Shown here: piece by piece, positions 1 through 64,000 of the stretch
Numbering within the stretch: the stretch's first letter is position 1
Layout: each line of letters begins with the position of its first letter
Source of the DNA: Candidatus Liptonbacteria bacterium
GTDB taxonomy: Bacteria; Patescibacteriota; Minisyncoccia; UBA6257; 2-01-FULL-56-20
Assembly (NCBI GenBank): GCA_023244895.1
Contig: JAHFLL010000001.1
Location: 83,630-147,629, forward strand
Direction of reading: 5' to 3'
Length of the DNA: 64,000 nucleotides
Translations under genes and position numbers: made by a program
The notes under the pieces: generated by a model
The model's input: only the letters and a program-made list of their open reading frames with translations
Told to the model about the DNA's origin: nothing
Databases searched by the model: none

Positions 1-115
1 AGGCTAATCGCAAACAGGAGCAGGTTGTCGTTAGTAGGATTGCTGAATTTCTGAAATAATTAGTCGGTGGAGTTGTACTACATTAATAGAGTTTTCGTCG
101 TATAAAATAAAAACA

Positions 116-541
116 ATGAAAAAAATTATTATCGGAGCGGTGGTGGTAGTGATTTTGGCAATTGGCGCGTACGCGTATTTTCAAAAGCAGAGCAACAACA
201 ATAATCCGGTCAGCGTCCCCGGGAATGGGCCGGGCGTGGAAGTAGGTAGCGCCCCAATTCCCGGAATAGCAGACGGTTCGGTGCCAGGTAAGCCGACTCA
301 GACGGATACATATACTTTGTCGGAAGTGGCAGCTCATGCCACTAAGTCTGATTGTTATACCGCGATACGCGGTTCAGTCTATAATCTGACCTCTTGGATA
401 AGCCAGCATCCGGGCGGAGCGAAGGCGATTGAGGGGTTGTGTGGGAAGGATGGAACGGATGCTTTTGTAAAACAGCACGGCGGGAAGAGTAAGCCGGAAG
501 AGACTTTGGCTGGGTTCAAGGTGGGGAAGATGGTGCAATAA
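116..541 (+). CDS. cytochrome b5-like heme-binding domain protein with N-terminal membrane anchor
   Basis: N-terminal hydrophobic helix, low-complexity linker, then cyt-b5 HPGG motif (ISQHPGGAKAIEGLCGKDGTDAF); A-rich start context with no SD. Confidence 0.6.
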   Translation: MKKIIIGAVVVVILAIGAYAYFQKQSNNNNPVSVPGNGPGVEVGSAPIPGIADGSVPGKPTQTDTYTLSEVAAHATKSDCYTAIRGSVYNLTSWISQHPGGAKAIEGLCGKDGTDAFVKQHGGKSKPEETLAGFKVGKMVQ

Positions 542-542
542 A

Positions 543-584
543 TAGAAGTTAGAAGGTAGAATCTAGAAGATGGTAGAGTGGAAA
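543..584 (+). repeat. heptad stop-codon array (TAGAAGT TAGAAGG TAGAATC TAGAAGA ...) directly after the stop codon
   Basis: TAG every 7 nt, four in phase, so stops rotate through all three frames; purine-rich units. Confidence 0.7.
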
Positions 585-596
585 AAGAAATTTAAG

Positions 597-627
597 AATG
601 GCCCCGCCCGGGGCCATTCTTATTATT
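597..627 (+). terminator. intrinsic terminator (AATGGCCCCG ccc GGGGCCATT then T-rich tail)
   Basis: perfect GC-rich inverted repeat followed by CTTATTATT. Confidence 0.6.
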
Positions 628-1086
628 GCGCACTATCTGATAGGGTACGGGACTTGCCCCGTATCAATATTCATATTGGTACGGGGTTTATCCACAGGGT
701 GGGATGTTGTATGTCAATAAAAGAGTTATAATTGGGTCAGACCTTCGTCATCAAGCCAGGATGATGGGTGAAAATGCCCCAGCTTCGCAGCTCCGCTCAC
801 TTAGGCTGCAAGGGCATAACGCCCACCGTATTGAGGGCATCTTCATTCGTCCTTCTGGCTCTACATAGGGTAGTCAGCGTCCAACCGACTGCCCCCATCT
901 TCGAGTCCGAAGGCCATGCACATGCATGGCCTTCACTCATTTTGATAATTATCCCCAGGGAGTTGTTGCGCGATAAACATTTTTAATTAAAATAATAAAT
1001 AGCCCTGCGGTAGTTTCGCCAGCTCCTATGCGAATGCTCGTCGCAGAGAGTTGGTAGAACCGTCAGGTACGTGGAGGATCAGGACC

Positions 1087-1170
1087 ATGCGTGCATTCAA
1101 GGTCGTCGCGAACACCGAATCCCCGCCGAACTTCCTGCTGAACCTCCTGAAGGACCAGAACGTCCGCTAG
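1087..1170 (+). CDS. possible 27-aa peptide (MRAFKVVANTESPPNFLLNLLKDQNVR) in a high-GC patch
   Basis: GGAGG SD 8 nt upstream of the ATG; high-GC island leaves several frames open, so the call is weak. Confidence 0.2.
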   Translation: MRAFKVVANTESPPNFLLNLLKDQNVR

Positions 1171-1370
1171 CGCCACCAGCATCGCGCGAAGGACAGGCCA
1201 CCGTGCTTGGGTGTCGATTGCCGACAGCCCAAAGATCAACTTGGAGGGGGAGGGCAGAGCTCTCCCCCGCATCACTTTGAGCCCTGGAAATGGGTCTTTT
1301 TTTATGCTAAAATTAGTGGCGTAAATAATGAGATAGGGCGAATTAACCCTAATTTTTTTCTTGTAAAAAT

Positions 1371-3407
1371 ATGGCCAAAAAAGAAGATAAGCCCAAAAAA
1401 GAAGCAGGATATACCGCTAAAGACATATACGTTCTGGAAGGCTTAGAGCCGGTCCGCAAGCGTCCGGGCATGTACATCGGTTCTACCGGTCCGGATGGAC
1501 TTCACCACCTGGTTTGGGAGGTGGTAGATAACTGTATTGACGAGGCGATGGGCGGGTATGCCAAAAACATTTCAGTGGAGTTAAACGCGGATGGTTCAGT
1601 AAGCGTGGTAGACGACGGACGCGGTATTCCGGTAGAGACCCATCATCAAACTAAGAAATCCGCGCTAGAAACAGTTCTTACTACGCTCCACGCGGGCGGT
1701 AAGTTTGGCGGAGATTCATATAAGGTATCGGGTGGATTGCACGGCGTAGGAGTTTCGGTTGTCAACGCATTATCGGAATGGTTGAGAGTGGAAGTCCGCC
1801 GCGACGGCGGTCTCTTTATGCAGGAATATAAACGAGGTGTACCGAAAGCCAAGGTTAAAAAAATAGCTTCGTCCAAATTAACTGGCACAACGGTAACCTT
1901 CTTGCCGGACAAGGAAATATTCGCCACCCTAGACTTGAGTCTGACTCGCATCTTGGAGCACTTGCGTCAGCAGGCGTATCTTACCAAGGGCGTGAGACTG
2001 AATATCGTGGACCGGCGAAATGAAACCCCGGACTATTACGGATTTTATTTTGAGGGGGGCGTGAAGTCCTTCGTGAAATATTTGGCGCGGGACGAAAAGC
2101 TTCTACAAGAAGAAATATTTTACGTTCAAAAAGAATACGAGAATATGGAGGTGGAGACGGCCTTCATATATGTAAACGATCTGGAAACACGCGAGTTAAG
2201 TTTTGCTAACAACATCTACACTCCGGACGGAGGCATGCACATTACCGGGTTCCGGTCGGCTCTGACACGTTCCGTTAACAACTATGCTCGGGCAGAGGGG
2301 TATCTAAAAGAAAAGGACGACAACCTGACCGCGGATGACGCGCGGGAGGGCATGGTAGCGGTTATCTCCATTAAACTTCCCGAGCCCCAGTTTGAGGGTC
2401 AGACCAAGGCGCGCCTAGGAACTCCGGGCGCGAGGACCGCGACCGAGAGCGTAGTTAACGAAGCTATCAAGGAGTTTATGGAGAAGCACCCTCAAGAGGC
2501 GCGACGGGTGGTAGAGAAGGTTATTTTAGCAGCCAAGGCACGTCTAGCAGCCAAGGCAGCCAAGGACACGGTTCTGCGCAAGGGAGCGTTAGAGGGTCTG
2601 ACTCTGCCGGGCAAATTGGCGGACTGCAGTTCCAAACAAGCGTCAGAATCCGAAATCTTCATCGTGGAGGGAGACTCTGCCGGTGGCTCGGCAAAAGCCG
2701 GACGCGATCGCAGAACGCAGGCCATCTTGCCGGTTAAGGGAAAAATTTTAAACGTGGAGAAGGCGCGTTTGGACAAAATGCTCGCGAATGTGGAAATACG
2801 TTCGCTAGTGGTGGCGCTCGGCACCGCTATTTCGGACAGCTTTGATATCACCAAGTTGCGTTATCATAAAATTATACTTATGAGCGATGCGGACGTAGAC
2901 GGCGCGCATATCCGCACCCTATTTTTGACGCTCTTCTATCGTTACTTCCCGCAGATAATTGAGGGGGGATATCTTTATATCGCGCAACCGCCTCTCTTCC
3001 GCTTGCAGAGGGGTAAGGACATTAGATACGCGTATGACGAAAAGGAAAAAGAAAAGGAATTGGCGGATATGAAAGTAGTTAAGTCTGGTGGGGGCAAGTC
3101 AGACAAAAAGGCATCCGCCTTACCAGAGGAGGAATTGGCCGAAGGAGAGTCGGCCGTAATAGCGAGCGAAGGAGGGGAGAAGGTTGGCGGAGTGAGCATC
3201 GCGCGCTACAAAGGTTTGGGAGAAATGAATCCGGACCAGCTCTGGGAGACCACCATGAACCCCGAAAAACGCATTTTAAAGCAGGTGCAAGTGGACGATG
3301 CGGTCAAGGCAGATAAGCTCTTTAATGTTCTAATGGGCGACGAGGTGGAGCCCAGGAAACAGTTCATTCAAGCCCATGCGGCGCACGTTCAAAATCTGGA
3401 TGTCTAA
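1371..3407 (+). CDS. gyrB: DNA gyrase subunit B
   Basis: GHKL ATPase and TOPRIM motifs (GLHHLVWEVVDNCIDEA, EGDSAGGSAK, PLRGKILNVEKAR-like); 678 aa. Confidence 0.9.
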   Translation: MAKKEDKPKKEAGYTAKDIYVLEGLEPVRKRPGMYIGSTGPDGLHHLVWEVVDNCIDEAMGGYAKNISVELNADGSVSVVDDGRGIPVETHHQTKKSALETVLTTLHAGGKFGGDSYKVSGGLHGVGVSVVNALSEWLRVEVRRDGGLFMQEYKRGVPKAKVKKIASSKLTGTTVTFLPDKEIFATLDLSLTRILEHLRQQAYLTKGVRLNIVDRRNETPDYYGFYFEGGVKSFVKYLARDEKLLQEEIFYVQKEYENMEVETAFIYVNDLETRELSFANNIYTPDGGMHITGFRSALTRSVNNYARAEGYLKEKDDNLTADDAREGMVAVISIKLPEPQFEGQTKARLGTPGARTATESVVNEAIKEFMEKHPQEARRVVEKVILAAKARLAAKAAKDTVLRKGALEGLTLPGKLADCSSKQASESEIFIVEGDSAGGSAKAGRDRRTQAILPVKGKILNVEKARLDKMLANVEIRSLVVALGTAISDSFDITKLRYHKIILMSDADVDGAHIRTLFLTLFYRYFPQIIEGGYLYIAQPPLFRLQRGKDIRYAYDEKEKEKELADMKVVKSGGGKSDKKASALPEEELAEGESAVIASEGGEKVGGVSIARYKGLGEMNPDQLWETTMNPEKRILKQVQVDDAVKADKLFNVLMGDEVEPRKQFIQAHAAHVQNLDV

Positions 3408-3410
3408 GAG

Positions 3411-3500
3411 GGGTTGACCCCCACACCAAACAAGCCATTTTCTTATATTTAAGAAGGGTGGATTTTATGGCTTATTTGGTGTGGGGGTTGATTTTATTTA
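3411..3500 (+). terminator. long imperfect inverted repeat (GTTGACCCCCACACCAAA ... TTTGGTGTGGGGGTTGAT) plus T-rich tail after gyrB
   Basis: about 18-bp arms separated by about 45 nt, with a nested AAGCCAT/ATGGCTT repeat; followed by TTTTATTT. Confidence 0.5.
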
Positions 3501-3589
3501 GAAATACTGGCAGAATAGGAGCACAGGTTGATTAGAGATAGGCGGATAGCCTATTATTTTGTTGGTATCAGTGCAATTTCTAAACATAA

Positions 3590-3781
3590 ATGAATAAAAT
3601 AACGGGGAGAATAAAGATGTTTCTACTGGAGGCGCGCCAGGAGTTTAAGCACGTAAACTGGCCAACCCGGCAGGAAGCCACTCATTTAACTCTTATAGTC
3701 ATCGGCATCTCTCTGGGAGTTGCAGTGTTTATGGCCTTTTTTGACTACCTCTTTTCCTACGGCTTAAAAGCCATTATTTAA
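3590..3781 (+). CDS. secE: preprotein translocase subunit SecE (true start likely at 3617, MFLLEARQ...)
   Basis: small single-TM protein directly upstream of nusG; conserved secE-nusG-rplK order. Confidence 0.7.
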   Translation: MNKITGRIKMFLLEARQEFKHVNWPTRQEATHLTLIVIGISLGVAVFMAFFDYLFSYGLKAII

Positions 3782-3791
3782 ATAAAATAAA

Positions 3792-4352
3792 ATGATTAAA
3801 GGAACGCAGCGCAAAGAACTAACCGGTGCTCGATGCTGGTATGCGATTCATACCTATTCCGGCTACGAAGAAGCGGTGGCCCGTTATCTGAAGCAACGCG
3901 TGGAGTCCTTGTCCATGGAGGACAAGATTTTTAATGTTATCGTTCCCAAGGAAAAGAAGATAAAAGTTAAAAGCGGACGGCGCACGACCATTGAGGAGAA
4001 AATTTATCCGGGATACGTTTTAGTGGATATGATTTTAGCGGAAGACTCCTGGTACGTAGTCAGGAACACTCCGCGCGTGACAGGCTTCGTAGGCGCCGAC
4101 AATACCACGCCCACGCCATTATCCAAAGAAGAAATAGATTCTCTTTTGAGCCGCATGGGCAGAGATGAAACCAAGTTTAATGTGGACTTGCGCGCGGGAG
4201 ATCTGGTTAAGATAGTGGACGGTCCGTTCAAGGACTATGACGGTAAAATCGCGGAAGTGGACGAGGAGAAGGGCAGAGTTAAGGTTATGGTACCCGTTTT
4301 CGGTCGAGACACGGCGGTGGATCTGGACTCCTTGCAGGTTAAGAAAATCTAG
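3792..4352 (+). CDS. nusG: transcription termination/antitermination factor NusG
   Basis: NGN domain plus C-terminal KOW motif (GDLVKIVDGPFKDYDGKIAEVD). Confidence 0.9.
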   Translation: MIKGTQRKELTGARCWYAIHTYSGYEEAVARYLKQRVESLSMEDKIFNVIVPKEKKIKVKSGRRTTIEEKIYPGYVLVDMILAEDSWYVVRNTPRVTGFVGADNTTPTPLSKEEIDSLLSRMGRDETKFNVDLRAGDLVKIVDGPFKDYDGKIAEVDEEKGRVKVMVPVFGRDTAVDLDSLQVKKI

Positions 4353-4451
4353 TAGCGACCCGAATACCACAAATTACACACGAATTATCCGAATCCTTGC
4401 ATTTTAGCCTTATAGAGATTAGTATTTGGGTCATTCGGGTAAATTCGTAGA

Positions 4452-4889
4452 TTGGGATTAAATAATATGGCAAAAGAAATCAAAACAGTATTAAAAATTC
4501 AGTTAAACGCGGGCAAAGCTAATCCGGCTCCTCCGGTTGGCACCGCACTCGGTCCGCATGGCGTGAATATCGCCGACTTTTGCAAGCAATTCAACGATGC
4601 TACCAAGGACATGATAGGGGATGTGGTCCCGGCGGAAATCACGATTTATGCCGACCGCAGTTTCACCTTCAAGCTCAAGACCCCGCCCGTTTCCGCGCTC
4701 CTAAAGCAGATGGCCAAAGTTGATAAGGGCGCGGCCAATCCCTTAAAGGCCAAGGTTGGTAAAGTTTCTAAGGCTCAGGTTAAGGAGATTGCGGAGAGAA
4801 AGATGATTGATCTCAATACGGAGGACATAGAAGCGGCCATGAGAATAGTGGAGGGGACCGCTAGAAGTATGGGAATTACCGTGGAGTAG
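4452..4889 (+). CDS. rplK: 50S ribosomal protein L11
   Basis: [35 protein letters not shown] is the L11 signature. Confidence 0.95.
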
Positions 4890-4913
4890 CACTCAGGAAT
4901 TGCAACTAAGATA

Positions 4914-4942
4914 ACCAAAAACCGCCCTGGGGCGGTTTTTGG
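4914..4942. terminator. bidirectional intrinsic terminator AAAAACCGCCC tgg GGCGGTTTTT
   Basis: perfect hairpin flanked by A-run and T-run; serves rplK (+) and the convergent small ORF (-). Confidence 0.75.
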
Positions 4943-4967
4943 ATTAATGGCGTTCTTGTCTGCTAGC

Positions 4968-5204
4968 TTAATCCGGCCAGCGATCTAGCATTTCTGATAA
5001 GTCGCCTAGCGCTATTCTGGCGTTCTTTTTCCCATCCGGAGAACCGTTCTCCAATGCTCCAAGAGCGAGGCTTAGTCGAGCTTGAATATGGGGTAGCTCT
5101 GCTTTCATGGCGTCTCGTAACTCTTCTGGGGTTGGGCCTGGCGCGGTTTGTTGCAGGACCTCAGGATTGTCGGGTCCGGATGGCGGCATTTCTTTTCCGG
5201 TCAT
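4968..5204 (-). CDS. hypothetical small acidic protein (78 aa)
   Basis: convergent with rplK and shares its bidirectional terminator; moderately GC-rich; no SD; no recognisable domain. Confidence 0.4.
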   Translation of the reverse strand: MTGKEMPPSGPDNPEVLQQTAPGPTPEELRDAMKAELPHIQARLSLALGALENGSPDGKKNARIALGDLSEMLDRWPD

Positions 5205-5327
5205 TATTCTTTCTTTTGCTTTTTTAGTAGGGAGACCTTTTATTTATTCCTAATATACCAAATACCGTAAAAAACAGCGAGCTTGCGTTTTTTATGAACT
5301 GGACCCTCCATGTTAGAATAACTCCCA

Positions 5328-6011
5328 ATGAAGAAGGGTAGATTTATCGTAATAGACGGTACGGACGGTTCCGGCAAGGCGACCCAGCTCAAAGAGCTGG
5401 CCAAGCATCTGCATCGGGCAGGGCAGAGAGTAAAAACTTTTGACTTCCCGCAATACGGCAAAGAGTCGTCCTATTTCGTGCGACAATATCTGAATGGTAA
5501 ATATGGAAATTCCGAAGAAGTTGGTCCGTATCGCGCATCTATTTTTTACGCTATGGACAGATTTGACGTGGGCGAGCAAATAAAGAATTGGCTCAGCAAG
5601 GGATACTGCGTAATTTCTAATCGTTATGTTTCCGCGAATATGGGCCATCAGGGCGGGAAGATAAAAAGTATTTCGGCGCAGAGAAAATATTTTCGCTGGC
5701 TGTATGATTTCGAATACGGTCTTTTGGAAATACCCAAGCCCGACCTAACGGTAATTTTGCATGTTACACCGGAGGTCTCCCAGATGTTAGTGGATAAGAA
5801 AGGCAATCGTGCTTATATAGGTGGAACCAAGCGCGATATTCACGAAGCGGACTTGGGTCATCTAAAAGGCGCGGAGCAAACCTATTTACGTATCGGAAAG
5901 ACATTCCCTAAGGATTTCAAGATAGTGGAGTGTATAAAGTCCGGTAAATTACTCAGTATTCCTGAGGTGGCGCTTAAAGTTTGGCAAACCGTCCAACCTG
6001 TGCTGAAATAG
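5328..6011 (+). CDS. tmk: thymidylate kinase
   Basis: P-loop FIVIDGTDGSGKATQ and dTMP-kinase lid region. Confidence 0.85.
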   Translation: MKKGRFIVIDGTDGSGKATQLKELAKHLHRAGQRVKTFDFPQYGKESSYFVRQYLNGKYGNSEEVGPYRASIFYAMDRFDVGEQIKNWLSKGYCVISNRYVSANMGHQGGKIKSISAQRKYFRWLYDFEYGLLEIPKPDLTVILHVTPEVSQMLVDKKGNRAYIGGTKRDIHEADLGHLKGAEQTYLRIGKTFPKDFKIVECIKSGKLLSIPEVALKVWQTVQPVLK

Positions 6012-6015
6012 GAAT

Positions 6016-6471
6016 ATGACAGGCATTCCCAAAAGAGTAGGAGCTGGTTGTGGAGTGGTATTGTTGCGAGACGGCAAAGTGCTTCTGGGCCACCGGCATG
6101 AGGATCCGGAAAAAGCTCAGAGCGCGCTCCACGGCGAAGGAACTTGGTCTATTCCCGGAGGAAAGTTCGATTTTGGAGATACTTTAGGAGGTGGGGCCGT
6201 GAGGGAAGTTGCAGAAGAAACCGGTATAGAGATTAGCACTAAAGATCTGAAGGTGGTCAGCATTTCCAGCGAGCGGGTGCCGGATGCGCACTTTATTACC
6301 CTAGGATTTGTATGCGAGAATTTTAAGGGTGAGCCGAAAATAATGGAACCGGAGGAAATAACGGAGTGGCGCTGGTTCGATATTCATGATTTGCCTGAGC
6401 CGATGTTTTTTCCGGCAAAAAAAGTAATCAATAATTATCTCTCTGGCAAGATGTATAATTTAGACGAATAA
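6016..6471 (+). CDS. NUDIX hydrolase
   Basis: Nudix box GGKFDFGDTLGGGAVREVAEETGIE. Confidence 0.8.
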   Translation: MTGIPKRVGAGCGVVLLRDGKVLLGHRHEDPEKAQSALHGEGTWSIPGGKFDFGDTLGGGAVREVAEETGIEISTKDLKVVSISSERVPDAHFITLGFVCENFKGEPKIMEPEEITEWRWFDIHDLPEPMFFPAKKVINNYLSGKMYNLDE

Positions 6472-6472
6472 T

Positions 6473-7915
6473 ATGAAATACCAACCCACAATCGGATTAG
6501 AAATCCACTGCATCTTGCGAACACAGACCAAGATGTTTTGCGACTGCCCCAACGAGCCGGAGGAAAAGGAGCCCAACCGCAACACCTGCCCAGTTTGTCT
6601 GGGCCATCCCGGTACCTTGCCTACTATAAATCGCAAAGCGGTAGAGTCCGTTATCCGGGTGGGTCTGGCGCTTCAGGGTAAGATAAATCCGATTTGTAAG
6701 TTTGACCGTAAGAATTATTTTTATCCCGATTTGCCGAAGGGTTATCAAATTTCCCAATACGATCAGCCGCTAGTTCTGGGCGGCGAGCTGAATGGTATCC
6801 GCTTGCGCAGAATACATTTAGAAGAAGATGCGGCCAGGCTGCTGCATGAGATCTCCGGCCAAACCAAAAAGGGCGAGGCGAGTTTTGTGGATTTTAACCG
6901 CGCGAGCGTGCCCTTGATGGAGCTTGTGACTGAACCGGATTTAAGGAGCGCGGAAGAGACGGTAGAATTCGCGCGTGAGCTCCAAAGGATTTTGCGATAT
7001 TTGAAAGTATCGGACGCGGACATGGAGAAGGGGCATTTGCGCATTGAGGCAAATGTTAGTTTGAATATGGGTCCTAAGGTTGAGCTTAAAAATATTAACT
7101 CCTTTAAGGCGGTCGGTTCCGCGATTGCGTATGAACTGAAGAGGCAGGAGGAAGTTCTGGAGGGTGGAGGAACGGTCGCGCATGAGACACGCGGTTGGGA
7201 CGAAGTGAACCAGAAGAGCGTAAGTCAGCGTAGCAAGGAAGAAGCACAAGACTACCGTTATTTCCCGGAGCCGGATTTACCGCCATTTGAGACGGAGATT
7301 TTCAGCCCGGAAGAACTTCGTGGAGCCTTGCCGGAGTTGCCAGCCATGAAGCGTACCCGTTTCGCAAAAGAGTTCGGTTTGAGTCCCGACCAGGTCGCGC
7401 TCTTGGTGGACGACTTGGAACTATCGGAATATTTTGAAGAATGTTTAAGCGAGCTTGCCACGCGGGATGAATCAGCCTCGTCTACGGTTGAAAAGAGCAG
7501 TACCGTTTTACTCTTTAATTATTTAACTAGCGACCTGGCTGGCCTCTTGGCGGAAGGGGGCATAACTATCCGCAAATCCAAAGTCAAACCGGAACACCTG
7601 GCTCACTTAGTGGATTTAATCGTGGATGGAAAAATAATGAGCCGCCAAGCTAAAGATATTTTGAAGAAAGTTTTTGAAACCGGCACTGACCCGGAAGACG
7701 TTATGAAAGACGAGGGACTGGAGACCGTTTCGGATAACTCCGAGCTGGAAAAAGCGATTAAAGAAGTTATATATGAAAACCCGAAAGCGGTGGAAGATTT
7801 GCGCGCGGGCAAGGAGGCAAGCATGCAGTTCTTGATAGGAAAGTGTATGGGTAAGCTTCGCGGGCGGGGCAATCCGGCGACCATAAAAGAAGTTATAAGC
7901 AAAATTATTAAATAA
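6473..7915 (+). CDS. gatB: Asp/Glu-tRNA amidotransferase subunit B
   Basis: N-terminal GLEIHCIL...KMFCDCPN and a GatB/YqeY C-terminal domain. Confidence 0.9.
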   Translation: MKYQPTIGLEIHCILRTQTKMFCDCPNEPEEKEPNRNTCPVCLGHPGTLPTINRKAVESVIRVGLALQGKINPICKFDRKNYFYPDLPKGYQISQYDQPLVLGGELNGIRLRRIHLEEDAARLLHEISGQTKKGEASFVDFNRASVPLMELVTEPDLRSAEETVEFARELQRILRYLKVSDADMEKGHLRIEANVSLNMGPKVELKNINSFKAVGSAIAYELKRQEEVLEGGGTVAHETRGWDEVNQKSVSQRSKEEAQDYRYFPEPDLPPFETEIFSPEELRGALPELPAMKRTRFAKEFGLSPDQVALLVDDLELSEYFEECLSELATRDESASSTVEKSSTVLLFNYLTSDLAGLLAEGGITIRKSKVKPEHLAHLVDLIVDGKIMSRQAKDILKKVFETGTDPEDVMKDEGLETVSDNSELEKAIKEVIYENPKAVEDLRAGKEASMQFLIGKCMGKLRGRGNPATIKEVISKIIK

Positions 7916-9159
7916 TGAGCCCAGAAACTCCACCCCTCCCAGACGATCCGCCCAAGGACGCCTCTATCCCCAGGCGAACCTCTAGGGAAAATCCGAAACA
8001 AGAAGAAATCGGGTTGGAACATCTAGCGGTGGGTCCAGGTCAAGAAGATTCTGCCAGGCAGTTGGAAGTTATTTCCGGTTTTCGTTTTCGGGATGAGCGA
8101 GACAGGCAACAATTCACGTCTTTTATGGAGTCGCTGGCTCAGGCCCTAGAGACGTATTTATCGCACAACAATGCGGAGCCGTTGGCCGGGATAGACGACA
8201 CTATTTTGCGCGCAGTTTTGCTGGCAGAACCAAACGAACCGGCTCAAAGGCAGAAAATTTCGATTGAAGAAGCATTCGTAAGAATCCAAAAAAATATTAC
8301 CGAATATCTAATAAGTCATCCCCGTCAGATTCAAATCAGTTCTGGAGTTATCTCAGACCAATTAATTCTGCGGATTAAGGGCATGGAATCTATGGTCAAT
8401 TTTTTACATTTGCGCTCCGCCGAGCCTCTACCCGAAGATTGTCGCCGTACTTTTTACACCCAAACCAGGCTGGATGCCAGATTCAGCGTTGACGTAATAG
8501 AAGTGATTGAGCAAAACCAAGGTGGTCAATTAGAGATTCCGGAACTGAATCTTATTCAGGTCAAATCATCCGAACCCACAGATAGGGGCGTGAGCGATAT
8601 CCAGAAGGACCATGACATAGTTTGGCGAGAACTTTGGGGAGATGTGGAAAACGCTAATCAGGCAGTCGCGGAGGCATTCAGGTTAAGTCCAGACCAACTG
8701 GGCAAAAGGGTGGAGGGGCTACTTTGGATCTGCGCCGAGCTTCAGGCCGGGGGCAGTCCCAAAAATTTCCTTGACTCATTGACCGCTGAAATAATAAATT
8801 CGGCCGAACAGTATGGTGTAAACCCAGACTATCTAAGGCAGGCTAGCCCAGCCTTGCGCGCCAAAAGAATCACTCCCATATTGAGGATGTTTTTGAAATC
8901 CTTGGGGGAGAGATTTGATAAAGCATTTGTAGTATTAGATCAGATGTCCAAGAAACCAGAGGGCGTTCCCCCGCAGCAACCGTTTTTTGTGCGCAATCCG
9001 GCAGTAGCAAGAATTAAGGATGTGAATTCTTTGGTTGTTGTTGGAGAGCGGAGCGGTTCGTATCACATAGCGGCGAAGGAAGTCATTACTTCTGGCCAGT
9101 CCGGTAAGGCGTTAGTTTTGCGGTCGCGTCGGATTGACCCGGGAAATAAAAAGAGGTAA
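7915..9159 (+). CDS. hypothetical soluble protein (414 aa), translationally coupled to gatB
   Basis: start overlaps the gatB stop (TAATG); backbone-like GC; no TM segment and no motif I can assign. Confidence 0.5.
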   Translation: MSPETPPLPDDPPKDASIPRRTSRENPKQEEIGLEHLAVGPGQEDSARQLEVISGFRFRDERDRQQFTSFMESLAQALETYLSHNNAEPLAGIDDTILRAVLLAEPNEPAQRQKISIEEAFVRIQKNITEYLISHPRQIQISSGVISDQLILRIKGMESMVNFLHLRSAEPLPEDCRRTFYTQTRLDARFSVDVIEVIEQNQGGQLEIPELNLIQVKSSEPTDRGVSDIQKDHDIVWRELWGDVENANQAVAEAFRLSPDQLGKRVEGLLWICAELQAGGSPKNFLDSLTAEIINSAEQYGVNPDYLRQASPALRAKRITPILRMFLKSLGERFDKAFVVLDQMSKKPEGVPPQQPFFVRNPAVARIKDVNSLVVVGERSGSYHIAAKEVITSGQSGKALVLRSRRIDPGNKKR

Positions 9160-9171
9160 AAAATAGAAAGC

Positions 9172-9453
9172 ATGAGCAAGGAGCATGCACCCATGGGGAA
9201 CAACCCGATCGACGTCTTGCTGCGTGAGCACGGCCTCGAACCGTTGCCTGGCGCTGGCAGAGAGGGGCTGTACGTGGCTCCGTTTGACGAGCACGCGTGG
9301 GAAGTCGCCACGGCGACATTCAAGAACGCCATCGGTAATGCGTCGGATCAGGCGGCCATCGCCGAGCTGATGGAACAGGCGATTCGGCTGTACGTGGAGC
9401 TCGTCGGACAGAACACGCGAGCGCCCGCCGAGGAGCCAAGACGATGCGCGTAG
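9172..9453 (+). CDS. hypothetical high-GC protein (93 aa)
   Basis: first ORF of a high-GC island; followed by a strong hairpin terminator; start codon uncertain. Confidence 0.35.
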   Translation: MSKEHAPMGNNPIDVLLREHGLEPLPGAGREGLYVAPFDEHAWEVATATFKNAIGNASDQAAIAELMEQAIRLYVELVGQNTRAPAEEPRRCA

Positions 9454-9461
9454 GCGCGTAA

Positions 9462-9503
9462 GTGGCCGCACCCTCCCGGGATGCGGCCACGATATTTAAT
9501 AAT
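9462..9503 (+). terminator. intrinsic terminator GTGGCCGCA(11-nt loop)TGCGGCCAC plus T-rich tail
   Basis: perfect 9-bp GC stem followed by GATATTTAATAAT. Confidence 0.55.
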
Positions 9504-9525
9504 CAATTAGGTTGGTATAGATTTT

Positions 9526-9566
9526 ATGCAAAAAGTTACCCCCGGCGCACAGCGTGGCGCCAGGGG
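9526..9566 (-). terminator. intrinsic terminator for the PhoH-like gene (minus-strand CCCCTGGCGCC...GGCGCCGGGGG then TTTTTG)
   Basis: GC hairpin followed on the minus strand by TAACTTTTTGCAT. Confidence 0.6.
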
Positions 9567-9601
9567 TAGGGGACTTATGGACTCTCTCGTAGCGAGGACG
9601 G

Positions 9602-11062
9602 CTAGAGCAGTTTCGCCGCCAGCTCCGCGATCTTGGAGCGAACGACATCGTGCATCGCTAGGTGAGCGAAACAGGGCTGGCCCTTGAATCGTTCCACGAC
9701 CTGCACTAGCCCGTTTGAGAGCGAGTTGATCTCGCTACGGTCAATCTGGTCGGGGTCGCCCGTGAGGATCACGCGCGAGCCCTCGCCCGCCCGCGTGAGC
9801 ACGAGCTTCATGTCCTCTTGAGTGAGGTTCTGCCCGTCGTCCACAATGATGACGGCTTCGTGGATGGAGCGACCGCGCAGATAGTTAATCGGCGCGATAT
9901 CAAGGGCGTGCGTTTGGAGCAGACTCTCGACAGTCGGATGTGTCGATACCGCTTCTCCTCTGGTCGGTTGATGTTCGCCGACCGAGTTGGTGAAGCGTGT
10001 CGGACCATGCAGTCGGCGCATGATGAAGTCGAGGTTGTCGATGATGGGCCTGGCCCAAGGGGCCATCTTGTCTCCCAGATCTCCCGGGAGAAAGCCCAGT
10101 TCACGGCCCGCCTCGGCGTTGAGGCGGTAGACTTCGATACGCGAAACCTTGTGGCTCCGGAGCATCTTGTAGGCCGACAGGAGCGCAATGAGCGTCTTCC
10201 CCGTGCCGGCGATGCCGCTCAGGCTGGTGATTAGGGTATGATCGTCCATGATCAGGTCGTGCGCACAGAACTGTTCTGCGTTACACGGTCCGAAGCGTTC
10301 TTCCAGCTTGGTGTTGACGCGACGCAAGTAGCCTGGGGTTTCGTGACTCTTGTAGATTCCCCACGCACTCTTGCCCGTGCCGGCGACACAGATCTCACAG
10401 CACTGGTTGGCCATGATCTTACTCACATCTGTGTAGTCGGCCAGGGCACTCACCGGGAGCCGTTGCTCGTGGTGCAGAGTGTTCAGCAACGCTGCCTCGC
10501 CCTCTGGCACCTCAATGCGCAGGCGTCCCGAATAGAATTTCTCGGGAGCCTCCACGGCCCGGTCGCTCCGATAGTCTTCGGCCACGACGCCACGCGCGCG
10601 AGCCTTCATCCGCATCGCGGCATCGCGGGTGACGAGGATGACCCGTTCGTCCGGATGCGCGACCTGGTAGTTGTCAGCCAACATGATAATCGCATCATCG
10701 GCGTAGTCTCGGTTGAATCCGGGCCACGCGCGAGACAGGTCCAGCCTGCCCGCGTCGAATCGCAGCAGTCCTCCGTTCAGAGGGATTCCGTGCTGTAGTT
10801 CGTCGAGAGAGGCCCGCGTCTGAATGTCGTCCAAGAACCTGACCACGTTGCGGGCAGTGTACCCGACACCGTTTGCGGCAGCACGCCGCCGATCAAGTTC
10901 TTGGAGTACGGGGAACGGTATGACAACGACGTTCCCGTTGACCAGGGATTGCACGATTTCGGGCACGGCCACCAGCACGCTGGTGTCCGTAACGTAGGTC
11001 TTCTTCCCTACGTTTCCCGCTTCGCCGCTTAGCATGGATTGCTCCTTCGGGTTTGCCAACAC
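9602..11062 (-). CDS. PIN domain / PhoH-like ATPase fusion (YlaK-like)
   Basis: N-terminal PIN-like region (YVTDTSVLV...VVIPFPVLQELD) and C-terminal PhoH P-loop (LSGIAGTGKTLIAL); strong SD GAAGGAGCAATCC-ATG; GC3-rich codons unlike the backbone. Confidence 0.8.
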   Translation of the reverse strand: MLANPKEQSMLSGEAGNVGKKTYVTDTSVLVAVPEIVQSLVNGNVVVIPFPVLQELDRRRAAANGVGYTARNVVRFLDDIQTRASLDELQHGIPLNGGLLRFDAGRLDLSRAWPGFNRDYADDAIIMLADNYQVAHPDERVILVTRDAAMRMKARARGVVAEDYRSDRAVEAPEKFYSGRLRIEVPEGEAALLNTLHHEQRLPVSALADYTDVSKIMANQCCEICVAGTGKSAWGIYKSHETPGYLRRVNTKLEERFGPCNAEQFCAHDLIMDDHTLITSLSGIAGTGKTLIALLSAYKMLRSHKVSRIEVYRLNAEAGRELGFLPGDLGDKMAPWARPIIDNLDFIMRRLHGPTRFTNSVGEHQPTRGEAVSTHPTVESLLQTHALDIAPINYLRGRSIHEAVIIVDDGQNLTQEDMKLVLTRAGEGSRVILTGDPDQIDRSEINSLSNGLVQVVERFKGQPCFAHLAMHDVVRSKIAELAAKLL

Positions 11063-11142
11063 TTAAGTTGGGAGGTCCGAGTGCTCGCCTAATACTCCTT
11101 TCCGAGGCTGTCATTTGGTTGGAATGTAAAGGCCTCTGCCCC

Positions 11143-11178
11143 GAATTATACCCTTATGTAAGTTCAGAAAACAGCTGC
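11143..11178 (-). promoter_or_regulatory. candidate sigma70 promoter for the PIN-PhoH gene (perfect TATAAT -10)
   Basis: minus-strand ...TTTTCTGAACTTACATAAGGGTATAATTCGGGG about 80 nt upstream of the SD. Confidence 0.4.
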
Positions 11179-11211
11179 CTGTGGATAAGATTTATTGAGG
11201 TTTTATGCGGT

Positions 11212-12189
11212 CTAAAACAATTTTTTCACCTCTTGTAAAGCCCTATTTTTATCCTCTATCCAAACAATATTTTTATCTTTTTTCCACCAAGTCATTTGGC
11301 GTTTGGCGTAGCGCCAAATTTCGGTTTCCAATTTTTGCAACATTTCTTCTTTGGTTATCAGTCCGCGCAGATAGCGAGAGAGGTAGCGATATTCCAAGCC
11401 AAGCTCTTCCATTCTCCGCCAGCTTAATCCATCTTGGTGTAATTTTTTTACCTCTACCAACATGCCTTGGCGCATCCTTTTAATAAGTCGCGCGCGAATT
11501 CTCTCGCGTAGCTTCTCGGGTTTAATCCCAATGCCGAGTTTTAAAATTTTGTTTTGCGAAATTTTATCCTGAGCTTGTCGAAGGATTATGTCTGGGACGG
11601 GCGCGCCGGTTTTGAGGACTATCTCTAAGGCGCGGATGAGGCGACGCGGATTTTTTTGGTCAATATTTTTGGCGCGCGCCGGGTCCAGCTTCTGAAGTTT
11701 TTCGAAAAGTTCCGTGACAGATAATTTTTCCAACTTGGCGCGTAGTTTGGGATCGGGCGGAACGTTTGGCAGGGAGGTGTTATTTATAAGTGCATCAATA
11801 TAGAGTCCGGTACCTCCGCAGATAATCGGCAATTTATTTTTCGCCCAGATTGTTTTGAGCGCTTTGCGTCCGAGCTTCTGGTAGTCGGCTACAGAAAATT
11901 GTTTTTTAGGAGAGGCTACATCAAGCAGATAGTGGGGAATGCCTTTATAGGAGTAGGTAGTAGGTAGAGAGTAGTAGGCAGAGCGATCACGGGGAACTTT
12001 GCCGGTGCCGATATCAAGACCTCGATAAACCTGACGGGAGTCGGCAGAAATAATCTCTGCACCAGATATGCCGTACTTTTTTTGGAATGGTTTACTCTGA
12101 GCGAGCTTGGCGAGTCGAAGGGCCAAATCCGACTTGCCGGAGGCGGTCGGGCCTAAAATAACCAGTATTTTCCTGCTTAAATCACTCAT
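11212..12189 (-). CDS. miaA: tRNA dimethylallyltransferase (true start MSDLSRK at 12189; the longer track ORF is readthrough)
   Basis: P-loop ILGPTASGKS and IISADSRQVYRGLDIGTGK; low-GC backbone codon usage. Confidence 0.85.
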   Translation of the reverse strand: MSDLSRKILVILGPTASGKSDLALRLAKLAQSKPFQKKYGISGAEIISADSRQVYRGLDIGTGKVPRDRSAYYSLPTTYSYKGIPHYLLDVASPKKQFSVADYQKLGRKALKTIWAKNKLPIICGGTGLYIDALINNTSLPNVPPDPKLRAKLEKLSVTELFEKLQKLDPARAKNIDQKNPRRLIRALEIVLKTGAPVPDIILRQAQDKISQNKILKLGIGIKPEKLRERIRARLIKRMRQGMLVEVKKLHQDGLSWRRMEELGLEYRYLSRYLRGLITKEEMLQKLETEIWRYAKRQMTWWKKDKNIVWIEDKNRALQEVKKLF

Positions 12190-12218
12190 TTGACTAATTA
12201 TACAAAATGTGATAAAAT
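12190..12218 (+). promoter_or_regulatory. near-consensus sigma70 promoter TTGACT-17-TGaTAAAAT (extended -10)
   Basis: seen directly; the -35 abuts the miaA start codon on the opposite strand. Confidence 0.5.
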
Positions 12219-12288
12219 ACGCAATAGCGTCGGTGAGCTGGGGCATAGGGCTCCGGCAATAGTCCGAGGCGGTATATCGGAGTGCGTC

Positions 12289-12684
12289 ATGACTGATGCT
12301 ATCGTGTTTGTGATCACGGCGTTCATGGTCGGCGGAGAGGTCTTCATGGCGGCATGGGGGATTTTCTCCTGGACATGCGTTGTGGCGTGGCTCGCTGTGA
12401 TGCTCTATCTCACCTGGGACATCTGGGGCGCCCGGGTCGTAGAGCTCCAGCGGGATCTCGTGGCCGAGTTGGAGGAAGGCACGCCGCCCGACTTCAGCTC
12501 GCAACGAGTACTCCCGCCAAGTAGGTGGGACATCGTCCATTTCGCTGGCGTGGACGAGCAGGGGCAGGCGAAGTTCGACTACCCCCTCCTTTCCGCGTTT
12601 GCCGCCTGGCTCCGCCACCACATTGTGATTGGCGGTGGTCGCTGGCGGTACGGCGACACGTTCCCGCCGGACGGCAGCCGGTAG
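12289..12684 (+). CDS. small membrane protein (about 131 aa, 2 predicted TM segments), high GC
   Basis: GGAG 8 nt upstream of the ATG; hydrophobic N-terminus (VFVITAFMVGG...WLAVMLYLTW); GC3-rich. Confidence 0.4.
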   Translation: MTDAIVFVITAFMVGGEVFMAAWGIFSWTCVVAWLAVMLYLTWDIWGARVVELQRDLVAELEEGTPPDFSSQRVLPPSRWDIVHFAGVDEQGQAKFDYPLLSAFAAWLRHHIVIGGGRWRYGDTFPPDGSR

Positions 12685-12746
12685 CCCCACTGAGACGGGG
12701 CAATAGTGACTGGGGTCCAACGTGGACCCCTTTCGCATTTTTATAT

Positions 12747-12775
12747 TTGACTAAAGTGGAAAGCGGGCATAGTTT
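12747..12775 (+). promoter_or_regulatory. candidate promoter TTGACTAAAGTGG...(-10 weak, TAGTTT)
   Basis: shares the TTGACTAA -35 box with the promoters at 12190 and 13853, and AAAGTGG with the one at 34703. Confidence 0.3.
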
Positions 12776-12798
12776 TTAAATCAGGAAAGGAGACGGCG

Positions 12799-12906
12799 AT
12801 GTTTCAAGCAGGCAACTCCTCGGACCCATGGGTCGTATTCGCGTTTGTGGTAATGGCGATTTTGGCCTGGGTTGTTCGCCGAATTGATCGGCGGAAAGGA
12901 GGATAG
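12799..12906 (+). CDS. 35-aa single-TM peptide (MFQAGNSSDPWVVFAFVVMAILAWVVRRIDRRKGG)
   Basis: AGGAAAGGAGAC SD 5 nt upstream; codons checked by hand. Confidence 0.4.
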   Translation: MFQAGNSSDPWVVFAFVVMAILAWVVRRIDRRKGG

Positions 12907-12907
12907 A

Positions 12908-13099
12908 ATGCAGCCGCCCACAGAGTTCAGGTTGGAAAACGTTCTGGCGGCTACGGGCCTCTTCGTTGCCTGGCTGGTCGGCAATCTCATAGCCGACTGT
13001 CGGGCGAGACGGAGAAGGACGAATGTGCCGAAACGTGGAAGCGGGCACGCTCCGCACGAACACTGCGAACACGAATGCGAGGAAAAGCGTGAAAGCTAG
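12908..13099 (+). CDS. 63-aa membrane peptide with His/Cys/Glu-rich tail (HAPHEHCEHECEE)
   Basis: AGGAGG SD; start lies 1 nt after the previous stop; a TM helix followed by a possible metal-binding tail. Confidence 0.4.
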   Translation: MQPPTEFRLENVLAATGLFVAWLVGNLIADCRARRRRTNVPKRGSGHAPHEHCEHECEEKRES

Positions 13100-13102
13100 G
13101 GG

Positions 13103-13145
13103 GCGAGTCGGAGAGCCGACTCGCCCTTACACATTTAATAATTTG
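13103..13145 (+). terminator. intrinsic terminator GGCGAGTCGG agag CCGACTCGCC plus T-rich tail
   Basis: perfect 10-bp stem 4 nt after the stop. Confidence 0.6.
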
Positions 13146-13170
13146 ACAAAGATTCGGAATAGTATTTGGA
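13144..13170 (+). promoter_or_regulatory. candidate promoter with TTGACA -35 inside the motif ATTTGACAAAGA (also present at 16636)
   Basis: -10 is ambiguous (TAGTAT or TATTTG with a short spacer). Confidence 0.3.
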
Positions 13171-13246
13171 TAGGGATAGCTTACTGCTCCGACGCTTTCG
13201 TGGGCCTTGGGGCAAATCTAGTGGGCGGAAGGGAGGGATCTCCGTG

Positions 13247-13378
13247 ATGTTGGCAGTCGCACTCTCGAGCGTCCCGATGTGGGCATGGCCAGTCATCGCC
13301 ATCGTGGCCGTCGTGGCTGCCGCTGTGGTTGCGCGGTTTTTCAGCGGCAGGAACTCGTCCACGAACCACGTCGCGTGA
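13247..13378 (+). CDS. 43-aa hydrophobic peptide (MLAVALSSVPMWAWPVIAIVAVVAAAVVARFF...)
   Basis: GGGAGGG SD; GTG-ATG start; one TM segment. Confidence 0.4.
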   Translation: MLAVALSSVPMWAWPVIAIVAVVAAAVVARFFSGRNSSTNHVA

Positions 13379-13387
13379 CACAGCAAG

Positions 13388-13440
13388 GGGGGCCGGAGGA
13401 AGCGTGCGTATGCACGCTCGCCAATGGCCCCCCGATCAAT
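13388..13440 (+). terminator. nested GC hairpins (GGGGGGCC...GGCCCCCC enclosing GCGTGC gtat GCACGC)
   Basis: lies downstream of the 43-aa ORF; followed by an AT-rich stretch. Confidence 0.4.
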
Positions 13441-13527
13441 TTCAATAATCGGATTGACGGATAGTCTTTTTTATACTTTCATATAGCGAGCGCACAATCA
13501 TCGCCACCTCGCCTCAAGGAGGTCGGA

Positions 13528-13815
13528 ATGGGTTTGATCTTGGTATATGCGATCGCACTGTATGCGATCATCGCCTTCGTGCACGGAGCACAAGGTGGAA
13601 ATCGGGAAGATGTGAACGAAGAATCCGCACGTCCGCCGCTCTGGTGGATAGCGATCCACACTCTCGGAAGCTGGCTGGCTCTCCAGCCAAAGCTCTTCCC
13701 GGAGCGTTGGTGCGAATTCGTGTGTCGGTTCAAGATGTTGCGCGGGTCTCTGTGTCGGCGAATGACGGAGGTCGTCCGTCGTGGCTGGCACCTGATTGGT
13801 GCGAACATAGAATGA
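13528..13815 (+). CDS. 95-aa membrane protein with Cys-rich C-terminus (WCEFVCRF...SLCRR)
   Basis: AAGGAGG SD 6 nt upstream; two hydrophobic segments. Confidence 0.45.
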   Translation: MGLILVYAIALYAIIAFVHGAQGGNREDVNEESARPPLWWIAIHTLGSWLALQPKLFPERWCEFVCRFKMLRGSLCRRMTEVVRRGWHLIGANIE

Positions 13816-13852
13816 AGGGGCTTCCGGCACGCGTCGGCGGTCCCTTTCTGTT

Positions 13853-13881
13853 TTGACTAATCAGCCATTTTGTTTTTATAT
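13853..13881 (+). promoter_or_regulatory. sigma70-like promoter TTGACT-17-TTATAT
   Basis: TTTTGACTAA -35 context shared with 12190 and 12747. Confidence 0.45.
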
Positions 13882-13896
13882 ATAGTCAGCACGTAT

Positions 13897-13917
13897 CTTC
13901 CGGTGTGCTACGCACCG
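13897..13917 (+). promoter_or_regulatory. 5'-UTR hairpin TCCGGTG tgctacg CACCGGA
   Basis: perfect 7-bp inverted repeat between the promoter and the SD of the 178-aa ORF. Confidence 0.35.
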
Positions 13918-13939
13918 GAGTTGCCGTTTTGGAGGACAC

Positions 13940-14476
13940 ATGACCGGCGAAGTTCTAGTAGCAGTTCTGCTGGGCGTAATCATGGGGGTCGCAATTCTGG
14001 GCTCAATGGACCGTGCCACCTGGCGGCGAGTCTGGGACGAGATCTTCGCCGACGCCTGGTGCGTCCAGGCCACGAAGAACACCTACGAGTCCGTTGTGGG
14101 TGCGATTCTGTGGCTCGGGGTCATGGTGGCGGGTCTCGCTATTCAAGCGGCGGGGTCGGTGCGGGCATGGTGGCGAGAGAAAGTATTTGTGCCACCGCGC
14201 GTTGCCATCAAAACGTTCGCGGACGCGACGGGTCGCGAAGGCGAGAACACTATGGTGTTCATCTCCGAGGTGGGCATCCTGGTCTGGCGGCTGTTGCTTT
14301 GGCTCGCGATAGCAGCTGTCGCGAGCGTTTTCCGCCAGCTCCTCGCTGAGCGGGCAGAGACAAAACGGGTTTTCGCCACATTTGCCGACTCCATAGAGGC
14401 GGACGACCACTTCTGTGCGACGACCCTAACCAATCGGCAGGATGCCGCTTGCGAAGCCGTGAGGTCAGTCAAGTAG
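13940..14476 (+). CDS. 178-aa polytopic membrane protein (about 4 predicted TM segments)
   Basis: GGAGG SD; alternating hydrophobic helices; high GC. Confidence 0.5.
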   Translation: MTGEVLVAVLLGVIMGVAILGSMDRATWRRVWDEIFADAWCVQATKNTYESVVGAILWLGVMVAGLAIQAAGSVRAWWREKVFVPPRVAIKTFADATGREGENTMVFISEVGILVWRLLLWLAIAAVASVFRQLLAERAETKRVFATFADSIEADDHFCATTLTNRQDAACEAVRSVK

Positions 14477-14484
14477 ACCAGTCT

Positions 14485-14520
14485 GGGGCTCCGCGTATGT
14501 CGGAGCCCCTTACGCTTTTC
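14485..14520 (+). terminator. intrinsic terminator GGGGCTCCG cgtatgt CGGAGCCCC plus T-rich tail
   Basis: perfect 9-bp stem ending the high-GC island. Confidence 0.6.
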
Positions 14521-14627
14521 ACTCATCTTTATAGAATCAATAGGGGTATCTCACGAGATGGGACTAAACAGTAACTCCTATTATTTTTAGAACTAAAACA
14601 TAGCGTCATGGTGGGTCCCGCCCGGCC

Positions 14628-16433
14628 TCACAAAGACTTCTCCTTGTATTCTTTCTCTATTTCCTCTGCCAATTTTTCTATTTTCATTTCTCCTACCTGT
14701 CCCTTCTTGTAATGCCTGATGCTTACCGTGTTCGTACCTTCTTCTTTTTCGCCAACAACTAAAACGTAGGGTATCTTTTCCATATCCGCGGTGCGGATTC
14801 TCTTGCCCAGAGTCTCGTTCGCGTCGCGCAATTCCACCCGGATATTTTTTTCGCGCATGGCCTCCGCCACTTTTTCGGCATACGCCGCGAACTTTTCTCC
14901 GACTGGCAGAATTGCGACTTGCACCGGCGCGAGCCAGAGAGGGAATGCGCCCGCGTAGCGCTCTATCAGGAATGCCATGGTGCGCTCAAAGCAGCCGATA
15001 GAGGAGCGGTGAATCACGATAGGCTGTTGTTCTTTGCCCTGCTCGTCGGTATAAACCAATTCAAAACGTTTTGGCATTACGAAGTCATACTGCACTGTAA
15101 AGGCGGTCTCTTCCTGGCCGCTGACCTTCTTCATCTGCACGTCAATCTTAGGACCATAGAACGCCGCCTCACCTTCCGCTTCAAAGAAGGGCGCTTTCAT
15201 TTCTTTGAGCACGCTACGCAAAACACCCTCCGCTTTTTCCCAGGCCTTGTCGTCCTTGTAGTATTTCTTGGAATCCTTGCGGTCGCCGAGCGATAGACGG
15301 TAGCGATAATCAACTCCCTTCTCCAAACCAAATACTTTATTAGCGTAATCTATCAGATCTAAAACCCGTTTTATTTCATCCTTAGCCTTTTCTGCGGGAA
15401 CGACAATATGCGCGTCCGCCAAGCAGAACATTCTTACCCTCATTAAGCCGGTCAGCTCACCGCTTTTTTCGTAGCGGAATTGGCTGGCTATCTCCGCGAT
15501 GCGCATAGGTAATTCGCGGTAACTACGCGGCTTGCTCTTATAAAGCATAAAGTGGTGTGGACAGGTCATGGGACGCAGTATTAATTGGTCGTTGTCCACC
15601 TGCATGACCGGATACATTGTATTTTTATAATAGGGGTAGTGTCCGGACTTCTGATAGAGTTCCACTTTCGCGAGCGGGGGAGTGATAACGTGCTGATAAC
15701 CCCACTTGGTTTCGGTTTCGTACACGAATTTTTCCAGCTCTTTTCTGATGACGGTGCCCTTGGGGGTGAGGAGCGGCAAGCCCTTGCCGACTATGTCGGA
15801 AAAAACAAACAGATCTAAATCCGCGCCCAGTTTGCGATGGTCTCGCTTCCTGGCTTCTTCCAGTCGCGCTACGCATTCCTCCAGCTCTTTCTTGCTGTTA
15901 AATGCCAAGCCGTAGATACGGGTCAGCATTTTTTTCTTTTCGTCGCCTCGCCAGTAAGCGCCGGCAATCTTCTCCAGCTTAAAACCGTGCGGGTCTATCT
16001 CGGCCGGGGGCAGGTCGTGTCCGCCTTTGCACAAATCTATAAATCCTCCGCAAGTGAAAAAAGTTAGAGTTTTTTTCTCGCGCGCGAATTCTTCCGCGAG
16101 CTCAATCTTATATTTATTCCAACCAAACTCTTTTTTGACCTCGCGCAGGGTTACGATTTTTTTAGTCCACTTGGTCCAACGGGGAAGCAGTTCCCGCATT
16201 TTAGCCTCAATCTTGGGTAGGTCCGCATCGGAAATAGTTTTTGACATCTCAAAGTCCTGGTAGAAGCCGTTTTCTACGGCTGGTCCGATCGCGTTCATAG
16301 AGCCGGGGTAGAGCTCGCGCACGGCGGCGGCCAAAAGGTGCGCCAAGGAATGGCGCACGCCTTCCAGTTGCAGTTCGCTGGAACTCTCCCTTGCCGGCTT
16401 GCTTGCTGATTTCTTTACGGATTGTTTTTTCAT
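14628..16433 (-). CDS. thrS: threonyl-tRNA synthetase
   Basis: class II core with an anticodon-binding domain; N-terminal editing/TGS region reduced; TGA stop. Confidence 0.9.
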   Translation of the reverse strand: MKKQSVKKSASKPARESSSELQLEGVRHSLAHLLAAAVRELYPGSMNAIGPAVENGFYQDFEMSKTISDADLPKIEAKMRELLPRWTKWTKKIVTLREVKKEFGWNKYKIELAEEFAREKKTLTFFTCGGFIDLCKGGHDLPPAEIDPHGFKLEKIAGAYWRGDEKKKMLTRIYGLAFNSKKELEECVARLEEARKRDHRKLGADLDLFVFSDIVGKGLPLLTPKGTVIRKELEKFVYETETKWGYQHVITPPLAKVELYQKSGHYPYYKNTMYPVMQVDNDQLILRPMTCPHHFMLYKSKPRSYRELPMRIAEIASQFRYEKSGELTGLMRVRMFCLADAHIVVPAEKAKDEIKRVLDLIDYANKVFGLEKGVDYRYRLSLGDRKDSKKYYKDDKAWEKAEGVLRSVLKEMKAPFFEAEGEAAFYGPKIDVQMKKVSGQEETAFTVQYDFVMPKRFELVYTDEQGKEQQPIVIHRSSIGCFERTMAFLIERYAGAFPLWLAPVQVAILPVGEKFAAYAEKVAEAMREKNIRVELRDANETLGKRIRTADMEKIPYVLVVGEKEEGTNTVSIRHYKKGQVGEMKIEKLAEEIEKEYKEKSL

Positions 16434-16635
16434 ATTTGTAGTTTAGATTGTTTTATTATGCCCTATAAGCGCCCAAACAAAAAGTCCTCCGCAGGAGGCT
16501 TCTCGTGGCATCGATTCACTTCTCCACAAAAAGCCCGCCTAGGGAGGCGTAGTAGTTGCGGTAGTAGTTTTGCGAATTTCGACCGTCATAACCCCAATTT
16601 ACCGCCTCGGGGCTACCTGTCAATCTATTTCTGGG

Positions 16636-16670
16636 GATTTGACAAAGAGCACTTTAATATGTTTATTATA
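16636..16670 (+). promoter_or_regulatory. candidate promoter containing ATTTGACAAAGA (identical 12-mer to 13142-13153)
   Basis: TTGACA -35 followed by an AT-rich -10 region (TATTATAGT). Confidence 0.35.
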
Positions 16671-16689
16671 GTGTCAGGAGGACGCGAGC

Positions 16690-16911
16690 ATGCAACACAA
16701 GTCGTCATGTGAGATTCTGGGCCACCACGCCGATCCCAAGCTCGGAGAGGCTTGGAGGAGGGCGTCAAGCTTGAGCCAAGAGGCGATACTTCTCGCCCAA
16801 GCACAGGACGAAGCTGGACTGGCGGAGAACCTTGAGGCTCAGGACGCAAACCGAGCCGAGGTAAACCGCCTCGAGGCCGAGGGTTGCACCTGTGGCGCAG
16901 CCAACCGCTAG
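16690..16911 (+). CDS. 73-aa hydrophilic high-GC protein
   Basis: AGGAGG SD; followed by a GC hairpin and T-run. Confidence 0.4.
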   Translation: MQHKSSCEILGHHADPKLGEAWRRASSLSQEAILLAQAQDEAGLAENLEAQDANRAEVNRLEAEGCTCGAANR

Positions 16912-16930
16912 GGCGGGAAGCAGGAAAAGG

Positions 16931-16963
16931 GGCGCACGCGTCGTGCGCCTCGAACTTTTATAA
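16931..16963 (+). terminator. intrinsic terminator GGCGCACG cgt CGTGCGCC then TCGAACTTTTATAA
   Basis: perfect 8-bp stem followed by a T-run. Confidence 0.55.
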
Positions 16964-17024
16964 GAGGACTCCGAATCCCCAAAAACGTCTTCACGTGGCG
17001 GGGATAGTGAGTTATGATAGTTCC

Positions 17025-18302
17025 ATGCTTGACGTAGAGCTTTTGCGCAACGAATCCGAACGGGTTAAAAGCCTGATAAAGACCAAAAACGCCGACCCCA
17101 AAATGGTGGACGAGTTTTTGAGGTTGGACACGGAATGGCGCAACCTAACCAAAGAAGCGGATGATCTGCGCGCCTTACAGAACCAGCTTTCTAAAGAACG
17201 TAAAATTGAAGAAGCTAAGGCTAATAAGGAAAAAATAAAAGCGACCGAAGAGAAGATTGCCGCGCTGGAGAACGAGCGCGCGGTAGTATGGAAAAAAATA
17301 CCCAACCTGCCCAGCGAAGACTCGCCCATTGGAAAGGATGACTCCTCAAACGGAGTGGTAAGGGTAACGGGCCAGCCCAGAGAGTTTGATTTTGAACCCA
17401 AGGACCACCTTACTCTAGGGGAGAGGTTGGGAGTAATAGATATAGACACCGCTGCCAAGGTAACGGGCACGCGTTTCGGATATATTAAGGGTGACTTGGC
17501 TATTTTGGAATTAGCTTTAGTGCAATATGCGACCGAGATACTGCATAATCCCGCCATAGTGCGCTCCATCGCGGAGAGCGCGAAAGCCGGTTATAACTCC
17601 AAGCCATTTCTATCTGTTATCCCACCGGTAATGATTCGGCCGGAAGTGATGGATAGAATGGCGCGCTTGGAGCCAAAGGAGGAACGTTACTATATCCCGA
17701 GCGACGACCTTTATTTGGTTGGTAGCGCCGAGCATACCTTGGGACCAATGCACATGGATCAGGTCATTCCCGAGAGCGAATTTCCCCTGCGCTACCTAGG
17801 ATTTTCTACCGCCTTTCGGCGGGAGGCCGGTAGCTATGGCAAAGATACTCGCGGCATTTTGCGCGTGCATCAATTTGATAAGTTAGAAATGGAGTCATTT
17901 ACTTTGCCGGAAGATGGAATGAATGAGCAGAATTTCTTTATAGCGATTCAGGAGTACTTGATGTGGTCGTTGGAGCTGCCACATCGCATAGTTATCTGCT
18001 CCACCGGCGACCAGGGCGATCCGGACACGCGTCATTTAGACCTAGAGACCTGGTTGCCTAGCGAGAAAAAATATCGCGAGACCCACTCTGCGGATTATAT
18101 GGGCGATTATCAGGCCCGGCGCCTGGGCACGAAGGTTAAGCGTGCGGATGGTCGGACGGAATTCGTGCACATGAACGACGCTACAGTTTTCGCAATTGGG
18201 CGGACGCTTATCGCTATCATGGAGAACTATCAGACCAAGGAGGGCAAAATAATGATTCCTAAAATTTTGCAGCGCTATGTCGGCAAGGAAATCATTGGTT
18301 AA
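17025..18302 (+). CDS. serS: seryl-tRNA synthetase (start MLDVELL at 17025; the 16884 extension is spurious)
   Basis: N-terminal coiled-coil arm and class II motifs (FRREAGSYGKDTRGI). Confidence 0.9.
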   Translation: MLDVELLRNESERVKSLIKTKNADPKMVDEFLRLDTEWRNLTKEADDLRALQNQLSKERKIEEAKANKEKIKATEEKIAALENERAVVWKKIPNLPSEDSPIGKDDSSNGVVRVTGQPREFDFEPKDHLTLGERLGVIDIDTAAKVTGTRFGYIKGDLAILELALVQYATEILHNPAIVRSIAESAKAGYNSKPFLSVIPPVMIRPEVMDRMARLEPKEERYYIPSDDLYLVGSAEHTLGPMHMDQVIPESEFPLRYLGFSTAFRREAGSYGKDTRGILRVHQFDKLEMESFTLPEDGMNEQNFFIAIQEYLMWSLELPHRIVICSTGDQGDPDTRHLDLETWLPSEKKYRETHSADYMGDYQARRLGTKVKRADGRTEFVHMNDATVFAIGRTLIAIMENYQTKEGKIMIPKILQRYVGKEIIG

Positions 18303-19446
18303 GAATTTTTTGGAGAGAGATGCTCTGCTTGGCAGGAGGACTTGGATAGAAATAAGCAGATCTGCGGCAAAAAATAATTATCGTTCCTTCCGTAAACTGG
18401 TTGGTCCCAAGGTGGAGCTTTGGCCGGTCGTGAAGTCTAATGCCTATGGGCATGGTCTTTTTGTTTTTTCTAAACTAATGCAGGAATTCGGCGCGGATGG
18501 TCTCTGCGTGGATTCCGTACTAGAGGCGTTCGCGTTGCGGCGGGAGGGCATAAAAATACCAATTTTGGTTCTGGGTCCGACCTTGCCGGTCCTTTTTAAG
18601 AAAGCATCCCAGAAAAGTATTACGATAACGATTTCTAATTTTAATAACTTATCAGAGCTAGCCAAGACCAAAAATGCGCCATATTTTCACATCAAGATAG
18701 ACACGGGCATGCATCGCCAAGGTTTTTTCTCGGCGCAAATTCCTAGGGTTATAAGGACAATCAGTTCCAGCCCCACTTTAAAGAGAAAGCTACGGGGGAT
18801 TTATACCCATTTTGCTATGGCTACTGATAAGAACAACGTGGCATACACGCAAAAACAATTCAGCGACTTTGAGCTGGCCCGAAGCAAGTTCAGAAAAGCC
18901 GGCTTTAATAATTTAAGCGCGCATTGTTCCGCCTCGGGAGGTGCCTTGCTTCACGCAAGGTATCATTTGGATATGGCACGGGTCGGTAAGGGCCTATATG
19001 GATTTTTCCCCTCTAAGGAGCTGGAGAGACAATCCGCGCGAGTAAAACTTCAGCCAATCTTGGCATGGCGGACCGTCATAACGGAGATTAAAAACCTTAA
19101 ACCCGGAGATATGGTCGGTTATGACCTAACCGAAAAAATAAAAAGACGCACCCAGGCCGCCATTTTACCGGTCGGATACTGGCACGGTTTTCCAAGAGCT
19201 CTGTCTGGCGTAGGCGAAGTTCTGATAAGGGGTAAGCGCGCGCGGGTCTTAGGCAGAGTTTCTATGGATCTGTTGGTGGTGGATGTTACCGGAATAAAAT
19301 GCGCGATCGGAGACTTTGCGACTCTGATAGGCAAGAGCGGCAAGGAAGAGATCGGCGCGAAAGAGGTTGCTCAGAAAGCGGGCACCATAAGCTACGAAAT
19401 CTTAACGCGCCTTAATCCTTTAATAGAAAGGGTTATAATTAGATAA
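18277..19446 (+). CDS. alr: alanine racemase
   Basis: PLP-site VVKSNAYGHG; overlaps the serS 3' end by 26 nt; start codon uncertain. Confidence 0.85.
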   Translation: MSARKSLVKNFLERDALLGRRTWIEISRSAAKNNYRSFRKLVGPKVELWPVVKSNAYGHGLFVFSKLMQEFGADGLCVDSVLEAFALRREGIKIPILVLGPTLPVLFKKASQKSITITISNFNNLSELAKTKNAPYFHIKIDTGMHRQGFFSAQIPRVIRTISSSPTLKRKLRGIYTHFAMATDKNNVAYTQKQFSDFELARSKFRKAGFNNLSAHCSASGGALLHARYHLDMARVGKGLYGFFPSKELERQSARVKLQPILAWRTVITEIKNLKPGDMVGYDLTEKIKRRTQAAILPVGYWHGFPRALSGVGEVLIRGKRARVLGRVSMDLLVVDVTGIKCAIGDFATLIGKSGKEEIGAKEVAQKAGTISYEILTRLNPLIERVIIR

Positions 19447-19455
19447 AATATATTT

Positions 19456-20316
19456 ATGAATTGGAGTATCAGAAAAACTCGCTCTCGGGGAGGGGGAGAA
19501 TCCTTGTCGGAGCGCAAGAATCAATCTTTGTCTGACCTGCAGAAAAAGAAATCTCGGCGCAAAAAAATTTTCTGGGCGGTGCTTTGGTTTCTATTTATCT
19601 TCACGGGGGCATGTCTGCTCGTGCACGGACTCATTTGGTCGTCTTGGTTTCAGATTAAGGAAGTAAACTACTTTGGGGTGGATCGCTCAAACGAGGAAGA
19701 AATTATGAATTACTTGGTCTCCGACATAGCCGGAGGGAGTTGGTTGCAAAGGGTATTAAGTTTTAAACATATCTTGGCCTGGCCCGCTCATGAGTCTTGG
19801 CAGAGACCCGTTTTTTTGCCAATCATTTCTAAAATAGAACTGGAACGCAACTTCTGGGATAGATCTTTAAACGTGACAGTTTCGGAATGGCAACCGCTTG
19901 GGATCTGGTGCTCCACGGGAGGGGACAAAGAAAAGTGCGGCTGGTTTAATAGCGACGGCTTGGTGATACAGAAGGCTCCGCTCGCGGAAGGCAGTTTAAT
20001 TCCGGTAGTGCGAGATGTCTCCGGGAAGGAGCTCAAGCTGGGTAAAAAAATCTTAGAGTCGGAAGAAAAAACAGCAAACCTACTTTCCGTTTTTAAGGTT
20101 CTGTTTGCGGAGCATATTCCAATCACGGAAGTACGTCTGGAGCGTAGCGCTACGGACGAGATAAAAGTTTTTCAGACGAACGGTCCGGAAATGTATTTTA
20201 GCTTGCGTTTTCCGGCCAACTTAACGCAGGGTCCAATTCACGCTTTGCGCGCGGAAGGCTGGGAAAATTTAACTTATTTGGATTTCAGGATAGAGAACAG
20301 AGTCTACTACAAATAG
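19456..20316 (+). CDS. FtsQ/DivIB-like cell division protein (POTRA-like)
   Basis: basic cytoplasmic N-terminus, one TM helix, then IKEVNYFGVDRSNEEEI POTRA-like start; located downstream of alr. Confidence 0.55.
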   Translation: MNWSIRKTRSRGGGESLSERKNQSLSDLQKKKSRRKKIFWAVLWFLFIFTGACLLVHGLIWSSWFQIKEVNYFGVDRSNEEEIMNYLVSDIAGGSWLQRVLSFKHILAWPAHESWQRPVFLPIISKIELERNFWDRSLNVTVSEWQPLGIWCSTGGDKEKCGWFNSDGLVIQKAPLAEGSLIPVVRDVSGKELKLGKKILESEEKTANLLSVFKVLFAEHIPITEVRLERSATDEIKVFQTNGPEMYFSLRFPANLTQGPIHALRAEGWENLTYLDFRIENRVYYK

Positions 20317-20355
20317 AAGTTAGTAGTTAGAAGTTAGAATCTAGAAAATAAGAGT
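20314..20355 (+). repeat. heptad stop-codon array TAGAAGT TAGTAGT TAGAAGT TAGAATC TAGAAAA TAAGAGT
   Basis: six consecutive 7-nt units each beginning with TAG/TAA, starting at the ftsQ-like stop codon. Confidence 0.8.
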
Positions 20356-20448
20356 CGCCGGCGAAGTGATAGAGAATGAAGTCGGTGGAGCGAAAACCAC
20401 GCCCCGCCTATTCTAATAACTTCTACTTTCTAAATTCCAGCTTCTGCT

Positions 20449-22434
20449 CTAGGGTAGGTGGTAAATAAACAAAGAAGTTCCCGCGCGTAGATCCCATTTG
20501 GGAATTGCGCCCATTCCAGAATCGGTGAGGGGGCGCTCGCTGGTTAGCCAGCGGTACTCATCTTCCGGTTTGCGCTCAAAATTATTTATGGTTGGCTGGA
20601 TAGAGCCTTGGATAGAGTTTGCCGCGAGCACCAGCCAATGTATGCCCTCCGCGCGCGGGTCACCCTTACTACTCCACCAACTTACCGCCTTATCTCCGAA
20701 GTAATATGGGATGTGGGATCCACCGAAATAATCAATCGCGAATTTATCAATTTGCTCGCCATGCTTTATGCCGGAACCGATAAATTGCTTACAGGAGCTA
20801 GGGCAACCCACACCCAAATTTGCATCACATTTAGTTTGCGCGCAGTGATTATATTCCACAATGACGTTCTTTAGCCGCAATAAATCTTGTCCCCAATCGT
20901 AGTTGGAATCGGTTACGTAGCGATAGCCGTTACTCGTCCCTCCCGCGACTGGGTTAAAATAGGAAAGGTAGCTGGGATAGGCGTAGGCAGTTTCAAGGCC
21001 GAACCAGACTATTAATATGGCAAGCACGTAGCGGGAGGTTTTGGCCGCGGGATGCGTTAGATGATGGCGTTGCCAACTGCTTGCAATCAGTAGGTATATG
21101 AAGGGTAGGGTTGGGAAAAGATGGCGGAAGCCTATATTGAGCGGGCTTCTTATGCTGTATAGCCAATATAGGACCACGAATAACAGAAGCGCGTTCTCCG
21201 TAAAGTTATTATCAATCCAAGCGAATATCTTGCGCCAGAAACCGGTATTTTGAGGCACTTCCTTACGAATATTTTTCATTCGCCAAATACCGAAAACCAC
21301 AGCGCCCAAAATCAGAAGTAAGACAGGCAAGGACTCTTTCATGAGATATACCAGCGGGAAGTAAGCATGCGAGCCAGAAGCGGAAACATGCCCCATAAAA
21401 TAATTATTATTCCCACCAGCGGAACGTTGCATGACCATTAACACTCCCAAAGAGTATTCCGCTAGCGGTCGGGTAATGCGATTACCGGACATCCAGATGG
21501 TCATATCCGCCAAGCAGCGCGTGGGTTGGCAAATTTTACCCGGGGGAGTAGGACCGTTCGCGAAGGAGCGCAAGGTGGAGGTCGTGTCCGTCACCTGTTC
21601 CTCAATTGGATAATTATAGGTAAATAGTCCATAGACAGGGTAGACCAGAAGAACAAATCCCGTGACGAACAAGATGACCGTCCGACCAAAATAAGAATAG
21701 GAAATGGAGAAAAATCTTTTCCAGGAGAATCCTTCCCCCTGCGCGATAGACAGATTTAGCACCTTCAAGATTATAAGTATGACGAAGTAGGGTAGGAGCA
21801 GTACCGCGGAGAACTTAGAGAGTTGCGCTAGGCCAAAGGCCAGTCCCGCGAAGAACACATTCTTGCCGGATGGATTGGCGAGAAAGTGCAAAAAAAAGTA
21901 GGTCGCGACCGCTATCCCAAGCGCCGCGGCGATGTCGGTTGTGACATAGTGCCCATGGCTCAGAAAATTCGGTGATAGGCCTATCAGAAATGTCGGCAGA
22001 AGGGCCCATTTACCGCCTACCATTTCTTTGCTCCAACGATAGATAAACCAGATGAGTAGTAGTGTCAGAAATATCGGACCCAAGCGTGCCAGAAAAATCA
22101 GGAGCGGGGAATTGTTGCCGGATTCAAAAATAAACATTCTGCCTAGATCCCACTGAGCATTTATCTCACTCGTCCACTTGGAGCTCTCGGTGGGAAACCG
22201 TGCGTCCATGAATAAGAGAGGTATTCCCGAAAGCGCTTTTAAGAGGGGCGGATGCTCCGGGTTCAGACGATAGTCCAAGTAGCGCACGTAACTATAGCCG
22301 GAAGGAATATGGGCCAGCTCGTCCATAGTAAGAGAGTCGGCACGGGCCAAGACGAGCATCACGCTCGCGGAGATTAATAAAATAGCTAAGAGCCCCCAGG
22401 CACTCCACTTTTCCAATATTTTATTCATATACAC
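20449..22434 (-). CDS. GT-C family glycosyltransferase (PMT_2 / ArnT-like), polytopic membrane protein
   Basis: DELAHIPSGYSY...NPEHPPLLK matches the PMT/ArnT family signature; about 12 TM segments; Cys-rich C-terminal periplasmic domain. Confidence 0.7.
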   Translation of the reverse strand: MYMNKILEKWSAWGLLAILLISASVMLVLARADSLTMDELAHIPSGYSYVRYLDYRLNPEHPPLLKALSGIPLLFMDARFPTESSKWTSEINAQWDLGRMFIFESGNNSPLLIFLARLGPIFLTLLLIWFIYRWSKEMVGGKWALLPTFLIGLSPNFLSHGHYVTTDIAAALGIAVATYFFLHFLANPSGKNVFFAGLAFGLAQLSKFSAVLLLPYFVILIILKVLNLSIAQGEGFSWKRFFSISYSYFGRTVILFVTGFVLLVYPVYGLFTYNYPIEEQVTDTTSTLRSFANGPTPPGKICQPTRCLADMTIWMSGNRITRPLAEYSLGVLMVMQRSAGGNNNYFMGHVSASGSHAYFPLVYLMKESLPVLLLILGAVVFGIWRMKNIRKEVPQNTGFWRKIFAWIDNNFTENALLLFVVLYWLYSIRSPLNIGFRHLFPTLPFIYLLIASSWQRHHLTHPAAKTSRYVLAILIVWFGLETAYAYPSYLSYFNPVAGGTSNGYRYVTDSNYDWGQDLLRLKNVIVEYNHCAQTKCDANLGVGCPSSCKQFIGSGIKHGEQIDKFAIDYFGGSHIPYYFGDKAVSWWSSKGDPRAEGIHWLVLAANSIQGSIQPTINNFERKPEDEYRWLTSERPLTDSGMGAIPKWDLRAGTSLFIYHLP

Positions 22435-22534
22435 ATTATACTACTTTGATATTTTTGATTCCCTTTAGATTTCGCCTCTAAAAAGAAGTCCTCCGAAGCG
22501 CGTTTTATTTTGAGATAGGTATTTTTGCTCGCTT

Positions 22535-24553
22535 TTGATTGCGAAGGAGGGTAAAATTGGTAGCGTAATGCCTAAAGTTCCACGCAAAAACATATCAAGG
22601 AGGATTTCCGATATTAGGATTGAAGGGGAAAATATTCCGGAACCGAGAATCCCCACCGTCCTTAAGAAGGAAAAACCAAGCGAGCCGGAAATTGTTGACA
22701 CCCAGCCTCCTAAATCAGAGGCTACGGAAAAGCACCTCTTGCCCGCGCCCCGCTTCAATCCCGTTTGGGCCTGGTTGGGAGCGGTTGTGATATTGTTGTC
22801 CGGTCTGTACGTTCTGTGGCCTAAAGAAAAAATTGTTCCCGCTACTATTCCGGAGGGCGACCCCTCCTATCTCGGCAATGAATCCAGCGATTGGCAGAAG
22901 TTCGCGTCTCTGACCAGCCAGCTGGGCGGCGCCTTTGGAAGCCTAACCGGCATGGCGGGCGGTACGATGGGTATATTAGAAGAGGTATCCTTGCTTCAGA
23001 AACAGGGCATATCCATGTTTCTATCCGGCAGAGGAGAGGAGCTGTTGTCTCGTTTGGATAAAATACGCGGTTATCTGGGCGGTATTTATGAAAAAGGCGA
23101 GTTTTGGGAAAAGGCGTCTAATCCTGTAGAGGGAGAAAATTTATCGGTTCGGCCCGGAGATATTCTCTCTTTGCATGTTGCCATAGGGCACGCGTATGAT
23201 TTTTTGAATAAATTAGTTCCCTGGTTGCGTGAGCCCAGCGAAAAGAGAGTCATAATTTTTTTGGAAAATCCGTCCGAACTGCGTCCGGGCGGGGGTTTCC
23301 TGGGCAGTTACGCGGAAATGACGGTGGTAAATGGCGCTCTTAAAAATCTTTCCGTGCACGACATAAATGAGCCGGATCGTAAGCTGGAACAAAAGACGGT
23401 TCCGCCCAAGCCCCTACAAATCATTATGACCAATTGGCGTGCCGCAGACACGAACTGGTTTTTTGACTTTTCAGATTCCGCGCGAAAAACACTTCAATTT
23501 TTAAGTTCGTCCGAAATGTATCGGGGTGTAAATTTAGATGGGGCAGTAGGCATTTCCGCCAAGGTAATAGAAGACTTATTAGAACTTACCGAACCGATAG
23601 GGCTGGCATCTAGCAGTATTGAGATAAGGCCGGATAATTTCCTTTATAAAATTCAGGGCGAGGTCCAAAAGGGCCAATCCGAGAGAGCGGAAGAGCCCAA
23701 AAAGATATTAGAAGATCTGACCCCGATCTTGCTCCAGAGGATATCCGACCTACCGGAAGAAGAAAAATCCCGATTAACCGGATTGGTCTTACGATGGATA
23801 GAAGATGGAGACATGCGCTTGTATTTCGCGAATCAGGACTTTGAGAGATTTGTAGAGGGGTTGGGCGCGGGTGGTCGGATGTATGAGGCGCCTCGGAATT
23901 GGAACGGGATTTATCTGGCTTTTGCTTCTGCTAACATAGGAGGGGGGAAGACGGATATTTTTATGGATCAGGAGGTCAAGATAGAAACCCAGATTAGTTC
24001 CGAAGGCTGGCTGAATGATCACATAGTCGTGACTCGCAAGCATACCGCGCAGGCGAGCGACCCTTGGTGGTACCGGGAGCCAAACCGCAGCTACTTCCAA
24101 ATATTTACTAATCCCACTACTAACTTGAGCTACGCGGACGGTGGGGCAGAACGAAAAATTACGCCCCGTATAAACTACCTGAAAGAGAAATACCAAACAG
24201 ACCCGGACGTGGACGCGCTCGACAAAACAGAAAAACAGTTGGACGACTATCCTTCCGTAAAAACATACTCTTATCGGGATAAAAAAATATTTTCCACCTG
24301 GCTTAGCGCGGAAGCAGGTAAGTCGGTTCAATTCACGGCGGATTTAAACCGGCGTGCGATAGCTTTACCGGAGGCGGGTATGGTCTATGAGTTTGTGCTG
24401 GAGAAACAATCCGGCAGTGAGGGCAGTTATTATTGGCAAATCTTAGCCCCGGTCGGATTCAAGTTCCGGGAAAATAACTTACCCATCTATGAATACAAAA
24501 CGGCGGATATGCCCGCGCGCTGGACAATTCGCCTGACTTTAGAGAAAATCTAA
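22535..24553 (+). CDS. membrane-anchored DUF4012-like surface protein
   Basis: single TM helix then ENPSELRPGGGFLGSYAEM (DUF4012-type motif); divergent from the GT-C gene. Confidence 0.5.
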   Translation: MIAKEGKIGSVMPKVPRKNISRRISDIRIEGENIPEPRIPTVLKKEKPSEPEIVDTQPPKSEATEKHLLPAPRFNPVWAWLGAVVILLSGLYVLWPKEKIVPATIPEGDPSYLGNESSDWQKFASLTSQLGGAFGSLTGMAGGTMGILEEVSLLQKQGISMFLSGRGEELLSRLDKIRGYLGGIYEKGEFWEKASNPVEGENLSVRPGDILSLHVAIGHAYDFLNKLVPWLREPSEKRVIIFLENPSELRPGGGFLGSYAEMTVVNGALKNLSVHDINEPDRKLEQKTVPPKPLQIIMTNWRAADTNWFFDFSDSARKTLQFLSSSEMYRGVNLDGAVGISAKVIEDLLELTEPIGLASSSIEIRPDNFLYKIQGEVQKGQSERAEEPKKILEDLTPILLQRISDLPEEEKSRLTGLVLRWIEDGDMRLYFANQDFERFVEGLGAGGRMYEAPRNWNGIYLAFASANIGGGKTDIFMDQEVKIETQISSEGWLNDHIVVTRKHTAQASDPWWYREPNRSYFQIFTNPTTNLSYADGGAERKITPRINYLKEKYQTDPDVDALDKTEKQLDDYPSVKTYSYRDKKIFSTWLSAEAGKSVQFTADLNRRAIALPEAGMVYEFVLEKQSGSEGSYYWQILAPVGFKFRENNLPIYEYKTADMPARWTIRLTLEKI

Positions 24554-24591
24554 ACCCAAGCCAGCCTTAGCCGGGGTTAGTATAAATAGAT

Positions 24592-26388
24592 ATGAGCCAA
24601 AACAATATTCGCAACTTTGTAATTATTGCCCACGTAGATCATGGGAAGTCTACGCTGGCGGACCGGATGCTGGAAATCACCGGCACGGTGGAGGCGCGCA
24701 AAATGCGACCCCAATATTTGGACCAGCTGGAACTGGAGCGAGAGCGCGGTATTACCATTAAAATGGCTCCGGTTCGCATGAAGCATATTCTAGATGGCGA
24801 ACCATACACCTTGAATCTGATTGATACTCCTGGACACTCCGATTTTCAATACGAAGTTTCCCGCGCGCTTGCGGCAGTGGAAGGCGCAGTTTTATTGGTG
24901 GACGTGACTAAGGGCATCCAGGCGCAGACTCTTTCTAATTTGCGCCAGGCCCGAAAAAATAATTTGAAGATTATCGGAGCGGTTAACAAGGTTGATTTAC
25001 AGCCGGAGCGCGCGCCAAGGGTCTGCGCGGAACTGGCGGAGCTTCTAGATATTCCCAAAGAGGAGATACATATGATTTCCGGCAAGACCGGGGTGGGCGT
25101 GGAAGGTCTTTTGCGGGACGTGGTGCTGAGGGTTCCCGCGCCTCAATCTCCGCAGCCGGGAACTCCTGGGCGTAGCTTAACCTTTGATTCCTTCTATGAC
25201 GACCACAAGGGAATCTTGGCTTATGTGCGTATTATGGACGGCGAGATTAGGGCTGGCACGGAAGTGGAACTTATGGCGGGTGAGGCAAGGTGCAAAATAA
25301 AAGAAGTGGGTTGCTTCGCGCCGGAACTCAAAACCGTGCCGTCTCTTAGAGCGGGGGAGATCGGTTATCTGGCAACCGGGCTTAAAGAGCCATCTCTGGT
25401 TAAAATCGGAGACACGATTCTGGCTGACCCCGCCAAGCTTTCCAATAAAGAGAGTTTGCGTCTGCCGGGTTATCGGGAAGCCTCGCCGGTGGTGTTTATT
25501 TCTTTCTACCCGGACGGCGCGACGGAATTTGATGATTTGAAGCGCGGATTTGAGCGCCTGCATTTAACCGATTCCGCCTTGAACTTTGAGCCGGATGCGA
25601 ACGAGGCTCTGGGCCGGGGGCTTAAAGCTGGTTTTTTGGGCCAGCTTCATTTTGAAATTACGGCCAGTCGTCTGGAACGGGAATTCGGGTTGAAGTTTCT
25701 AACCAGTTTCCCGTCTATCGCTTATCGTGTGAAAGAAAAAGGGGAGTGGCGGGTGGTAAAAGACGCGCACCAGTTTCCGGATAACCCCGAAGAAGTTATG
25801 CAGCCAATGATTAAGGTGGAGATCGTGTCTCCCGCCATATATCTAAACGTAGTGGTCAGTTTACAGCAGGCTTACCAATTGGAGGTCGCGGAGATACATA
25901 CCGTGGGAGAAAGCGTTTTAATACACGGGCGAATGCCGCTTGCGGAACTGATTCGTGATTTTGATGACAAATTAAAATCTGTTTCCGCTGGCTACGCCTC
26001 TTTCAGTTACGAATTGGATACGGATGAACGGGCGGATGTGGAAAAGTTGGAAATATTAATCGCGGGCGAAGTCGCTTCCGCTTTAACGCGGGTGGTTTTT
26101 CGCAAAGACCTGGAGCGAGAGGGTCGTGCCACGGTTGAAAAGCTAAAGGACCTTTTGCCCCGCCAGCAATTCTCCCAGCCATTGCAGGCCAGTTCCGGAG
26201 GCAGAATTATAGCGCGCGAGACAATCCCGGCATTAAAGAAAAAGCTGGGAGATTTTGGTAAAAATGGCGGGGACCGCACTCGCAAGATGAAGCTTTGGAA
26301 AAAGCAGGAACGGGGCAAGGAACGCCTGCAAGAATCCGCCCACGTGGAGCTTTCCGTGGAGGTGTTTAGGGAGATATTAAAAAAATAG
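24592..26388 (+). CDS. lepA: elongation factor 4 (LepA)
   Basis: IIAHVDHGKSTLADR G-domain and LepA C-terminal domain. Confidence 0.92.
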   Translation: MSQNNIRNFVIIAHVDHGKSTLADRMLEITGTVEARKMRPQYLDQLELERERGITIKMAPVRMKHILDGEPYTLNLIDTPGHSDFQYEVSRALAAVEGAVLLVDVTKGIQAQTLSNLRQARKNNLKIIGAVNKVDLQPERAPRVCAELAELLDIPKEEIHMISGKTGVGVEGLLRDVVLRVPAPQSPQPGTPGRSLTFDSFYDDHKGILAYVRIMDGEIRAGTEVELMAGEARCKIKEVGCFAPELKTVPSLRAGEIGYLATGLKEPSLVKIGDTILADPAKLSNKESLRLPGYREASPVVFISFYPDGATEFDDLKRGFERLHLTDSALNFEPDANEALGRGLKAGFLGQLHFEITASRLEREFGLKFLTSFPSIAYRVKEKGEWRVVKDAHQFPDNPEEVMQPMIKVEIVSPAIYLNVVVSLQQAYQLEVAEIHTVGESVLIHGRMPLAELIRDFDDKLKSVSAGYASFSYELDTDERADVEKLEILIAGEVASALTRVVFRKDLEREGRATVEKLKDLLPRQQFSQPLQASSGGRIIARETIPALKKKLGDFGKNGGDRTRKMKLWKKQERGKERLQESAHVELSVEVFREILKK

Positions 26389-26420
26389 TAAGTAGATGGT
26401 GGCGAGTAAGTGATAGGGGA
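26386..26420 (+). repeat. heptad-phased stop array (TAG TAA..TAG.......TAA....TAG) after lepA
   Basis: stops at 26386, 26393, 26407 and 26414 in 7-nt phase. Confidence 0.5.
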
Positions 26421-26549
26421 AGACAGAAAGGGGCTCTGTGCTAACCCTACTCTGGGCTTGTGTTTTCAATAATTCATTGTATTATTCGGCCAGACTAAAA
26501 GCCTCGCTAGGGGCTTATGGCGTGAGCCATTTCATTGGGGGAGGTCGCC

Positions 26550-26831
26550 GTGGACGCTTTGAGTTATGTCTTGGTCGTCGTACTCGCTGGAGTGGTCATC
26601 TGGCTTGCGAATCGTCTGAGGGTACTGAAGAAGGAAAACGCGCAACTGAGCGCGAGTCTCGCGACGGCGCAGGCTGCTCTGCCGCCCGAAGGAACGGAGC
26701 AGTCTCTGCAGGGCATCACGTTTGACCTGCTGTGGGTTTGCCGAACATGCGGCTGGTTCGGTAGAAACAACGTGCTTTACAAGCACGTTCGGCGCGCGCA
26801 CGGAGTAGCAGGTCCACCCGAAGCTGCGTGA
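26550..26831 (+). CDS. 93-aa high-GC protein: TM anchor, coiled coil, C2H2-like zinc-finger tail (CRTCGWFGRNNVLYKHVRRAH)
   Basis: GGGGGAGG SD 5 nt upstream of a GTG start; the track ORF begins at an upstream TTG. Confidence 0.4.
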   Translation: MDALSYVLVVVLAGVVIWLANRLRVLKKENAQLSASLATAQAALPPEGTEQSLQGITFDLLWVCRTCGWFGRNNVLYKHVRRAHGVAGPPEAA

Positions 26832-26839
26832 GTACAAGT

Positions 26840-26885
26840 AGGCCCCCATGGCGAATCGCCCATCGGGGGCCTTTCGCTTTATGTT
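26840..26885 (+). terminator. intrinsic terminator AGGCCCCC(17-nt loop)GGGGGCCT then TTCGCTTTATGTT
   Basis: perfect 8-bp GC stem followed by a T-rich tail. Confidence 0.55.
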
Positions 26886-26950
26886 CTATGTTGCGTATTC
26901 TATACTCCATGTTGCGTATTTCCTGTTCCATATTTCTATTGTATTATTAG

Positions 26951-27253
26951 GTGAATGCTATGCGTGTTTTTGTGATAATAATCCTCTCTCTTTTCTTGGT
27001 GTTTTTGGTCGGGCAGATATGGAATCACAACGCGCGCATAAAGTCTGTTCAAGCGGATTTAAACAAGCTAGAGAAAGATGTGTCGCAAGCCAAGAGCGAG
27101 TACAAAAAAATGGAAGATGACCTGGAGTATTACTCCGACCCGGTTAATTTAGAAAAAGAATTACGCGCGCGCTTCAACTATCGCGCCAAGGACGAGAAGA
27201 TGATAATCATAGTTCCAACTTCCAGCATAAAAATACAAAGCTCCACGCCTTAA
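26951..27253 (+). CDS. FtsB/DivIC-like septum formation initiator
   Basis: TM helix, coiled coil, then C-terminal LRARFNYRAKDEKMIIIV. Confidence 0.55.
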   Translation: MNAMRVFVIIILSLFLVFLVGQIWNHNARIKSVQADLNKLEKDVSQAKSEYKKMEDDLEYYSDPVNLEKELRARFNYRAKDEKMIIIVPTSSIKIQSSTP

Positions 27254-27254
27254 C

Positions 27255-27851
27255 ATGAAAGAAAAGATAAAACACATAGCCAAAGAGTATAAGCTCAAGT
27301 TAATCCTCGGCGCTTTGGTTCTGGCGGTGATTCTGGGGATAGGGCTAGTCTCCTTAAATCGCTATCCGATTGTAACCGTAAACGGCAGCCCCATCAGCGC
27401 CAACCGTTTCTGGAGAAACTACAAGGGCGCGGTCAAGTATTACGAAGGCGCCAAGAAATCCATGTCGCCGGACCAGCTGCCGACAAGCACGCCTAGCTCT
27501 ATGGAGATGCAGGCGGAAGTTATGACTCAGCTTATAGAGGCAGAGCTGATTTCCCAGGGGGCGGAAAAAGAGATAGGCAAGGATTTGGATTTTCTGGTTC
27601 AAAATAAAATTTCTCGCTATGAGAATAATCAGTCTCTGGCGCAGGCAGCGGGTTCCCTGTACGGAATGACCTACCAGGAGTTTCAAGATGAGGTAATGAT
27701 CCCCCAGGCGGAAAAAGAGATTTTGGTTGGCCGTTTTTATATGAGCGGAGATAATTTTGAGGAATGGTTTAGGGAACTCAAAAAATCAGCCTCCGTTAAT
27801 ATTTTTTCCAAAGGCTTTCGCTGGGACGGGGAGAGGGTCCGCCCCAATTAG
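27255..27851 (+). CDS. SurA N-terminal domain-like periplasmic chaperone
   Basis: signal anchor followed by YPIVTVNGSPISANRFW. Confidence 0.45.
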   Translation: MKEKIKHIAKEYKLKLILGALVLAVILGIGLVSLNRYPIVTVNGSPISANRFWRNYKGAVKYYEGAKKSMSPDQLPTSTPSSMEMQAEVMTQLIEAELISQGAEKEIGKDLDFLVQNKISRYENNQSLAQAAGSLYGMTYQEFQDEVMIPQAEKEILVGRFYMSGDNFEEWFRELKKSASVNIFSKGFRWDGERVRPN

Positions 27852-27883
27852 AAGTCAGAATATAGAAGTTGGAATTTAGAATG
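27849..27883 (+). repeat. heptad stop array TAGAAGT CAGAATA TAGAAGT TGGAATT TAGAATG
   Basis: TAG every 14 nt in 7-nt units; abuts the tRNA-Gly 3' end. Confidence 0.7.
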
Positions 27884-27957
27884 TGGAGCGGGTGATGGGA
27901 ATCGGACCCACGCTTTAACCTTGGGAAGGTCACGTACTGCCACTATACTACACCCGC
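27884..27957 (-). tRNA. tRNA-Gly (anticodon CCC)
   Basis: reverse complement GCGGGTGTAGTATAGTGGCAGTACGTGACCTTCCCAAGGTTAAAGCGTGGGTCCGATTCCCATCACCCGCTCCA folds as a cloverleaf with encoded CCA; T-loop reads TCCGATT (C at position 55, unusual); coordinates +/-2. Confidence 0.75.
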
Positions 27958-28028
27958 CTATTTGCTTACTTAAAATAACTTTTTGGCGGAAAATGGGCAA
28001 GTTCGGCGCGGCCTGAATTAAAAACAAA

Positions 28029-28670
28029 ATGCTGCTCCGACTGGGAAAATGCCCATATTTTTGGTACATTTTGAGCATGGAATTTCTACTGGGCAGGCAA
28101 CCGATAGAATTCAAGCCGGAGCATCTGCCGTTGCTCGTAAGCGGCCGAGATAAGTCTGGCGCATCATTCTTCTCGGTGAGTCTTGTCTCCACGCTGTTTC
28201 GGGCGGGGGAGAAGGCGCTTTTCTTCTCGCTCAAGCAGCCGGCCGTAGATGAGTTCCAAAAGCAATGCGCCGGGCCAGAGGAGCAGATATTCTGCGTTCA
28301 GGATATGGAAAAAATTTCTGAGCTATCGCAGTATCGGGCGGTTGTTGTAAAAAGCGGAGACAGCGAGATGTGCTCCGATTTGATTACAAGCTTGCCGGAC
28401 ATAAGCGAGCGGGTAATTTTTATAAAAAATTTCGAAGCAACCTTAAATCCGGTACTTTGGGATTTACTGGCAGATAATAACAAAGTGATTCTCTCCGGAG
28501 ACATAGACTTATCCCGATTAATGCCGGAGATTATCCGGAAAAAATACTCCACTAAAATATTGTTTTCCCAGCCGGATGCGGACTTGGGTATAAGTCTTCC
28601 AGAGCTGCCCAGATATAGTGGATACATGATCGGCAAGGCGGGGAAGGGAATTATTAGTATTGAGATGTAG
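28029..28670 (+). CDS. hypothetical protein (start probably MEFLLGRQ at 28077)
   Basis: backbone GC; no confident domain; degenerate P-loop-like SGRDKSGAS. Confidence 0.45.
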   Translation: MLLRLGKCPYFWYILSMEFLLGRQPIEFKPEHLPLLVSGRDKSGASFFSVSLVSTLFRAGEKALFFSLKQPAVDEFQKQCAGPEEQIFCVQDMEKISELSQYRAVVVKSGDSEMCSDLITSLPDISERVIFIKNFEATLNPVLWDLLADNNKVILSGDIDLSRLMPEIIRKKYSTKILFSQPDADLGISLPELPRYSGYMIGKAGKGIISIEM

Positions 28671-28698
28671 CGCTCTGCGGAATTTTGGAATAGAGGTT

Positions 28699-28746
28699 TA
28701 AAAACTAAAATGCAAACGGCTCACCGGGACTAATTCCGGCGAGCCG
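28699..28746 (-). terminator. intrinsic terminator for the 114-aa gene (CGGCTCGCCGG aattagt CCGGTGAGCCG then TTTGCATTTT on the minus strand)
   Basis: 11-bp GC stem followed by a T-run. Confidence 0.55.
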
Positions 28747-28780
28747 TGCAGTTCGGGTCCGAGGCTGGCTTGTCGCTAGC

Positions 28781-29125
28781 CTAGGACATGATGGCGTGAA
28801 GCAGGGCGAGGCAGGGCCCGCCCACGCTTCCGAGGAAGAAGCCGATCGCGATGACTATCGCGTAGACCTCCAGCGCGGAAGTGCGTGGCTTGCGCCGCTT
28901 GAGCTTCCCGGCCAGATTGGCGAGGAGGCAGAGCAATGGCATCACCAAGATCCAGGTCAATGCGCGCCCCGTGGCCTGGTCTTGCGGACTGGCGCTTGGC
29001 CAGCCTGAGGACATGAGCCACCAGCCGCCCCAGATCGCCGCCAGCAGGGCGAGGATCGTCGTGAGGACGACGGCCCACTCCCATTTGCCGCAATCGATTC
29101 CGTTCGCCGCCGTGACGCTTGTCAT
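28781..29125 (-). CDS. 114-aa high-GC membrane protein (Trp-rich, about 3 predicted TM segments)
   Basis: GGAGGAG SD 4 nt upstream of the ATG; upstream TTGCCA-16-TATTTT promoter. Confidence 0.5.
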   Translation of the reverse strand: MTSVTAANGIDCGKWEWAVVLTTILALLAAIWGGWWLMSSGWPSASPQDQATGRALTWILVMPLLCLLANLAGKLKRRKPRTSALEVYAIVIAIGFFLGSVGGPCLALLHAIMS

Positions 29126-29156
29126 GCGCTCCTCCAGTCTGTTGGGACCTAGCGCT

Positions 29157-29185
29157 AAAATATCACAACCAGAAAAGTTGGCAAA
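29157..29185 (-). promoter_or_regulatory. candidate promoter TTGCCA-16/17-TATTTT for the 114-aa gene
   Basis: minus-strand TTGCCAACTTTTCTGGTTGTGATATTTTAGCG. Confidence 0.4.
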
Positions 29186-29196
29186 TATGGAAACCC

Positions 29197-29640
29197 CTAT
29201 TCTCCCAAAACTAAAACTTGCACTTTGCGGGGCCGGGCTTGGTCCAGCTCTATGAATAAAATTCTCTGCCAGGTGCCGAGTTGAAGCTTCCCGTCAATTA
29301 AATTAAGAGTGACATTTCCGGAAAAGTGGACTGCTTTGCAATGGGCGTGGCCGTTGGCGCACTCCCCGTCGCAGACATTCACGGTGCGGATATCAAAATT
29401 ATCGTGACCGTACTCCTTCTCCCGGGAAGCAACTTCTTCAATATGCTTTTTTAAATCTTGCCAGAAGAGAGGCTCGTTTTCATTCAGAAAAAGACCGGTG
29501 GTGGTGTGAAGCGTTTGGACATTCACTAATCCGTTTTTTATTCCGCTCTTGCCGATAAATTCTAGAACCTGGTCGGTCAAGTCTATTATCTCTAAAGATT
29601 CTTTGGTCTGGTAGCTGAAAGTTGTATGCGCGGTTTTCAT
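29197..29640 (-). CDS. YjbQ/UPF0047 family protein
   Basis: ANGHAHCKA...LQLGTWQRILFIELD matches the YjbQ family. Confidence 0.75.
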   Translation of the reverse strand: MKTAHTTFSYQTKESLEIIDLTDQVLEFIGKSGIKNGLVNVQTLHTTTGLFLNENEPLFWQDLKKHIEEVASREKEYGHDNFDIRTVNVCDGECANGHAHCKAVHFSGNVTLNLIDGKLQLGTWQRILFIELDQARPRKVQVLVLGE

Positions 29641-29676
29641 TTTGTAGTGTAATTTATCCCTGTTAACTTCTAACTT
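29641..29676 (-). repeat. heptad stop array (minus strand: TAGATAG AAGTTAG AAGTTAA) after the permease stop
   Basis: same AAGTTAG unit as the arrays at 543 and 20314. Confidence 0.6.
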
Positions 29677-30450
29677 CTATCTATGAGGTTTAAGCAGGCT
29701 CAGAATAAATAAGCCGGTTGCTACTACCACTACTGTAGCGCCCAATTCCAAGGAGTATGTGCTTGCTATCAAATATCCCAGAACCATAGCTACTATTCCG
29801 AGCAGCGAAGACAGAACCAAGAATCTATTAAGAGAGTGGGTGAGTTGGCGAGCGGTAGCAGCCGGAATGATTATGAGCGATCCCACTAGGAGCGCGCCCA
29901 AGAACCTAAGACTTACTAATATGGCGAGCCCGAAGAGAAGCAGGAACCAAAGATTTACCCGGTCTACATTGACTTTAGCGGATGCGGCCAAGTCCGGAGA
30001 AAAAAGCGTGAGGATAAGCTTGTGCCGCAGCTGCCAGAGCGCGAAGATGATAAAGAGGCTGACCAAGCTGCCGAACCAGAATTCCGCCGACGATAATTTT
30101 CCGAATCCGCCGAAGAGAGCATCGATTAGTTCTTCGGTGGAGTTTATGAGGAGCGCGCCCAGGGCTACGGAGCTCGCGAATATCACGCCGATAACCGCTT
30201 CCGTGGTCAGGCTAGTTTTCTTCTGCAGCTGCCAGATTATCAGTATTCCCAAAAGAAGTGTCAGTCCCGCTCCAAACAGGGGATTTATTTTCCAAAGCAG
30301 GGCCAGTCCCAATCCGGGAATGGCGATATGAGACATAACGTCACCCGCTAGAATGGTTCGCTTCATAAGCGCGAACGCGCCGACTAGTCCCGCGGCCGCG
30401 GCAGCGATAAGCGCTAAGATAAGGGGTAAGGCTTGATCGTATAGCATCAT
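29677..30450 (-). CDS. metal (Zn/Mn) ABC transporter permease, ABC-3 family
   Basis: 8-TM ABC-3 (ZnuB/TroD-like) profile. Confidence 0.8.
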   Translation of the reverse strand: MMLYDQALPLILALIAAAAAGLVGAFALMKRTILAGDVMSHIAIPGLGLALLWKINPLFGAGLTLLLGILIIWQLQKKTSLTTEAVIGVIFASSVALGALLINSTEELIDALFGGFGKLSSAEFWFGSLVSLFIIFALWQLRHKLILTLFSPDLAASAKVNVDRVNLWFLLLFGLAILVSLRFLGALLVGSLIIIPAATARQLTHSLNRFLVLSSLLGIVAMVLGYLIASTYSLELGATVVVVATGLFILSLLKPHR

Positions 30451-30458
30451 TTTATTTT

Positions 30459-31298
30459 TTATTCGTGTTGACCGTGATGATGCAGAGCGTGGTCCGGGCT
30501 GTATAGTTTACTGATCATCTCGGACGTGAGAGCCTGTTCCGGCGGGCCGAAGCAGATGCCTTCTCTATTCAGGCACAGCACTTGGTCGGCGTAGCGGTAA
30601 ACGATGCTCAGTTCATGGGATACCAATATTATGGATATGCCGTCTTTGGTCTTAAGCTCGTGCATCAAATCGTAAACGTGCTCTTCCGCGAGCTGGTCCA
30701 GACTGGCAGTCGGTTCGTCGAACAGTATCACGTTCGGTTTGCCTACCATCGCAAAGGCAATCAAAGCTTTCTGAAATTGCCCTCCGGAGAGATGTCCGAT
30801 GGGAGTGTTTAGTACTGCCGAAGATATTTTAAGTCGGGAAATAATATCGTTTACGTCGGAGTCTTTGATATTCTGAACATCTGCCTTGGCGCTGATGAGA
30901 TTCTTTGCCGTCATCGGCAGGTGGATGTCGGCGTCTATCTTTTGTGGCACGTAGCTTACTCTTGCATCCGGAGCCCACGCCGTTTTTCCGGAGTGTGGCA
31001 AAATTCCTAAAAGGGACTTAAGTAAAACTGTTTTTCCGGAACCATTCGGTCCGATAATAGCCAGAGTGCTGCCACGTTCCAGGTCAAAAGACAGGTTTTT
31101 TAGAACCTGTTTACCGTCCAGAGTGACGCCGAGATTGGATACGTTAAGAATTTTGTCCACGGTCTTATAGCTTCGTGATTCTATAATAAAAGAAGGGTTT
31201 ACTCCAGACCTAATGTGGAAGCTCTCTGGGGGTCGTTTTGTGGGTTCGGTATTAGATGTATAATCTTCGTATGCCTGAAAAAATAGATTTTCCGCCAA
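30459..31298 (-). CDS. metal ABC transporter ATP-binding protein (ZnuC-like; true start probably GTG near 31158)
   Basis: Walker A GPNGSGKT and signature LSGGQFQK; the long N-terminal extension overlaps an opposite-strand ORF. Confidence 0.8.
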   Translation of the reverse strand: MAENLFFQAYEDYTSNTEPTKRPPESFHIRSGVNPSFIIESRSYKTVDKILNVSNLGVTLDGKQVLKNLSFDLERGSTLAIIGPNGSGKTVLLKSLLGILPHSGKTAWAPDARVSYVPQKIDADIHLPMTAKNLISAKADVQNIKDSDVNDIISRLKISSAVLNTPIGHLSGGQFQKALIAFAMVGKPNVILFDEPTASLDQLAEEHVYDLMHELKTKDGISIILVSHELSIVYRYADQVLCLNREGICFGPPEQALTSEMISKLYSPDHALHHHGQHE

Positions 31299-31573
31299 CC
31301 CCAGTAGAGCAAGTATTTAATTCCAGCGAGCTAAGGGAAGCGCTTGGCTTTGTGTCCGCGGAATCAGTTGAGATAAAAAAATTTAACGAGTTTGATGGGA
31401 GGGAATACGTGACGAGCCTGGCGAATGGTGAGAATAATTTTGAAATAAAATCAGGCATGCCACTTCCGTTTATGCTTGATTTCTCAAAAGGACAGGGAGC
31501 GGGCCTCCAGTCTTTTCGGGATGGTTTGGGCAAGTTACTAAAGGAGGTAGAGGCGCACAATAACGGTAGCTAG
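31256..31573 (+). CDS. hypothetical small protein (about 100 aa, start likely MPEKIDF)
   Basis: ORF between znuC-like and dnaG; no recognisable domain. Confidence 0.35.
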   Translation: MYNLRMPEKIDFPPTPVEQVFNSSELREALGFVSAESVEIKKFNEFDGREYVTSLANGENNFEIKSGMPLPFMLDFSKGQGAGLQSFRDGLGKLLKEVEAHNNGS

Positions 31574-31639
31574 CTGTTTTTCTCGCATATTTTGCGGGGT
31601 CTTGTCGGCTTAGTCTTTGTGGCATAAAATCCAAGCGAC

Positions 31640-33352
31640 ATGACGACCCTCTCTCCAGTTGAAGAAATAAAGCAAAAGCTGGACATTGTAGAATTTTTGC
31701 GCGGTTACCTGACGGTCCAGCCGGCTGGTAAGAATTTCAAGGCTAATTGTCCATTTCATAAAGAGAAGACTCCCTCCTTTATGATTTCTCCGGAACGCCA
31801 GTCCTGGCATTGTTTCGGCTGTGGCATCGGCGGGGATGTTTTCAGTTTCACGATGCGCTATGAGAACGTGGAGTTCGGAGAAGCGTTGCGCATTCTGGCG
31901 GACAAAGCCGGAATTGAACTGCGCAGGCTTAACCCCGCGGAATATAAATATACCGGACTCTTATATGAGCTAAATCAATTAGCCAAAGAATTTTTCCGCA
32001 AAGAGTTGGAGAATTCCCAAGAGGCGAAAAAATATCTCGCGGAGCGGGGCTTAAAACAAGAGACTATAAATGAGTTTGAAATAGGCTGGGCACCCAACAA
32101 GCCGGAAGCGTTGACCTTCCACCTCTTGAATATGAATTATCGGCCGGAAGATATGGTTCAGGCCGGTCTCTCTTTCAAGACCGACCGGGGAGCGCAGATT
32201 GATCGCTTTCGGGGCAGGATAATGTTTCCAATACATAATCATCTGGGCAAGGTGGTGGGATTTACGGGTAGGATATTGCCCCAGTTAGATAATGGCCAGA
32301 CCGGGAAGTATGTGAACAGTCCCGAAACTCCAATTTTCAATAAGTCCAAATTACTATACGGGTTCTGGAAGAGTAAGGACGCGATTCGAGACGCGGGCGA
32401 GGCGTTTCTAGTAGAAGGACAGATGGACTTTCTGATGAGCTATCAAACCGGCGTCAGAAATGTTTTCGCCAGTTCTGGCACGGCGCTCACTCCGGACCAT
32501 CTACGGGTTCTAAAAAGGATGTGTGAAAAGTTGGTGGTAAGTTTTGATAGCGACGCGGCCGGGCTCGCGGCAGGAGAACGGGCGATTGAGCTCGCGGAGG
32601 CAAACGATTTCCAGGTTAAAGTTCTTTCGCTGGGGAAATATAAGGATCCGGCGGAGGCCGCCCAGGCAGAACCAGAGTTTTTGAAGGAAACGGTCAAGAA
32701 TGCCCGCCCCGCCCCGGAGTTTTATTTTTTGCGCTACGGTTTAACCGGTCCGGTAAATCTGGGAGACAGAGAGGTCTTGGGAAGAGTGCGGGGCGCGCTT
32801 CAAAAATTAGCTCACATTGCGAGCCCGGTAGAGCGCTCTTACTGGCTAAAGGAGTTGTCCAAGAAAATCGGAGCAGACGAGGAGGCGTTGCGCGCGGAGA
32901 TGCAAGGAATCTCTGGTAAGCCCAGTCAAGAAGGTGTCGGCAAGGAGGCAATCAAAGAGAACCCGCCTGCCGAGCCGATTTTGCCGATTACGCGCTGGGA
33001 GCTATTGAGCCAAAGACTGCTATCTGCTATGCTGGCATTAAACAAGTTTGAATTCTTGGGCGAATCCGCCAAGTGCCTCGCGTCCGGCTACGAGCCGGTT
33101 TTAGACTTATTGCGGGCAGGGCAAAGACGCTCGGAAGATTTAAGGCTGGATGGAGTTTTGAATTTGATAGTATTGCGTTCAGAGGAGCTCTCGGAAAGCG
33201 AAATTTCCGAATTAAAAGAGCACCTGGTTCGCGAATATTCTAAGGAACGTCGCAAGGAACTGACTCAGGTTATCCGCCAGGCGGAAGCGAGAGGCGACGA
33301 AGCGGCGATGCAAAAAGCGATGGAGGAGGTAAGGGGGTTGCCGACATATTAA
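31640..33352 (+). CDS. dnaG: DNA primase
   Basis: zinc ribbon CPFHKEKTPSF...CFGCG and a TOPRIM domain. Confidence 0.9.
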   Translation: MTTLSPVEEIKQKLDIVEFLRGYLTVQPAGKNFKANCPFHKEKTPSFMISPERQSWHCFGCGIGGDVFSFTMRYENVEFGEALRILADKAGIELRRLNPAEYKYTGLLYELNQLAKEFFRKELENSQEAKKYLAERGLKQETINEFEIGWAPNKPEALTFHLLNMNYRPEDMVQAGLSFKTDRGAQIDRFRGRIMFPIHNHLGKVVGFTGRILPQLDNGQTGKYVNSPETPIFNKSKLLYGFWKSKDAIRDAGEAFLVEGQMDFLMSYQTGVRNVFASSGTALTPDHLRVLKRMCEKLVVSFDSDAAGLAAGERAIELAEANDFQVKVLSLGKYKDPAEAAQAEPEFLKETVKNARPAPEFYFLRYGLTGPVNLGDREVLGRVRGALQKLAHIASPVERSYWLKELSKKIGADEEALRAEMQGISGKPSQEGVGKEAIKENPPAEPILPITRWELLSQRLLSAMLALNKFEFLGESAKCLASGYEPVLDLLRAGQRRSEDLRLDGVLNLIVLRSEELSESEISELKEHLVREYSKERRKELTQVIRQAEARGDEAAMQKAMEEVRGLPTY

Positions 33353-33390
33353 TAATTAGTAAGTAGATAGTGGTGGGCAGTAGGAGACGG
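33350..33390 (+). repeat. heptad stop array TAATAAT TAGTAAG TAGATAG ...
   Basis: stops at 33350, 33357 and 33364 in 7-nt phase, plus extra out-of-phase stops. Confidence 0.55.
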
Positions 33391-33412
33391 GAAACAAAAA
33401 GACACAAACAAA

Positions 33413-34711
33413 ATGAAGAAGAAAAATAAAAAGAAGACCAAGCCGGTTAGAAAGATAAGAAAGGTATTAAAAAAGAAGAAATCTGCGAAAAAAGTTATTA
33501 AGAAAACGAAGAAGGCGGTTAAGAAAGTTGCCAAAAAAATAAAGAAGGCGAAGAAGGTCAAGAAGGTTGCTCACAAGAAGAAGCCGCTAAAAAAGTCCGG
33601 CAAGAAGGGGGAGAAAAAGGGTAAGGGTAAAATAGACACGGCGGCTCTAGAAGAGCTGATTGAGCGCGGCCGTCCGCGCGGATTTGTGACCGACAACGAA
33701 ATCCTTTATTTCTTTCCCGATATAGAAAAGGACGTTTCATTTTTGGACGAGGTCTATGATCGCCTAGAGAAAGCAAATATAAAAGTAATTGAGACAGAGG
33801 GTTTAATAAAAGTGGAGGAGAAGGATGAGCCGACCGAATCCGAATTGGCGGATTTGGCGAGTCTGGAGCGTGGCACTCCGGACGCGGTGCAGGTGTATTT
33901 GAAGGAAATCGGCAAGACGCCTCTCTTAACCAAACAAGAAGAGAGAGACTTGGCCAAGCGCTCGGATGCCGGCGACGAGGAGGCGAGACAAAAGTTAATG
34001 AAAGCCAACCTGCGCCTAGTGGTTTCTATCGCCAAGCGCTACGCCAACCGCACCCCCAACCTTTCTATTTTAGACCTAATCCAGGAGGGTAATATTGGTT
34101 TATCCCGCGCGGTGGAAAAATTTGACTATCGCAAGGGATTTAAGTTCTCAACCTACGCAACCTGGTGGATTCGCCAGGCGATTACGCGCGCCCTAGCGGA
34201 CCAGTCTCGCACTATTCGTATTCCGGTCCACATGGTAGAGACTATCTCTAAGTACGCGCAGGCCAGGCGTCAGATGATACAGGAGCTGGGCAGAGAGCCA
34301 CTGCCGGAAGAAATTGCCGCGGAAATGGGTCTGGACGTAGACAAGGTTTTGCATATCCAAAAAATTTCCCAAGAAGTTTTATCAATTGAGGCGCCGGTAG
34401 GAGATGAGGAGGATTCCACTCTATCCGACTTCATTCCGGACGAGAAGACAACCACTCCTTCTCAGCTCGCGGCACACGCTCTTTTGCGCGACTTACTCAA
34501 AGAAATAATGATAGATCTGACCGAGCGCGAGCAGAACATTTTGAAAATGCGTTTCGGCTTAGAGGATGGCGTGAGCCACACCCTAGAAGAGGTGGGTAAG
34601 GTTTCCGGTGTTACTCGCGAGCGTATCAGACAGATAGAAGCTAAGGCACTAGAGAAGATCCGCGACCATCACAAAGCTAAGGCGTTGGAAGGTTTTGATA
34701 GCTTGACTTAA
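33413..34711 (+). CDS. rpoD: RNA polymerase sigma factor RpoD (Lys-rich N-terminal tail)
   Basis: sigma70 regions 2-4 ([14 protein letters not shown], helix-turn-helix in region 4.2). Confidence 0.9.
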
Positions 34712-34731
34712 TTATAATTTGATTATATAAA
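34703..34731 (+). promoter_or_regulatory. sigma70-like promoter TTGACT-17-TATAAA whose -35 overlaps the rpoD stop codon
   Basis: TTGACTTAATTATA... parallels TTGACTAATTATA at 12190, and AAAGTGG parallels 12755. Confidence 0.45.
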
Positions 34732-34798
34732 GTGGTCAGAAATCGGGGCCGTGTGGTCTCGAGTCTTTGAATCTGCCACCCCAATCTTAGGAGGAGCC

Positions 34799-35431
34799 GT
34801 GGAGCCGAAATTCCGCTACGCCGAAGTTGGTCTGTACGGCGGGAAAAACTGGCAAAGAGTCATATCTCTGTGCCGCCTCTTCGTGCAGCCGCTCTTCAGC
34901 TGCGCGATCGTTATCATCTTATGGCACATCATGATTTGGACGAAGCAGTACTACCCGCCCGCAATCGTGTCCATGGTGGAAAACACTCACCTGCAGTGGG
35001 TTGGCGCGATACACGGTGCGCTTGCAGTCTTCTTGTTGGTTTTCCAGAGTTCGGAAAATTGGAGCAAGATGATCGATGCCTTCGAGCTGGGCGAGGACGA
35101 CGAGTTCGTGAGGCTCATCCACAAGCAGGCCAATCCTCCGCCGGTGAAGTACGTCCTGCGAGTTACCGGGGCAGCGACCAACCTGCTCTCAATCAGCTTT
35201 CCAGTCTCCAATTACAACTGGAACCTGATACTGGTCTTCATCGTGGCCTTCATCGTGGCCATCCTGTGGGAGATGCTGATGGAGATGGAAAACCCCACAG
35301 ACGGAATCTGGGCCATCCTCAACATTCCTTTGAGGCTGGCGGAGAGAGTCAGGGATCTCAATCTCCCGAAGCGGCGGATGGATCGCTTCTGGGAGTGGCT
35401 GGCCAACCGCGTCGCGCCAGCCAAGAGCTAG
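34799..35431 (+). CDS. high-GC polytopic membrane protein (about 210 aa from a GTG start)
   Basis: AGGAGGAG SD then GTG; several hydrophobic helices; GC-rich. Confidence 0.45.
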   Translation: MEPKFRYAEVGLYGGKNWQRVISLCRLFVQPLFSCAIVIILWHIMIWTKQYYPPAIVSMVENTHLQWVGAIHGALAVFLLVFQSSENWSKMIDAFELGEDDEFVRLIHKQANPPPVKYVLRVTGAATNLLSISFPVSNYNWNLILVFIVAFIVAILWEMLMEMENPTDGIWAILNIPLRLAERVRDLNLPKRRMDRFWEWLANRVAPAKS

Positions 35432-35455
35432 AGCGTGGAGAGCAATGCAAGCATC

Positions 35456-35494
35456 GCGCCCGGGTGAAGTTCCCCGGGCGCAGCTGTTTATTTG
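35456..35494 (+). terminator. intrinsic terminator GCGCCCGGG tgaagttcc CCGGGCGC then AGCTGTTTATTTG
   Basis: perfect 8/9-bp stem followed by a T-rich tail. Confidence 0.55.
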
Positions 35495-37399
35495 AATATC
35501 TGGCGGTTTTTCCATAAGATAGAGAGCATGATGACGGTAAACGAGATTAGGCAGAAATATCTGGAATTTTTTAAGAGTAAGGGACACAGGGTAATCCCTT
35601 CCGCGTCCTTGGTGCCGGAGAATGACCCCACCACTCTTTTTACGAGCTCCGGAATGCAACCGCTAATCCCTTATCTTTTGGGCCAAGAGTATCCTTTAGG
35701 CAAACGTCTTGCGAACTCCCAAAAGAGTTTTAGGGCGGAAGACATAGAGGAAGTTGGAGATAATCGCCACACCACCTTCTTTGAAATGCTGGGCAACTGG
35801 TCCCTGGGTGATTATTGGAAGGAAGAGCAGCTGCCCTGGTTTTTTGAATTTGTAACAGATGTCCTAAAAATTGACCCGCAAAGATTATATGTATCAGTTT
35901 GGAGTGGTGCGGAGGGAGTTCCTAAAGATGAGGACTCTATCGCCATTTGGCAGAAGCTTTTTGGCGAGAAGGGAATAAAAGATGCCAAGTATGCCGAGAT
36001 GGTAACCGAAGAAGCTGCCTCCGAGCGGGGCATGCAACCGGGCGAACGGATTTTTGGATATCAGAAAAAAAACTGGTGGAGCCGTTCTGGCGCCCCGGAC
36101 AAGATGCCCGTGGGTGAACCGGGCGGACCGGATTCGGAGATGTTCTACGATTTTGATCCGAGTGGAGCGATGCATAAGCCGGAGTTCGGTAAGTATTGCC
36201 ATCCCAACTGTGATTGCGGGCGGTTTATTGAGATTGGTAACTCCGTATTTATGGAGTATCGCAAAAAAGAAGATGGTAGTTTTGAAAAATTGCCCCAGCG
36301 CAACGTGGATTTCGGGGGAGGCTTAGAAAGAATGGCGATGGTTCTAACCGGAACGCCAGATATTTTTGGAATAGATGTGTTTGCTAATATTAGCCGCTCC
36401 CTAGTAAAGTCTGGCGTTATATCAGGGAGTGTAGATATCCGTAGGCTGAGGGTGGTGCTAGATCATGCGCGCGCGGCTATATTTTTAGCCAACGACGGAG
36501 TGGTGCAGTCTAATAAGGGTCAAGGGTACGTGTTGCGAAGACTCGTGCGTCGAGCCGTAATGTTCGCGAAGCTACTTGATCTTAATGCTCCCTGGTTCGG
36601 CGTTGTTTTGGATTCTCTAACTGAAAGTTATCCCGAGCTTAAACAAAATAAAGTCTTTATAGAAACCACTCTAAGAGAAGAAATAGATAAATTTAGCGAT
36701 CTCATTGGAAGCGGAGCAGAAGAAATCCAAAAGACTTTTTCTAAGGGAATAACCGCAATAGATGCATTCAATCTTCATCAGACATATGGTTTCCCTTGGG
36801 AGCTTACCAAGGAGCTAGCCAAGGAGAGAGGGGTGTATATAGACGAGGATGAGGTTCAAGAGGAGTTCAAAAAGCATCAGGAGCTTTCCCGAACCGCTTC
36901 CGCTGGGGTTTTTAAAGGAGGACTCGCGGATAGTTCCGAAAAAGTGGTCAGACTACACACGGCAACGCACTTAATGAACGCAGCTTTGCGCAAGGTGCTG
37001 GGTGAGAGCGTCTGGCAGAAGGGTTCCAATATTACAGAAGAGCGTACCCGTTTTGATTTTACTCATGGCGAGAAAATGACTGAGGAGCAAAAGAAAGAAG
37101 TGGAAAAGATTGTAAATGACGTCATTGCGCGTGACTACGAAGTCAAAAAAGAAATTATGCCATTAGAAGAGGCGCGTAAGTTAAACGCCATCGGAGTGTT
37201 CGGCGAGAAGTATCCGGATACGGTGAGCGTTTATACGGTTTGGGACCCGAAAACCCAAGAGGTTTTTAGCCGGGAATTTTGCGGCGGTCCGCATGTGACC
37301 CATACGGGAGAAATTGGTAAGTTTAGAATTATTAAAGAAGAGGCGGTGGCGGCTGGAATTCGCAGAATTAAGGCGGGGGTGGGGGATGTAAATAACTAA
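35492..37399 (+). CDS. alaS: alanyl-tRNA synthetase, short form (start probably MMTVNEI at 35528)
   Basis: class II catalytic core (FTSSGMQP) and editing-domain HxxxH (HTATHLMNAALR); lacks the C-terminal C-Ala domain. Confidence 0.85.
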   Translation: MNIWRFFHKIESMMTVNEIRQKYLEFFKSKGHRVIPSASLVPENDPTTLFTSSGMQPLIPYLLGQEYPLGKRLANSQKSFRAEDIEEVGDNRHTTFFEMLGNWSLGDYWKEEQLPWFFEFVTDVLKIDPQRLYVSVWSGAEGVPKDEDSIAIWQKLFGEKGIKDAKYAEMVTEEAASERGMQPGERIFGYQKKNWWSRSGAPDKMPVGEPGGPDSEMFYDFDPSGAMHKPEFGKYCHPNCDCGRFIEIGNSVFMEYRKKEDGSFEKLPQRNVDFGGGLERMAMVLTGTPDIFGIDVFANISRSLVKSGVISGSVDIRRLRVVLDHARAAIFLANDGVVQSNKGQGYVLRRLVRRAVMFAKLLDLNAPWFGVVLDSLTESYPELKQNKVFIETTLREEIDKFSDLIGSGAEEIQKTFSKGITAIDAFNLHQTYGFPWELTKELAKERGVYIDEDEVQEEFKKHQELSRTASAGVFKGGLADSSEKVVRLHTATHLMNAALRKVLGESVWQKGSNITEERTRFDFTHGEKMTEEQKKEVEKIVNDVIARDYEVKKEIMPLEEARKLNAIGVFGEKYPDTVSVYTVWDPKTQEVFSREFCGGPHVTHTGEIGKFRIIKEEAVAAGIRRIKAGVGDVNN

Positions 37400-37432
37400 T
37401 AATATATAACCAATAATAAATAACGGGGAGAT
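37397..37432 (+). repeat. heptad TAA array (TAA TAATATA TAACCAA TAATAAA TAACGGG)
   Basis: TAA at 37400, 37407, 37414 and 37421, exactly 7 nt apart. Confidence 0.7.
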
Positions 37433-37438
37433 TGAAAG

Positions 37439-38029
37439 ATGAAAAATATAATACTCATATCTCTCGTAATCCTAATCTTCTTAGGCGGAGCTTGGGTTAG
37501 TTATCTGATATTCGGACCGTCGCAAGATAAGGTCCAGATAAATTCTCAGACTATTTTGCAGAGCCTGCAGAGCAGGGGATTTCTAGTTACCGAAACTTAT
37601 ACTGCCGACCAGAAGGTGACTATAGACAATCGCACCGGCTCATTTTGGAAAGATTTGGCCTGGGGTCAGCTTATTACCGCGAGCGCCCTTATGAAGGTTG
37701 GCTTGGGCATAGACTTAATGAAGCTAAAACCTGAGGACGTTATTGTGTCGGGTAGGAAAGCTAAAATTAACTTGCCGGAGATAGAGGTTCAGAGCGTGGA
37801 GCTGGCTGGAGCAATAAGCCTTAAAAACGACCAGGGTATATTGAAGATGGTTTTGGACAGTGACGATGGCTACAATCAAGCTTTGGGGCAATTAAAAGAA
37901 GGGGTAAAGACTGCGGCCACGTCTCAAGAAGTAAAAAGTCTGGCGCGAAAGAGCGCGGAAGGGGAGATCGGCAGGCTGGTTGGATTTTTGTCTCCCGATT
38001 TAGAGATAGAATTTATCTGGCCACTCTAA
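37439..38029 (+). CDS. membrane-anchored DUF4230-like protein
   Basis: N-terminal TM helix plus a roughly 170-aa extracytoplasmic domain; family assignment tentative. Confidence 0.4.
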   Translation: MKNIILISLVILIFLGGAWVSYLIFGPSQDKVQINSQTILQSLQSRGFLVTETYTADQKVTIDNRTGSFWKDLAWGQLITASALMKVGLGIDLMKLKPEDVIVSGRKAKINLPEIEVQSVELAGAISLKNDQGILKMVLDSDDGYNQALGQLKEGVKTAATSQEVKSLARKSAEGEIGRLVGFLSPDLEIEFIWPL

Positions 38030-38032
38030 AAC

Positions 38033-39055
38033 CTAGGGGGTAGTAATGCTAATAGACAAGGGGAATTGTTTATACATCGCACGATATGCCAGTCGCGAGG
38101 TTTCTGATATGAAACGGGTTTGTCGGGTCATATCATTGCCCCTAGTCATGACACACAAGAGATACGGATTTTCGGGATAATATACTATTCCACAGTCGTG
38201 TATCTGAACCGGGTTTGTAAGACTATTGTCTACTCTCTCCCCAAACTTGTGAGCTACTTTTATCTTAGGGTTGGCGACACCAGAAACCAGTCCATCATTA
38301 AATTTAGTTTCGCTAAGCATTTTGAGTGCAGATTCCGAAGTGGTTCGGTTTAAATAGGAAGAATTAAAGAGTACACGATATAGAGCGGCATAATTTTTCA
38401 CGGAGATCGTTACGTTGTTGCCATTTCTTTCAAAATACGCCCCGACTTTATCCAGAGTGTCCAGAACATCTTGCACGGAAGAGTTTCTGGTTAGGGCGTT
38501 CGTGGATACGTTGTCGGACTTCAAAATCATATTCTCCAACAGCTCCTCAATAGAATAAGTTTTCCCTTCTTGGGCGCCTCCCGCCTCCGTTATGTTTTCG
38601 GCAAGGGAAGTTCTAACATCCTCGGGCGTGATTTTTATCTCCTTTTTCAACAAGGAGGCATCAAGCTCCGACTCTTTTAAATAGGACATTAATAATGGAA
38701 CCTTGAACATGCTGGCCGGCATGAAGCGGACGCCTTCATTTATTCCTAGCCACGGTCCATTATTAAGGTCTCTGAAATAAACCGAAAACTCTGCGATATT
38801 CATATCGCGGGCCAAGTTGCTTATAGATTTAACAGAGAAGTCTTCTAAAAAAGGCTCGCGGGCCAAGTTCTCGCCCGTATCGCAATCTAAAATAGGATTC
38901 GTGAATTTATATTCCGAACTGTTTTGTCTGATGAGCCTATCTATTCCGCCCTTGTTTTTGCTCCCGATATTAATTCCGGCAAGGGCTCCCAAAGACAACC
39001 CCAGAACGAAAAACAGGGCCATCCATGGAACTTTGTGCATCTTGGGTCGGTCCAT
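38033..39055 (-). CDS. class A beta-lactamase-like serine hydrolase (lipoprotein/signal anchored)
   Basis: SxxK (ASMFK), SDN (LKSDN) and KTG-like (HKFG) motifs in the canonical order. Confidence 0.6.
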   Translation of the reverse strand: MDRPKMHKVPWMALFFVLGLSLGALAGINIGSKNKGGIDRLIRQNSSEYKFTNPILDCDTGENLAREPFLEDFSVKSISNLARDMNIAEFSVYFRDLNNGPWLGINEGVRFMPASMFKVPLLMSYLKESELDASLLKKEIKITPEDVRTSLAENITEAGGAQEGKTYSIEELLENMILKSDNVSTNALTRNSSVQDVLDTLDKVGAYFERNGNNVTISVKNYAALYRVLFNSSYLNRTTSESALKMLSETKFNDGLVSGVANPKIKVAHKFGERVDNSLTNPVQIHDCGIVYYPENPYLLCVMTRGNDMTRQTRFISETSRLAYRAMYKQFPLSISITTP

Positions 39056-39146
39056 CTAACGTATATCAAGTTTCGCATTTTCAACTGTAAATAGCAAAAA
39101 ATTTATCCGGGTACTTTATTGAGTATGGTCGTGATAGAATATATGC

Positions 39147-40286
39147 GTGAAGCCTCTGCGTTTCTGGAAACCAAAAGAAAGTTTTTTGATCTTGCAAGTC
39201 TCGCCGGAACGAATAAACGGCTTACTTTTGGGTTTAAGCGCGGATAAAAAAATATATGCGCGGAGATATTTTGAAGATACCAGCTGGACCAATCTTGCCG
39301 CTCGCACCGACTTAAAACACTTAGTGAAGAATGTGATTGTCGCCGCCGATTCCAGCCTGTCTTATACGGCGACCATACCAGTCGCGCTCAATAGGGAAAA
39401 CCCAGAAGAACCTCTGGCCGCTCCGGAGCTGGAAAATCTTTTATCTCAAGCGGTGGGCAGGGTTTTTAATCAATGCCGCCAAGAGGCTGGTAGATATTTA
39501 GAGATGGACGACTTGGACGTAGTGTTGGTTGGCAGTAGGGTGATCAATTTCAAAATTGACGGTCACCACGTGCTAAACCCGCTGGAATTTTCCGCTCGCA
39601 AAGTGGAGGCCGTGCTAGAGCTGACGCTTACGGTTCGCTCCGTGTTGGATGGAGTCAAAAGCATACTTAAGAACAAGCCCAATTTCTATTTCACCGAAAC
39701 CGCCCGGGCAGAACTAGCAGTTTTAGCGCGAGATCATAAATCTCCCCTTAGTCTCCTATACTTGGGTGAGCAGAGGTCTATTTGTCTCATTATGGAACCT
39801 TCTCCGGTCGGACAAATATTCACAAGGCATCCCTTAAAATGGAGCTCTCTTTCTATCGCGCAAGCCTTAACTAAGGAGTGGGGAGTAGACAGCGGAGTTG
39901 CGCATCGCATATACCATCTCTTCTTGAAATCAAAGATGTCCGAGCGCGGCTCAAAGACTGTGCGTAAGTCCATGGAGCCAGTCAGAATATCCTTAATGAA
40001 GGCGATAGACAGCGTCCACCCTCGCGGCCAAGTTTACGTAGATTCGCCCCTGCCTCTTTTTATGGAGATGCCCTTGCGTCGGGGCAAGCTTAGCATTGAG
40101 GAGGTGTCGGTGGGAGAGTTGGCCAAACACTTCGGTTTTTCAATAGACGAAGAAGGTTGGCCGATCTCTGTTTCGCAGACCATGAGATATCTCGCGCCAT
40201 TTTGGGAATATTACTACGACCGCAGTGATTCTACCGTGAATCGTTGGCTAAAAAGACACCTGAACTGGCTAGGCGCGCAAATATAA
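39147..40286 (+). CDS. hypothetical protein, possibly a degenerate actin-like (PilM/FtsA-like) fold
   Basis: no ATP-binding motifs seen; assignment very tentative. Confidence 0.4.
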   Translation: MKPLRFWKPKESFLILQVSPERINGLLLGLSADKKIYARRYFEDTSWTNLAARTDLKHLVKNVIVAADSSLSYTATIPVALNRENPEEPLAAPELENLLSQAVGRVFNQCRQEAGRYLEMDDLDVVLVGSRVINFKIDGHHVLNPLEFSARKVEAVLELTLTVRSVLDGVKSILKNKPNFYFTETARAELAVLARDHKSPLSLLYLGEQRSICLIMEPSPVGQIFTRHPLKWSSLSIAQALTKEWGVDSGVAHRIYHLFLKSKMSERGSKTVRKSMEPVRISLMKAIDSVHPRGQVYVDSPLPLFMEMPLRRGKLSIEEVSVGELAKHFGFSIDEEGWPISVSQTMRYLAPFWEYYYDRSDSTVNRWLKRHLNWLGAQI

Positions 40287-40335
40287 GAGTGGTTAGAAAC
40301 TAAAATCTAGAAGATAGAAGTTGGAATATGGAAAG
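40284..40335 (+). repeat. heptad stop array TAGAAAC TAAAATC TAGAAGA TAGAAGT TGGAATA TGGAAAG
   Basis: stops at 40284, 40294, 40301, 40308 and 40315 cover all three frames. Confidence 0.75.
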
Positions 40336-40501
40336 CAGGGGAAAAAATTTGAAAATTGGTGTAAAATGTATTTATAACTGCGCAAAACAATGAATCCCGT
40401 CTGTTGCCTAAGGCTCGAGCGGTACGCGGATCAATTATGATCATGATATTAAAGTCGATTTCAAATAAATTAAGCGAGGTTTATTCCTAGCAACCTACGG
40501 G

Positions 40502-42190
40502 ATGAAAAAGATCTCTATAAATAAAAACGATGATGTCGCGGCAGTGGTGGACAAGATGCTCTACGAGCCAGACCCAGAGATAGTTTTAGTTGTACCCAAA
40601 CATTCCAAGCTTAAAGAAACTCCCCGCAATTTTAATTTATTAAAGAGAGAGGCGGAGGCGGCCGGACGGAAGGTATCGGTTGAGTCCGTGGACGATGAAG
40701 TTCTGGCCTTAGCGGAAGCAAGTGGTCTTTTTAATGAGCACCCGCTTTTTAACGGTCCTGCCCGCTCCATCTCGGACATTGTCCCCGGCGGGGCGCGGGA
40801 CAGGAGCAACAGGTCTAGTGTTATTCCCAGACAAAGCGGACCCAAAGTCACTCTAAACGTCAGACGAGAAATAGGAGAAGAAGAAAAGATACAAGAAGCG
40901 GAAGACAGGTTCTTTACCGCAAAGTCACGAAGCAACACGACAGAAGAGACTTGGGAATACAAAGAAGAGCAAGCGGAAGAAACCTCCTCGGAAGACGATT
41001 GGGAGTTGCAAGAGAAAAAAGAACGCAAGACCAAGTCCAGAATAAAATGGCTGGTTATTCTCTCCATAGTTATAGTCTTGGTGGGGGGAGGGGTCTGGGC
41101 GACCGGGGCGTACTTCTCTAAGGCGAATATAGCGATTAGCTTTAAGCAAATTGAGTGGCAATATGCGAGCGCTATTACCGCAAGCAAAAACGTTCCCAGG
41201 GTGGATTTGATATCCAAGAGCATTCCCGCGGAAGTTTTTCATGATAAACGCAACCTAACTCAACTATTTCCGGCGACTGGACGGTCGGTGGTAAACCAGA
41301 AAGCCAGCGGTAAGATAAAAATAGTAAACGCCTACAGTTCCGAGAAGCAAACTCTGGTCGCGACCACAAGATTCTCCACGCCAGACGGTAAGATTTTCCG
41401 CTTGGACAGCCAGGTTCTGGTGCCTGGGGCCCAGATTAAAGATGGCAAGATAATCCCAGCGAGCACGGAGGCTGTCGTTACCGCGGACCGCGCGGGGGCA
41501 GAATATAATGTTGGTCCTACCTCCAAGTTGACCATTCCGGGATTTAAGGGCACGCCCAAATATGAGGGTTTTTACGGTCAAATTGAAACCGCTTTAAGTG
41601 GAGGTTTCGTGGGGGAAAAAGCCGTGCCGACCGAAGCGGATATAAAGAGCGCGGAAGAAAGAATGACGGAGATATTAAGGACCGGCCTGGAAAGCAATAT
41701 TTTATCGGAGCAAATTAAAGATTATAAGGTTCTGGATGGATCTTCTTCTTTTAAGGTTAATAAGATGACGGTGAAGAAGGAAACCAATGACAGTGGAGCG
41801 TTCAGCGTCTTTGGGGAGGCGGAGGTGGAGCTCGTAGGATTTAAAGAAAGCGCCTTGGATGAGCTGCTCAAAGGATTGGCGGGAGCGGATTTATTGGCAT
41901 CCGGTACGGAATACGAGTCGTCTTTCCGTAGCTTGGAGAAGAGCTATTCGGAGATAAAGCCGAACTACGAAAAAGGGGAGTTAAAATTCAATTTATCCGC
42001 GAAGGGAACGCTCGCTGCGGCTTTTGATAAAGATGCGTTTAAGAGCCAATTGGTAGGCAAGACCATTAAGGAAGCAGAGAGCTCCATTCAGGGCTTGCCT
42101 GGACTCGCGTCTGGGAGAGTGGGTGTTTGGCCAGTATGGCTCAGTAATCTGCCGAGTAATTTGGGTAGAATCAATATCTTAAGCGACTAG
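40502..42190 (+). CDS. hypothetical bitopic membrane protein (acidic cytoplasmic N-domain, 1 TM helix, about 370-aa external domain)
   Basis: TM helix at about residue 185 (WLVILSIVIVLVGGGVWATGAYF). Confidence 0.45.
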   Translation: MKKISINKNDDVAAVVDKMLYEPDPEIVLVVPKHSKLKETPRNFNLLKREAEAAGRKVSVESVDDEVLALAEASGLFNEHPLFNGPARSISDIVPGGARDRSNRSSVIPRQSGPKVTLNVRREIGEEEKIQEAEDRFFTAKSRSNTTEETWEYKEEQAEETSSEDDWELQEKKERKTKSRIKWLVILSIVIVLVGGGVWATGAYFSKANIAISFKQIEWQYASAITASKNVPRVDLISKSIPAEVFHDKRNLTQLFPATGRSVVNQKASGKIKIVNAYSSEKQTLVATTRFSTPDGKIFRLDSQVLVPGAQIKDGKIIPASTEAVVTADRAGAEYNVGPTSKLTIPGFKGTPKYEGFYGQIETALSGGFVGEKAVPTEADIKSAEERMTEILRTGLESNILSEQIKDYKVLDGSSSFKVNKMTVKKETNDSGAFSVFGEAEVELVGFKESALDELLKGLAGADLLASGTEYESSFRSLEKSYSEIKPNYEKGELKFNLSAKGTLAAAFDKDAFKSQLVGKTIKEAESSIQGLPGLASGRVGVWPVWLSNLPSNLGRINILSD

Positions 42191-42340
42191 GGCCAAGGAG
42201 CGGAAGCCCAGAGATTGACAAATGGGCCATGTTTTGCTTATAATTTTCCCGCTAGTTGATATGAGAGGTTTACCTCCTGGCTTTTTATTTTATGTTAAAT
42301 CTACGGTCATATCGATGGGCGGAAAGCTTTGTCTTAAGAT

Positions 42341-42562
42341 ATGAACGGTAATAACAAAGCTAGTTTAGCGCGCGCAGAGGGGATTGTAGAGGAAGCGTTG
42401 CCCGGGCTCATGTTTCGGGTCAAGCTTCAAGACGGACAGACCCTTTTGGCGCATCTTTCCGGTAAAATGCGATTGCATCGCATTCGGGTTTTGCCCGGAG
42501 ATAGGGTGTCCTTAGAAATGAGTCCGGACGGTGGGCGAGGTAGGATTAACAGAAGGCTATAG
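42341..42562 (+). CDS. infA: translation initiation factor IF-1
   Basis: S1-like fold ([25 protein letters not shown]...[14 protein letters not shown]). Confidence 0.85.
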
Positions 42563-42650
42563 TCGTTAGTAGTTAGAACTTAGCTGTTAAATACGTAGAA
42601 GCAAAGAATCTCCTAAGTCCTAAAGACTAATCACTAAATACTAATCAACA
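42560..42650 (+). repeat. entire infA-rpmJ spacer built of 7-nt units carrying TAG (x4) then TAA (x6)
   Basis: TAG at 42560, 42567, 42574 and 42581; TAA at 42588, 42614, 42621, 42628, 42635 and 42642. Confidence 0.8.
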
Positions 42651-42764
42651 ATGAAGGTAAGAAGCTCAATCAAAACAAGATGTCAGGCCTGTAAGGTGGT
42701 TAAGCGTCGCGGCCGCCTGTATGTTATTTGCAAGACCCCCAAGCACAAGCAGAGACAGGGATAG
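42651..42764 (+). CDS. rpmJ: 50S ribosomal protein L36
   Basis: [37 protein letters not shown], 37 aa; missing from the ORF track. Confidence 0.85.
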
Positions 42765-42798
42765 TTCAATTACCAATTTTAAATTAATCTAAACTGGC

Positions 42799-43182
42799 AT
42801 GAGATTTTTAGGCGTTAACATCCCGGACAATAAAAGAGCAGAAATAGCTCTGACTTATTTTTACGGCATAGGATTGACCCTGAGCCGCAAGGCGCTCAAG
42901 GAGACCGGAGTTAGTCCGGATGTCCGCGCCAAAGATCTTTCCGCGGAGGACCTAAACAAACTTAAGGGTTGGATGGAAAAGAACTGTCAGATTGAAGGCG
43001 AGCTAAGACAGATTATCAAGCGCAATATTCAGCGCCTGAAGGAACTGCAGGCCTACCGTGGTACGCGCCACAGTCGCCGCCTGCCCGCCCGCGGACAGCG
43101 CACCCGCACCAATTCCAGAACTATCCGAGGCAATGTTAGAAAAACGGCCGGTAGCGGAAAGAGAAAGGTTGATTTGAAGTAA
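42799..43182 (+). CDS. rpsM: 30S ribosomal protein S13
   Basis: GVNIPDNKRAEIALTYFYGIG. Confidence 0.92.
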   Translation: MRFLGVNIPDNKRAEIALTYFYGIGLTLSRKALKETGVSPDVRAKDLSAEDLNKLKGWMEKNCQIEGELRQIIKRNIQRLKELQAYRGTRHSRRLPARGQRTRTNSRTIRGNVRKTAGSGKRKVDLK

Positions 43183-43189
43183 TATTTCT

Positions 43190-43630
43190 ATGGGAAAAAA
43201 GAAAGTAGCTACAATTTCAGGAGAGAAGGCGAGCGCCGCAGATCAAGCGGCGGCGAAGCCGGTTTCTTCCAAGAAGTCCAAACATATTGAAACCGGGCGG
43301 GTTTATGTTAACGCGACCTACAACAATACGGTCATAACGGTCACGGATACCAAGGGCAATGTTTTGACCTGGGCGTCCGCCGGGTCCTTGGGGTTCTCCG
43401 GACCCAAAAAGGCAACTCCGTTTGCCGCTTCCAAAATAATTTCGGTGGTGGGGGAAAAGATGAAAAGTTATGGAATTAGCAATGTAGAGGTTTGGGTAAA
43501 GGGCATCGGCGGAGGCAGAGATTCTTCCGTGCGCTCGCTTATTAACCAAGGTTTTAATGTCGCGGTCATAAGAGATGTTACTCCGATAGCACATAACGGT
43601 CCCAGGCCCAAAAAAGTTCGCAGAGTATAA
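43190..43630 (+). CDS. rpsK: 30S ribosomal protein S11
   Basis: GRVYVNATYNNTVITVTDTKGN. Confidence 0.92.
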   Translation: MGKKKVATISGEKASAADQAAAKPVSSKKSKHIETGRVYVNATYNNTVITVTDTKGNVLTWASAGSLGFSGPKKATPFAASKIISVVGEKMKSYGISNVEVWVKGIGGGRDSSVRSLINQGFNVAVIRDVTPIAHNGPRPKKVRRV

Positions 43631-43645
43631 AATTATTTAACTAAT

Positions 43646-44266
43646 ATGGTAAGAGGTCCTAAAGAAAGAAAAGAAAGAGCATTGGGCGTACGTCTCCAGC
43701 TAAAAGGGGAGCGTTGTTCTTCGCCTAAGTGCGCTATGGTTCGTAAGCCATACAAACCGGGAGTGCATGGTCAGAGCCGTCGCCGCAAGGCCCTTTCTGA
43801 CTTCGGCCTTCAGCTGATGGAGAAGCAGAAGTGCAAGGTGAGTTACGGTATAACCGAGAAAACCTTGCGCCAGATTTTCAGAAAGGCGGAGCAACAGACC
43901 GGCTCTACTTCAGAACTGATTGTGCGCGCCTTGGAGTCTCGTCTGGACAACACCGTCTTTCGTTTAGGATTTGCGCCTTCTCGTTCTATGGCCCGCCAGC
44001 TGGTTCGCCATGGGCACATTCTAGTGAATGGTAAAAAGGTTTTTTCGCCTGGATTTGAGGTTAAAAATGGTCAGACCATCGGGGTTCGCAAGGAGTCTTT
44101 GGAGCACGTGCATTTCAAAAATATTAAAGAGTCGCTCAAGAAATATGAACCAGTTGGTTGGCTACAAGTCGATCCAGGCAAAATAGAGGGCAAGGTCATC
44201 GCGATCCCGTCCGATATGGAGCCCCCGTTCGAGATTGGCTTAGTGGTAGAATCTTTCAGCAAATAA
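43646..44266 (+). CDS. rpsD: 30S ribosomal protein S4
   Basis: Zn-ribbon-like N-terminus and an S4 domain. Confidence 0.92.
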   Translation: MVRGPKERKERALGVRLQLKGERCSSPKCAMVRKPYKPGVHGQSRRRKALSDFGLQLMEKQKCKVSYGITEKTLRQIFRKAEQQTGSTSELIVRALESRLDNTVFRLGFAPSRSMARQLVRHGHILVNGKKVFSPGFEVKNGQTIGVRKESLEHVHFKNIKESLKKYEPVGWLQVDPGKIEGKVIAIPSDMEPPFEIGLVVESFSK

Positions 44267-44272
44267 AAAACA

Positions 44273-45037
44273 ATGGAATACGCACTACTTAGTTCTAGTT
44301 TGAATATTAAGAAGGTCTCAGAAGAGGCGCAGAAAGGTGTTTTTGAAATAGAAGGTCTATATGCTGGCTACGGTCTTACCGTCGGCAACGCTTTGCGACG
44401 CGCGCTTTTATCGTCCCTTCCGGGCGCGGCCGTAACTTACGTAAAAATAAAGAATGCCGCCCACGAGTTTACTACTCTGCCGGGTGTTAAAGAGGATGTG
44501 GTGGAATTAACTTTAAATATGAAGAAGCTGCGTTTTCGCTGCTTCTCGGATGAGCCGCAAGTTCTTTTAGTAAAGGTTAAGGGCGCGCGCGAGGTTAAGG
44601 GTTCCGATATCGGACTTAACTCCAACGTGGAGCTGATAAATCCAGAGCAGGTTATCGCGACCCTAACCGAAAAGAACGCTGATTTTGAAGCGGAATTCAC
44701 AGTGGAAAGAGGATTGGGTTATTCCGCGGTAGAGTCCCGTAAAGCGGAAAAGCTCGCGATTGGCATGATCGGCGTAGACGCATTTTTCTCACCGGTTACA
44801 AGAGTTAATTTTACGGTAGACAATATGCGCGTGGGAGATCGCACTGATTACAACCGTTTGCGGTTGGAAATAGAAACAGATGGCACAGTGAGCCCGTCGA
44901 GCGCACTTCACAAGACCGCGAGCATACTAAAGGATCACTTTGAGAAGATCTTCGGAGTGGAAGTGCAGGATTTTGAAGCAGCCCACAAGTCGGAGGAAGA
45001 GAAGCCCAAAAAGAAGGCAAAGAAGTCCAGTAAGTAG
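44273..45037 (+). CDS. rpoA: RNA polymerase alpha subunit, N-terminal domain only (no alpha-CTD)
   Basis: GNALRRALLSSLPGAAVTYVKI; 254 aa against about 330 for a full-length alpha. Confidence 0.85.
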   Translation: MEYALLSSSLNIKKVSEEAQKGVFEIEGLYAGYGLTVGNALRRALLSSLPGAAVTYVKIKNAAHEFTTLPGVKEDVVELTLNMKKLRFRCFSDEPQVLLVKVKGAREVKGSDIGLNSNVELINPEQVIATLTEKNADFEAEFTVERGLGYSAVESRKAEKLAIGMIGVDAFFSPVTRVNFTVDNMRVGDRTDYNRLRLEIETDGTVSPSSALHKTASILKDHFEKIFGVEVQDFEAAHKSEEEKPKKKAKKSSK

Positions 45038-45069
45038 TGAGTAGATAGCAGCAAGTATTAATCAACAAC
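45035..45069 (+). repeat. weak heptad stop array (TAGTGAG TAGATAG ...)
   Basis: TAG at 45035 and 45042, plus extra stops; ends in the TAATCAACAACATG start context. Confidence 0.35.
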
Positions 45070-45426
45070 ATGAGACACGGCAAAGAAACCAGTAAGAAAT
45101 TTCATAGGAAGACCGGACCGCGCAGAGCTTTTATGCGCGGACTTGTCGTGGCACTCTTAAGGGTGGGTAGAATGGAGACTACTGAGATTAGAGCCAAGGC
45201 TATTCGACCCCAGGCGGAAAGAATGATAACCATCGCCAAGAAACAGACCCTCTCGGCGCGTCGGCAGCTTCTGGCGGACCTACAGAACAAAAAGCTGGTG
45301 GGTAAGCTGATTGAAGAAATTGCTCCCAAATACGCGGAGCGCAAGGGCGGTTATCTGCGCATTGTTAAATCCGGTAAGGTTAGAAAAAGGGACGGCACCC
45401 GCTTAGCGATTATAGAACTTGTATAA
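45070..45426 (+). CDS. rplQ: 50S ribosomal protein L17
   Basis: MRHGKETSKKFHRKTGPRRA. Confidence 0.9.
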   Translation: MRHGKETSKKFHRKTGPRRAFMRGLVVALLRVGRMETTEIRAKAIRPQAERMITIAKKQTLSARRQLLADLQNKKLVGKLIEEIAPKYAERKGGYLRIVKSGKVRKRDGTRLAIIELV

Positions 45427-45775
45427 AAACATGAGAGAACATCACATTAACGCGAAGGGAAAAGTTCTGGGCCGTTTGGCTACCGAGATAGCGCTTATTT
45501 TACAAGGCAAGAACAGTCCGGACTACAAGCCGAACGCGGTTTCGGACGATAAGGTTTATCTTAAAAATTACGCGGACGTTATTGTGACCGGACGCAAGGC
45601 GGATCAGAAGATTTATTATCGGCATACCGGCTACGTGGGTGGAATCAAGGAGGCAACCTACCGCGAGATGAAAGAAAAGGACCCCAGAAAGACAATCCAA
45701 CGAGCGGTGCGCAAAATGTTGCCTCGCAACTTCCTAACCAGCCGTCGCATGAATAACCTGATTTTCGTTGATTAA
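45419..45775 (+). CDS. rplM: 50S ribosomal protein L13
   Basis: L13 family; 8-nt overlap with rplQ. Confidence 0.9.
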   Translation: MYKNMREHHINAKGKVLGRLATEIALILQGKNSPDYKPNAVSDDKVYLKNYADVIVTGRKADQKIYYRHTGYVGGIKEATYREMKEKDPRKTIQRAVRKMLPRNFLTSRRMNNLIFVD

Positions 45776-46196
45776 AAATATGGAGAAAACAGCAGCTAAA
45801 ACTCATTCCGGAAAATACTTTGAAGGCGTAGGCCGTCGCAAGACCGCGATCGCGCGAGTCAAGGTTCAAAAGGGCAAGGGCGGACTTACGGTAAACGGCA
45901 AGCCGGTTGCGGAATTTTTCACCGTCCCGCGTTTGCTTAAAACGGCTCTCGCCCCAATTGAATCTTTGAAGTTGGATGAAAGTATCAGCGCCAGCGCCAA
46001 AGTGAGCGGTGGGGGCATAATGGCTCAAGCAGAGGCTGTGCGCCACGGATTGGCTTTAGGGTTGTCTATGATGGACGAAGAGCTGAGGCCGCGTCTCAGA
46101 GCCTTTGGATACATGACTCGTGATTCTAGGATGGTAGAGCGCAAGAAGTACGGCTTGAAGAAAGCCCGCCGCGCTCCACAGTGGGCAAAACGTTAA
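45768..46196 (+). CDS. rpsI: 30S ribosomal protein S9
   Basis: C-terminal KKYGLKKARRAPQWAKR. Confidence 0.9.
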   Translation: MIKNMEKTAAKTHSGKYFEGVGRRKTAIARVKVQKGKGGLTVNGKPVAEFFTVPRLLKTALAPIESLKLDESISASAKVSGGGIMAQAEAVRHGLALGLSMMDEELRPRLRAFGYMTRDSRMVERKKYGLKKARRAPQWAKR

Positions 46197-46200
46197 AACT

Positions 46201-46227
46201 AAAAACCCCGCTTCTGGCGGGGTTTTT
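46201..46227 (+). terminator. intrinsic terminator AAAAACCCCGC ttct GGCGGGGTTTTT
   Basis: classic hairpin plus T-run after rpsI. Confidence 0.8.
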
Positions 46228-46234
46228 AGTTAGT

Positions 46235-46400
46235 TTAGACATTGAGGAGGGGAAAGGGGTCGGGGAGGGGCGGGAAATGAGCCTCTCCCTGGGGCGGAAG
46301 CACTGGAACCGAGGGGTTCCAGGGAGCGAGCTGGCGAGCGACTCCTCAATGGGCAAAGCGTTAGAAAACAAAAAGACCCCCGAGCGGGGGTCTTTTTGTT
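46235..46400 (+). other. GC-rich structured element, possibly an sRNA or leader, or a 44-aa ORF with SD
   Basis: 10-bp long-range inverted repeat CATTGAGGAG / CTCCTCAATG about 90 nt apart, inner 8-bp repeat CTGGAACC gagg GGTTCCAG, ends in GACCCCCGAGCGGGGGTC plus TTTTTGTTG. Confidence 0.35.
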
Positions 46401-46436
46401 GTGCTGCCTAGAGTCTTCCGGGAAACTGAGTAGGAG

Positions 46437-47750
46437 TTATTTTTCTCCTAAATCCAGGCGATACACTTTACCGTCTTCGTTGTAGTAGAGGAATCCCGTC
46501 TCGCTCTCAAATGAGGCTCTGCCTGTGGTGGTAAGCGTCTCTAGATTTTGGAGGGCCTTATCTTCCAAATCCAAAAGGACAGTCTTATCCGGATAGGCGA
46601 GGATAAGATGCCAAAGGTCTCCGTGCCACCAGGCTTCTTTGATACCGGTGGGGTTCGGCAGATTAAACCTCCAATACTCATCTTTCTCGCGGAAAGTGAA
46701 TATTTCTAAGCTTTTATTCTCAAATACTGCCACCCGGGTTCCATTCGGAGAGAAGCGAAAATAGCGTCCATCGCTTGCTATATGAGTTAGCTTGTCTTCG
46801 CCTGGGGAGTAGGTAAAAAACTCGCCCCGTCCATCCAAAACGCCCAGTAAGCCATCCGTGCCCCAATTTATTTGCTTTATTTTCCCTTCAATCTTTTCTC
46901 CCAGCACCCGCTTATTGTTAAGAAGCTTGTCGTAGATAATAAGCTGGGAATAATCTTTGGTTTTATCGTAAATGCTCCAGGCCAGCCAGTAGCGCGAAGA
47001 AACGACATTGTTAATTTCTATATTTTTGGTGGTGGTTGCTATATTTTGGATGCTTTGAGAGGGCACATCAAGGAGAGCCAGGGAATTTTCTTTCGTCACC
47101 ACCACCTGCCCGCTTTCGCTGTCCAGGGAGACGGTTTTAGGTTTGGTCAGATTAGCCTTAAGTAAGAGCGGCTGGAGGGCGGTGCTGGTTCCGGTTCTGG
47201 TATCAAACCAGAAGTAGTTTGTATCTTTGGCGAAAATGATTATTCTACCATCTTCGCTCCAGCCCAAAATACTTTTTCCGGGCAGAGTGGTGCTCGCGAA
47301 CTGAAGCCCGAGCTTAGCGTCTCGCACCGCCAAATCTTTACCTATCGGCCAAAATTCCGCTGCGTTTTCGGAATAAACCTCTTGGGCTGTTTCTGGAATT
47401 AGCAGGGCATATTTGATCTCGGTTACGAGTGATGGCTTAACCACAATATCCCTTCGCCAAGCACGATATAGTGGCGCGGAAAGGGAAAGGTGATAGGGTT
47501 GCGGATAAAGACCACTCACGAAAGTTCCCTCGCTAAATAGTCCGGACTTGTTTTTTATCTTTTTACCATTTAGTTCAATATTCACGTCTGTGGGATAGCT
47601 GCGCACATAAAGACCGCCCACCTTAGCGGGGGACGGCACGCCCTCCCAGCTCAGGCGGTAGCCCATGGCATACAGCGTGGCTAAACTGCCTATTAGGAGG
47701 AAGGCCAAGGCGAGGGCGTAAAATATAGCTCTGCGGGCGAAAGTGGACAT
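46437..47750 (-). CDS. hypothetical N-terminally anchored protein with a PEGA-like segment and beta-propeller-like (TolB/WD40-like) C-terminal region
   Basis: TM helix; Gly/Asp-rich repeats typical of propeller blades; tentative. Confidence 0.45.
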   Translation of the reverse strand: MSTFARRAIFYALALAFLLIGSLATLYAMGYRLSWEGVPSPAKVGGLYVRSYPTDVNIELNGKKIKNKSGLFSEGTFVSGLYPQPYHLSLSAPLYRAWRRDIVVKPSLVTEIKYALLIPETAQEVYSENAAEFWPIGKDLAVRDAKLGLQFASTTLPGKSILGWSEDGRIIIFAKDTNYFWFDTRTGTSTALQPLLLKANLTKPKTVSLDSESGQVVVTKENSLALLDVPSQSIQNIATTTKNIEINNVVSSRYWLAWSIYDKTKDYSQLIIYDKLLNNKRVLGEKIEGKIKQINWGTDGLLGVLDGRGEFFTYSPGEDKLTHIASDGRYFRFSPNGTRVAVFENKSLEIFTFREKDEYWRFNLPNPTGIKEAWWHGDLWHLILAYPDKTVLLDLEDKALQNLETLTTTGRASFESETGFLYYNEDGKVYRLDLGEK

Positions 47751-48145
47751 ATTTGACTCGTTTAATATTATGCTATACTAAATACGGTTCCGCCACAATT
47801 TCCAGATCAAATAATATTTTTCAGGGAGAGCTATTATTGTCCCTGCCCTTGGGCTACGGGATTGCGCTCACCCACTTGGCTTTTGGCTGAGGAAATATTG
47901 GTGGAACTAACAAAGGCCGTTTTCGCAAGAAGGCGGTTTTTGATTTGGGTAATCTATGGCAATAGAATATATCTACTTAATTAAATGGGGTGGAATTTTA
48001 CACTTTGGCCTGCACCATTATCCCATCTTAAACCTGTGGAAATCTTCATGCCGAGAGGGTATGTCGCAGAAGCGAAGGCGACGAGACCTAGGTGATTTTA
48101 TAGCAATAAAACACACCGACCCTTTCGGTATGAAGATTGGAACTA

Positions 48146-48216
48146 GTCGGGCTGCCGGGAATCGAACCCGGGCCTTACGCACCCCATGCGCAAATACTAC
48201 CATTATACGACAGCCC
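48146..48216 (-). tRNA. tRNA-Pro (anticodon GGG)
   Basis: reverse complement CGGGCTGTCGTATAATGGTAGTATTTGCGCATGGGGTGCGTAAGGCCCGGGTTCGATTCCCGGCAGCCCG(A); C1-G72 and A73 are typical of bacterial tRNA-Pro; G37; CCA not encoded; coordinates +/-2. Confidence 0.7.
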
Positions 48217-48301
48217 GTCTTCGCTAAAGCTACGACGGGCCCGGGCCCGCTTTCGCTTAAGACGCATATTAGAATAAGGCTAAAAGGGTGTTTTGTAAAC
48301 C

Positions 48302-48327
48302 AAAACCCCCGCCTAGGCGGGGGTTTT
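48302..48327. terminator. bidirectional terminator AAAACCCCCGCC tag GCGGGGGTTTT
   Basis: perfect hairpin between rpmB (-) and the tRNA-Pro region. Confidence 0.7.
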
Positions 48328-48338
48328 GGTGAAGTTGC

Positions 48339-48575
48339 TTATTTGCTTTTCTTAACTGGTTTTCCGGCTTTCGGCTTAGAAACTCTAGGCTTGCGGGCGG
48401 GCTTGCTAATGGTTTTTATGCATTGCACGCAGACCAGCTTACGGGAGCCGTTTATATCGGTATATTGCAGATTAGGATACTTGCGGGAGGTGCCGGTAGG
48501 ATTATAGTGACCCCTAAGGAGCCTGCGGGAACCACGTATTACCGATCCTTTGCCACACTTGAAGCACTGGCGCAT
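48339..48575 (-). CDS. rpmB: 50S ribosomal protein L28
   Basis: MRQCFKCGKGSV...PNLQ...CVQC zinc-ribbon L28 pattern. Confidence 0.8.
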   Translation of the reverse strand: MRQCFKCGKGSVIRGSRRLLRGHYNPTGTSRKYPNLQYTDINGSRKLVCVQCIKTISKPARKPRVSKPKAGKPVKKSK

Positions 48576-48673
48576 AATTTTATTTATAATAGTTAGTCTT
48601 TCGGAACGGGTGATACTTTATCATAAAATTCTAAACCCCGCAATGGCGGGGCTTAGGATGAGGGCAGGTCAAT

Positions 48674-49189
48674 TTACTCAAATTTTATCTTCAGTTTCCG
48701 GGACTTTTGGCGGACAAGCTTGGGTAAACGTATGGTTAGCACCCCATTCTTAAAGGAAACAGAAGCGCTTTCCGGATCTATCTCTTGGGGCAAAATAATT
48801 GAGCGGGAAAAGCGCCCCCAGTAGCACTCCTGGTAGAAATAGTCTTCGTCTCTGATACGATGCTCTTTGTGTCGGGAGCCTCGGATGGTAACCGAGTCGG
48901 AAGTGACATCTATGTCTATGTCTTCCGGTTTCACGCCGGCTATGGCGGATTCCACCACCAGATCTTCTGGAGTCTGGTACACGTCTATGGTGAGCTGCCC
49001 TTCCGGCTCACTGGCCACAGGTTCTTCAACTTCCGTCTTCTTTGCGGCTCTCTCGCGAGTTATAGTTGGAGAGCTGGCCTTGGCGAGCTCTACTTCCGGA
49101 GCGTTGTCTTCCGGTGCTTCTTCTATCTCCACTTCCACCTTGCGTCCGCGCGCCAGATTTTCAAAAAATTTTTCTTCGTTTGGGTCCAT
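48674..49189 (-). CDS. Hsp20 / alpha-crystallin family small heat shock protein
   Basis: alpha-crystallin domain (KEHRIRDEDYFYQECYWGRFSRSIILP...GVLTIRLPK). Confidence 0.85.
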   Translation of the reverse strand: MDPNEEKFFENLARGRKVEVEIEEAPEDNAPEVELAKASSPTITRERAAKKTEVEEPVASEPEGQLTIDVYQTPEDLVVESAIAGVKPEDIDIDVTSDSVTIRGSRHKEHRIRDEDYFYQECYWGRFSRSIILPQEIDPESASVSFKNGVLTIRLPKLVRQKSRKLKIKFE

Positions 49190-49209
49190 GTTTTTCTATT
49201 TAAATTTAT

Positions 49210-49914
49210 TTAGATGGCCTTTTGCTTAAGTCTTTCAAAATCATTCAAAGTTAAAAATCCAGCCAGAATTACGAAAGCTAAAGAGTAAAATACGTTCTCG
49301 TGCCTGATTATAAGATAGTTGAACCCGGCATGCAATAAGGTGGCGGCGAGTATCCCGAAGAGTAGGGGGGTAAGCATCTTAAAGCGGCGGATACTCATGG
49401 CCCAATAATAGCCCAAAAGACCGGAGCTCAAGGTGTGGAGCAGGGTGGCTCCAATAAAGCGCAAGGCCAGGGTTTCTATCAGTATCTGAAGCGCAGGCGA
49501 ACTGCCTTGGCCCGGGAAGGCTACCCCGAAGTTTTCCACGGTGGCGAAACCCAGAGCGGCTATAACCAGGTAGACCATGGCGTCAATCGGTTGGTTGAAT
49601 TCTTTACTCCGACGCAGAACCAAATATGCCGCTCCAAATTTACATAATTCTTCTATAGCCGAGAAAAGCGTAAGCGACAAAATGAAACTAAAAGACAAGC
49701 TATCGCTCCCGCCTAGCCGGATAGGGCTACCGGTTATGCCGGACTGATTAAGATAGTATTGCGCGAAGAGAGCTACGAAAGCAGAGGCGGCTCCGGCGAT
49801 GAAAGTTAGCGCCACCAAGGTTTTTGGTTCCTGGTGAGAGTCCTCGGAGAGGTAAAAAATAAGCCAGATAAATCCGGGTAAGAGCGCTAAAACCAGGGGA
49901 ATAACCAGGGTCAT
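49210..49914 (-). CDS. PrsW-family / CPBP-like intramembrane protease
   Basis: EELCKF and FATVENF motifs plus a conserved His in polytopic TM helices. Confidence 0.5.
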   Translation of the reverse strand: MTLVIPLVLALLPGFIWLIFYLSEDSHQEPKTLVALTFIAGAASAFVALFAQYYLNQSGITGSPIRLGGSDSLSFSFILSLTLFSAIEELCKFGAAYLVLRRSKEFNQPIDAMVYLVIAALGFATVENFGVAFPGQGSSPALQILIETLALRFIGATLLHTLSSGLLGYYWAMSIRRFKMLTPLLFGILAATLLHAGFNYLIIRHENVFYSLAFVILAGFLTLNDFERLKQKAI

Positions 49915-49961
49915 TTACTATATTTTAGCACAAAATAGCGGGTATAACCTGAGGACGGGGA

Positions 49962-52547
49962 CTACCACTTTTTTATCATCAGCATTTCCGAATATTTAGC
50001 TGATCCCGGTAACTGTTGGTAGATGTGTTCGGTAACGAAAGGCATAAAGGGATGGAGCATCATTAAACTTTCCTCCAAAATTCCCAAGAGCATCAGATAG
50101 GCTGACTCCTGCTCTGTCCGCTTCTCGCTCATGAGTTTCGGTTTGGCGGATTCAATAATCTTGTCCGCGAAAGTGTGCCAGATGTAGTGATAGGCCTCTT
50201 CCGCTCCCAAGTGGAACTGGAAATTATCTATTTTTTTGCCGATACTCAACCGAACTTTGTGCGCCTGCTCAACTGCTTTCTTGTCGTGCGCGTTCATTTT
50301 GGGCGCAGTTACTCCGGCACCCTCAATTTTCTCTTTCTGCATCATCACGAAGCGGGCGATATTCCAAAGCTTAGTCGCAAAATTGCGATAGCCCCGGATT
50401 TTGTCTTCCGAGATGACAATGTCGTTGCCGGCGGTGTTGCCGACCGTAATTGCCATGCGCACTGCATCCGTGCCGTATTCTTCCGCCACGCCCAGCGGGT
50501 CCACCACGTTGCCTTTGGATTTAGACATCTTCTGCCTGTCCTTGTCGCGCACCATGCCGTGCAGATAAACGTTTTTAAAGGGAACCTTGCCGGTCCGGTA
50601 GAGTCCCAGCATTATCATGCGCGTAACCCAGAAGAAGAGAATATCGTAGCCCGTCTCCATTACGTCCGTGGGGTAGAAATTCTCAAAATCCTTACTGGTC
50701 CCCAGTTCTTGTTTGTTGTTTCGGGTTCCATGTTTTATGTTCTTGCCTTGCGCCAGCAAGGTGAGGTATGGCCACTGGCCGGAAGAAAACCAGGTATCAA
50801 ATACGTCTGGATCCTGAACCAGATTATTACCGTTGCAGTTAGGGCATTTGGCCACAGCCTTATTCCCGACATAAATATAGTTGCAGCCTCCAGAAGGATT
50901 CTCTTTAGAGAAGGGGATAAACTGAAAATCATATATCAATGTTTCCGTGTCTCCGGTTATGACTCGGTCGGGCGGGTAGTGGCGTCGGAAGGCTGTGAGC
51001 AGCTCGTCTAGTGTCTTATATCCTCCGCCGTGAATCGGGTCGGGTAAGACTATATCTTTTATCTTTTTCTTCGCTACCGCCGTTATTTTTGCGTGGCCAA
51101 AAAAAGTCTTGGCCTGGCTATCCTCGCAAGCGATAACATCTCCGACTTTAAGGTGGTGGTCGTTTAAGCGGTAGGTCCGGGCCTTGCCCTTCAGAACCTG
51201 GGGAACGATTTTGTAGTAGAAACCCATCCGTTTAACCTCGTTCTTGGGATTGCAGAACCAGGCCGGGATGCGGATGCCCCAGATTATCTGGCGGGAGATG
51301 TTCCAATCGTGGATATTGCGCAGCCAGTGTAAACAGACCTTCTTAGAATTGTCGGGGTAGAACTTTATCTTTTTGGCTTCTACTGCTTTGATGGCCTCCT
51401 TCGCCAATGGCTCCATCTTTACGAACCATTGCGGCTTAGGCATCGGCTCCAGGGTGGAATTACATCTATAGCAGGTCGCGACTTGGTGCTTATATTCCGC
51501 ATCCACCTTCTCTAGAATTCCGATTTCCTGCATCTTTTCCGCCACCTTGATGCGCGCCTCCGCCACCTTCAGTCCTTTGAACTCGCCGACCTCGCCAGTG
51601 AGCCGGCCGCTCTCATCGATGATTATTTTAGGTCCGGGAATTTCTTTTTCGTGCCGCTTCCAGATCTCAAAGTCGGTCGTGTCGTGCGCAGGCGTAACTT
51701 TAACCACGCCCGTGCCGAACTTGGGATCGATTGCGGCGTCGCCCACAACTCTGAATTTAAGTTTGCCCAAAATGCCCTCCGCTTCTATTTCCTGTCCGAT
51801 ATATTTTTTATAGCGCTTGTCTTTGGGGTTGACCGCGAGTGCGGTGTCGCCGAATTTAGTCTCCGGGCGCACAGTCGCGAGCGTTAAAGGTCCGTACTTG
51901 ATGTAATAAAGCGGGTCAACGCGCTCAATATATTTTACTTCCAGGTCGGATAGCGCGGTGCGATGTTTCGGGCACCAATTTACCACCCGGTAGTCGCGAT
52001 AGACGAGACCGTCCTTATACATTTTCTCAAATGTGCTATAGACGCCCTCTATTATCCTCGGGTCAAGTGTGAAAATCTCCCGTGACCAATCGCAAGAAGC
52101 GCCCAGCTTACGGAGCTGCCCCTCCATTACTTTTTTGTTCGTTTGAGTAAAGTCCCAGATTTCTTGCCAAAGAGCTTCGCGTTCCATCGCAAAGCGATTG
52201 CGCCCCTCCTTGTCCAATTTTTTATCAAACACAGTCTGAGTTTCAAATCCGGCGTGATCCGCTCCCGGCAGCCAGAGCGCCTGCTTGCCCTTCATCCGCC
52301 AATACCTGGTCATAATGTCTTGCAGCGTCGCGAAAACGGCGTGGCCCATATGGAGCGAGCCGTTCGCATTCGGGGGCGGCATTACAATCGAAAAAGGCTT
52401 AGCCTTTGCCTTGGAGCGGGGGAGTTTATCCGGGTTAAAATAGCCGGATTCTTCCCATTTCCGGTAAATATCCTCCTCTATTTCCTTGTGCTCATAACGA
52501 GGTCCCAGTTCAGGCATATTCGTGTTTATGGGCTTGATTATAGGCAA
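49962..52547 (-). CDS. valS: valyl-tRNA synthetase
   Basis: HMGHA (HIGH) and KMSKSKGN (KMSKS) motifs. Confidence 0.92.
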   Translation of the reverse strand: MPIIKPINTNMPELGPRYEHKEIEEDIYRKWEESGYFNPDKLPRSKAKAKPFSIVMPPPNANGSLHMGHAVFATLQDIMTRYWRMKGKQALWLPGADHAGFETQTVFDKKLDKEGRNRFAMEREALWQEIWDFTQTNKKVMEGQLRKLGASCDWSREIFTLDPRIIEGVYSTFEKMYKDGLVYRDYRVVNWCPKHRTALSDLEVKYIERVDPLYYIKYGPLTLATVRPETKFGDTALAVNPKDKRYKKYIGQEIEAEGILGKLKFRVVGDAAIDPKFGTGVVKVTPAHDTTDFEIWKRHEKEIPGPKIIIDESGRLTGEVGEFKGLKVAEARIKVAEKMQEIGILEKVDAEYKHQVATCYRCNSTLEPMPKPQWFVKMEPLAKEAIKAVEAKKIKFYPDNSKKVCLHWLRNIHDWNISRQIIWGIRIPAWFCNPKNEVKRMGFYYKIVPQVLKGKARTYRLNDHHLKVGDVIACEDSQAKTFFGHAKITAVAKKKIKDIVLPDPIHGGGYKTLDELLTAFRRHYPPDRVITGDTETLIYDFQFIPFSKENPSGGCNYIYVGNKAVAKCPNCNGNNLVQDPDVFDTWFSSGQWPYLTLLAQGKNIKHGTRNNKQELGTSKDFENFYPTDVMETGYDILFFWVTRMIMLGLYRTGKVPFKNVYLHGMVRDKDRQKMSKSKGNVVDPLGVAEEYGTDAVRMAITVGNTAGNDIVISEDKIRGYRNFATKLWNIARFVMMQKEKIEGAGVTAPKMNAHDKKAVEQAHKVRLSIGKKIDNFQFHLGAEEAYHYIWHTFADKIIESAKPKLMSEKRTEQESAYLMLLGILEESLMMLHPFMPFVTEHIYQQLPGSAKYSEMLMIKKW

Positions 52548-52564
52548 TTCCGGGCATTTTTGCT

Positions 52565-52600
52565 AGGAAAACAGTGGATTCTTAAAGCGTTCCGCCCGAG
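52565..52600 (-). terminator. hairpin CCGCCCG(15-nt loop)CGGGCGG downstream of the 143-aa gene (minus strand)
   Basis: perfect 7-bp GC stem; T-tail weak. Confidence 0.35.
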
Positions 52601-52622
52601 CTTACATTAAGCGCGGGCGGGG

Positions 52623-53052
52623 CTACTTGAATACGATGGTCTGCGCCGAAGGCGGCTCGGGGAACGATTCTCGAACAATCCGGCATTGGTCTGCGCAGTA
52701 GTCACAGGCCGTGACGTGCGCGTGAATCAGGCCTCTTTGGATCCTGCCGTTTTGTTTTGTTTCCAACTGACCCAGGGCGTAAGCCGCCAGAACCTCTACG
52801 GGCGGGCAATCTCGGCTCATGCGCTCTATGGTTTTCTTGTCTTCGTCGGTCATGTCGAACAAATAGGCGCCCCCATATTTGCTGAGATAGCGTCCCTTGC
52901 TGACGAAAACAAGGAAACTCGAGGGAGCGTGGAATAGGTAGTAGAGCAGGACGATCCATCCGCTCCCGGAGTATCCGGAGCGGTGCAGGTCGGCCAAGCT
53001 TTGCGCCAAAGTAAGTGCTACCCAGAATATCGCTCTCCTGACTTTCGGCATG
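52623..53052 (-). CDS. high-GC 143-aa protein: two hydrophobic helices plus zf-HC2-like (anti-sigma-type) HxxxCxxC tail
   Basis: AGGAGG SD 6 nt upstream of ATG 53052; motif HAHVTACDYCADQC. Confidence 0.45.
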
Positions 53053-53127
53053 GCCAACCTCCTTTCGGTGTAGATAAGGGGCCAGTGTTTCTGCTTAGAT
53101 TATGGGTAATTTATAGAATCAGTCAAA

Positions 53128-54201
53128 CTAGATATTAAGCATCCCGTCCGCCTTCATTTTATATTTTTTCTTGCGCAGAATATTCAGATAACCCGCGGCC
53201 GCAATCATGACCGCGTTGTCGGTATTGTATTTGTGCTCCGCCACGAAAAATTCCAGACCATTTTCGTTTGCCCTTTGGGATAATCTCTCCCGCAACATCT
53301 TATTGGCCGCCACTCCGCCGGAAAGAAGAATGGACTGGGCGTTAAAATCGCTGGCGGCGCGCATCGTCTTTTTAGTAAGCACGTCTATTGCGGCACCGGA
53401 GAACGAACCGGCCACCTCTTGTTTAGAATACTTCTTATGATCCCGAACGTAATAAAGCACGGAAGTTTTAAGCCCGGAGAAGCTGAAATCATAATCCTTT
53501 GTGCCTATCATCGGGCGCGGGAAGTTTATTTTATCCTTCCAGCTCTTAGGGAGTTTTTCCACCAGCTTTTGTATCTCCGGTCCGCCGGGATAGGGGAGTT
53601 TTAATACGCGTGCCACCTTGTCAAATGCCTCGCCCACCGCATCATCCCTGGTTTCGCCTAAGCGTTTCCAGGATTTAAGATTTTTTAGGAGGAGCAGGAC
53701 GGTATGTCCGCCGCTCACGATCAGCGCAACCGCGGGGAATATTTTTGATATCTGATTTTTGACATTTGAATTTACAGTTTTATTCGGGAGAAGAAAACTG
53801 TAGAGATGTCCCTCCAGATGATTTGCACCGATGACGGGCTTTTTATATTTCTTACCTAATTCTTCCGCGAAGGTGATGCCCGCCCAGAGTGCCGGTTCTA
53901 GGCCCGGGCCGACTGTCACGGCTATAGCATCTATAGAATCTAGAAGCTGGAAGTTAGAAGATAGTAGTTTCTTAAGTAGGATGGGAAGGTTTTTGATATG
54001 TTCTCTTTTGGCTAAATTTGGGACCACGCCTCCAAAAGGACGGTGAATAGCTATCTGAGACGAGACCACTTCGCGTAATACCTCAAACTTAGGCCCGGTT
54101 TTAAGGTTGCCAGAAGCTTGTACTAGCGCCAGAGCCGTTTCGTCGCAGGATGTTTCTATTCCTAAGATAAGCATAACGCTATGAAATTTAACCGAATCCA
54201 A
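53128..54201 (-). CDS. tsaD: tRNA N6-adenosine threonylcarbamoyltransferase TsaD
   Basis: ILGIETSCDETALAL and a Kae1/TsaD HxxxH metal site. Confidence 0.9.
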   Translation of the reverse strand: MDSVKFHSVMLILGIETSCDETALALVQASGNLKTGPKFEVLREVVSSQIAIHRPFGGVVPNLAKREHIKNLPILLKKLLSSNFQLLDSIDAIAVTVGPGLEPALWAGITFAEELGKKYKKPVIGANHLEGHLYSFLLPNKTVNSNVKNQISKIFPAVALIVSGGHTVLLLLKNLKSWKRLGETRDDAVGEAFDKVARVLKLPYPGGPEIQKLVEKLPKSWKDKINFPRPMIGTKDYDFSFSGLKTSVLYYVRDHKKYSKQEVAGSFSGAAIDVLTKKTMRAASDFNAQSILLSGGVAANKMLRERLSQRANENGLEFFVAEHKYNTDNAVMIAAAGYLNILRKKKYKMKADGMLNI

Positions 54202-54216
54202 CTATTAAATCAATAA

Positions 54217-54245
54217 TTGCAAAGTTAAAAATCTTTTGATATTAT
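54217..54245 (+). promoter_or_regulatory. sigma70 promoter TTGCAA-17-TATTAT
   Basis: canonical spacing; AT-rich context upstream of the high-GC 271-aa ORF. Confidence 0.5.
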
Positions 54246-54285
54246 ATAGCCCGCACAACATAAACCAATCACCACTCACAATAAT

Positions 54286-55101
54286 ATGCATCCAGGAGAA
54301 CACGGCGTGGAGAACAAAGACAGCAAACGCAGGATGACCCAGGAAGAGGCAGAACTTTTCGCGCGGGACGCGCGATACACGACTCCGGAATCGTTCCGTT
54401 ACAGCTGTTGCGTGGATGGACGGGAAGAAGGCGCAGATGCTTCGCGGGCAGTGCCTGGCGCAGACGCGGGCTACTTCATGTCTGCTCTTGCCGCTCTCCG
54501 GGAATCCGGAGTAGAGGTCACCCCTGAGGTGCGTCGCGCGGTTTTCGGTGCAGTGATTGACTCGGTCGGCGGCCCAAAGAACATCCGTTTCCACACCGAC
54601 CTTCACGCCTTGGAAAAGGCGAAGGAAAAGGGAGTTGTTGCGGGAGTGGCTGCTGGCTGTGGTCATCTCAATTTGGCTCGGCAGAACCCCGGAGTTTACG
54701 GCGTCACCGCGGAAGATATGTCCGCGATCGACGAGGAGCTCCTAAGGCTGCTCGGCGAGGACGCTGATCAGAAGACCCTCCCCGGCAATCACGGCGAGGA
54801 AGCAGTGATGGTGGTGGACGATGTTTCTGTCGGGTTACGCCACCAGGCCGCCGGCAGTCAGGCCTTCGTGTACCACAAGGGTTCGAGCGATGCCTTTTTA
54901 GACCAGCTGGCGGGAGCGGTCTTGGCGAAGCTACCGAACCATCAGCCCGGTCTCACCGAAGAAGCTCTGCGCGTTAAACTGGGAGCATCTTTCGATAGGC
55001 AGCTTACCGCCACGGTGAATAGCCTGGCGCCCGGCCTGCCTCAGTACCGGGTGAGCGGGGAAGAGGTTTCCTACTTGGGCGACGTTCCCAAGAAAGAGTA
55101 G
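54286..55101 (+). CDS. high-GC hypothetical soluble protein (271 aa; start may be the GTG at about 54304 after an AGGAGA SD)
   Basis: about 60% GC; Cys motifs CCVDGRE and AAGCGH; no confident family. Confidence 0.45.
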   Translation: MHPGEHGVENKDSKRRMTQEEAELFARDARYTTPESFRYSCCVDGREEGADASRAVPGADAGYFMSALAALRESGVEVTPEVRRAVFGAVIDSVGGPKNIRFHTDLHALEKAKEKGVVAGVAAGCGHLNLARQNPGVYGVTAEDMSAIDEELLRLLGEDADQKTLPGNHGEEAVMVVDDVSVGLRHQAAGSQAFVYHKGSSDAFLDQLAGAVLAKLPNHQPGLTEEALRVKLGASFDRQLTATVNSLAPGLPQYRVSGEEVSYLGDVPKKE

Positions 55102-55196
55102 TAGGCGGTACCTACTAAGAGTTATGAAAACAAGAACGCCCTGCGGTCAACGCGACCCCGGGGCATTCAAGTTTTTATAGGCTAAATATTATTTTT

Positions 55197-55439
55197 TTAC
55201 TCCTCCACTATCATACGCACCTGGCTGTCTTTATTCACTTCTAAAAACCCGGACTTAACGGGCAGGAAGTGTTCCTGCTTTTTCCCGTCTAAAATTCTAA
55301 GCACGCCCTCCTTCAACATAGATAGGAGTGGGCGATGATGTTCTAAAATAGTAATCTCACCCGAGACGGTCTGGCAGTTTATAGAGCTTGCCTCGCCTTG
55401 GTAGAGAATCTTTTTAAGGGAATAAACAGACAATTTCAT
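55197..55439 (-). CDS. atpC: ATP synthase F1 epsilon subunit (beta-sandwich domain only)
   Basis: position after atpD; 80 aa. Confidence 0.75.
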   Translation of the reverse strand: MKLSVYSLKKILYQGEASSINCQTVSGEITILEHHRPLLSMLKEGVLRILDGKKQEHFLPVKSGFLEVNKDSQVRMIVEE

Positions 55440-55510
55440 TGTAATTTCAAATGTTAAATTTCAAATGTCAAAAAACTTTTAATTGTCGTTTGTCATTTGG
55501 ATTTTGAACA

Positions 55511-56923
<1,413 letters not shown>

Positions 56924-56953
56924 TTAATTTTGATTTTTGAATTTTGCGTTATT

Positions 56954-57901
56954 TTAGTTCATCACTTCCGCCCCCGCCACAATTTCTATAATTTCTTTAG
57001 TGATGGAAGCCTGTCTGGACTTGTTGTATATCAAGGTCAGATCGGCGGCCAAACCCTCCGCGTTGTCGGAGGCGTTCTTCATGGCTACTCGGCGGGCGGC
57101 ATGTTCGGAAGCGTTTGCTTCTAATATCATATGATAAATTTCCATCAGAACCAGATGCGCGCCCAGTTCGTTTAGGATAACTTCCGGAGACGGTTCAATT
57201 ATGTATTCTTTGGCCTCTTTCTTGTCCGTATGAATAAGGGTTCCGCCTTCCCGCGCGATTTCCGCGAACTTGCCTGTTTCGGGGACTATGTCCTGCGCGC
57301 TCTTCTTAAGGTTTTCAAAACTGACCGGCAATATTTTTCTTGTTAAAACATCTTGCTTCAAGGCGCTCCTGAACTGGGTAGAGAAGACCATAACCTCATC
57401 CCATTCTTTATTCAAAAATCCCGCCACAACTTTATCCGCGACCGGCTTAATCTGCTCTAGTGTGGTGTAGTCGCCTACGCGCGTAAACTTACCCGCGAGG
57501 TTCTTGGTTCTACGCTCCAGATATTGCCCCGCCTTCTGTCCGATAGCTAAGAAGGCGTAAGCCGGATCCTTGAAAGAGATGCTATTTTTTTTGAGGAAAC
57601 GTTCAAATTCCCTGATAATGGCGCTGTTAAAAGAACCGCACAAACCCTTGTCGGAAGTAACCAGAACCACCAGCTTTTTTTCAATCGGACGTTGTTCCAA
57701 GATGGCGGGCAACACAACTCCGTCCAACTGGGAAAGGGTTGCGAGAAAATCAAGCGCGGCGAAGGCATAGGGACGGGAGGTGAGCGCGAGCTCTTGGCTA
57801 CGCCTCATCTTGGTAGCGGCCACCAGCTCCATCGCTTTGGTTATCTGGTTGATGTTGCCGATACCCTTTATGCGCCGTTTTATGTTTTGTAAGGAATCCA
57901 T
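56954..57901 (-). CDS. atpG: ATP synthase F1 gamma subunit
   Basis: conserved N- and C-terminal gamma helices. Confidence 0.9.
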   Translation of the reverse strand: MDSLQNIKRRIKGIGNINQITKAMELVAATKMRRSQELALTSRPYAFAALDFLATLSQLDGVVLPAILEQRPIEKKLVVLVTSDKGLCGSFNSAIIREFERFLKKNSISFKDPAYAFLAIGQKAGQYLERRTKNLAGKFTRVGDYTTLEQIKPVADKVVAGFLNKEWDEVMVFSTQFRSALKQDVLTRKILPVSFENLKKSAQDIVPETGKFAEIAREGGTLIHTDKKEAKEYIIEPSPEVILNELGAHLVLMEIYHMILEANASEHAARRVAMKNASDNAEGLAADLTLIYNKSRQASITKEIIEIVAGAEVMN

Positions 57902-58019
57902 CTTAGTTATTATCGCGACCCGAATCTACGAACGCATCCGAATGATGCGAATGGGTTGTTGGTTTTTATAGATTATTTATTCGGGTTATTTGAATGTGAT
58001 TTGTAGTATTAGTGTCGCC

Positions 58020-59555
58020 TTACTGTTTTATCGTTTCCAGAAACCTTGTGATAGCTGCCTTTAGCGCTGTTTCCGCCTCTTCGCTTACCTGACCACTTTC
58101 GCGGATGGGGGAGAGTATATCTTTCTCGTGGAATTTATTGAGATATTCCACGTAAAGCTTCTCGGTTTTCTTAACGTCCTCCAGCGGGATTTGGTCAAAG
58201 TGACCGTTTAAAGCCGCATAGAAGGTGGCCACCTGATACTCAAAAGAAATCGGAGCCAAGTCGTCCTGCTTCAAGATTTCGGTCATAAGCTGTCCCTGGT
58301 GAATGCGCTTCTTGGTTGCCTCGTCCACGTCGGAAGCGAACTGCACGAAAGCTTGTAACTCTCGGAATTGAGCAAGCGTAAGGCGCAACTTGCCAGCCAC
58401 TTTTTTCATGGCTTTGGTTTGCGCGGCGGAGCCTACGCGCGAAACAGAAAGACCTACGTTTACCGCCGGGCGAATACCTTGGTAGAACAAGTCGCTCTCC
58501 AAGAATATCTGACCGTCCGTGATAGAGATGACGTTAGTCGGAATGTAGGCGGAAATATCTCCCAATTGGGTTTCAATAATGGGCAGTGCCGTAAGCGACC
58601 CGCCACCTTTCTCCTTAGACATCTTGGCGGCGCGTTCCAGTAGGCGAGAGTGCAAATAAAATACGTCACCCGGGTATGCTTCCCGACCAGGCGGACGGCG
58701 AAGCAGGAGGGAAATTTGACGGTAGGCCCAAGCGTGCTTGGACAAGTCGTCATAAACTACCAGCGAATCTTCGCCCTTGTCGCGGAAATATTCGCCGATG
58801 GCGCAACCCGCGAAAGGGGCCAGATACCACATGGACGCGGGCGAGGAAGCAGGCGCGGAAACGACGATGGTGTATTTTAAAGCACCGCTCGCGCGCAACG
58901 TCTCCACAATCTTCGCAATTTTAGACTCTTTTTGACCAACCGCTACATATATACATATTGGGGTGCGCCGACCCGTGTCTTGTCCCTGATTGATAATCGT
59001 GTCCAGTGCCAACGCGGTTTTACCCGTTTGACGATCTCCAATGATAAGTTCGCGCTGTCCGCGCCCGATCGGAATCATGGAATCAATACTCTTCGTACCA
59101 GTGTGGAGGGGAGTGTTAACCCCCTCGCGCTCCAAAACGGAAGGCGCTTTATTCTCCAAATTATAACGTCCGGCAGACTTGCCTTTAGAAAAGATAGGGC
59201 CCTTGCCATCCAACGGTTGACCCAGCGGATCCACTACCCGACCCACCAGTTCATCGCCTACTTCAATAGAAAGAACCGTTCCGGTTCCGCGTACGAGATC
59301 GCCGCTTTTGATCGCGAGATAATCGTCCAAAATCAGCGCGCCGATAGTTTCCTCTTCCAGGTTTAGAGCCAGTGCTCGCCTTGGTCCCTCGTGAGTTTCA
59401 ATAGAGAGAAGCTCTTGGCTCATGGTTTGGCGGAGGCCGACAATCTTTACGATGCCGTCTCCAACCTCAATAACCTTACCGACCGTTTCCCATTCCGGTT
59501 TGTCTTCAAAGCTATCTATCTCGCGCTTTATTTTTTCTATGATTTCGTACGACAT
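58020..59555 (-). CDS. atpA: ATP synthase F1 alpha subunit
   Basis: P-loop GDRQTGKT. Confidence 0.95.
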
Positions 59556-59557
59556 GT

Positions 59558-59941
59558 TTAGTAGTGGAATAATCTGTCTAATTTACGACGCAGTGAGAAA
59601 TCCAGTTGGGACTCCTCATCTAAGGTGATTTTAACTCCCGCAATCAATTCCGGATTTATCTTTTCTTCTACCGTATCTTTGGCGTGTACAAAGTGCAACA
59701 AAGACTTTTTTTGCGCTGGCGTAAGCGCGCGAGCGCTTTCAATCTCCACCTTGCGCTCGCCGGTCTTCACCCGGATTAGTTTTTCCGCCTGAGATATTAT
59801 TTTTCTGAGAGAGTTGCCGTCACCGTTCTTCGCGACCAGCTCCAAGAACTTCTTGGCCACAGCCTTGTGATGTTCCGCGCTCGTTTTGTTAGCGAGCGTC
59901 TCTACTAGCGCCGTAGCGTAATATTTGGGCTGGTATTTCAT
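59558..59941 (-). CDS. atpH: ATP synthase delta (OSCP) subunit, short
   Basis: operon position; OSCP-like helices. Confidence 0.7.
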
Positions 59942-59945
59942 TGCT

Positions 59946-60443
59946 CTAGCTCAGTTTCTTTTTGGCCGCCTCGGCAATTAATTTTTCATCAATCGCCTTG
60001 GGGTCCATTTCGACCGTCTTAACCAAAACCGACTTCACGAAGCTGACTGCGTTCTTGTGTATCTCCTCCCGGGCCTCCTCCGCCTTGCCCGCGATTATCA
60101 TCTCCGCGTTTTTGAGGAGCTCGGCTTCCTTTTGCTTGGCTTGCAAGAGAAGTTCCGCCTCAAACTCCTTGGCTTTAATTTCCGTCTGGCGGAGCATGTC
60201 CAGTGCTTTCTGGTCAGCCTCTTTCATTTTGTGGACAGCAATAACATTCACCTCCGCTAGTTTTTGGTCCGCCTCTTCCGCCTTAGCCAGGCCCTCCTGT
60301 ATTTTTTTTCTCCTTTCTTCCAGGATACGCAAAATCGGCTTGTACGCGAATATGCGCAAAACCACGAGAAGAAGTAGAAAATTAGCGGCCTGGCTTAGAA
60401 ACAACCGCCAGTCTATGCCTAATTGATGAATTAAATCTGACAT
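59946..60443 (-). CDS. atpF: ATP synthase Fo subunit b
   Basis: single TM helix plus a long charged coiled coil. Confidence 0.8.
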   Translation of the reverse strand: MSDLIHQLGIDWRLFLSQAANFLLLLVVLRIFAYKPILRILEERRKKIQEGLAKAEEADQKLAEVNVIAVHKMKEADQKALDMLRQTEIKAKEFEAELLLQAKQKEAELLKNAEMIIAGKAEEAREEIHKNAVSFVKSVLVKTVEMDPKAIDEKLIAEAAKKKLS

Positions 60444-60556
60444 GAGTTAGCTGTTAGCTACCCGAATCTACGAATTCATACGAACGACCCAAGGTGATTC
60501 GGGTAATTCGCCTGCCTGCCGGTAGGCAGGGATGTTTTTCGGGCTATTGATTGCTT

Positions 60557-60784
60557 TTAGACGAACTTAATAATGAGGGCGGTGACTAAGGCGTAAATAG
60601 CGATAGCTTCCGCGAAAGCCGCGGAAAGAATCATGGCCGTTTGAACCTTGGAAGCCGCTTCCGGGTTGCGTCCAATTGCATCCGCGGCATGAGAACCAAT
60701 CCAACCGATCGAGACCGCTGGGGCAATAGTACCAATAATAATGGTGCCCATAGTTGCCAGAAGTCGCACTGTTTCTGTTTCCAT
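60557..60784 (-). CDS. atpE: ATP synthase Fo subunit c
   Basis: helical hairpin with the conserved carboxylate (AFAEAIAIYALV). Confidence 0.9.
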   Translation of the reverse strand: METETVRLLATMGTIIIGTIAPAVSIGWIGSHAADAIGRNPEAASKVQTAMILSAAFAEAIAIYALVTALIIKFV

Positions 60785-60982
60785 ATTGTTTTTAGTTTAT
60801 TTGATTAGTTTTCTCGACCTTTTTTGGCAATGTTTCAAAAGCGGGCATATTATATCAGGTTTAAACGCGTTTTTCAAATAATGATTTAATGAGCCTTCTC
60901 TGCATGTTCTTCGTGGCCCGTAAGTGCCGACATTCCATATTTATCAGGAGAAATAATCATGTGCGTGGAGTGGGGTTATTTG

Positions 60983-61837
60983 CTAGTGAGCAGGCTCATG
61001 CTTGGCATCTTCCGGGCCGTGGTGGTCGGTGATAGCTATGGCGACAAAAACCAGGGCGAGCATTGAGAAGATAAGGGCCTGGATGGCGCCCACAAATACT
61101 TCCAGGAATAAGAAGGGGAGTGGCACAAGATAGGGCGCCAAGAAACCTACGATAGCGAGCAGAACCTCTCCGGCAAAGATGTTGCCGAAAAGACGGAAGG
61201 AGAAAGAGATCATGCGTGCGCCCTCCGAAACTAATTCTATTATTCCCACAAAGAAATTGATGGGGTTGCTGAAGTTTAAGAACTTGCCCGCGTAGCGGAA
61301 TGCGCCGATTGCGAATGCCCCCAGGAGATTCACGGTCAGAACCGTTACTACTGCGAGCGCTAGGGTAAAGTTCAGATCCGCGGAGGGCGCGCGCAAGAGG
61401 GGCGCGGTTTCTTCGCCGTAGAACATTATGGAGCCCACGCCCGGCAAGAGACCGAACCAGTTAGAGAACATAACAAAGATAAAAATAGTGGCGATAAGCG
61501 GCAGATATTTTTCGGATTTACGCCGGTCGCCCAGGACGCTATCCATCATATCCAAGATAAATTCCAGGAAGAACTCAAAAACATTCTGCAGTTTTCCGGG
61601 AATTATCTTTATCTTTTTGCGCGCGAAAATGGCTATACTGGAGAACAAAACCAGGATTAGGGTGGCTAATATAAGAGAATTGGTCACGGCAAAAGAGCCG
61701 ATATGGAAAATGGGCTCCGCCTTAAGGGAGATGTGAGGTCCTCCGCCCTCATGCTCCACCTGAGTTGTTTGAGTTTCGGCTGAAAGTCCGGTTTCGGTAG
61801 GCATTTCTTTGATAGGTGTTTCTTGTCCCGCGGACAT
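60983..61837 (-). CDS. atpB: ATP synthase Fo subunit a
   Basis: RLFGNIFAGE motif. Confidence 0.9.
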   Translation of the reverse strand: MSAGQETPIKEMPTETGLSAETQTTQVEHEGGGPHISLKAEPIFHIGSFAVTNSLILATLILVLFSSIAIFARKKIKIIPGKLQNVFEFFLEFILDMMDSVLGDRRKSEKYLPLIATIFIFVMFSNWFGLLPGVGSIMFYGEETAPLLRAPSADLNFTLALAVVTVLTVNLLGAFAIGAFRYAGKFLNFSNPINFFVGIIELVSEGARMISFSFRLFGNIFAGEVLLAIVGFLAPYLVPLPFLFLEVFVGAIQALIFSMLALVFVAIAITDHHGPEDAKHEPAH

Positions 61838-61885
61838 GTTAAAACTGGCATATTATATAGGAAAATCGGCCGATAATCAAATTTC

Positions 61886-61915
61886 TTGACACCTTGTTTT
61901 TAGAATGCAATATAA
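61886..61915 (+). promoter_or_regulatory. candidate promoter TTGACA-17/18-(A)ATATAA
   Basis: upstream of the 32-aa peptide ORF. Confidence 0.35.
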
Positions 61916-61938
61916 GAGGTAGTAACGGAGGCAGATAT

Positions 61939-62037
61939 ATGACCGTTTTTCAGGGAATCCTGGCAAACCTGTTTTGCCTCGTCGCGCTGGCGGGATTCAT
62001 GTCCTGGCTCTTGTTCGGTCCGCCAAGCAGAAGCTAA
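61939..62037 (+). CDS. 32-aa hydrophobic peptide (MTVFQGILANLFCLVALAGFMSWLLFGPPSRS)
   Basis: GGAGG SD 7 nt upstream; followed by a terminator; not in the ORF track. Confidence 0.4.
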   Translation: MTVFQGILANLFCLVALAGFMSWLLFGPPSRS

Positions 62038-62063
62038 GCCCAAGCCAGTTGGTCCAAAGCCCC

Positions 62064-62100
62064 CGGTCCGCCCCAAAAGCGGACCGGACCTACTTTAATA
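62064..62100 (+). terminator. hairpin CGGTCCGC cccaaaa GCGGACCG plus T-rich tail
   Basis: perfect 8-bp stem. Confidence 0.45.
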
Positions 62101-62118
62101 ATATCTCACGGCGCGAGA

Positions 62119-63948
62119 CTAGTTTTGCTTTTCAAACTGCAGGTGGTAAAGGCGCTGATAGGTCGGACTTTTCTCCAGCAATTCCGAGTGAGTTCCCATT
62201 GCCTCTATCTCGCCATCTTCAAAAACCAAAATGCGATCCGCGTTCAAAATAGTTGAGAGACGATGAGCGATTATGATGGTGGTACGGTCTTTAATGAGGG
62301 CTTTGGTGGCTTGTTGAATCAGCCGTTCGCTTTCGGTATCAAGATTGCTGGTGGCTTCATCCAATATCAAGATGGACGGGTCGCGCAAAACCGCGCGGGC
62401 AATACCAACTCTTTGACGTTCTCCGCCGGATAATTTTAATCCGCGCTCGCCCACGATGGTTTCGTAGCCGTGTTCCGCGCGCATGATAAAATCATGCGCT
62501 AGTGCTATGCGGGCGGCGCGTGCAATTTCTTCTTTAGGAGTGTTTGGTTTGCCGTAAGCGATATTTTCCGCGATGGTGCGCGAGAATAAATCCACCTCCT
62601 GAGGCACTACCGCGATTTGGGCGCGCAAGCTGTCTTGGGTAACATCTCTTAAATCAAATCCGTCTATGCGGATGGAGCCCCGGGTGGGGTCGAAAGAGCG
62701 CAGGAGTAAGTTTATGAAGGTGGTCTTCCCGCTACCGCTCCGACCCACCAGCGCTACGGTGGACTTGGCCGGTATAACCAGGTTGAGATTTTTTATGGCC
62801 CAGCTACGCTTTTCCGCGTAGCGGAACCAAATGTCCCGAAACTCTATCTTCTCGTGCATAGTGGGCATGGTTATCGCGCCCAACTTGTCGTTTATGTGAA
62901 TAGGTTCGTCCAGCACCCCGTAGAGCCTTTCTACTCTGGTGATGTTGCGACGCAAGCGCGGGAAAACAATGGAAAGCTGCCAAAGCGGCGCATAGACCAT
63001 GTTTTGCAAGGAGATGAAGAGTACGAAGTCTCCGACCGTGGCTTGAGATTTTATGACTAAGAATCCTGCCAGGAAGATGACCGCGATTCTGCCCAAGGTA
63101 GATATACCAGCTTGAATATTATCCATTACCGCCCAGAGCCGCTCGGCCTCGTATTGAGTCTCGCGTGCCTTCGCGAGCAATCTCTTCTGATTGGAAGCTT
63201 CTTGCGCTTCTTGTGAGAACTTTTTGACCGTGAGCACGTTGGAAGCGATGTCATATGCTTCCTTGGAGACTTCCTCCATGTCCTCGTTCACTCTTTTTTC
63301 TATCTCATATATCCGCTGGGACAACCCCCGAATGGATAAAAGATAAACAGGGAAGGGCAGCGCGACCGTGAGCGCGATCCAGGGATTTTGCAGGAAAAGA
63401 ACTATAAAAGAAATGGTAAATAAAATAAGCGGAGGTACGAGATACTGTCCGAAAATATCGTTTATTATTATAAATACCGCCATCGCCCCGCGCTCAATAC
63501 GTCCCACAATCTGTCCGCTGGAGGAGTTATGATGAAATAGGGCATGTAGTCTCAAATGTTTTTCGGTAGCCTCCACCCGCACTTTGTCTTCGGTAAAGAT
63601 GGAAAGCTTGAAGAGATGATAGTCATAGGCAGACTTTGCCATTCGCCCAGCAACGGTCGCGAAGAAGATTCCGATTGAGGCATAGATCATTATCTCTATG
63701 GGGGTGCCGCCTCCGTTAAAGAATTTAATCATGCCATCCACAATATACTTGGACATAAAGGGCACGAAGATATCTAAGCCCGTGGCCCCAATGGCAAGCG
63801 CAATCAAAAACCAGACCCGGCGGGGATTTTCTAACGCCAGGCGCAAAGTCCTCTGGACCGCGCCTTCTTTTTTATTAATTTTATTAGTCATAAATTTTAT
63901 GTTTAGCCCATCGACCCATGGGATTTTTGCCAAAACAAGTATTAACAC
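62119..63948 (-). CDS. ABC transporter permease/ATPase fusion (MsbA-like exporter)
   Basis: 6-TM domain plus NBD (GRSGSGKTT, LSGGERQRVGIARA). Confidence 0.85.
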   Translation of the reverse strand: MLILVLAKIPWVDGLNIKFMTNKINKKEGAVQRTLRLALENPRRVWFLIALAIGATGLDIFVPFMSKYIVDGMIKFFNGGGTPIEIMIYASIGIFFATVAGRMAKSAYDYHLFKLSIFTEDKVRVEATEKHLRLHALFHHNSSSGQIVGRIERGAMAVFIIINDIFGQYLVPPLILFTISFIVLFLQNPWIALTVALPFPVYLLSIRGLSQRIYEIEKRVNEDMEEVSKEAYDIASNVLTVKKFSQEAQEASNQKRLLAKARETQYEAERLWAVMDNIQAGISTLGRIAVIFLAGFLVIKSQATVGDFVLFISLQNMVYAPLWQLSIVFPRLRRNITRVERLYGVLDEPIHINDKLGAITMPTMHEKIEFRDIWFRYAEKRSWAIKNLNLVIPAKSTVALVGRSGSGKTTFINLLLRSFDPTRGSIRIDGFDLRDVTQDSLRAQIAVVPQEVDLFSRTIAENIAYGKPNTPKEEIARAARIALAHDFIMRAEHGYETIVGERGLKLSGGERQRVGIARAVLRDPSILILDEATSNLDTESERLIQQATKALIKDRTTIIIAHRLSTILNADRILVFEDGEIEAMGTHSELLEKSPTYQRLYHLQFEKQN

Positions 63949-64000
63949 CCCTCGCCTAGAAGGGGGTCAATATGCCGTTTGGCATGCCTTATGTAACGAA

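Follow-up and report, generated by a model that had tools for sequence, protein, structure and literature searches.

The 64,000-nucleotide stretch of DNA analyzed here (the window) is a genuine piece of the chromosome of an uncultured, tiny, Liptonbacteria-related Parcubacteria (CPR) bacterium, and it carries about 13 autonomous gene units in at least 8 well-supported intergenic slots between housekeeping operons. These units are GC-rich and usually led by a strong Shine-Dalgarno (SD) sequence, whereas the surrounding backbone genes start without one. We favor, with a probability of about 0.6, the reading that they are moron-like, horizontally acquired accessory genes in an SD-less cellular chromosome. 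The initial annotation is partly confirmed by this analysis: the core of the contrast that it drew between islands and backbone is real and statistically strong.

Mean GC content was 0.567 in the listed islands and 0.482 in the remainder of the window, in agreement with the description of GC-rich islands in a lower-GC backbone, but the 60-65% originally given was too high, as we measured 51-60% per island. The island ORFs have a GC of 0.53-0.65 and a GC3 of 0.56-0.86 (at least 0.64 in 12 of 14), compared with 0.44-0.53 and 0.47-0.63 for backbone genes. Codons ending in C or G are commoner in them for most amino acid families (Ile, from 0.27 to 0.65; Phe, from 0.45 to 0.83), GC1 and GC2 are shifted too, and so is the amino acid composition of the proteins relative to the backbone.

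The described difference in translation starts also holds. Of the 14 island genes, 12 have a strong GGAGG-type SD at 5-10 nt ahead of the start codon, compared with 2 among 55 backbone genes (Fisher p = 8.8e-10). Median anti-SD duplex energies are -9.75 and -1.1 kcal/mol, respectively, and backbone starts are A-rich (A fraction 0.41 vs 0.27). Many backbone mRNAs are probably leaderless, because a TAnAAT box precedes the ATG by 6-9 nt in many of these genes. About half of the Parcubacteria reportedly lack the 16S anti-SD, mostly those that also lack uL1 (PMC9297842); in the window no uL1 gene follows L11, and uL1 appears to be absent there. The window thus resembles SD-poor systems (Bacteroidota and the anti-SD-lacking Parcubacteria, PMC9297842) in its SD-less, A-rich core gene starts, and the latter group also in the apparent lack of uL1 beside L11, but differs from them in that a minority gene class keeps strong SDs, which are retained in the orthologous cassettes of a sister species and of a more distant relative, L003. 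Such conservation therefore points to a usable anti-SD or to some other role of the motif.

The sharp compositional contrast is all that speaks for an assembly chimera, contamination from a GC-rich genome or an engineered construct, and we reject this explanation, of which the chimera and the construct had been raised at the outset for the contig. Islands 2-4, junctions included, are covered by 100% and 99.995% identical DNA in two assemblies, one of them a separate assembly from another run, and all four window proteins looked up are present on 3-5 contigs. Moreover, the islands are short (0.2-2.4 kb) with syntenic core genes on both flanks, the sister species, recovered from other groundwater metagenomes, has the same island layout, and orthologous islands occupy equal positions in the sister and L003.

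Gene content and expression signals of the islands

A typical unit comprises a native-type sigma-70 promoter, a leader of 20-100 nt with a strong GGAGG SD, one GC-rich ORF (two in one unit) and an intrinsic terminator. The features are as follows (TM, transmembrane):

Island 1 (doubtful), 1063..1330, minus strand: GC-rich element divergent from gyrB; hyp69 ORF 1063-1272, without SD
hyp414, 7915-9159: backbone-like gene
Island 2a, 9193..9497, plus strand: hyp86 (86 aa, soluble, GC3 0.78, SD aaggagc); hairpin/T terminator 9462-9497
Island 2b, 9530..11211, minus strand: PIN-PhoH unit (PhoH2-type ATPase), ORF 9602-11035 (SD gaaggagc, GC 0.61, GC3 0.75); terminator 9530-9568; upstream region to 11211
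Island 3 unit 1, 12190..12742, plus strand: promoter 12190-12218 (TTGACT-17-TAAAAT with TG, back-to-back with the leaderless miaA promoter); 5'UTR; hyp131 12289-12684 (TM protein, GC3 0.80); terminator 12712-12742
Island 3 unit 2, 12747..13136, plus strand: promoter 12747-12775; hyp35 12799-12906 (TM, SD-led); hyp63 12908-13099 (TM, His/Cys tail, SD-led); terminator 13101-13136
Island 3 unit 3, 13143..13433, plus strand: promoter 13143-13171; 75-nt 5'UTR; hyp43 13247-13378 (43-aa TM peptide, 95% nucleotide identity to the sister); terminator 13387-13433
Island 3 unit 4, 13454..13854, plus strand: promoter 13454-13482; hyp95 13528-13815; terminator 13817-13854
Island 3 unit 5, 13853..14519, plus strand: promoter 13853-13881; 5'UTR hairpin; hyp178 13940-14476 (3 TM helices, omega 0.31); terminator 14485-14519
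Island 4, 16637..16975, plus strand: insertion of ~340 bp, window lineage only; promoter 16639-16667; hyp73 16690-16911 (soluble, SD caggagg); terminator 16929-16959
Island 5, 26470..26880, plus strand: hyp93 26550-26831 (TM helix, coiled region, C-x2-C-x11-H-x4-H motif, SD gggggagg); terminator 26841-26880
Island 6, 28707..29184, minus strand: promoter 29157-29184 (TTGCCA-16-TATTTT with TG); hyp114 28781-29125 (3 TM helices, GC3 0.86, SD ctggagga); terminator 28707-28747
Island 7, 34703..35493, plus strand: promoter 34703-34731; hyp210 34799-35431 (3 TM helices, GC3 0.79, SD taggagga); terminator 35456-35493
Island 8 (doubtful), 46230..46420, plus strand: G-rich stretch after the S9 terminator (46202-46227); possible 44-aa ORF starting at 46277; terminator 46370-46399
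Island 9, 52584..53126, minus strand: promoter 53099-53126 (TTGACT-16-CATAAT); hyp142 52623-53051 (C-terminal HxxxCxxC, SD aaaggagg); terminator 52584-52622
Island 10, 54217..55176, plus strand: promoter 54217-54245; hyp271 54286-55101 (GC 0.60, soluble, without SD); terminator 55138-55176
Island 11 (small, candidate), 61886..62096, plus strand: TTGACA box at 61886; 32-aa hydrophobic ORF 61939-62037 (SD acggagg); hairpin 62063-62096

The described build is borne out in island 3, where each of five tandem plus-strand units has a TTGAC(A/T/G) -35 box, a 17-nt spacer, a -10 box, an SD, its ORF(s) and a GC hairpin with a T-run. Islands 1, 8 and 11 are doubtful as cassettes. The conserved ORF of island 1 lies on the opposite strand; its first ~130 nt and upstream region are ~96% identical to the sister and its 3' part is not alignable. 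No promoter was recognized within island 8. Nor does hyp271 fit the SD-led type to which it had been assigned: it is an old syntenic gene, which adjoins tsaD in the sister as well as in more remote relatives, and its fold is similar to that of zeta-class carbonic anhydrase. The island products are mostly small membrane orphans with predicted TM helices, and Cys/His motifs are present in hyp63, hyp93 and hyp142, both as first noticed.

The island ORFs are genuine protein-coding genes. They are under relaxed purifying selection, with omega values from 0.24 to 0.44, and their evolution is far faster than that of the backbone; the values of PhoH, hyp63, hyp178 and hyp271 (0.24-0.31) compare with 0.00-0.11 for the measurable core genes. 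It has to be considered that hyp35, hyp43 and the 32-aa ORF of island 11 could be type I toxin-antitoxin-like loci, with hydrophobic toxic peptides, structured leaders and an antisense RNA, given that each encodes a peptide of 32-43 aa with a single hydrophobic helix and that hyp43 with its leader is 88-95% identical in nucleotides to the sister, synonymous sites included. Core genes, however, show similar nucleotide conservation, the leader fold is not better than that of shuffled sequences, paralogous copies are absent and there is no Rfam match at the gathering threshold, and we consider this identity highly improbable.

The traits that distinguish the cassettes are limited to coding composition, SD and long 5'UTR. 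Backbone operons share with the cassettes both the GC-hairpin type of terminator and the -10/ATAG promoters, so expression signals taken for foreign are native in style; the transferred unit was therefore not simply a donor promoter, gene and terminator. The promoters were also called near-consensus, which fits the -35 boxes and spacing of island 3 but not the -10 boxes, which are mediocre, and promoter-like matches in the window did not exceed shuffled expectation (19 vs 16.9, 23 vs 20.8 and 21 vs 18.7). The motifs thought to be common to island promoters are at chance level: TTGACTAA was found 3 times in the window, a count reached in 28 of 100 shuffles, the site at 34703 reading TTGACTTAA, and ATTTGACAAAGA was found twice, a count reached in 9 of 100. 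Correctly observed was the contact of two promoters with backbone gene ends, that at 12190 adjoining the miaA start and that at 34703 overlapping the rpoD stop.

Slot occupancy in related genomes

Slot content has been gained, lost and replaced between sister species. The insert is missing in relatives at four slots, namely island 3 in L004, island 4 in the sister and L003, island 5 in L003 (between lepA and the next gene) and island 6 in the sister, and these vacant sites agree with the proposed insertion into intergenic space. Island 4, whose borders are base-precise, sits in the center of the palindrome GGGGAATCCCC, which the sister has in intact and L003 in near-intact form. Both hyp414 and hyp86 are missing in the sister, whose rpoD/alaS slot (island 7) holds, besides the hyp210 orthologue, two extra GC-rich genes of 134 aa (SD-led) and 282 aa. 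Its hyp95 slot contains an unrelated 118-aa ORF between conserved promoter and terminator, and a hyp95 homologue (E = 4e-9) is retained in L003, which is more distant. Island 9 has kept its promoter, SD and terminator in the sister, with 39% identity in the hyp142 ORF. Since most cassettes lie at conserved syntenic positions across species, inheritance is mainly vertical, with slot-wise turnover.

Identity to the sister reaches 92-100% in several promoter and terminator segments and 74-88% in others, compared with a nucleotide identity of 37-76% for the ORFs, and the best-conserved parts of island 3 are the terminator-promoter junctions (T2 98%, T4 92%, P1 100%). These junctions, around ORFs that diverge or are replaced, could be taken for recombination anchors of the T4-type PeSL kind (precedent in PMC2839356), the minigenes being mobile within the clade and their ORFs swapped, inserted and deleted between related genomes; the different cargo of the sister in the same slots and the clean promoter-to-terminator insertion of island 4 (340 bp) would fit such shuffling. 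We nevertheless regard it as quite unlikely, given that in this genome the modules do not make up a repeat family and no repeats connect the islands, the common motifs are at chance level, no recombinase was found, conservation of at least 95% is also reached by backbone promoters and coding stretches, and the hyp131/s96 pair (31% identity, E = 3e-6) has diverged and was not swapped.

Origin of the cassettes

The best named non-CPR matches of PIN-PhoH are Acidobacteriota/Vicinamibacterales proteins with 73-76% identity, and in the tree the two CPR sequences group together on long branches, as a clade of their own nested within this set. A high-scoring homologue, which has an SD, lies on a contig with a GC of 0.70 and has a GC3 of 0.95; the GC3 of the window gene (0.75) falls between this value and that of the backbone (0.55). 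Judged by identity, tree and composition, PIN-PhoH was demonstrably acquired from GC-rich Acidobacteriota-like bacteria (soil Acidobacteria) and has since been partly ameliorated. It is the one gene with an identified donor lineage. Homologues outside the clade are lacking for most island proteins; hyp178 and hyp271 have theirs in close CPR relatives only, and hyp210 has weak homologues only, one of which (29%) lies among ECF-sigma, PadR and PspC genes, probably a non-CPR context.

The cassettes share no common sequence family, flanking repeats or recombinase, and searches against phages and plasmids gave no match. With their mostly conserved syntenic positions, this disagrees with the mobile minigene family that had been proposed. 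Horizontal acquisition, as first suggested, thus stands as regards the foreign PIN-PhoH and the islands being insertions relative to relatives, but not as regards a mobile family or foreign signals. That Patescibacteria have received genes horizontally from other phyla is on record (PMC12455944).

Units common to L003 have a GC3 of 0.64-0.80 in all three genomes and their SDs persist, at a distance at which ThrRS is 79% identical and synonymous sites are saturated; cassette GC3 does not fall with age, contrary to what simple amelioration predicts. This counts against the moron-like reading, as do the native-looking promoters and terminators, the single known donor, the lack of a visible insertion mechanism and the apparent absence of uL1 beside L11, a trait of Parcubacteria that reportedly lack the anti-SD. 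It would be expected if the cassettes, PIN-PhoH excepted, were native and lineage-specific, with GC-rich codons, long leaders and SDs kept by selection as a second translation class that depends on the SD in a genome otherwise independent of it, such as an envelope/host-interaction regulon with conditional expression. The native-type, highly conserved promoters and terminators, the synteny of hyp271 in distant relatives and the missing outside homologues agree with such an origin, which we consider possible but rather unlikely: PIN-PhoH, with the same signature, was clearly acquired, several units are confined to one of the sister species, other hypotheticals of the backbone outside the housekeeping set lack an SD and have an ordinary GC3, and the shift also affects GC1 and GC2, as expected of proteins that evolved in a GC-rich genome.

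Relation to known systems and predicted role

Phage morons of the HK97/HK022 type (PMC3594210) resemble the cassettes in that each is a single-gene unit that carries its own promoter and terminator and sits between two genes which are neighbors in related genomes, and in their presumed arrival by horizontal transfer; the cassettes differ in residing in a cellular housekeeping chromosome and not in a phage or prophage, in encoding small proteins that match no phage family and in a contrast that extends to the mode of translation initiation. With the PeSL cassettes of T4-type phage hyperplastic regions (PMC2839356, PMC4122927) they share the arrangement of small ORFans separated by a terminator hairpin and a sigma-70 promoter, in this order, and ORF indels or replacements between close relatives around conserved regulatory modules, but PeSLs are a repeated, recombining family, whereas the window modules have only generic -35 and hairpin features in common and the genome is cellular. 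The genes and genomic islets described in Patescibacteria (PMC12455944) are similar as cross-phylum gains, mostly old, in streamlined CPR genomes; that work is concerned with prophages, single enzymes and islands of larger size, and describes no arrays of 0.3-0.6 kb promoter-SD-ORF-terminator units or a dichotomy in SD use. Integron gene cassettes are also small, mostly orphan ORFs in tandem and in one orientation (as in island 3), with an inverted repeat after each, but the window has no attC sites, integrase or attI, and its units have their own promoters and are scattered over many intergenic sites.

Under the moron-like reading, core genes are translated without SD from mRNAs that are leaderless or have short A-rich leaders, and the cassettes are insulated add-on genes that leave the flanking operons undisturbed. 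The remaining orphans may also have entered horizontally from GC-rich, SD-using organisms, possibly the host or the neighbors of this episymbiont. The cassettes would depend on SD-anti-SD pairing, because their GC-rich leaders could not use the unstructured or leaderless route. Their mostly small membrane proteins may act at the envelope/host interface or in stress responses, a role that would explain their fast evolution.

Two gene classes in one chromosome

GC-rich accessory genes led by a Shine-Dalgarno (SD) sequence, monocistronic and mostly encoding small membrane proteins, occupy slots between the genes of a Parcubacteria chromosome that is otherwise SD-less or leaderless, and this mosaic is real and unusually tidy. 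The GC-rich inserts (islands 1-11) alternate with a backbone of housekeeping genes.

Backbone genes in the window
gyrB, secE-nusG-rplK, tmk, gatB, miaA, thrS, serS, alr, lepA, dnaG-rpoD, alaS, infA, the rpsM-to-rpsI block, ileS, tsaD and the atp operon

The window lies within ENA contig ERZ27279977:k141_80858 (171.5 kb), and its DNA recurs in an independently made Logan assembly (run SRR14366796), with 100% identity along 19.7 kb and 99.995% along 21.8 kb; the matching stretch covers islands 2, 3 and 4. The four window proteins that we looked up (ThrRS, DUF4230, AtpD and GyrB) each occur on 3-5 contigs, some in the 0.2-1 Mb class, and an NCBI contig of 840,672 bp carries the PIN-PhoH protein of island 2b together with hyp178 and hyp271 (hypN denotes a hypothetical protein of N amino acids). 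ThrRS places the DNA in Patescibacteria/Parcubacteria, the nearest genomes in the species collection being the Candidatus Liptonbacteria MAG L003 (79%) and then the Minisyncoccia MAG L004 (69%). Groundwater metagenomes, from Rifle and elsewhere, yielded a sister species (loci L088/L089, L093, L097 and L108); its backbone proteins are 88-100% identical to those of the window (ThrRS 94%, GyrB 98%, L11 100%), NUDIX at 66% excepted. The suspicion of a chimeric contig raised by the initial annotation was not borne out, since the independent assemblies and the sister show the same DNA and layout, which rules out an assembly chimera.

The GC content is 0.494 for the window, 0.567 on average for the listed islands and 0.482 for the remainder. 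Backbone genes have a GC of 0.44-0.53 and a GC3 of 0.47-0.63, and island genes a GC of 0.53-0.65 and a GC3 of 0.56-0.86 (at least 0.64 in 12 of 14), with GC1 and GC2 also raised. Codons ending in C or G increase from backbone to islands (Leu 0.57 to 0.86, Ile 0.27 to 0.65, Phe 0.45 to 0.83, Asn 0.47 to 0.79) in most amino-acid families, Ala, Pro and Cys being the exceptions, and island proteins contain more Ala, Val, Trp, Cys, His and Arg and less Lys, Ile, Phe and Tyr. A strong SD lies upstream of 12 of the 14 island genes compared with 2 of 55 backbone genes (Fisher p=8.8e-10), and the median energy of the best anti-SD duplex is -9.75 kcal/mol for islands versus -1.1 kcal/mol for the backbone. 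The contrast in composition, codon use and SD presence that had been proposed was therefore confirmed, with two corrections: island GC, claimed as 60-65%, measured 51-60%, and hyp271 (island 10), counted among the SD-led genes, has no SD.

Backbone starts lie in an A-rich context, and many operon-first genes have a TAnAAT box 6-9 nt ahead of the ATG, a spacing which indicates that many of these mRNAs would be leaderless.

Backbone starts with a TAnAAT box
5328, tmk
12189, miaA
22428, PMT_2 gene
24592, lepA
39147, gene for a 379-aa hypothetical protein
49914, prsW
Also several other hypothetical genes

The only backbone genes with an SD-like box are secE and the DUF4230 gene, both of which have the upstream motif AATAACGGGGAGA (3592-3616 and 37414-37438). 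A different motif of about 30 nt, TCATTCGG...TTCGTAGATTCGGG, occurs at 4426-4456 (plus strand), 57915-57945 (minus strand) and 60457-60487 (minus strand), and stops 11-13 nt short of the rplK, atpG and atpF start codons. A role in translation without an SD, or in regulation, is possible for this motif, whose 14-nt core alone is not above chance.

At other Patescibacteria ThrRS loci, a crude scan and gene calling found low SD use (0-33%) and rare GC-rich SD-led ORFs outside the present clade. Avoidance of SD motifs within core genes, a proxy for a working anti-SD, was not clearly evident (GGAGG z=+0.95, AGGAG z=-2.5), and no rRNA that would give the 16S 3' end was found within the window or any retrieved locus. 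The CCTCCT motif has been reported in only 48% of Parcubacteria, and those without it mostly overlap the group lacking uL1 (Tsurumaki et al., PMC9297842). At 4467-5189, a bidirectional terminator and a small minus-strand ORF come after rplK (L11) in place of rplA, and no L1 gene is listed in the gene tables of the window and flanking DNA. The absence of rplA next to rplK matches the uL1-lacking Parcubacteria, reported to be often without a 16S anti-SD (PMC9297842). Should the 16S rRNA of this lineage lack the anti-SD, as has been reported for many Parcubacteria without uL1, some other role would have to be found for the conserved GGAGG boxes.

Unit architecture and conservation of signals

Island 3 (12190-14519) consists of five tandem units. 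Within each, 17 nt separate TTGAC(A/T/G) from a -10 box that is followed by ATAG; next come a 20-100-nt leader, an SD and one ORF or two, and finally a GC hairpin with its T-run. Composites of a stem-loop terminator and a sigma-70 promoter separate its small ORFs (T1/P2, T2/P3, T3/P4 and T4/P5, numbered by unit). Islands 4, 5, 6, 7 and 9 are single units of the same design, and a predicted promoter of its own (-35/17/-10) and a hairpin/T-run terminator were found for 11 units, signals that are kept in the sister. Islands 8 and 11 are too small for evaluation and stand as candidate islands.

The initial annotation had described promoter motifs shared between islands and expression signals of a foreign type, and neither description held. 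Motif counts are at chance level, the site at 34703 reads TTGACTTAA, and nowhere in the window do promoter-like matches exceed the shuffled expectation. Backbone operons use promoters and GC-hairpin terminators of this style too (terminators after rplK, rpsI and hsp20; -10/ATAG boxes before prsW, lepA and tsaD), and the predicted promoters and terminators are not a foreign signature. A metagenome scan with the P4 promoter pattern returned the sister contig and chance matches only, and leaders folded no better than shuffles, that of unit 1 excepted (z=-2.6).

Between window and sister, omega (Nei-Gojobori) is 0.00-0.11 for the nine core genes with measurable dS, and 0.24 for PIN-PhoH, 0.26 for hyp63, 0.31 for hyp178 and 0.24 for hyp271; hyp131 gives 0.44 at near-saturated dS, and hyp95 and hyp142 are saturated. 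Judged by these substitution patterns, the island ORFs are genes. Their proteins are 24-78% identical to those of the sister, and identity reaches 92-100% in several promoter cores and terminators (P1 100%, T2 98%, T4 92%), with other segments at 74-88% and the unit 1/2 junction of island 3 not conserved. SDs are kept in the cassettes of both the sister and L003, and this retention despite near-saturated synonymous sites argues that the SDs of island genes would be in use. Backbone promoters and some coding stretches are as conserved as the island signals, so high conservation is not peculiar to islands. For the same reason, a recent exchange read from the 95% identity of hyp43 was discarded as not distinctive, core genes having equally conserved stretches.

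Several non-coding features were noted alongside. In island 1, the 27-aa plus-strand ORF that had been proposed is unsupported, and the conserved element lies on the minus strand and has no SD. Rfam at gathering threshold found two tRNAs only, and relaxed scans of islands 1, 4 and 8 gave either none or sub-threshold matches around the two terminator hairpins.

Non-coding features and repeats
1146-1330, minus strand, divergent from gyrB: the upstream region and first ~40 codons of hyp69 are ~96% identical to the sister, above gyrB itself, and the remainder of the ORF is unalignable; no Rfam match; perhaps a regulatory or RNA element and not a protein gene
16434-16636, thrS-serS spacer: conserved in the sister and L003, with two hairpins (CCTCCGCAGGAGG; GCCCGCCTAGGGAGGCG then GTAGTAGT repeats); no match in Rfam at E<=1; candidate thrS leader or small RNA
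541-576, 20313-20354, 27847-27886, 40285-40334 and 42559-42583: heptamer-like repeat runs (TAGAAGT/TAGAAGG/TAGAATC...)
20393-20445 and 29664-29694: such runs, inverted
53932-53967: a further such run

Heptamer-like runs lie directly 3' of several backbone stop codons; one is inside tsaD, and the sister tsaD has an extra GGAATTA-rich insert at another position.

Insertion sites and turnover between relatives

That the islands are intergenic insertions was upheld by related genomes, where empty sites were found for islands 3, 4, 5 and 6. The miaA-thrS spacing in L004 is 328 bp where the window holds the 2.4-kb island 3, and lepA lies 85 bp from the next gene in L003 where the window holds island 5. 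L003 does have the island 3 array, 3' of thrS and in the same order. Its promoters are recognisably homologous (TTGACTAAT..., TTGAC-N16-TTTGGATA, TTGACG..TAGT.TTTTTTATA), its genes have SDs and a GC3 of 0.65-0.79 versus 0.54-0.61 in the L003 backbone, and its proteins match hyp95 (37%, E=4e-9) and the C-terminal part of hyp178 (37%, E=1e-6).

The sister shares with the window island 2b, most of island 3, and islands 7, 9 and 10. It is without island 4, which in the window is a clean ~340-bp insertion at the centre of a GGGGAATCCCC palindrome that the sister has intact and L003 nearly so, and it also lacks island 6 and hyp414 with hyp86. Its rpoD|alaS slot holds two further GC-rich genes, of 134 aa (SD-led) and 282 aa, and an unrelated 118-aa ORF occupies the position of hyp95, with conserved promoter and terminator on either side. 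These gains, losses and replacements across the sister, L003 and L004 mark the slots as hotspots of continuing turnover, some of the insertions being old. Two further differences concern DNA of backbone-like composition.

Backbone-like differences from the sister
7915-9159, plus strand: hyp414, backbone-like in composition, no SD, no Pfam family, overlapping the gatB stop and absent from the sister, so that not all lineage-specific genes are GC-rich
29677-31160: ABC-3 permease and ABC ATPase genes (metal-uptake type) between yjbQ and a 100-aa gene; the sister (L108 931-1668) has a single Zip-family transporter gene in the same place, a replacement within backbone-like composition

In GC-richness, the cassettes shared with L003 (GC3 0.64-0.80) match those that only the window has (0.68-0.86). 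GC3 was kept although synonymous sites have turned over many times, a persistence that plain amelioration does not predict, and the GC-richness of old cassettes could reflect either selection or replacement by fresh alleles from outside. This observation favours the main rival explanation, in which the islands form a native, selectively maintained class of SD-dependent genes; we consider it unlikely next to horizontal acquisition of moron-like genes with slot-wise turnover, the most likely reading, to which we give a probability of about 0.6.

Origin of the island genes and relation to known elements

The clearest case of acquisition is island 2b, whose product joins an N-terminal PIN domain (PF13638) to a PhoH ATPase (PF02562), as in PhoH2 proteins, and is matched over its full length by phrog_2765 (E=9e-94). 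It has thousands of homologues; leaving aside the sister (78%), the best of those with a name carry an Acidobacteriota or Vicinamibacterales annotation, at 73-76% identity, and in a neighbour-joining tree of the best 60 matches the two CPR proteins group together as a clade of two, on long branches. A high-scoring homologue (P0008), with GC3 0.95 and an SD, has cytochrome bd genes for neighbours, and its contig has a GC of 0.70; the window gene has a GC3 of 0.75 and 75% DNA identity to it. The gene thus combines relatives in another phylum, atypical composition and patchy presence, being found in the sister and missing next to miaA in L004. By these marks it was transferred horizontally from a GC-rich donor before the split of the two CPR species and then partially ameliorated. 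Patescibacteria are already known to have received genes horizontally from other phyla (PMC12455944). Vicinamibacterales-like Acidobacteriota, as putative donors, would be candidate hosts or close neighbours.

Homologue searches revealed no donor for the other island proteins, and Pfam has no family for any of the small ones. The search returned for hyp178 one homologue, in the sister; for hyp271 five, of which the three with examinable loci adjoin tsaD in CPR relatives; and for hyp210 (island 7) 12 weak relatives, one of which has ECF-sigma, PadR and PspC genes around it, a neighbourhood that is probably non-CPR. The AlphaFold model of hyp271 (pLDDT 82.5, pTM 0.82) has as its best Foldseek match the zeta-class cadmium/zinc carbonic anhydrase CDCA1 (7bez_B, 3bob; prob 1.0, E=2e-3, TM 0.42-0.51), and hyp271, whose gene adjoins tsaD, may belong among the carbonic anhydrase-like metalloenzymes of beta/zeta type as a very divergent member. 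Type I toxin-antitoxin loci pair a hydrophobic peptide of under 60 aa with an antisense or regulatory RNA that overlaps it; hyp35, hyp43 and the product of the island 11 ORF are peptides of this kind, and Rfam and leader-fold analyses identified no RNA partner for them.

Island proteins with Cys/His motifs
26550-26831, plus strand: hyp93 (island 5), a TM helix then C-x2-C-x11-H-x4-H; no Pfam match
52623-53051, minus strand: hyp142 (island 9), C-terminal HxxxCxxC of the kind found in zinc-binding anti-sigma factors; no Pfam match
54286-55101, plus strand: hyp271, CCVDGR, FHTDxH and GCGH invariant among it and its five homologues

Morons are defined by their own promoter and terminator, deviant GC and insertion between genes adjacent in relatives (PMC3594210). 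The island units resemble them in their predicted promoters and terminators, their composition and their insertion between genes adjacent in relatives, but they are flanked by gyrB, aminoacyl-tRNA synthetase, rpoD, ribosomal protein and atp genes and not by a phage or prophage; lying in a cellular chromosome, they are not morons in the strict sense. Viral-contig scans and blastn of island 3 against phages and plasmids gave no match, and PHROGs and PADLOC matched only PhoH, which led us to reject a phage, plasmid or defence origin. The proposal of a mobile minigene family was likewise unsupported, as phage, plasmid and Pfam searches matched none of the small proteins and no repeat family was found. 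Integron, transposon and MITE were rejected for lack of repeats, attC sites, terminal inverted repeats and target duplication. Unlike integron cassettes, each unit has its own promoter and ends in a short GC stem with a T-run that has no shared sequence, and the Pfam gene tables contain no integrase. Classical genomic islands exceed 10 kb, adjoin tRNAs and carry an integrase and direct repeats, whereas the units measure 0.2-2.4 kb and neither tRNA (27884, 48146) is adjacent to any island.

The PeSL modules of T4-type phages (PMC2839356) share with the islands tandem terminator-promoter junctions and ORF turnover, but they form a repeated sequence family within a genome, and no repeats link the island modules. 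A PeSL-like shuffling mechanism is possible; the signs of it are indirect, namely the exchanged ORF at the hyp95 slot and the differing cargo of the rpoD|alaS slot, and we rank it as less probable still than a native gene class. An unlikely reading would have two translation-initiation regimes, with an SD-dependent GC-rich regulon of tiny membrane proteins selected over more than species-level time and renewed slot by slot through recombination at terminator-promoter modules, a cellular counterpart of morons and PeSLs maybe fed by genes from a GC-rich (Acidobacteriota-like) host.

CPR bacteria are uncultured episymbionts whose hosts and accessory functions are largely unknown. The locus offers a clean and testable instance of a streamlined genome gaining foreign genes as insulated single-gene units, placed in intergenic slots beside essential operons; if simple horizontal transfer is the right reading, it is unusually tidy as gene acquisition goes, but not revolutionary. 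An SD-led accessory set and an SD-less or leaderless core within one genome bear on translation start in Parcubacteria, and the two gene classes provide a natural internal control for Ribo-seq or reporter work. The locus thereby makes both translation initiation and host-derived gene flow in CPR directly testable.

Follow-up and report, generated by a model that had tools for sequence, protein, structure and literature searches.

Bacteria of the CPR have minimal genomes and hosts that are mostly unknown. How a GC-rich gene for a PIN-PhoH protein came to lie between miaA and gatB in one of them, and what it may do there, is the question raised by the 64-kb stretch of DNA considered here (the window). 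The genome is, as judged from sequence matches, that of a Liptonbacteria-like member of the Patescibacteria (CPR) with Ca. Liptonbacteria as its nearest named relatives, the best named matches of ThrS being to Ca. Liptonbacteria (79%), Minisyncoccia and other Patescibacteria. The neighbours of the PIN-PhoH gene are gatB, miaA and thrS, and the contig that bears it spans 840,672 bp. GC content over positions 9101-11100 is 0.599 against 0.494 for the window, with a sharp step of 11 points at the segment edge, and the high-GC island (60% against 49%) that an earlier note on this DNA had described is thus borne out.

The gene itself, of PhoH2/YlaK type by Pfam and PHROG, occupies 9602..11035 on the minus strand (GC 0.606, GC3 0.747). 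Both of the families against which a profile search had been proposed are matched by the ORF at 9602-11062 on the minus strand, PF13638 PIN_4 with E = 2.2e-23 (residues 23-165, full profile 1-132) and PF02562 PhoH with E = 1.3e-49 (residues 261-482). PHROG 2765 matches PIN-PhoH over its full length (9e-94) and the solved PhoH structure 3B85 is matched by the C-terminal domain (4.9e-29). The predicted fusion of a PIN domain to a PhoH ATPase therefore holds, with both Pfam domains found and all catalytic motifs present. The four PIN acidic residues, whose absence was to have counted against it, are intact as D17 (DTS), E47 (QELD), D113 (ADD) and D137 (TRD); they are invariant in a 158-sequence alignment and are also present in the related loci L003 and L044. 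Walker A (GIAGTGKT) and Walker B (IIVDDGQN, hhhhDD) are likewise intact, the VDDGQN variant being family-wide, as against LDEAQN in 3B85. While the ORF stands, its original length of 486 aa does not, an upstream GTG having been counted. With a Shine-Dalgarno sequence, the public gene call P0001 and homologue lengths all in agreement, the start is placed at ATG 11035, giving 477 aa.

A protein of this kind is likely, by analogy, to be an ATP-driven RNA helicase/RNase of PhoH2/YlaK type. Proteins combining PF13638 (PIN_4) with PF02562 have been described as the PhoH2 class, found in bacteria and phages (PMC5499597), and PhoH2 of M. tuberculosis and M. smegmatis is known to unwind RNA in an ATP-dependent manner and to act as a sequence-specific RNase (PMC7390352). 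Mycobacterial PhoH2 shares with the window protein an N-terminal PIN_4, a C-terminal PhoH P-loop ATPase and a length of about 430-480 aa, and a further likeness is the presence in the window protein of the four PIN acidic residues and Walker A/B. Against NCBIfam NF053827, 'RNA 5'-3' helicase PhoH2', however, it scores 225.5 bits where the equivalog cut-off is 680, and because of that gap biochemical equivalence to the mycobacterial enzyme would be an extrapolation. Likeness to the COG1875/Bacillus subtilis YlaK type, the PIN_4.COG1875 group of the PIN-like superfamily, is at domain-family level only.

Signals for expression of the gene are, for the most part, those expected from the letters. 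The Shine-Dalgarno GAAGGAG, at 11042..11048 on the minus strand and 6 nt upstream of the ATG, is confirmed and is identical in the relative L004. The 176 nt upstream of PIN-PhoH, after miaA, would comprise promoter and 5'UTR. A TATAAT -10 box at 11145..11150 on the minus strand lies in a host-like, AT-rich upstream region conserved across relatives, with GTATAATTC and the upstream TAAATCTTATCC invariant across the window, L004 and L044. Of the promoter that had been proposed, the TATAAT stands, being invariant in two relatives, but the full promoter call does not, since the promoter scan gave no consensus match for a -35 box and did not call TATAAT as a full promoter; conservation in relatives is a better argument for a promoter here than the consensus scan. 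At the other end, the hairpin and U-run of the expected intrinsic terminator are found at 9527..9568 on the minus strand, as a 12-pair G+C-rich stem (9568-9537) followed by ACTTTTTG. L003, L044 and the locus L049 have a hairpin and A/T run at the equivalent position with differing sequence.

Where did the gene come from? Its closest homologues are all from Acidobacteriota, mostly Vicinamibacterales, with 73-76% amino acid identity and 65-70% GC. Among the best 120 of 4003 homologues (69-78% identity), every labelled one is from Acidobacteriota/Vicinamibacterales, and 37 GTDB species-representative loci are nearly all from Acidobacteriota (locus GC 64-73%, gene GC3 0.76-0.98). Vicinamibacterales PIN-PhoH, e.g. 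P0003/L007, has the same motif set and length as the window copy, and the 73-76% identity applies over the full length. In trees that are distance-based (neighbour-joining, NJ) only, with 200 bootstraps, the CPR copies fall inside the Acidobacteriota clade, and none of the bootstraps (0/200) has a clade of Acidobacteria that leaves the CPR copies out. Phylogeny had been named in advance as the test that could overturn a foreign high-GC origin, and it places the gene outside the host lineage. The GC3-rich codon usage attributed to it is also real (0.747 against 0.485 for miaA and 0.555 for gatB). A composition outlier (GC3 0.747 vs ~0.5), nested in the donor clade and absent from the site in an outgroup, is what a xenolog would look like, and acquisition by horizontal transfer from a Vicinamibacterales-like acidobacterium is supported by these sequence comparisons. 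With six-frame tblastn of window positions 7900-14650 against the 37 donor-like loci matching the PIN-PhoH gene alone, with no co-transferred neighbours, a single-gene transfer is indicated. Neighbour clustering showed no conserved partner gene beside acidobacterial PIN-PhoH. Of the foreign segment envisaged earlier, then, PIN-PhoH can be traced to an acidobacterial donor, but nothing comparable to the small ORF accompanies the acidobacterial genes.

The arrival is not confined to one genome. Checking neighbourhood conservation, as had been suggested, places PIN-PhoH at the same miaA|gatB position in the window and four related lineages (L003, L044, L049 and L045). The gene is intact in L003 (78% amino acid identity to the window copy) and L044 (68%). 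On the short contig of L049 only the C-terminal half is present (72%), and what remains in L045 is a relic, interrupted by in-frame stops and a frameshift. In the outgroup L052 the miaA-gatB site is without PIN-PhoH and is occupied by a PaaX-like gene. In L003, L044 and L049 the gene has a GC of 0.60-0.64 within contigs of 47-55% GC. GC3 of the CPR copies is intermediate (0.73-0.80), while that of acidobacterial genes (0.85-0.97) matches their own genomes; on this composition, GC3 appears to be partly ameliorated from ~0.9 towards the ~0.5 of the host. Unlike the acidobacterial orthologues, the CPR copies evolve faster and use a host-type promoter. dN/dS for PIN-PhoH is 0.19-0.24 compared with 0.03 for gatB, and the CPR copies have 8-16 changes at sites near-invariant elsewhere, which could reflect altered function or the onset of decay. 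Vertical inheritance since arrival, under relaxed purifying selection in the window, L003 and L044, is proposed from these sequences.

A single arrival has to be weighed against several, by independent acquisition or allelic replacement from different acidobacterial donors at a miaA-gatB hotspot. L044 and L049 are each slightly nearer to acidobacterial sequences than to the window copy, L044 pairs with the acidobacterial L023 in the NJ tree, and locus content varies between lineages. The window and L003 are a sister pair in 200/200 bootstraps; window, L003 and L044 are grouped in just 36-38/200, and the CPR copies as a whole do not come out as one clade. Yet the 5' junction (promoter block, -10 box and start region) is common to the window, L004 and L044, the terminator position is shared and all copies have the similar intermediate GC3. 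In addition, derived substitutions at sites otherwise at least 97% conserved are common to CPR copies: E374x in all three (window, L003 and L044), E287K in the window and L044, and P157A/S160A in the window and L003. The pattern of similarities also fits faster evolution on the CPR branch from an ancestor near the slow-evolving acidobacterial consensus. Repeated acquisition is thus considered quite improbable; the case for a single one is built for the most part on the position and junctions that the copies have in common and on a few shared substitutions.

Downstream of PIN-PhoH, and convergent with it, is the small ORF orf93 (9193..9453, plus strand; GC 0.635). Its existence and orientation are as first described, but its length is probably 86 aa from ATG 9193 rather than 93 aa from ATG 9172; AAGGAG at 9177-9182 precedes ATG 9193, and the homologues and the public gene call use that start. 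It is a real gene, with codon-position GC of 0.68/0.45/0.78 and a dN/dS of 0.31. The family comprises four clusters, with homologues in L045/L050 (52-59%), L049 (41%) and a contig of 65% GC, where the homologue is a protein of 175 aa; this is the sole homologue outside the clade, and AbiEi and PIN_10/DUF433 genes adjoin it. AlphaFold2 gives a three-helix model (pLDDT 77), and a small helical protein is predicted; compared with the PDB by Foldseek, the model matched nothing at E <= 0.001, and the sequence had no match in Pfam, NCBIfam, PADLOC or PHROGs. Of the terminator ascribed to orf93, the 9-bp stem is there but the U-tract in this genome is not. The hairpin (9462..9490, plus strand; z = -2.5) has a perfect stem, GTGGCCGCA / TGCGGCCAC, to which the predicted fold adds three further pairs on the inside and one bulge, and is followed by GATATTTAAT instead of a U-run; the scan made no terminator call. 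It is kept in L045 and L049 with covarying sequence and T-rich tails, and probably acts as a terminator whose U-tract is weak here. GC-rich small-gene cassettes occur around miaA: besides orf93 there are five, at 12.2-14.5 kb. No match in Pfam, NCBIfam, PADLOC or PHROGs was obtained for small ORFs in the second island.

The company kept by orf93 is of a different composition. Between gatB and orf93 lies orf414 (7915..9159, plus strand), a clade-restricted ORFan of host-like GC (0.483) whose start overlaps the gatB stop in TAATG (7913-7917), an overlap that makes the supposed coupling arrangement real. Among 5.8 billion proteins only 2 were matched, in addition to a 422-aa homologue in L049 (51%). 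When metagenomes were scanned with the orf414 alignment, a single contig came back, of the same population as L045. Pfam, NCBIfam, PADLOC and PHROG gave no match, and AlphaFold2, with a single database homologue, gave an unusable model (pLDDT 39). The co-inheritance of orf93 is always with host-GC orf414 and not with PIN-PhoH, and its co-transcription with gatB-orf414 is proposed.

That co-inheritance bears on whether PIN-PhoH and orf93 might be a type II toxin-antitoxin pair of PhoH2-PhoAT kind, orf93 neutralising a toxic PIN nuclease. In mycobacteria a short antitoxin gene, phoAT, is transcribed together with PhoH2 (PMC7390352, PMC4826407); orf93 adjoins PIN-PhoH, is similarly GC-rich and encodes a small helical protein, and the AbiEi and PIN_10/DUF433 genes near its distant homologue are suggestive. 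Unlike its mycobacterial counterpart, however, the window gene is a xenolog in a CPR genome and has no short, co-transcribed phoAT-like gene immediately upstream; orf93 is downstream and convergent, and would be transcribed with gatB-orf414. L045 retains orf93 despite a decayed PIN-PhoH, and the acidobacterial PIN-PhoH genes have neither an orf93 counterpart nor a conserved small partner alongside. Because L003 and L044 keep an intact PIN-PhoH, with all catalytic residues, without orf93, the latter is not a required antitoxin, and the pairing is regarded as highly unlikely.

The GC-rich segment is neither a recent nor a mobile island. Searches for direct or inverted repeats flanking it, for an integrase or transposase in the neighbourhood of PIN-PhoH and for close relatives in viral contigs found none, and an Rfam search gave no RNA family in or near it, only two distant tRNAs, with none beside the segment. 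PADLOC returned nothing beyond weak matches of PIN-PhoH to Nhi and AbiO over 40-60 residues of the P-loop domain. A defence-island reading was dropped, given the partial nature of those matches and the lack of flanking repeats. The accessory or defence context suggested in the earlier note is not sustained either, the site being shared by four other related lineages and the gene partly ameliorated. The sharp GC step, the PADLOC matches and the existence of a full-length PIN-PhoH family in PHROGs might suggest that the segment arrived recently as a mobile or defence island, or that assembly or binning joined acidobacterial DNA to a CPR contig, but either is barely credible. The junctions are identical in ENA, Logan and NCBI assemblies made independently, and are thus no assembly artefact; they recur in four other diverged lineages, and identity to any acidobacterial sequence is at most 76%.

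The account that we consider probable joins one acidobacterial gene acquisition to vertical inheritance with partial loss and to an RNA helicase-nuclease function. The ancestor of a small Patescibacteria clade would have taken up one PIN-PhoH gene, the donor being an acidobacterium of high GC and Vicinamibacterales type. The gene would have landed between miaA and gatB, beside or before the clade-specific pair orf414-orf93, and come under a host-type AT-rich promoter with an intrinsic terminator of its own. Descent would afterwards have been vertical, with the gene kept in the window, L003 and L044, half visible in L049 and reduced to a relic in L045. Going by the family, the PhoH P-loop domain would use ATP for loading on and unwinding RNA, and the N-terminal PIN domain, with its four intact acidic residues, would cleave it. 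By analogy with mycobacterial PhoH2, the protein may be a post-transcriptional enzyme of RNA turnover or regulation, with orf93 a separate small helical protein not needed to neutralise it. An unlikely extension is that the clade lives or lived as an episymbiont of Vicinamibacterales, its RNA helicase-nuclease being from the host and the miaA-area cassettes perhaps host-derived or host-interaction genes. In a weaker variant PIN-PhoH, set among the tRNA-handling genes gatB, miaA, thrS and serS, could act on tRNA with orf414-orf93.

PIN-PhoH proteins and horizontal transfer into Patescibacteria are both already documented, and no new kind of system is involved. Single-gene transfers from other phyla into groundwater Patescibacteria, mostly non-recent, have been described (PMC12455944); Acidobacteriota are absent from the donor phyla tabulated there and PhoH is not mentioned. 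Unlike those cases, the transfer here can be tracked across five lineages as the gene was kept or lost. It is a well-resolved cross-phylum gain with regard to donor order, insertion site and retention or decay over those lineages, and as such is a data point on how streamlined symbionts gain, and then keep or lose, enzymes of RNA metabolism, on the slowness with which the GC of foreign genes is ameliorated in such genomes, and on the organisms with which these CPR cells may once have been in contact.

Against a GC content of 49.4% for the window as a whole, positions 9101-11100 stand out at 59.9% with sharp edges, which bears out the high-GC island of an earlier note on this DNA. The ORF at 9602-11062 (minus strand) encodes, as that note also claimed, a PIN domain fused to a PhoH domain (Pfam PIN_4, E 2.2e-23, residues 23-165, whole profile covered; then PhoH, E 1.3e-49, residues 261-482). 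The length of 486 aa first given for this protein, PIN-PhoH, was counted from a GTG and gives way to 477 aa from the ATG at 11035, in agreement with the public gene call (P0001) and with homologues; that ATG is served by the strong Shine-Dalgarno sequence noticed earlier, GAAGGAG (11042-11048, minus). Of the proposed promoter, the TATAAT -10 can be read in the sequence (11145-11150, minus) but a consensus promoter scan found no -35 partner. The intrinsic terminator is in place just past the stop codon (minus), a G+C-rich hairpin of 12 pairs, after which comes ACTTTTTG. With these minor corrections the original observation on the island is confirmed.

Neighboring genes in the window are gyrB, secE, nusG, L11, tmk, a NUDIX gene, gatB, miaA, thrS, serS and alr, with ThrS closest to that of Ca. 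Liptonbacteria (79%), Minisyncoccia (69%) and, after these, numerous other Patescibacteria. The host belongs to the CPR/Patescibacteria. The 508-aa miaA ORF (11212-12738, minus; the same length in public gene calls) is over-extended and reaches into GC-rich DNA: its IPPT domain begins at residue 236, the P-loop comes after MSDLSRK, and the likely start, ATG 12189, gives ~325 aa, MiaA of relatives being 317, 326 and 305 aa.

The best 120 of 4003 PIN-PhoH homologues have 69-78% identity, all labelled ones being from Acidobacteriota or Vicinamibacterales, and a scan of GTDB species representatives yielded 37 PIN-PhoH loci that, bar a few MAG titles, are acidobacterial and mostly from Vicinamibacterales. 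L019, L032, L035 and L038 are titled Bifidobacteriaceae, Bifidobacterium breve or Flavobacteriaceae; since these MAG titles clash with loci of 67-71% GC and Vicinamibacterales-like PIN-PhoH, the four are probably mislabelled or chimeric bins. In the representatives the gene is in line with its own genome (GC 0.62-0.70, GC3 0.76-0.98); in the window it has GC 0.606 and GC3 0.747, host genes having a GC3 of ~0.45-0.60. NJ trees place the copies of this CPR clade inside the acidobacterial radiation, and Acidobacteria are monophyletic to the exclusion of the CPR copies in 0 of 200 NJ bootstraps. By this placement, and by a composition unlike the host's, the proposed high-GC foreign origin is upheld. 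Six-frame tblastn of window positions 7900-14650 against ±6 kb around each of the 37 genes (shorter at contig ends) gave no match beyond PIN-PhoH, and acidobacterial neighborhoods of the gene exhibited no conservation and no phoAT-like partner. The traceable transfer is that of a single gene, PIN-PhoH.

Other GC-rich elements are present. A second island (12190-14510, plus; 55-62% GC), between miaA and thrS, comprises about five small plus-strand cassettes with GC3 ~0.64-0.73, whose mostly hydrophobic, membrane-like proteins (~131 aa from 12290; 75/74 aa; 43 aa; 95 aa; 178 aa) have no family matches. Each has an AT-rich TTGAC(T/A)-N17-TAnnnT promoter-like site, a Shine-Dalgarno sequence and a G+C hairpin. 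Diverged homologues of the 75-, 95- and 178-aa proteins occur in a related genome, L044 (62, 58 and 34%), and both L045 and the Ca. Liptonbacteria contig L051 have small ORFs of a similar kind after thrS. Two compositional outliers, a 271-aa ORF at 54286-55101 (plus; ~60% GC, no Pfam match) and a 114-aa hydrophobic ORF at 28781-29125 (minus; ~58% GC, sub-threshold matches only), may be further foreign or fast-evolving genes.

Four other related lineages have the window-like arrangement or traces of it. In L003/L004, from Rifle groundwater and related to the window by GyrB at 97% (the contig covers its C-terminal 369 aa) and GatB at 88-93% (local/global), the order is miaA, PIN-PhoH, gatB, with PIN-PhoH at 78% aa identity and 60% GC versus 47% for its flanks. 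The same order is found in L044 (NCBI GCA_964529845.1; ThrS 94%, GatB 92%), with PIN-PhoH at 68% identity and GC3 0.74. In the more distant L049, gatB, the 414-aa ORF after it (orf414, 51% identity) and a small ORF, orf93, run convergently towards PIN-PhoH, as they do in the window; of PIN-PhoH, the 2.5-kb contig of L049 covers no more than the C-terminal 233 aa (72% identity, GC3 0.80). A single population, L045/L050/L053, has kept gatB-orf414-orf93, with PIN-PhoH as a relic only: in L045 at ~11630-11890 (minus), on the correct strand and likewise in L050 and L053, it comprises just the inter-domain linker region (family-HMM positions 173-243, E = 1e-11) and carries in-frame stops and one frameshift. 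A 94-aa plus-strand gene call overlapping the L045 relic is probably spurious, and a 97-aa GC-rich ORF flanks it. In an outgroup, L052 (ThrS 71%), a PaaX-like gene sits between miaA and gatB. Another variable element of the locus is the NUDIX gene in the tmk-gatB interval (6016-6471, plus), absent from L044 and with 60-66% identity among relatives in which adjoining genes have 78-99%.

Several traits link the copies to one another. An AT-rich block upstream of PIN-PhoH, including GTATAATTC, is invariant across the window, L004 and L044, and the terminator hairpins of PIN-PhoH and orf93 keep their position with changed sequence among relatives. In the same alignment the promoter and 5′UTR (11036-11215, minus) are more conserved than the coding part, with TAAATCTTATCC a further invariant block; a ~50-nt 5′UTR segment identical in the window and L004, and missing from L044, contains, immediately upstream of the Shine-Dalgarno sequence, a small CCAAC/GTTGG hairpin. 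Searches for repeats flanking the GC-rich segment, for an integrase in the neighborhood and for close PIN-PhoH relatives on viral contigs found none. With the arrangement or its traces present in four related lineages, and without such repeats, integrase or viral relatives, the accessory or defence-island context suggested earlier falls away, and PIN-PhoH is an old acquisition, not a recent island.

The most economical history is one acquisition by an ancestor of the clade and then differential loss, orf414 and orf93 having been lost by L003 and L044, and PIN-PhoH by L045. That the clade captured the gene repeatedly is improbable: all CPR copies are monophyletic in only 36-38 of 200 NJ bootstraps and so not recovered as a group, and the L044 and L049 copies are marginally nearer to acidobacterial sequences than to the window copy, but at 206 near-invariant sites (at least 97% conserved elsewhere in the family) several substitutions are common to more than one CPR copy. 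As each CPR copy has 8-16 changes at these sites versus a mean of 0.9 in other family members, several of them shared, both the failed monophyly and the closeness of L044 and L049 to Acidobacteria are read as reflecting faster evolution along the CPR branches, and single acquisition with differential loss is preferred.

PIN-PhoH is under purifying selection (dN/dS 0.19-0.24 among CPR copies), relaxed relative to gatB (0.03) or tmk (0.07-0.11). The PIN catalytic acidic residues, D17, E47, D113 and D137, are intact in the window, L003 and L044, as are Walker A GIAGTGKT, Walker B IIVDDGQN (the family-wide form) and the other PhoH blocks. By architecture the protein belongs to the PIN-PhoH class (COG1875/YlaK/PhoH2) without being an equivalog of mycobacterial PhoH2 (NCBIfam equivalog score 225 bits, far under the cut-off of 680), and PDB offers just an isolated PhoH domain, 3B85. 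By homology with mycobacterial PhoH2, it is predicted to load on RNA, unwind it 5′-3′ with ATP and cleave it through its PIN domain; its role would be in post-transcriptional regulation or RNA turnover (PMC7390352; PMC5499597).

The convergent 93-aa ORF of the earlier note is real, but probably 86 aa long from ATG 9193 (plus; AAGGAG at 9177-9182), the start in homologues and in the database gene call. Its terminator stands in part, as the hairpin (9462-9490, plus) folds well (predicted z = -2.5) but the U-run is missing in the window genome. The codon-position GC of orf93, 0.68/0.45/0.78, is the pattern of a real high-GC gene, and its dN/dS versus L045 is 0.31. Among 1.84 billion cluster representatives its family has only four clusters: the window protein, the L045/L050 homologue, the L049 homologue and a 175-aa protein (L046 8001-8528; JGI 3300037047) whose C-terminal part matches orf93, with the motif HG-EPLP...Y-APFDE-AWE-AT in common. 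The last is the only member found outside the CPR clade and, being on a 65% GC contig, hints that orf93 too came from a high-GC organism. Its neighbors, AbiEi_4, AEP-TOTE/DEAD helicase, NTP_transf_2 and PIN_10/DUF433, form a defence/TA-like setting. AF2 models orf93 as three helices (pLDDT 77), without any significant match in PDB. The orf414 gene overlaps gatB (TAATG), as its supposed coupling implied, and has host-like GC; it is an ORFan (two proteins in a 5.8-billion-sequence database, plus the L049 homologue) whose structure model was unusable. Joint presence of orf414 and orf93 in three lineages and joint absence in two point to a pair inherited independently of PIN-PhoH. This co-inheritance, the convergence of orf93 and PIN-PhoH, and lineages in which PIN-PhoH is intact but orf93 absent argue against orf93 as a PhoAT-like antitoxin, and PIN-PhoH is not part of a PhoAT-PhoH2 toxin-antitoxin module.

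Transfer into Patescibacteria from other phyla is known, mostly as non-recent single-gene events (PMC12455944); the donors listed there do not include Acidobacteriota, and PhoH goes unmentioned. There is a low probability that the identity of the donor here reflects an association between CPR bacteria and Vicinamibacterales. With both the PIN-PhoH class and such cross-phylum transfer already known, the gene in the window is a further, well-resolved example of each.

Follow-up and report, generated by a model that had tools for sequence, protein, structure and literature searches.

Pneumococcal blp and other class II bacteriocin loci are mosaic, recombining clusters in which small hydrophobic peptides and multi-pass proteins are encoded behind repeated conserved promoters. 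Integron cassette arrays and the recombinase-associated orphan immunity arrays (rAID) of Bacteroidales hold variable small ORFs with conserved intergenic stretches between them. ORFan islands, also called 'dark matter' islands, a concept defined for archaea and often linked to mobile elements, consist of narrowly distributed, fast-evolving genes, among which those for small membrane proteins are over-represented (Makarova et al. 2014; PMC4158269).

The locus described here, from the genome of an uncultured member of the groundwater Patescibacteria, comprises six tiny membrane-protein genes that lie between miaA and thrS. In the 64,000-nucleotide stretch of DNA analysed (the window), they occupy positions 12190-14520 and form five plus-strand units encoding proteins of 131, 35 plus 63, 43, 95 and 178 aa (P1 to P6). 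We regard it as highly probable that this is a real coding array with a conserved scaffold. The explanation that we prefer, with a probability of about 45%, is a fixed chromosomal, clade-restricted array of five independent units for six unrelated small inner-membrane proteins with a protective or interface role. The flanking genes named in the initial annotation were confirmed; both are on the minus strand, miaA at 11215-12189 (Pfam IPPT, E 4e-65) and thrS at 14631-16433. All six ORFs were found in the ORF list where that annotation had placed them. Public gene callers chose a 508-aa 'extended miaA' and a 74-aa ORF here. These and the other overlapping ORFs in different frames are by-products of GC-rich coding DNA, as had been proposed, and the frame-specific substitution pattern agrees with this. 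The GC content itself had been overestimated at about 65%; it is 0.58 over 12219-14532 and 0.53-0.64 per ORF. A chimeric join, which had been named as a possible objection, is ruled out, since the same sequence was assembled independently elsewhere: 5.3 kb around the island are 99.98-100% identical in ENA and Logan assemblies from other samples. The proposed comparison of synteny showed that miaA and thrS are adjacent without the island in more distant Patescibacteria.

The division into five plus-strand units is supported by spacers, Shine-Dalgarno sites and stable downstream hairpins. An AT-rich, TTGAC-containing spacer precedes every unit (12190, 12747, 13143, 13454 and 13853), and a GGAG, GGAGG or GGGAGGG site, predicted for every ORF, can be read from the sequence 4-9 nt upstream of each. 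The unit-1 promoter (12190-12218, plus strand) consists of TTGACT, a 17-nt spacer and TAAAAT with TG upstream; as expected from the initial annotation, it was recognised by the consensus scan (10/12 matches), and the stretch is 100% identical in the window and in the lineages L084 and L143. It overlaps a face-to-face minus-strand TATAAT (12202 to 12197) located 7 nt before the miaA ATG. The scan recognised a sigma-70-type promoter at this unit only, of the five; it found six sites in the region against 4.4 expected, and the island holds only that of unit 1. The promoter-like sites of unit 2 (12747-12775, plus strand; TTGACT, 17-nt spacer, TAGTTT) and unit 5 (13853-13881, plus strand; TTGACT, 17-nt spacer, TTATAT) were read from the sequence. 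L084, L143 and L145 have TTGA(C/T)G-17-TAGTTT at the former position, and the latter site is 87-97% identical across lineages. The promoter and leader block of unit 3 (13138-13243, plus strand), with TTGACA at 13143-13148, an uncertain −10 element and a GGGAGGG Shine-Dalgarno site at 13231-13237, retains 85-100% identity across lineages even with an unalignable ORF downstream. In the unit-4 promoter block (13452-13487, plus strand) TTGACG (13454-13459) is followed by GATAGTCTTTTTTATACTTTCATATAGC, and 34 nt of the block are identical in the window, L084, L143 and L145. The same AT-rich TTGAC promoter type was found at another standalone gene of the genome, at 16639.

Plus-strand hairpins with energies of −21 to −37 kcal/mol (z −3.2 to −6.8 versus shuffled sequences) follow P1, P3, P4, P5 and P6. 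Terminator hairpin 1 (12706-12736; −27.1 kcal/mol, z −4.1) has a T-rich tail. Hairpin 2 (13099-13128; −26 kcal/mol, z −6.8), is nearly identical in four lineages; its stem is of 13 bp, not 10, with a 4-nt loop. Nested hairpin 3 (13387-13433; −37 kcal/mol, z −5.1) is conserved in L084 and L143, and a different hairpin is present in L145. Hairpin 4 (13814-13847; −21.4 kcal/mol, z −3.2), followed by TTTCTGTTTT, is conserved in five lineages, and hairpin 5 (14485-14509; −21.7 kcal/mol, z −3.6) is conserved in L084. None of the five was flagged as a canonical terminator under the strict scan rule because their U-tracts are interrupted. As the scan accepted one promoter and no canonical terminator, the promoter and terminator roles rest mainly on conservation between lineages.

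The unit-1 leader (12225-12288, plus strand) carries a stem-loop at about 12229-12272, for which a consensus fold from four lineages gives three covarying pairs; its Shine-Dalgarno site, GGAG, is at 12279-12282. The leader hairpin of unit 5 (13898-13920, plus strand; −16.5 kcal/mol), originally described with 7 bp, does exist, with a stem of about 10 bp; it is present in five lineages with one compensatory pair. The Shine-Dalgarno sites of both units are unpaired in the consensus folds. In the unit-3 leader no covariation was detected, and a weak stem touches part of the Shine-Dalgarno site. Monocistronic units with such conserved, partly structured leaders, more conserved than the ORFs at the nucleotide level, with strong terminators and with peptides of 35-63 aa having one transmembrane segment and a charged tail are what type I toxin-like modules would offer. 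P2, P3 and P4 would then be membrane-depolarising toxins, arrayed as in the ldr, ibs and aapA loci, and structured leaders or antisense RNAs would restrain their translation. This is improbable, however: the consensus scan found no minus-strand promoter-like site inside the island, plus-strand elements account for every conserved block, and no antitoxin or toxin-mRNA family of Rfam matched. Moreover, the Shine-Dalgarno sites are strong and accessible in units 1 and 5, the unit-3 stem makes only partial contact, and half of the proteins have 95-178 aa and several transmembrane segments.

The six ORFs are genuine plus-strand small membrane protein genes in five separate units. In the annotated frame pN/pS is 0.31-0.53 with no stops, and out-of-phase frames give about 1; the values are 0.31 for P1 (L084-L143 pair), 0.32-0.39 for P3 and 0.44 for P6, again with no stops in frame. 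The differences in P6 are distributed 45/44/76 over the codon positions. Where the ORFs can be aligned, gap lengths are divisible by three (6 nt in P3, 36 and 6 nt in P6), and Shine-Dalgarno sites, start codons and hydrophobic architecture are conserved across lineages. The non-coding pattern against which the initial annotation had asked to check (dN/dS about 1, frameshifts) was not observed; dN/dS is 0.2-0.5 in all families, which means purifying selection. The antisense in-phase frame is also low in pN/pS, an expected artefact, and the strand assignment therefore rests on stops, Shine-Dalgarno sites and terminator orientation. It was also considered that the ORFs are incidental and the real products are non-coding RNAs delimited by conserved promoter, leader and terminator elements. 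GC-rich DNA does yield many long ORFs on both strands, and conservation is higher in regulatory and leader DNA than in the bodies of the ORFs, but purifying selection that is specific to the frame, the absence of stops in the annotated frame only, the in-frame indels, the conserved starts and architecture and the negative Rfam search render this explanation exceedingly improbable.

P1 (12289-12684, plus strand; 131 aa) has two N-terminal transmembrane segments according to hydropathy, a LEEG(T/V)PP motif and a C-terminal extension specific to the window, its orthologues in L084, L143 and L003 having 94-96 aa. P2 (12799-12906, plus strand; 35 aa) has a single transmembrane segment and a RRxxRRKGG tail; its orthologues are 49-56% identical and start with TTG in L084 and L143. 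The last P2 codons form the Shine-Dalgarno site of P3, which starts 1 nt past the P2 stop, and the two are probably produced together via translational coupling. P3 (12908-13099, plus strand; 63 aa, single transmembrane segment, tail HAPHEHCEHECEE) has only P0006-P0008 as homologues. Its N-terminus MQPPxEFxLENVL is conserved (second x is K or R), and H47, H50, E51, C53 and H55 of the tail, a predicted cytoplasmic metal-binding site, are invariant. The P4 slot (13247-13378, plus strand) is hypervariable; the protein of 43 aa (44 aa from GTG at 13244) has a single transmembrane segment followed by Arg and a Ser/Asn-rich tail. P5 (13528-13815, plus strand; 95 aa) has a PPLWW motif, a basic tail with three cysteines, and orthologues in L145 (63%), L143 (49%) and L003 (33%); of the two transmembrane segments assigned to it, one is strong and the second weak. 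P6 (13940-14476, plus strand; 178 aa), described as a four-segment protein, has three hydrophobic segments and a long C-terminal helix; its homologues are P0002 (58-61%) and P0004 and P0005 (35-37%), and L003 carries a 73-aa version of the C-terminal part only. The Cys/His tails attributed to the whole bank thus reduce to a conserved motif in P3 and partly conserved cysteines in P5. The families of P1, P5 and P6 are mutually unrelated (profile-profile probabilities below 1%).

No homologues outside the clade were found in 1.8-5.8 billion proteins, and each family has only two to three homologues among 1.84 and 5.8 billion. Searches of Pfam, NCBIfam, PHROGs, PADLOC, PDB, Rfam and phage and plasmid collections were negative; P4 gave a weak PHROG match to an Rz-like spanin (E 0.024). 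The suggestion of toxin/immunity pairs, bacteriocins or holins found no backing in leaders, a nearby transporter, endolysin or regulator, defence or phage families, or an antisense promoter. A locus of bacteriocin-like peptides with immunity proteins, as in blp, in which some products would be exported antimicrobials and others membrane immunity proteins, would be in agreement with a mosaic cluster in which alleles are shuffled and small hydrophobic peptides and proteins with two to three transmembrane segments are encoded behind conserved promoters. It is nonetheless very improbable, as none of the six sequences has a double-glycine or Sec leader, genes for a C39-peptidase ABC transporter, a histidine kinase or a response regulator are missing within 10 kb of the island, and Arg clusters put the tails in the cytoplasm, so that the proteins look integral and not secreted.

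The array is present between thrS and miaA, whole or partial, in at least four other lineages. L083-85 and L143 have the same slot order; L003, L144 and L145, with short or incomplete contigs, have parts of it, which adjoin thrS in L003 and L144. Lineages whose ThrS is 78-93% identical keep the order and the number of slots, and no slot exhibits clear presence/absence polymorphism. In genome pairs with 93% identical ThrS (dN 0.04), the island proteins are only 30-71% identical (dN 0.17-0.85) and evolve 4-20 times faster; promoters, 5' leaders and terminators retain 85-100% identity between lineages. Within one and the same genome pair, blocks at least 95% identical alternate with unalignable ones. 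L143 and L145 share 97-100% identity over the N-terminal half of P5 and 22-30% in the P4 slot, and L084 and L145 share 97-100% in leader 3 and about 45% in the ORF. P4 of the window is 93% identical to the L084 allele, with dS 0.10 versus 2.76 for thrS. Among genomes with ThrS at least 90% identical, this slot has four alleles without detectable similarity (unrelated-looking ORFs of 53 aa in L143, 55 aa in L145 and 40 aa in L003), and the P5 slot of L084 is a 118-aa ORF without detectable similarity to P5. This alternation of blocks indicates that the region is probably a recombination mosaic. Recombination is firmly required for the low-dS blocks only; at near-saturated synonymous sites, the unalignable ORFs could come from weak constraint alone.

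A slot order this stable, without clear presence/absence polymorphism, is not what immunity or defence banks typically show, and it agrees with a housekeeping role. Each slot could supply a conserved membrane machine (such as a transporter or a pilus, competence or ATPase component) with a lineage-specific small subunit, assembly factor or regulator; fast change would be tolerated because only hydrophobicity and short motifs matter. The core neighbourhood without mobile genes, purifying selection in all families (omega 0.2-0.5) and the short motifs of P1 (LEEG.PP), P5 (PPLW(W/L)) and P3 (the N-terminus and H/C tail) are consistent with this. On the other hand, a separate promoter and terminator for each gene argues against stoichiometric subunits, dissimilar P4 alleles and a replaced P5 slot fit poorly with it, and other Patescibacteria with the same core machines all lack the families. 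We consider such housekeeping micro-proteins unlikely.

GC3 is 0.64-0.81 in five of the six ORFs (0.54 in P2), whereas 41 large ORFs have a median of 0.56. Together with the spanin match of P4, this might point to a decayed mobile element or prophage remnant, such as a lysis or superinfection-exclusion cassette from a GC-richer donor. However, every lineage retains the GC3 excess even though synonymous sites of thrS are almost saturated, so that a recent un-ameliorated transfer is not its source. No integrase, tRNA target, flanking repeats or phage genes were detected at the island, the surroundings are core housekeeping genes free of mobile elements, IMG/VR, INPHARED and PLSDB contain no relatives, and the promoter type is shared with the gene at 16639. 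There is consequently little chance that the array is such a remnant.

The array is best read as a bank of inner-membrane micro-proteins that is specific to the lineage, its members being expressed independently and subject to diversifying pressure. Each unit is a constant 'expression slot' that combines an AT-rich promoter of the TTGAC type with a 5' leader, a strong Shine-Dalgarno site and, downstream, a GC-rich terminator hairpin; in units 1 and 5 the leader contains a stem-loop. Purifying selection keeps the slot, and the ORF inside is only moderately constrained, to a hydrophobic helix and short motifs. The ORFs change fast by substitution and probably by homologous recombination swapping segments between co-existing lineages, for which the conserved regulatory DNA may serve as flanks. 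From the Arg clusters after the helix, the single-pass proteins are predicted to be N-out/C-in. Most likely, the products would be 'interface' or protective micro-proteins of the envelope, each expressed separately and comparable in type to exclusion or immunity proteins, and would act inside the membrane against an external partner that changes fast (phage, competitor or host factor). The protective or interface function, taken by itself, is a tentative and rather doubtful assignment; toxins or secreted peptides are less likely. PADLOC, PHROG and Pfam gave no support for a defence role, which counts against the protective reading, as does the exposure of only about 10 extracellular residues in the single-pass proteins.

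Similarly to blp loci, the island is a mosaic cluster of small membrane proteins behind conserved promoters, but it lacks double-glycine leaders, a dedicated ABC transporter and quorum-sensing regulators, and its proteins do not resemble any known bacteriocin or immunity family. With integrons and rAID it shares small ORFs of atypical composition, conserved spacers and content exchanged between lineages. In contrast to them, it lacks both an integrase or recombinase and attC-type sites (the boundaries do not contain GTTRRRY), each ORF has a promoter, and the slots are positionally orthologous, exchange apparently proceeding by ordinary homologous recombination. The type I arrays hok/sok, ldr/rdl, ibs/sib and aapA/isoA are comparable in their tandem monocistronic units, very short single-pass hydrophobic peptides, conserved 5' leaders, strong terminators and location between housekeeping genes. 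They differ in that the island has no detected antisense RNA gene or promoter, its Shine-Dalgarno sites are free in units 1 and 5, three of six products have 95-178 aa, and the six families are unrelated and not paralogous copies. KdpF, AcrZ, MgrB and MgtS resemble the shorter products in length (30-60 aa), single transmembrane segment, N-out/C-in topology (predicted here) and little sequence constraint beyond the helix. Those regulators and subunits are each encoded by a lone gene linked to the operon of a partner, whereas the island combines six unrelated genes without partner genes, the only match being that of P3 to KdpF (sub-threshold, E 0.14). As in 'dark matter' islands, uncharacterised, narrowly distributed and fast-evolving genes are clustered, mostly for membrane proteins of about 40-180 aa belonging to no family. 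Unlike them, the array lies in a bacterial (Patescibacteria) core neighbourhood without mobilome genes, its slot order is fixed, and each gene has its own conserved promoter and terminator.

The island at 12190-14520, flanked by miaA (11215-12189, minus strand, Pfam IPPT) on one side and by thrS (14631-16433, minus strand) on the opposite side, is composed of five separately bounded units, in which coding ORFs for membrane-type proteins are embedded in a conserved regulatory scaffold. All six ORFs lie on the plus strand. According to hydropathy, P1 (12289-12684, 131 aa) has two transmembrane segments, P2 (12799-12906, 35 aa), P3 (12908-13099, 63 aa) and P4 (13247-13378, 43 aa) have one each, P5 (13528-13815, 95 aa) has one strong and one weak segment, and P6 (13940-14476, 178 aa) has three hydrophobic segments and not four, as initially proposed. 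A GGAG- or GGAGG-type site lies 4-9 nt upstream of each ORF. P3 starts 1 nt past the P2 stop codon and its Shine-Dalgarno site falls within the final P2 codons; these two form unit 2, and P1, P4, P5 and P6 make up units 1, 3, 4 and 5, respectively. GC-rich hairpins (−21 to −37 kcal/mol; z −3.2 to −6.8 against shuffled sequences) follow P1, P3, P4, P5 and P6, and TTGAC is present in an AT-rich spacer upstream of all five units. The overall anatomy described in the initial annotation, five plus-strand units with six ORFs, was confirmed, with some corrections besides the P6 segments. The GC content, put at about 65%, is 0.58 overall and 0.53-0.64 in the individual ORFs. Of the five promoters, that of unit 1 alone passes a consensus scan. 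None of the five hairpins conforms to the strict hairpin-plus-U-tract rule.

Frameshifts and a dN/dS of about 1 had been named in advance as arguments against coding function; the comparison with related lineages gave the opposite result. In gap-free stretches of P6, P3, the P1 slot and P5, the annotated frame contained no stop codon and showed pN/pS of 0.31-0.53, whereas the out-of-phase frames of the same stretches gave 0.8-1.5. Low pN/pS was also found, as expected, in the antisense frame with shared third positions, but this frame contained stops in P6. Gaps within the alignable parts of the ORFs measured 6 or 36 nt, and the differences in P6 were distributed over codon positions 1, 2 and 3 as 45/44/76 (chi-square about 12, 2 df). 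Start codons, Shine-Dalgarno sites and the hydrophobic architecture are kept in every lineage. The omega values of the island ORFs (Nei-Gojobori) were 0.22-0.33 for P3, 0.31 for P6 (window against the related locus L084) and 0.4-0.6 where the alignment remains credible, compared with 0.01-0.04 for thrS and 0.11-0.13 for miaA; dN reached 0.17-0.85 in the island ORFs but 0.04 in ThrS of the same pairs. To judge from these substitution patterns, the island ORFs are genes under purifying selection, which is much weaker than that acting on housekeeping genes.

A chimeric assembly, which would also have spoken against the island, was rejected. The exact P6 protein is present on five contigs from different assemblies and the 5.3 kb surrounding the island are 99.98-100% identical in one ENA and one Logan assembly; this identity across independent assemblies shows that the island is not a chimeric join. 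In the public gene calls for two of the fetched loci (L001 and L002), miaA is stretched to 508 aa (11212-12738, minus strand), antisense through P1, and a 74-aa ORF (13023-13247, plus strand), which runs across terminator 2 and promoter 3, is called in place of P3. Both calls were rejected, since neither is conserved: in the related locus L143 the called miaA has 317 aa and the 74-aa ORF is absent, and in L084 miaA and the slot-1 ORF are separate calls. They look like artefacts of stop-poor GC-rich DNA, and they are the reason why P1-P3 are absent from protein databases. No account of the locus was found in the literature. The array is real, clade-restricted and previously unannotated, and provides a clean, comparatively validated case of six micro-protein genes partly missed or miscalled by gene callers.

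The closest ThrS among the GTDB species genomes (79%) belongs to a Candidatus Liptonbacteria MAG and the remaining matches are all from Patescibacteria. Among the 141 fetched loci that match ThrS or MiaA, 36 have thrS followed by miaA in the same orientation, an arrangement common in Patescibacteria. The synteny comparison suggested in the initial annotation showed that distant Patescibacteria have both genes without the island: they nearly abut in locus L005, and in the more distant relatives the gap is empty or contains miaB or a single small tail-anchored ORF. The array is therefore an elaboration of the thrS-miaA spacer in a narrow clade. The small ORF of distant Patescibacteria (44-53 aa with a C-terminal transmembrane anchor) lies just downstream of thrS on the opposite strand (L004 6793-7026, L027 11846-11992, L042 2261-2422; those of L027 and L042 are alike), and such a single ORF beside thrS could represent a precursor state of the array.

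A word-indexed search of 5.8 billion proteins detected one homologue of P6 (61% identity), and a full HMMER search of 1.84 billion representatives added two more (35-37%). Three homologues were found for P3, and none for P1 apart from a fragment of itself. Among these 1.84-5.8 billion proteins, the homologues of the island ORFs are confined to about five related lineages. The contigs encoding the P6 and P3 homologues carry the same array, which lies between miaA and thrS in L083-85 and L143; L144 is a fragment abutting thrS, L145 is a fragment without either flanking gene, and L003, the contig of the 79% Liptonbacteria relative, contains four units past thrS before it ends. The agreement with L143 extends to the surrounding genes, which follow the order tmk, gatB, PIN-PhoH, miaA, array, thrS, small ORF and serS. 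Scanning metagenomes with the ThrS C-terminus yielded distant relatives for the most part and no further array.

The array evolves in a fast and mosaic manner. In a three-way DNA alignment, about 60 nt covering the unit-1 promoter and early leader and the 34-nt unit-4 promoter block were 100% identical, and terminators 2, 3 and 4, the unit-3 leader and the unit-5 promoter with its leader were nearly so, whereas the ORF bodies were far less similar or unalignable. miaA looks leaderless (12187-12224, minus strand): its ATG (12189) is preceded at a distance of 7 nt by a perfect TATAAT (12202->12197), and a weak TTGCGT (12224->12219) is the putative −35 element. This promoter and that of unit 1 overlap face-to-face, which may explain the complete identity of the 60 nt in the three lineages. 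Because thrS is nearly saturated at synonymous positions in comparisons of these genomes (pS 0.56-0.78), unalignable ORFs alone could reflect weak constraint. A 40-nt sliding comparison of four lineages, however, detected near-identical blocks beside dissimilar ones, which requires recent exchange between lineages. L143 and L145 are 97-100% identical over the N-terminal half of P5 but 22-30% in the P4 slot; between L084 and L145, identity is 97-100% over leader 3 but about 45% past the start codon; and the window shares 95-97% identity with L084 in P4 but 22-37% across most of the P5 slot. The window-L084 dS is 0.10 for P4 compared with 2.76 for thrS.

The P4 slot holds four alleles (43, 53, 55 and 40 aa) without detectable similarity which share a common build: a short N-terminus, one helix, Arg residues and a polar Gly/Ser-rich tail. 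In L084, the P5 slot is occupied by an unrelated-looking 118-aa ORF. A search of the window and of all fetched loci gave no donor copy of the alternative slot ORFs. In L143, unit 5 contains an additional 41-aa hydrophobic ORF (8436-8561) after a shortened 141-aa P6 and before the terminator; slot content can thus also change by truncation plus a new small ORF. The same locus carries a perfect palindrome of about 50 nt (7125-7180, CTATCTATTTGTCTAATATCTCACGATCGTGAGATATTAGACAAATAGAT) between terminator 2 and promoter 3, possibly a small mobile hairpin element, which the window, L084 and L145 do not have. L084 (1140-1190) and L143 (6645-6695) have an additional stem-loop (TTATCCGCCC...GGGCGGATAA) after terminator 1 and before promoter 2, within a stretch of about 90 nt missing from the window; the window also differs from both in the unit-2 promoter and the P2 N-terminus. 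Three pairs of the unit-1 leader stem-loop are kept through changes on both sides in four lineages, and the unit-5 leader hairpin is present in five lineages with one compensatory pair. The unit-3 leader is strongly conserved, yet shows no covariation, and none of the leaders matched an Rfam family. We infer that the leaders are 5' stabilising or regulatory stem-loops.

The island ORFs P1 and P3-P6 have GC3 of 0.64-0.81, whereas the 41 large ORFs of the window range from 0.47 to 0.63, with the exception of PIN-PhoH (0.75) and one other orphan (0.66). The same contrast with other genes was found in L084, L143, L003 and L144, so high GC3 is a maintained property and not a sign of un-ameliorated foreign DNA; recent horizontal transfer as the source of high GC was rejected, since the GC3 excess is equal in all lineages. 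A recombination hot spot at which gene conversion is GC-biased would fit both the GC3 excess and the mosaic. High GC is also found outside the island. The PIN-PhoH ATPase gene (9602-11062, minus strand; GC 0.61) is 69% identical in nucleotide sequence to its L143 orthologue, compared with 83-86% for neighbouring housekeeping genes. The stretch 7915-9453 contains two orphan genes, one of 414 aa and a GC-rich one of 86 aa (9193-9453), the latter with a hairpin of its own (about 9462-9490). Neither has a Pfam match, and L143 lacks both, its gatB lying immediately next to PIN-PhoH. Between thrS and serS (16639-16950) lies a standalone unit of the same design as the island units, with a TTGACA spacer, a Shine-Dalgarno site, a GC-rich soluble ORF of 73 aa (16690-16911) and a hairpin; its L143 counterpart has 79 aa and only 37% identity. 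Further GC-rich orphans lie among housekeeping genes: a single-pass protein of 98 aa (26535-26831, plus strand), a multi-pass protein of 114 aa (28781-29125, minus strand) and a soluble protein of 271 aa (54286-55101, plus strand), none of which matched Pfam above threshold. Orphan genes of high GC seem to occur throughout the genome of this organism.

Profile searches of Pfam, PHROGs, PADLOC, NCBIfam and PDB with the products and the family alignments gave nothing above noise. The PADLOC defence-protein models gave no match at E <= 1 for the six products and the slot variants, and the Rfam search of 9000-17000 gave a sub-threshold sRNA match only. No relatives were found in IMG/VR with the P6 and P3 profiles, among the INPHARED phages by tblastn of P6 or among the PLSDB plasmids by blastn of the island. 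The AlphaFold2 model of P6 (four-sequence alignment) was all helical and too poor for a fold search (pLDDT 57, pTM 0.25). Paralogy among the P1, P5 and P6 families was rejected (hhalign probabilities <1%), and a search for direct and inverted repeats found short chance-level repeats only and no flanking repeats. The genes called within 10 kb on either side encode NusG, L11, Tmk, NUDIX, GatB, PIN-PhoH, MiaA, ThrS, SerS, Alr and PMT_2; no integrase, transporter, regulator, endolysin or tRNA was found nearby.

Each unit would be driven by its own TTGAC promoter, with transcription stopping at the hairpin of that unit. P2 and P3 are probably co-translated. The single-pass products are predicted to be inserted N-out/C-in because Arg clusters follow the helices (positive-inside rule), and the P3 tail with the invariant H47/H50/E51/C53/H55 could bind metal in the cytoplasm. 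Loci that meet a changing external partner show this kind of evolution, in which the slot is stable and its alleles diverge and are exchanged. For this reason, our preferred reading, with a probability of about 0.3, is that of micro-proteins with a protective or interface role of the exclusion or immunity type. The main points opposing this reading are the stable slot order and the lack of a defence or phage context; lineage-specific housekeeping micro-subunits are ranked below it as a doubtful explanation. The locus could also be a recombination-driven diversification device, an integron-like cassette bank with fixed expression slots which needs no integrase, although we consider such a device unlikely. 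The promoter, leader and terminator identity between lineages would then serve as homology arms for swapping membrane micro-protein alleles, the ultra-small episymbiotic bacterium would keep varying the envelope proteins facing phage or host, and the persistent GC3 excess would be the trace left at a recombination hot spot by gene conversion with a GC bias.

The genomes of Patescibacteria (CPR) are tiny, these bacteria live attached to other cells, and the majority of the genes specific to their lineages carry no annotation. The array is a concrete locus that combines frozen regulatory DNA with diverging and recombining membrane proteins. If these proteins act at the phage or host interface, the array would offer a handle on envelope variation in these organisms. 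At the minimum, small-protein annotation in GC-heterogeneous genomes gains test cases, as does the idea that recombination hot spots turn GC-rich; the value of the array is moderate, given the narrow clade.

In its layout, the locus is similar to arrays of type I toxins, to bacteriocin-immunity mosaics and to cassette arrays, although the testable defining features of each fail. P2 (35 aa) and P4 (43 aa) fit the definition of type I toxins (up to about 60 aa, a single hydrophobic helix) and P3 (63 aa) is borderline, whereas P1, P5 and P6, with 95-178 aa and 2-3 hydrophobic segments, fall outside it. At the sequence level, no minus-strand promoter-like site for an antisense or overlapping sRNA of a type I system was found in 12190-14530, and plus-strand elements account for all conserved non-coding blocks. 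Type I toxin-like peptides are very improbable and, like the remaining rivals, rank below protective or interface proteins. An integron array was rejected because the genes called within 10 kb include no intI tyrosine recombinase and attC cores are lacking: the only GTTRRRY in the island (12715) is inside the hairpin-1 loop, and none is at cassette boundaries. Integron cassettes are promoterless, whereas each island unit has its own TTGAC spacer and the hairpins are perfect GC stems. For a class II bacteriocin/immunity locus, the sequences contain no double-glycine leader and match no such family; no C39-peptidase ABC exporter or regulator was found in the neighbourhood. For a phage holin/lysis cassette, endolysin and phage relatives are lacking, and the sole match to holin or spanin families is a weak one of P4 to a PHROG Rz-like spanin (E 0.024). 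For type IV pilin-like proteins, reading of the N-termini (for example MTGEVLVAV and MQPPTEF) showed no class III signal peptide (short basic leader, G|F/M-T-L-x-E). The general notion of ORFan or 'dark matter' islands rich in small membrane proteins fits the locus (PMC4158269). Taking such an island as contiguous genes of narrow spread without functional assignment in at least four of five neighbours, we found that all six ORFs (6/6) are without a Pfam, NCBIfam, PHROG, PADLOC or PDB match. The locus also agrees with the remark that CPR proteins which are small and evolve fast are missed by family clustering (PMC6744442).
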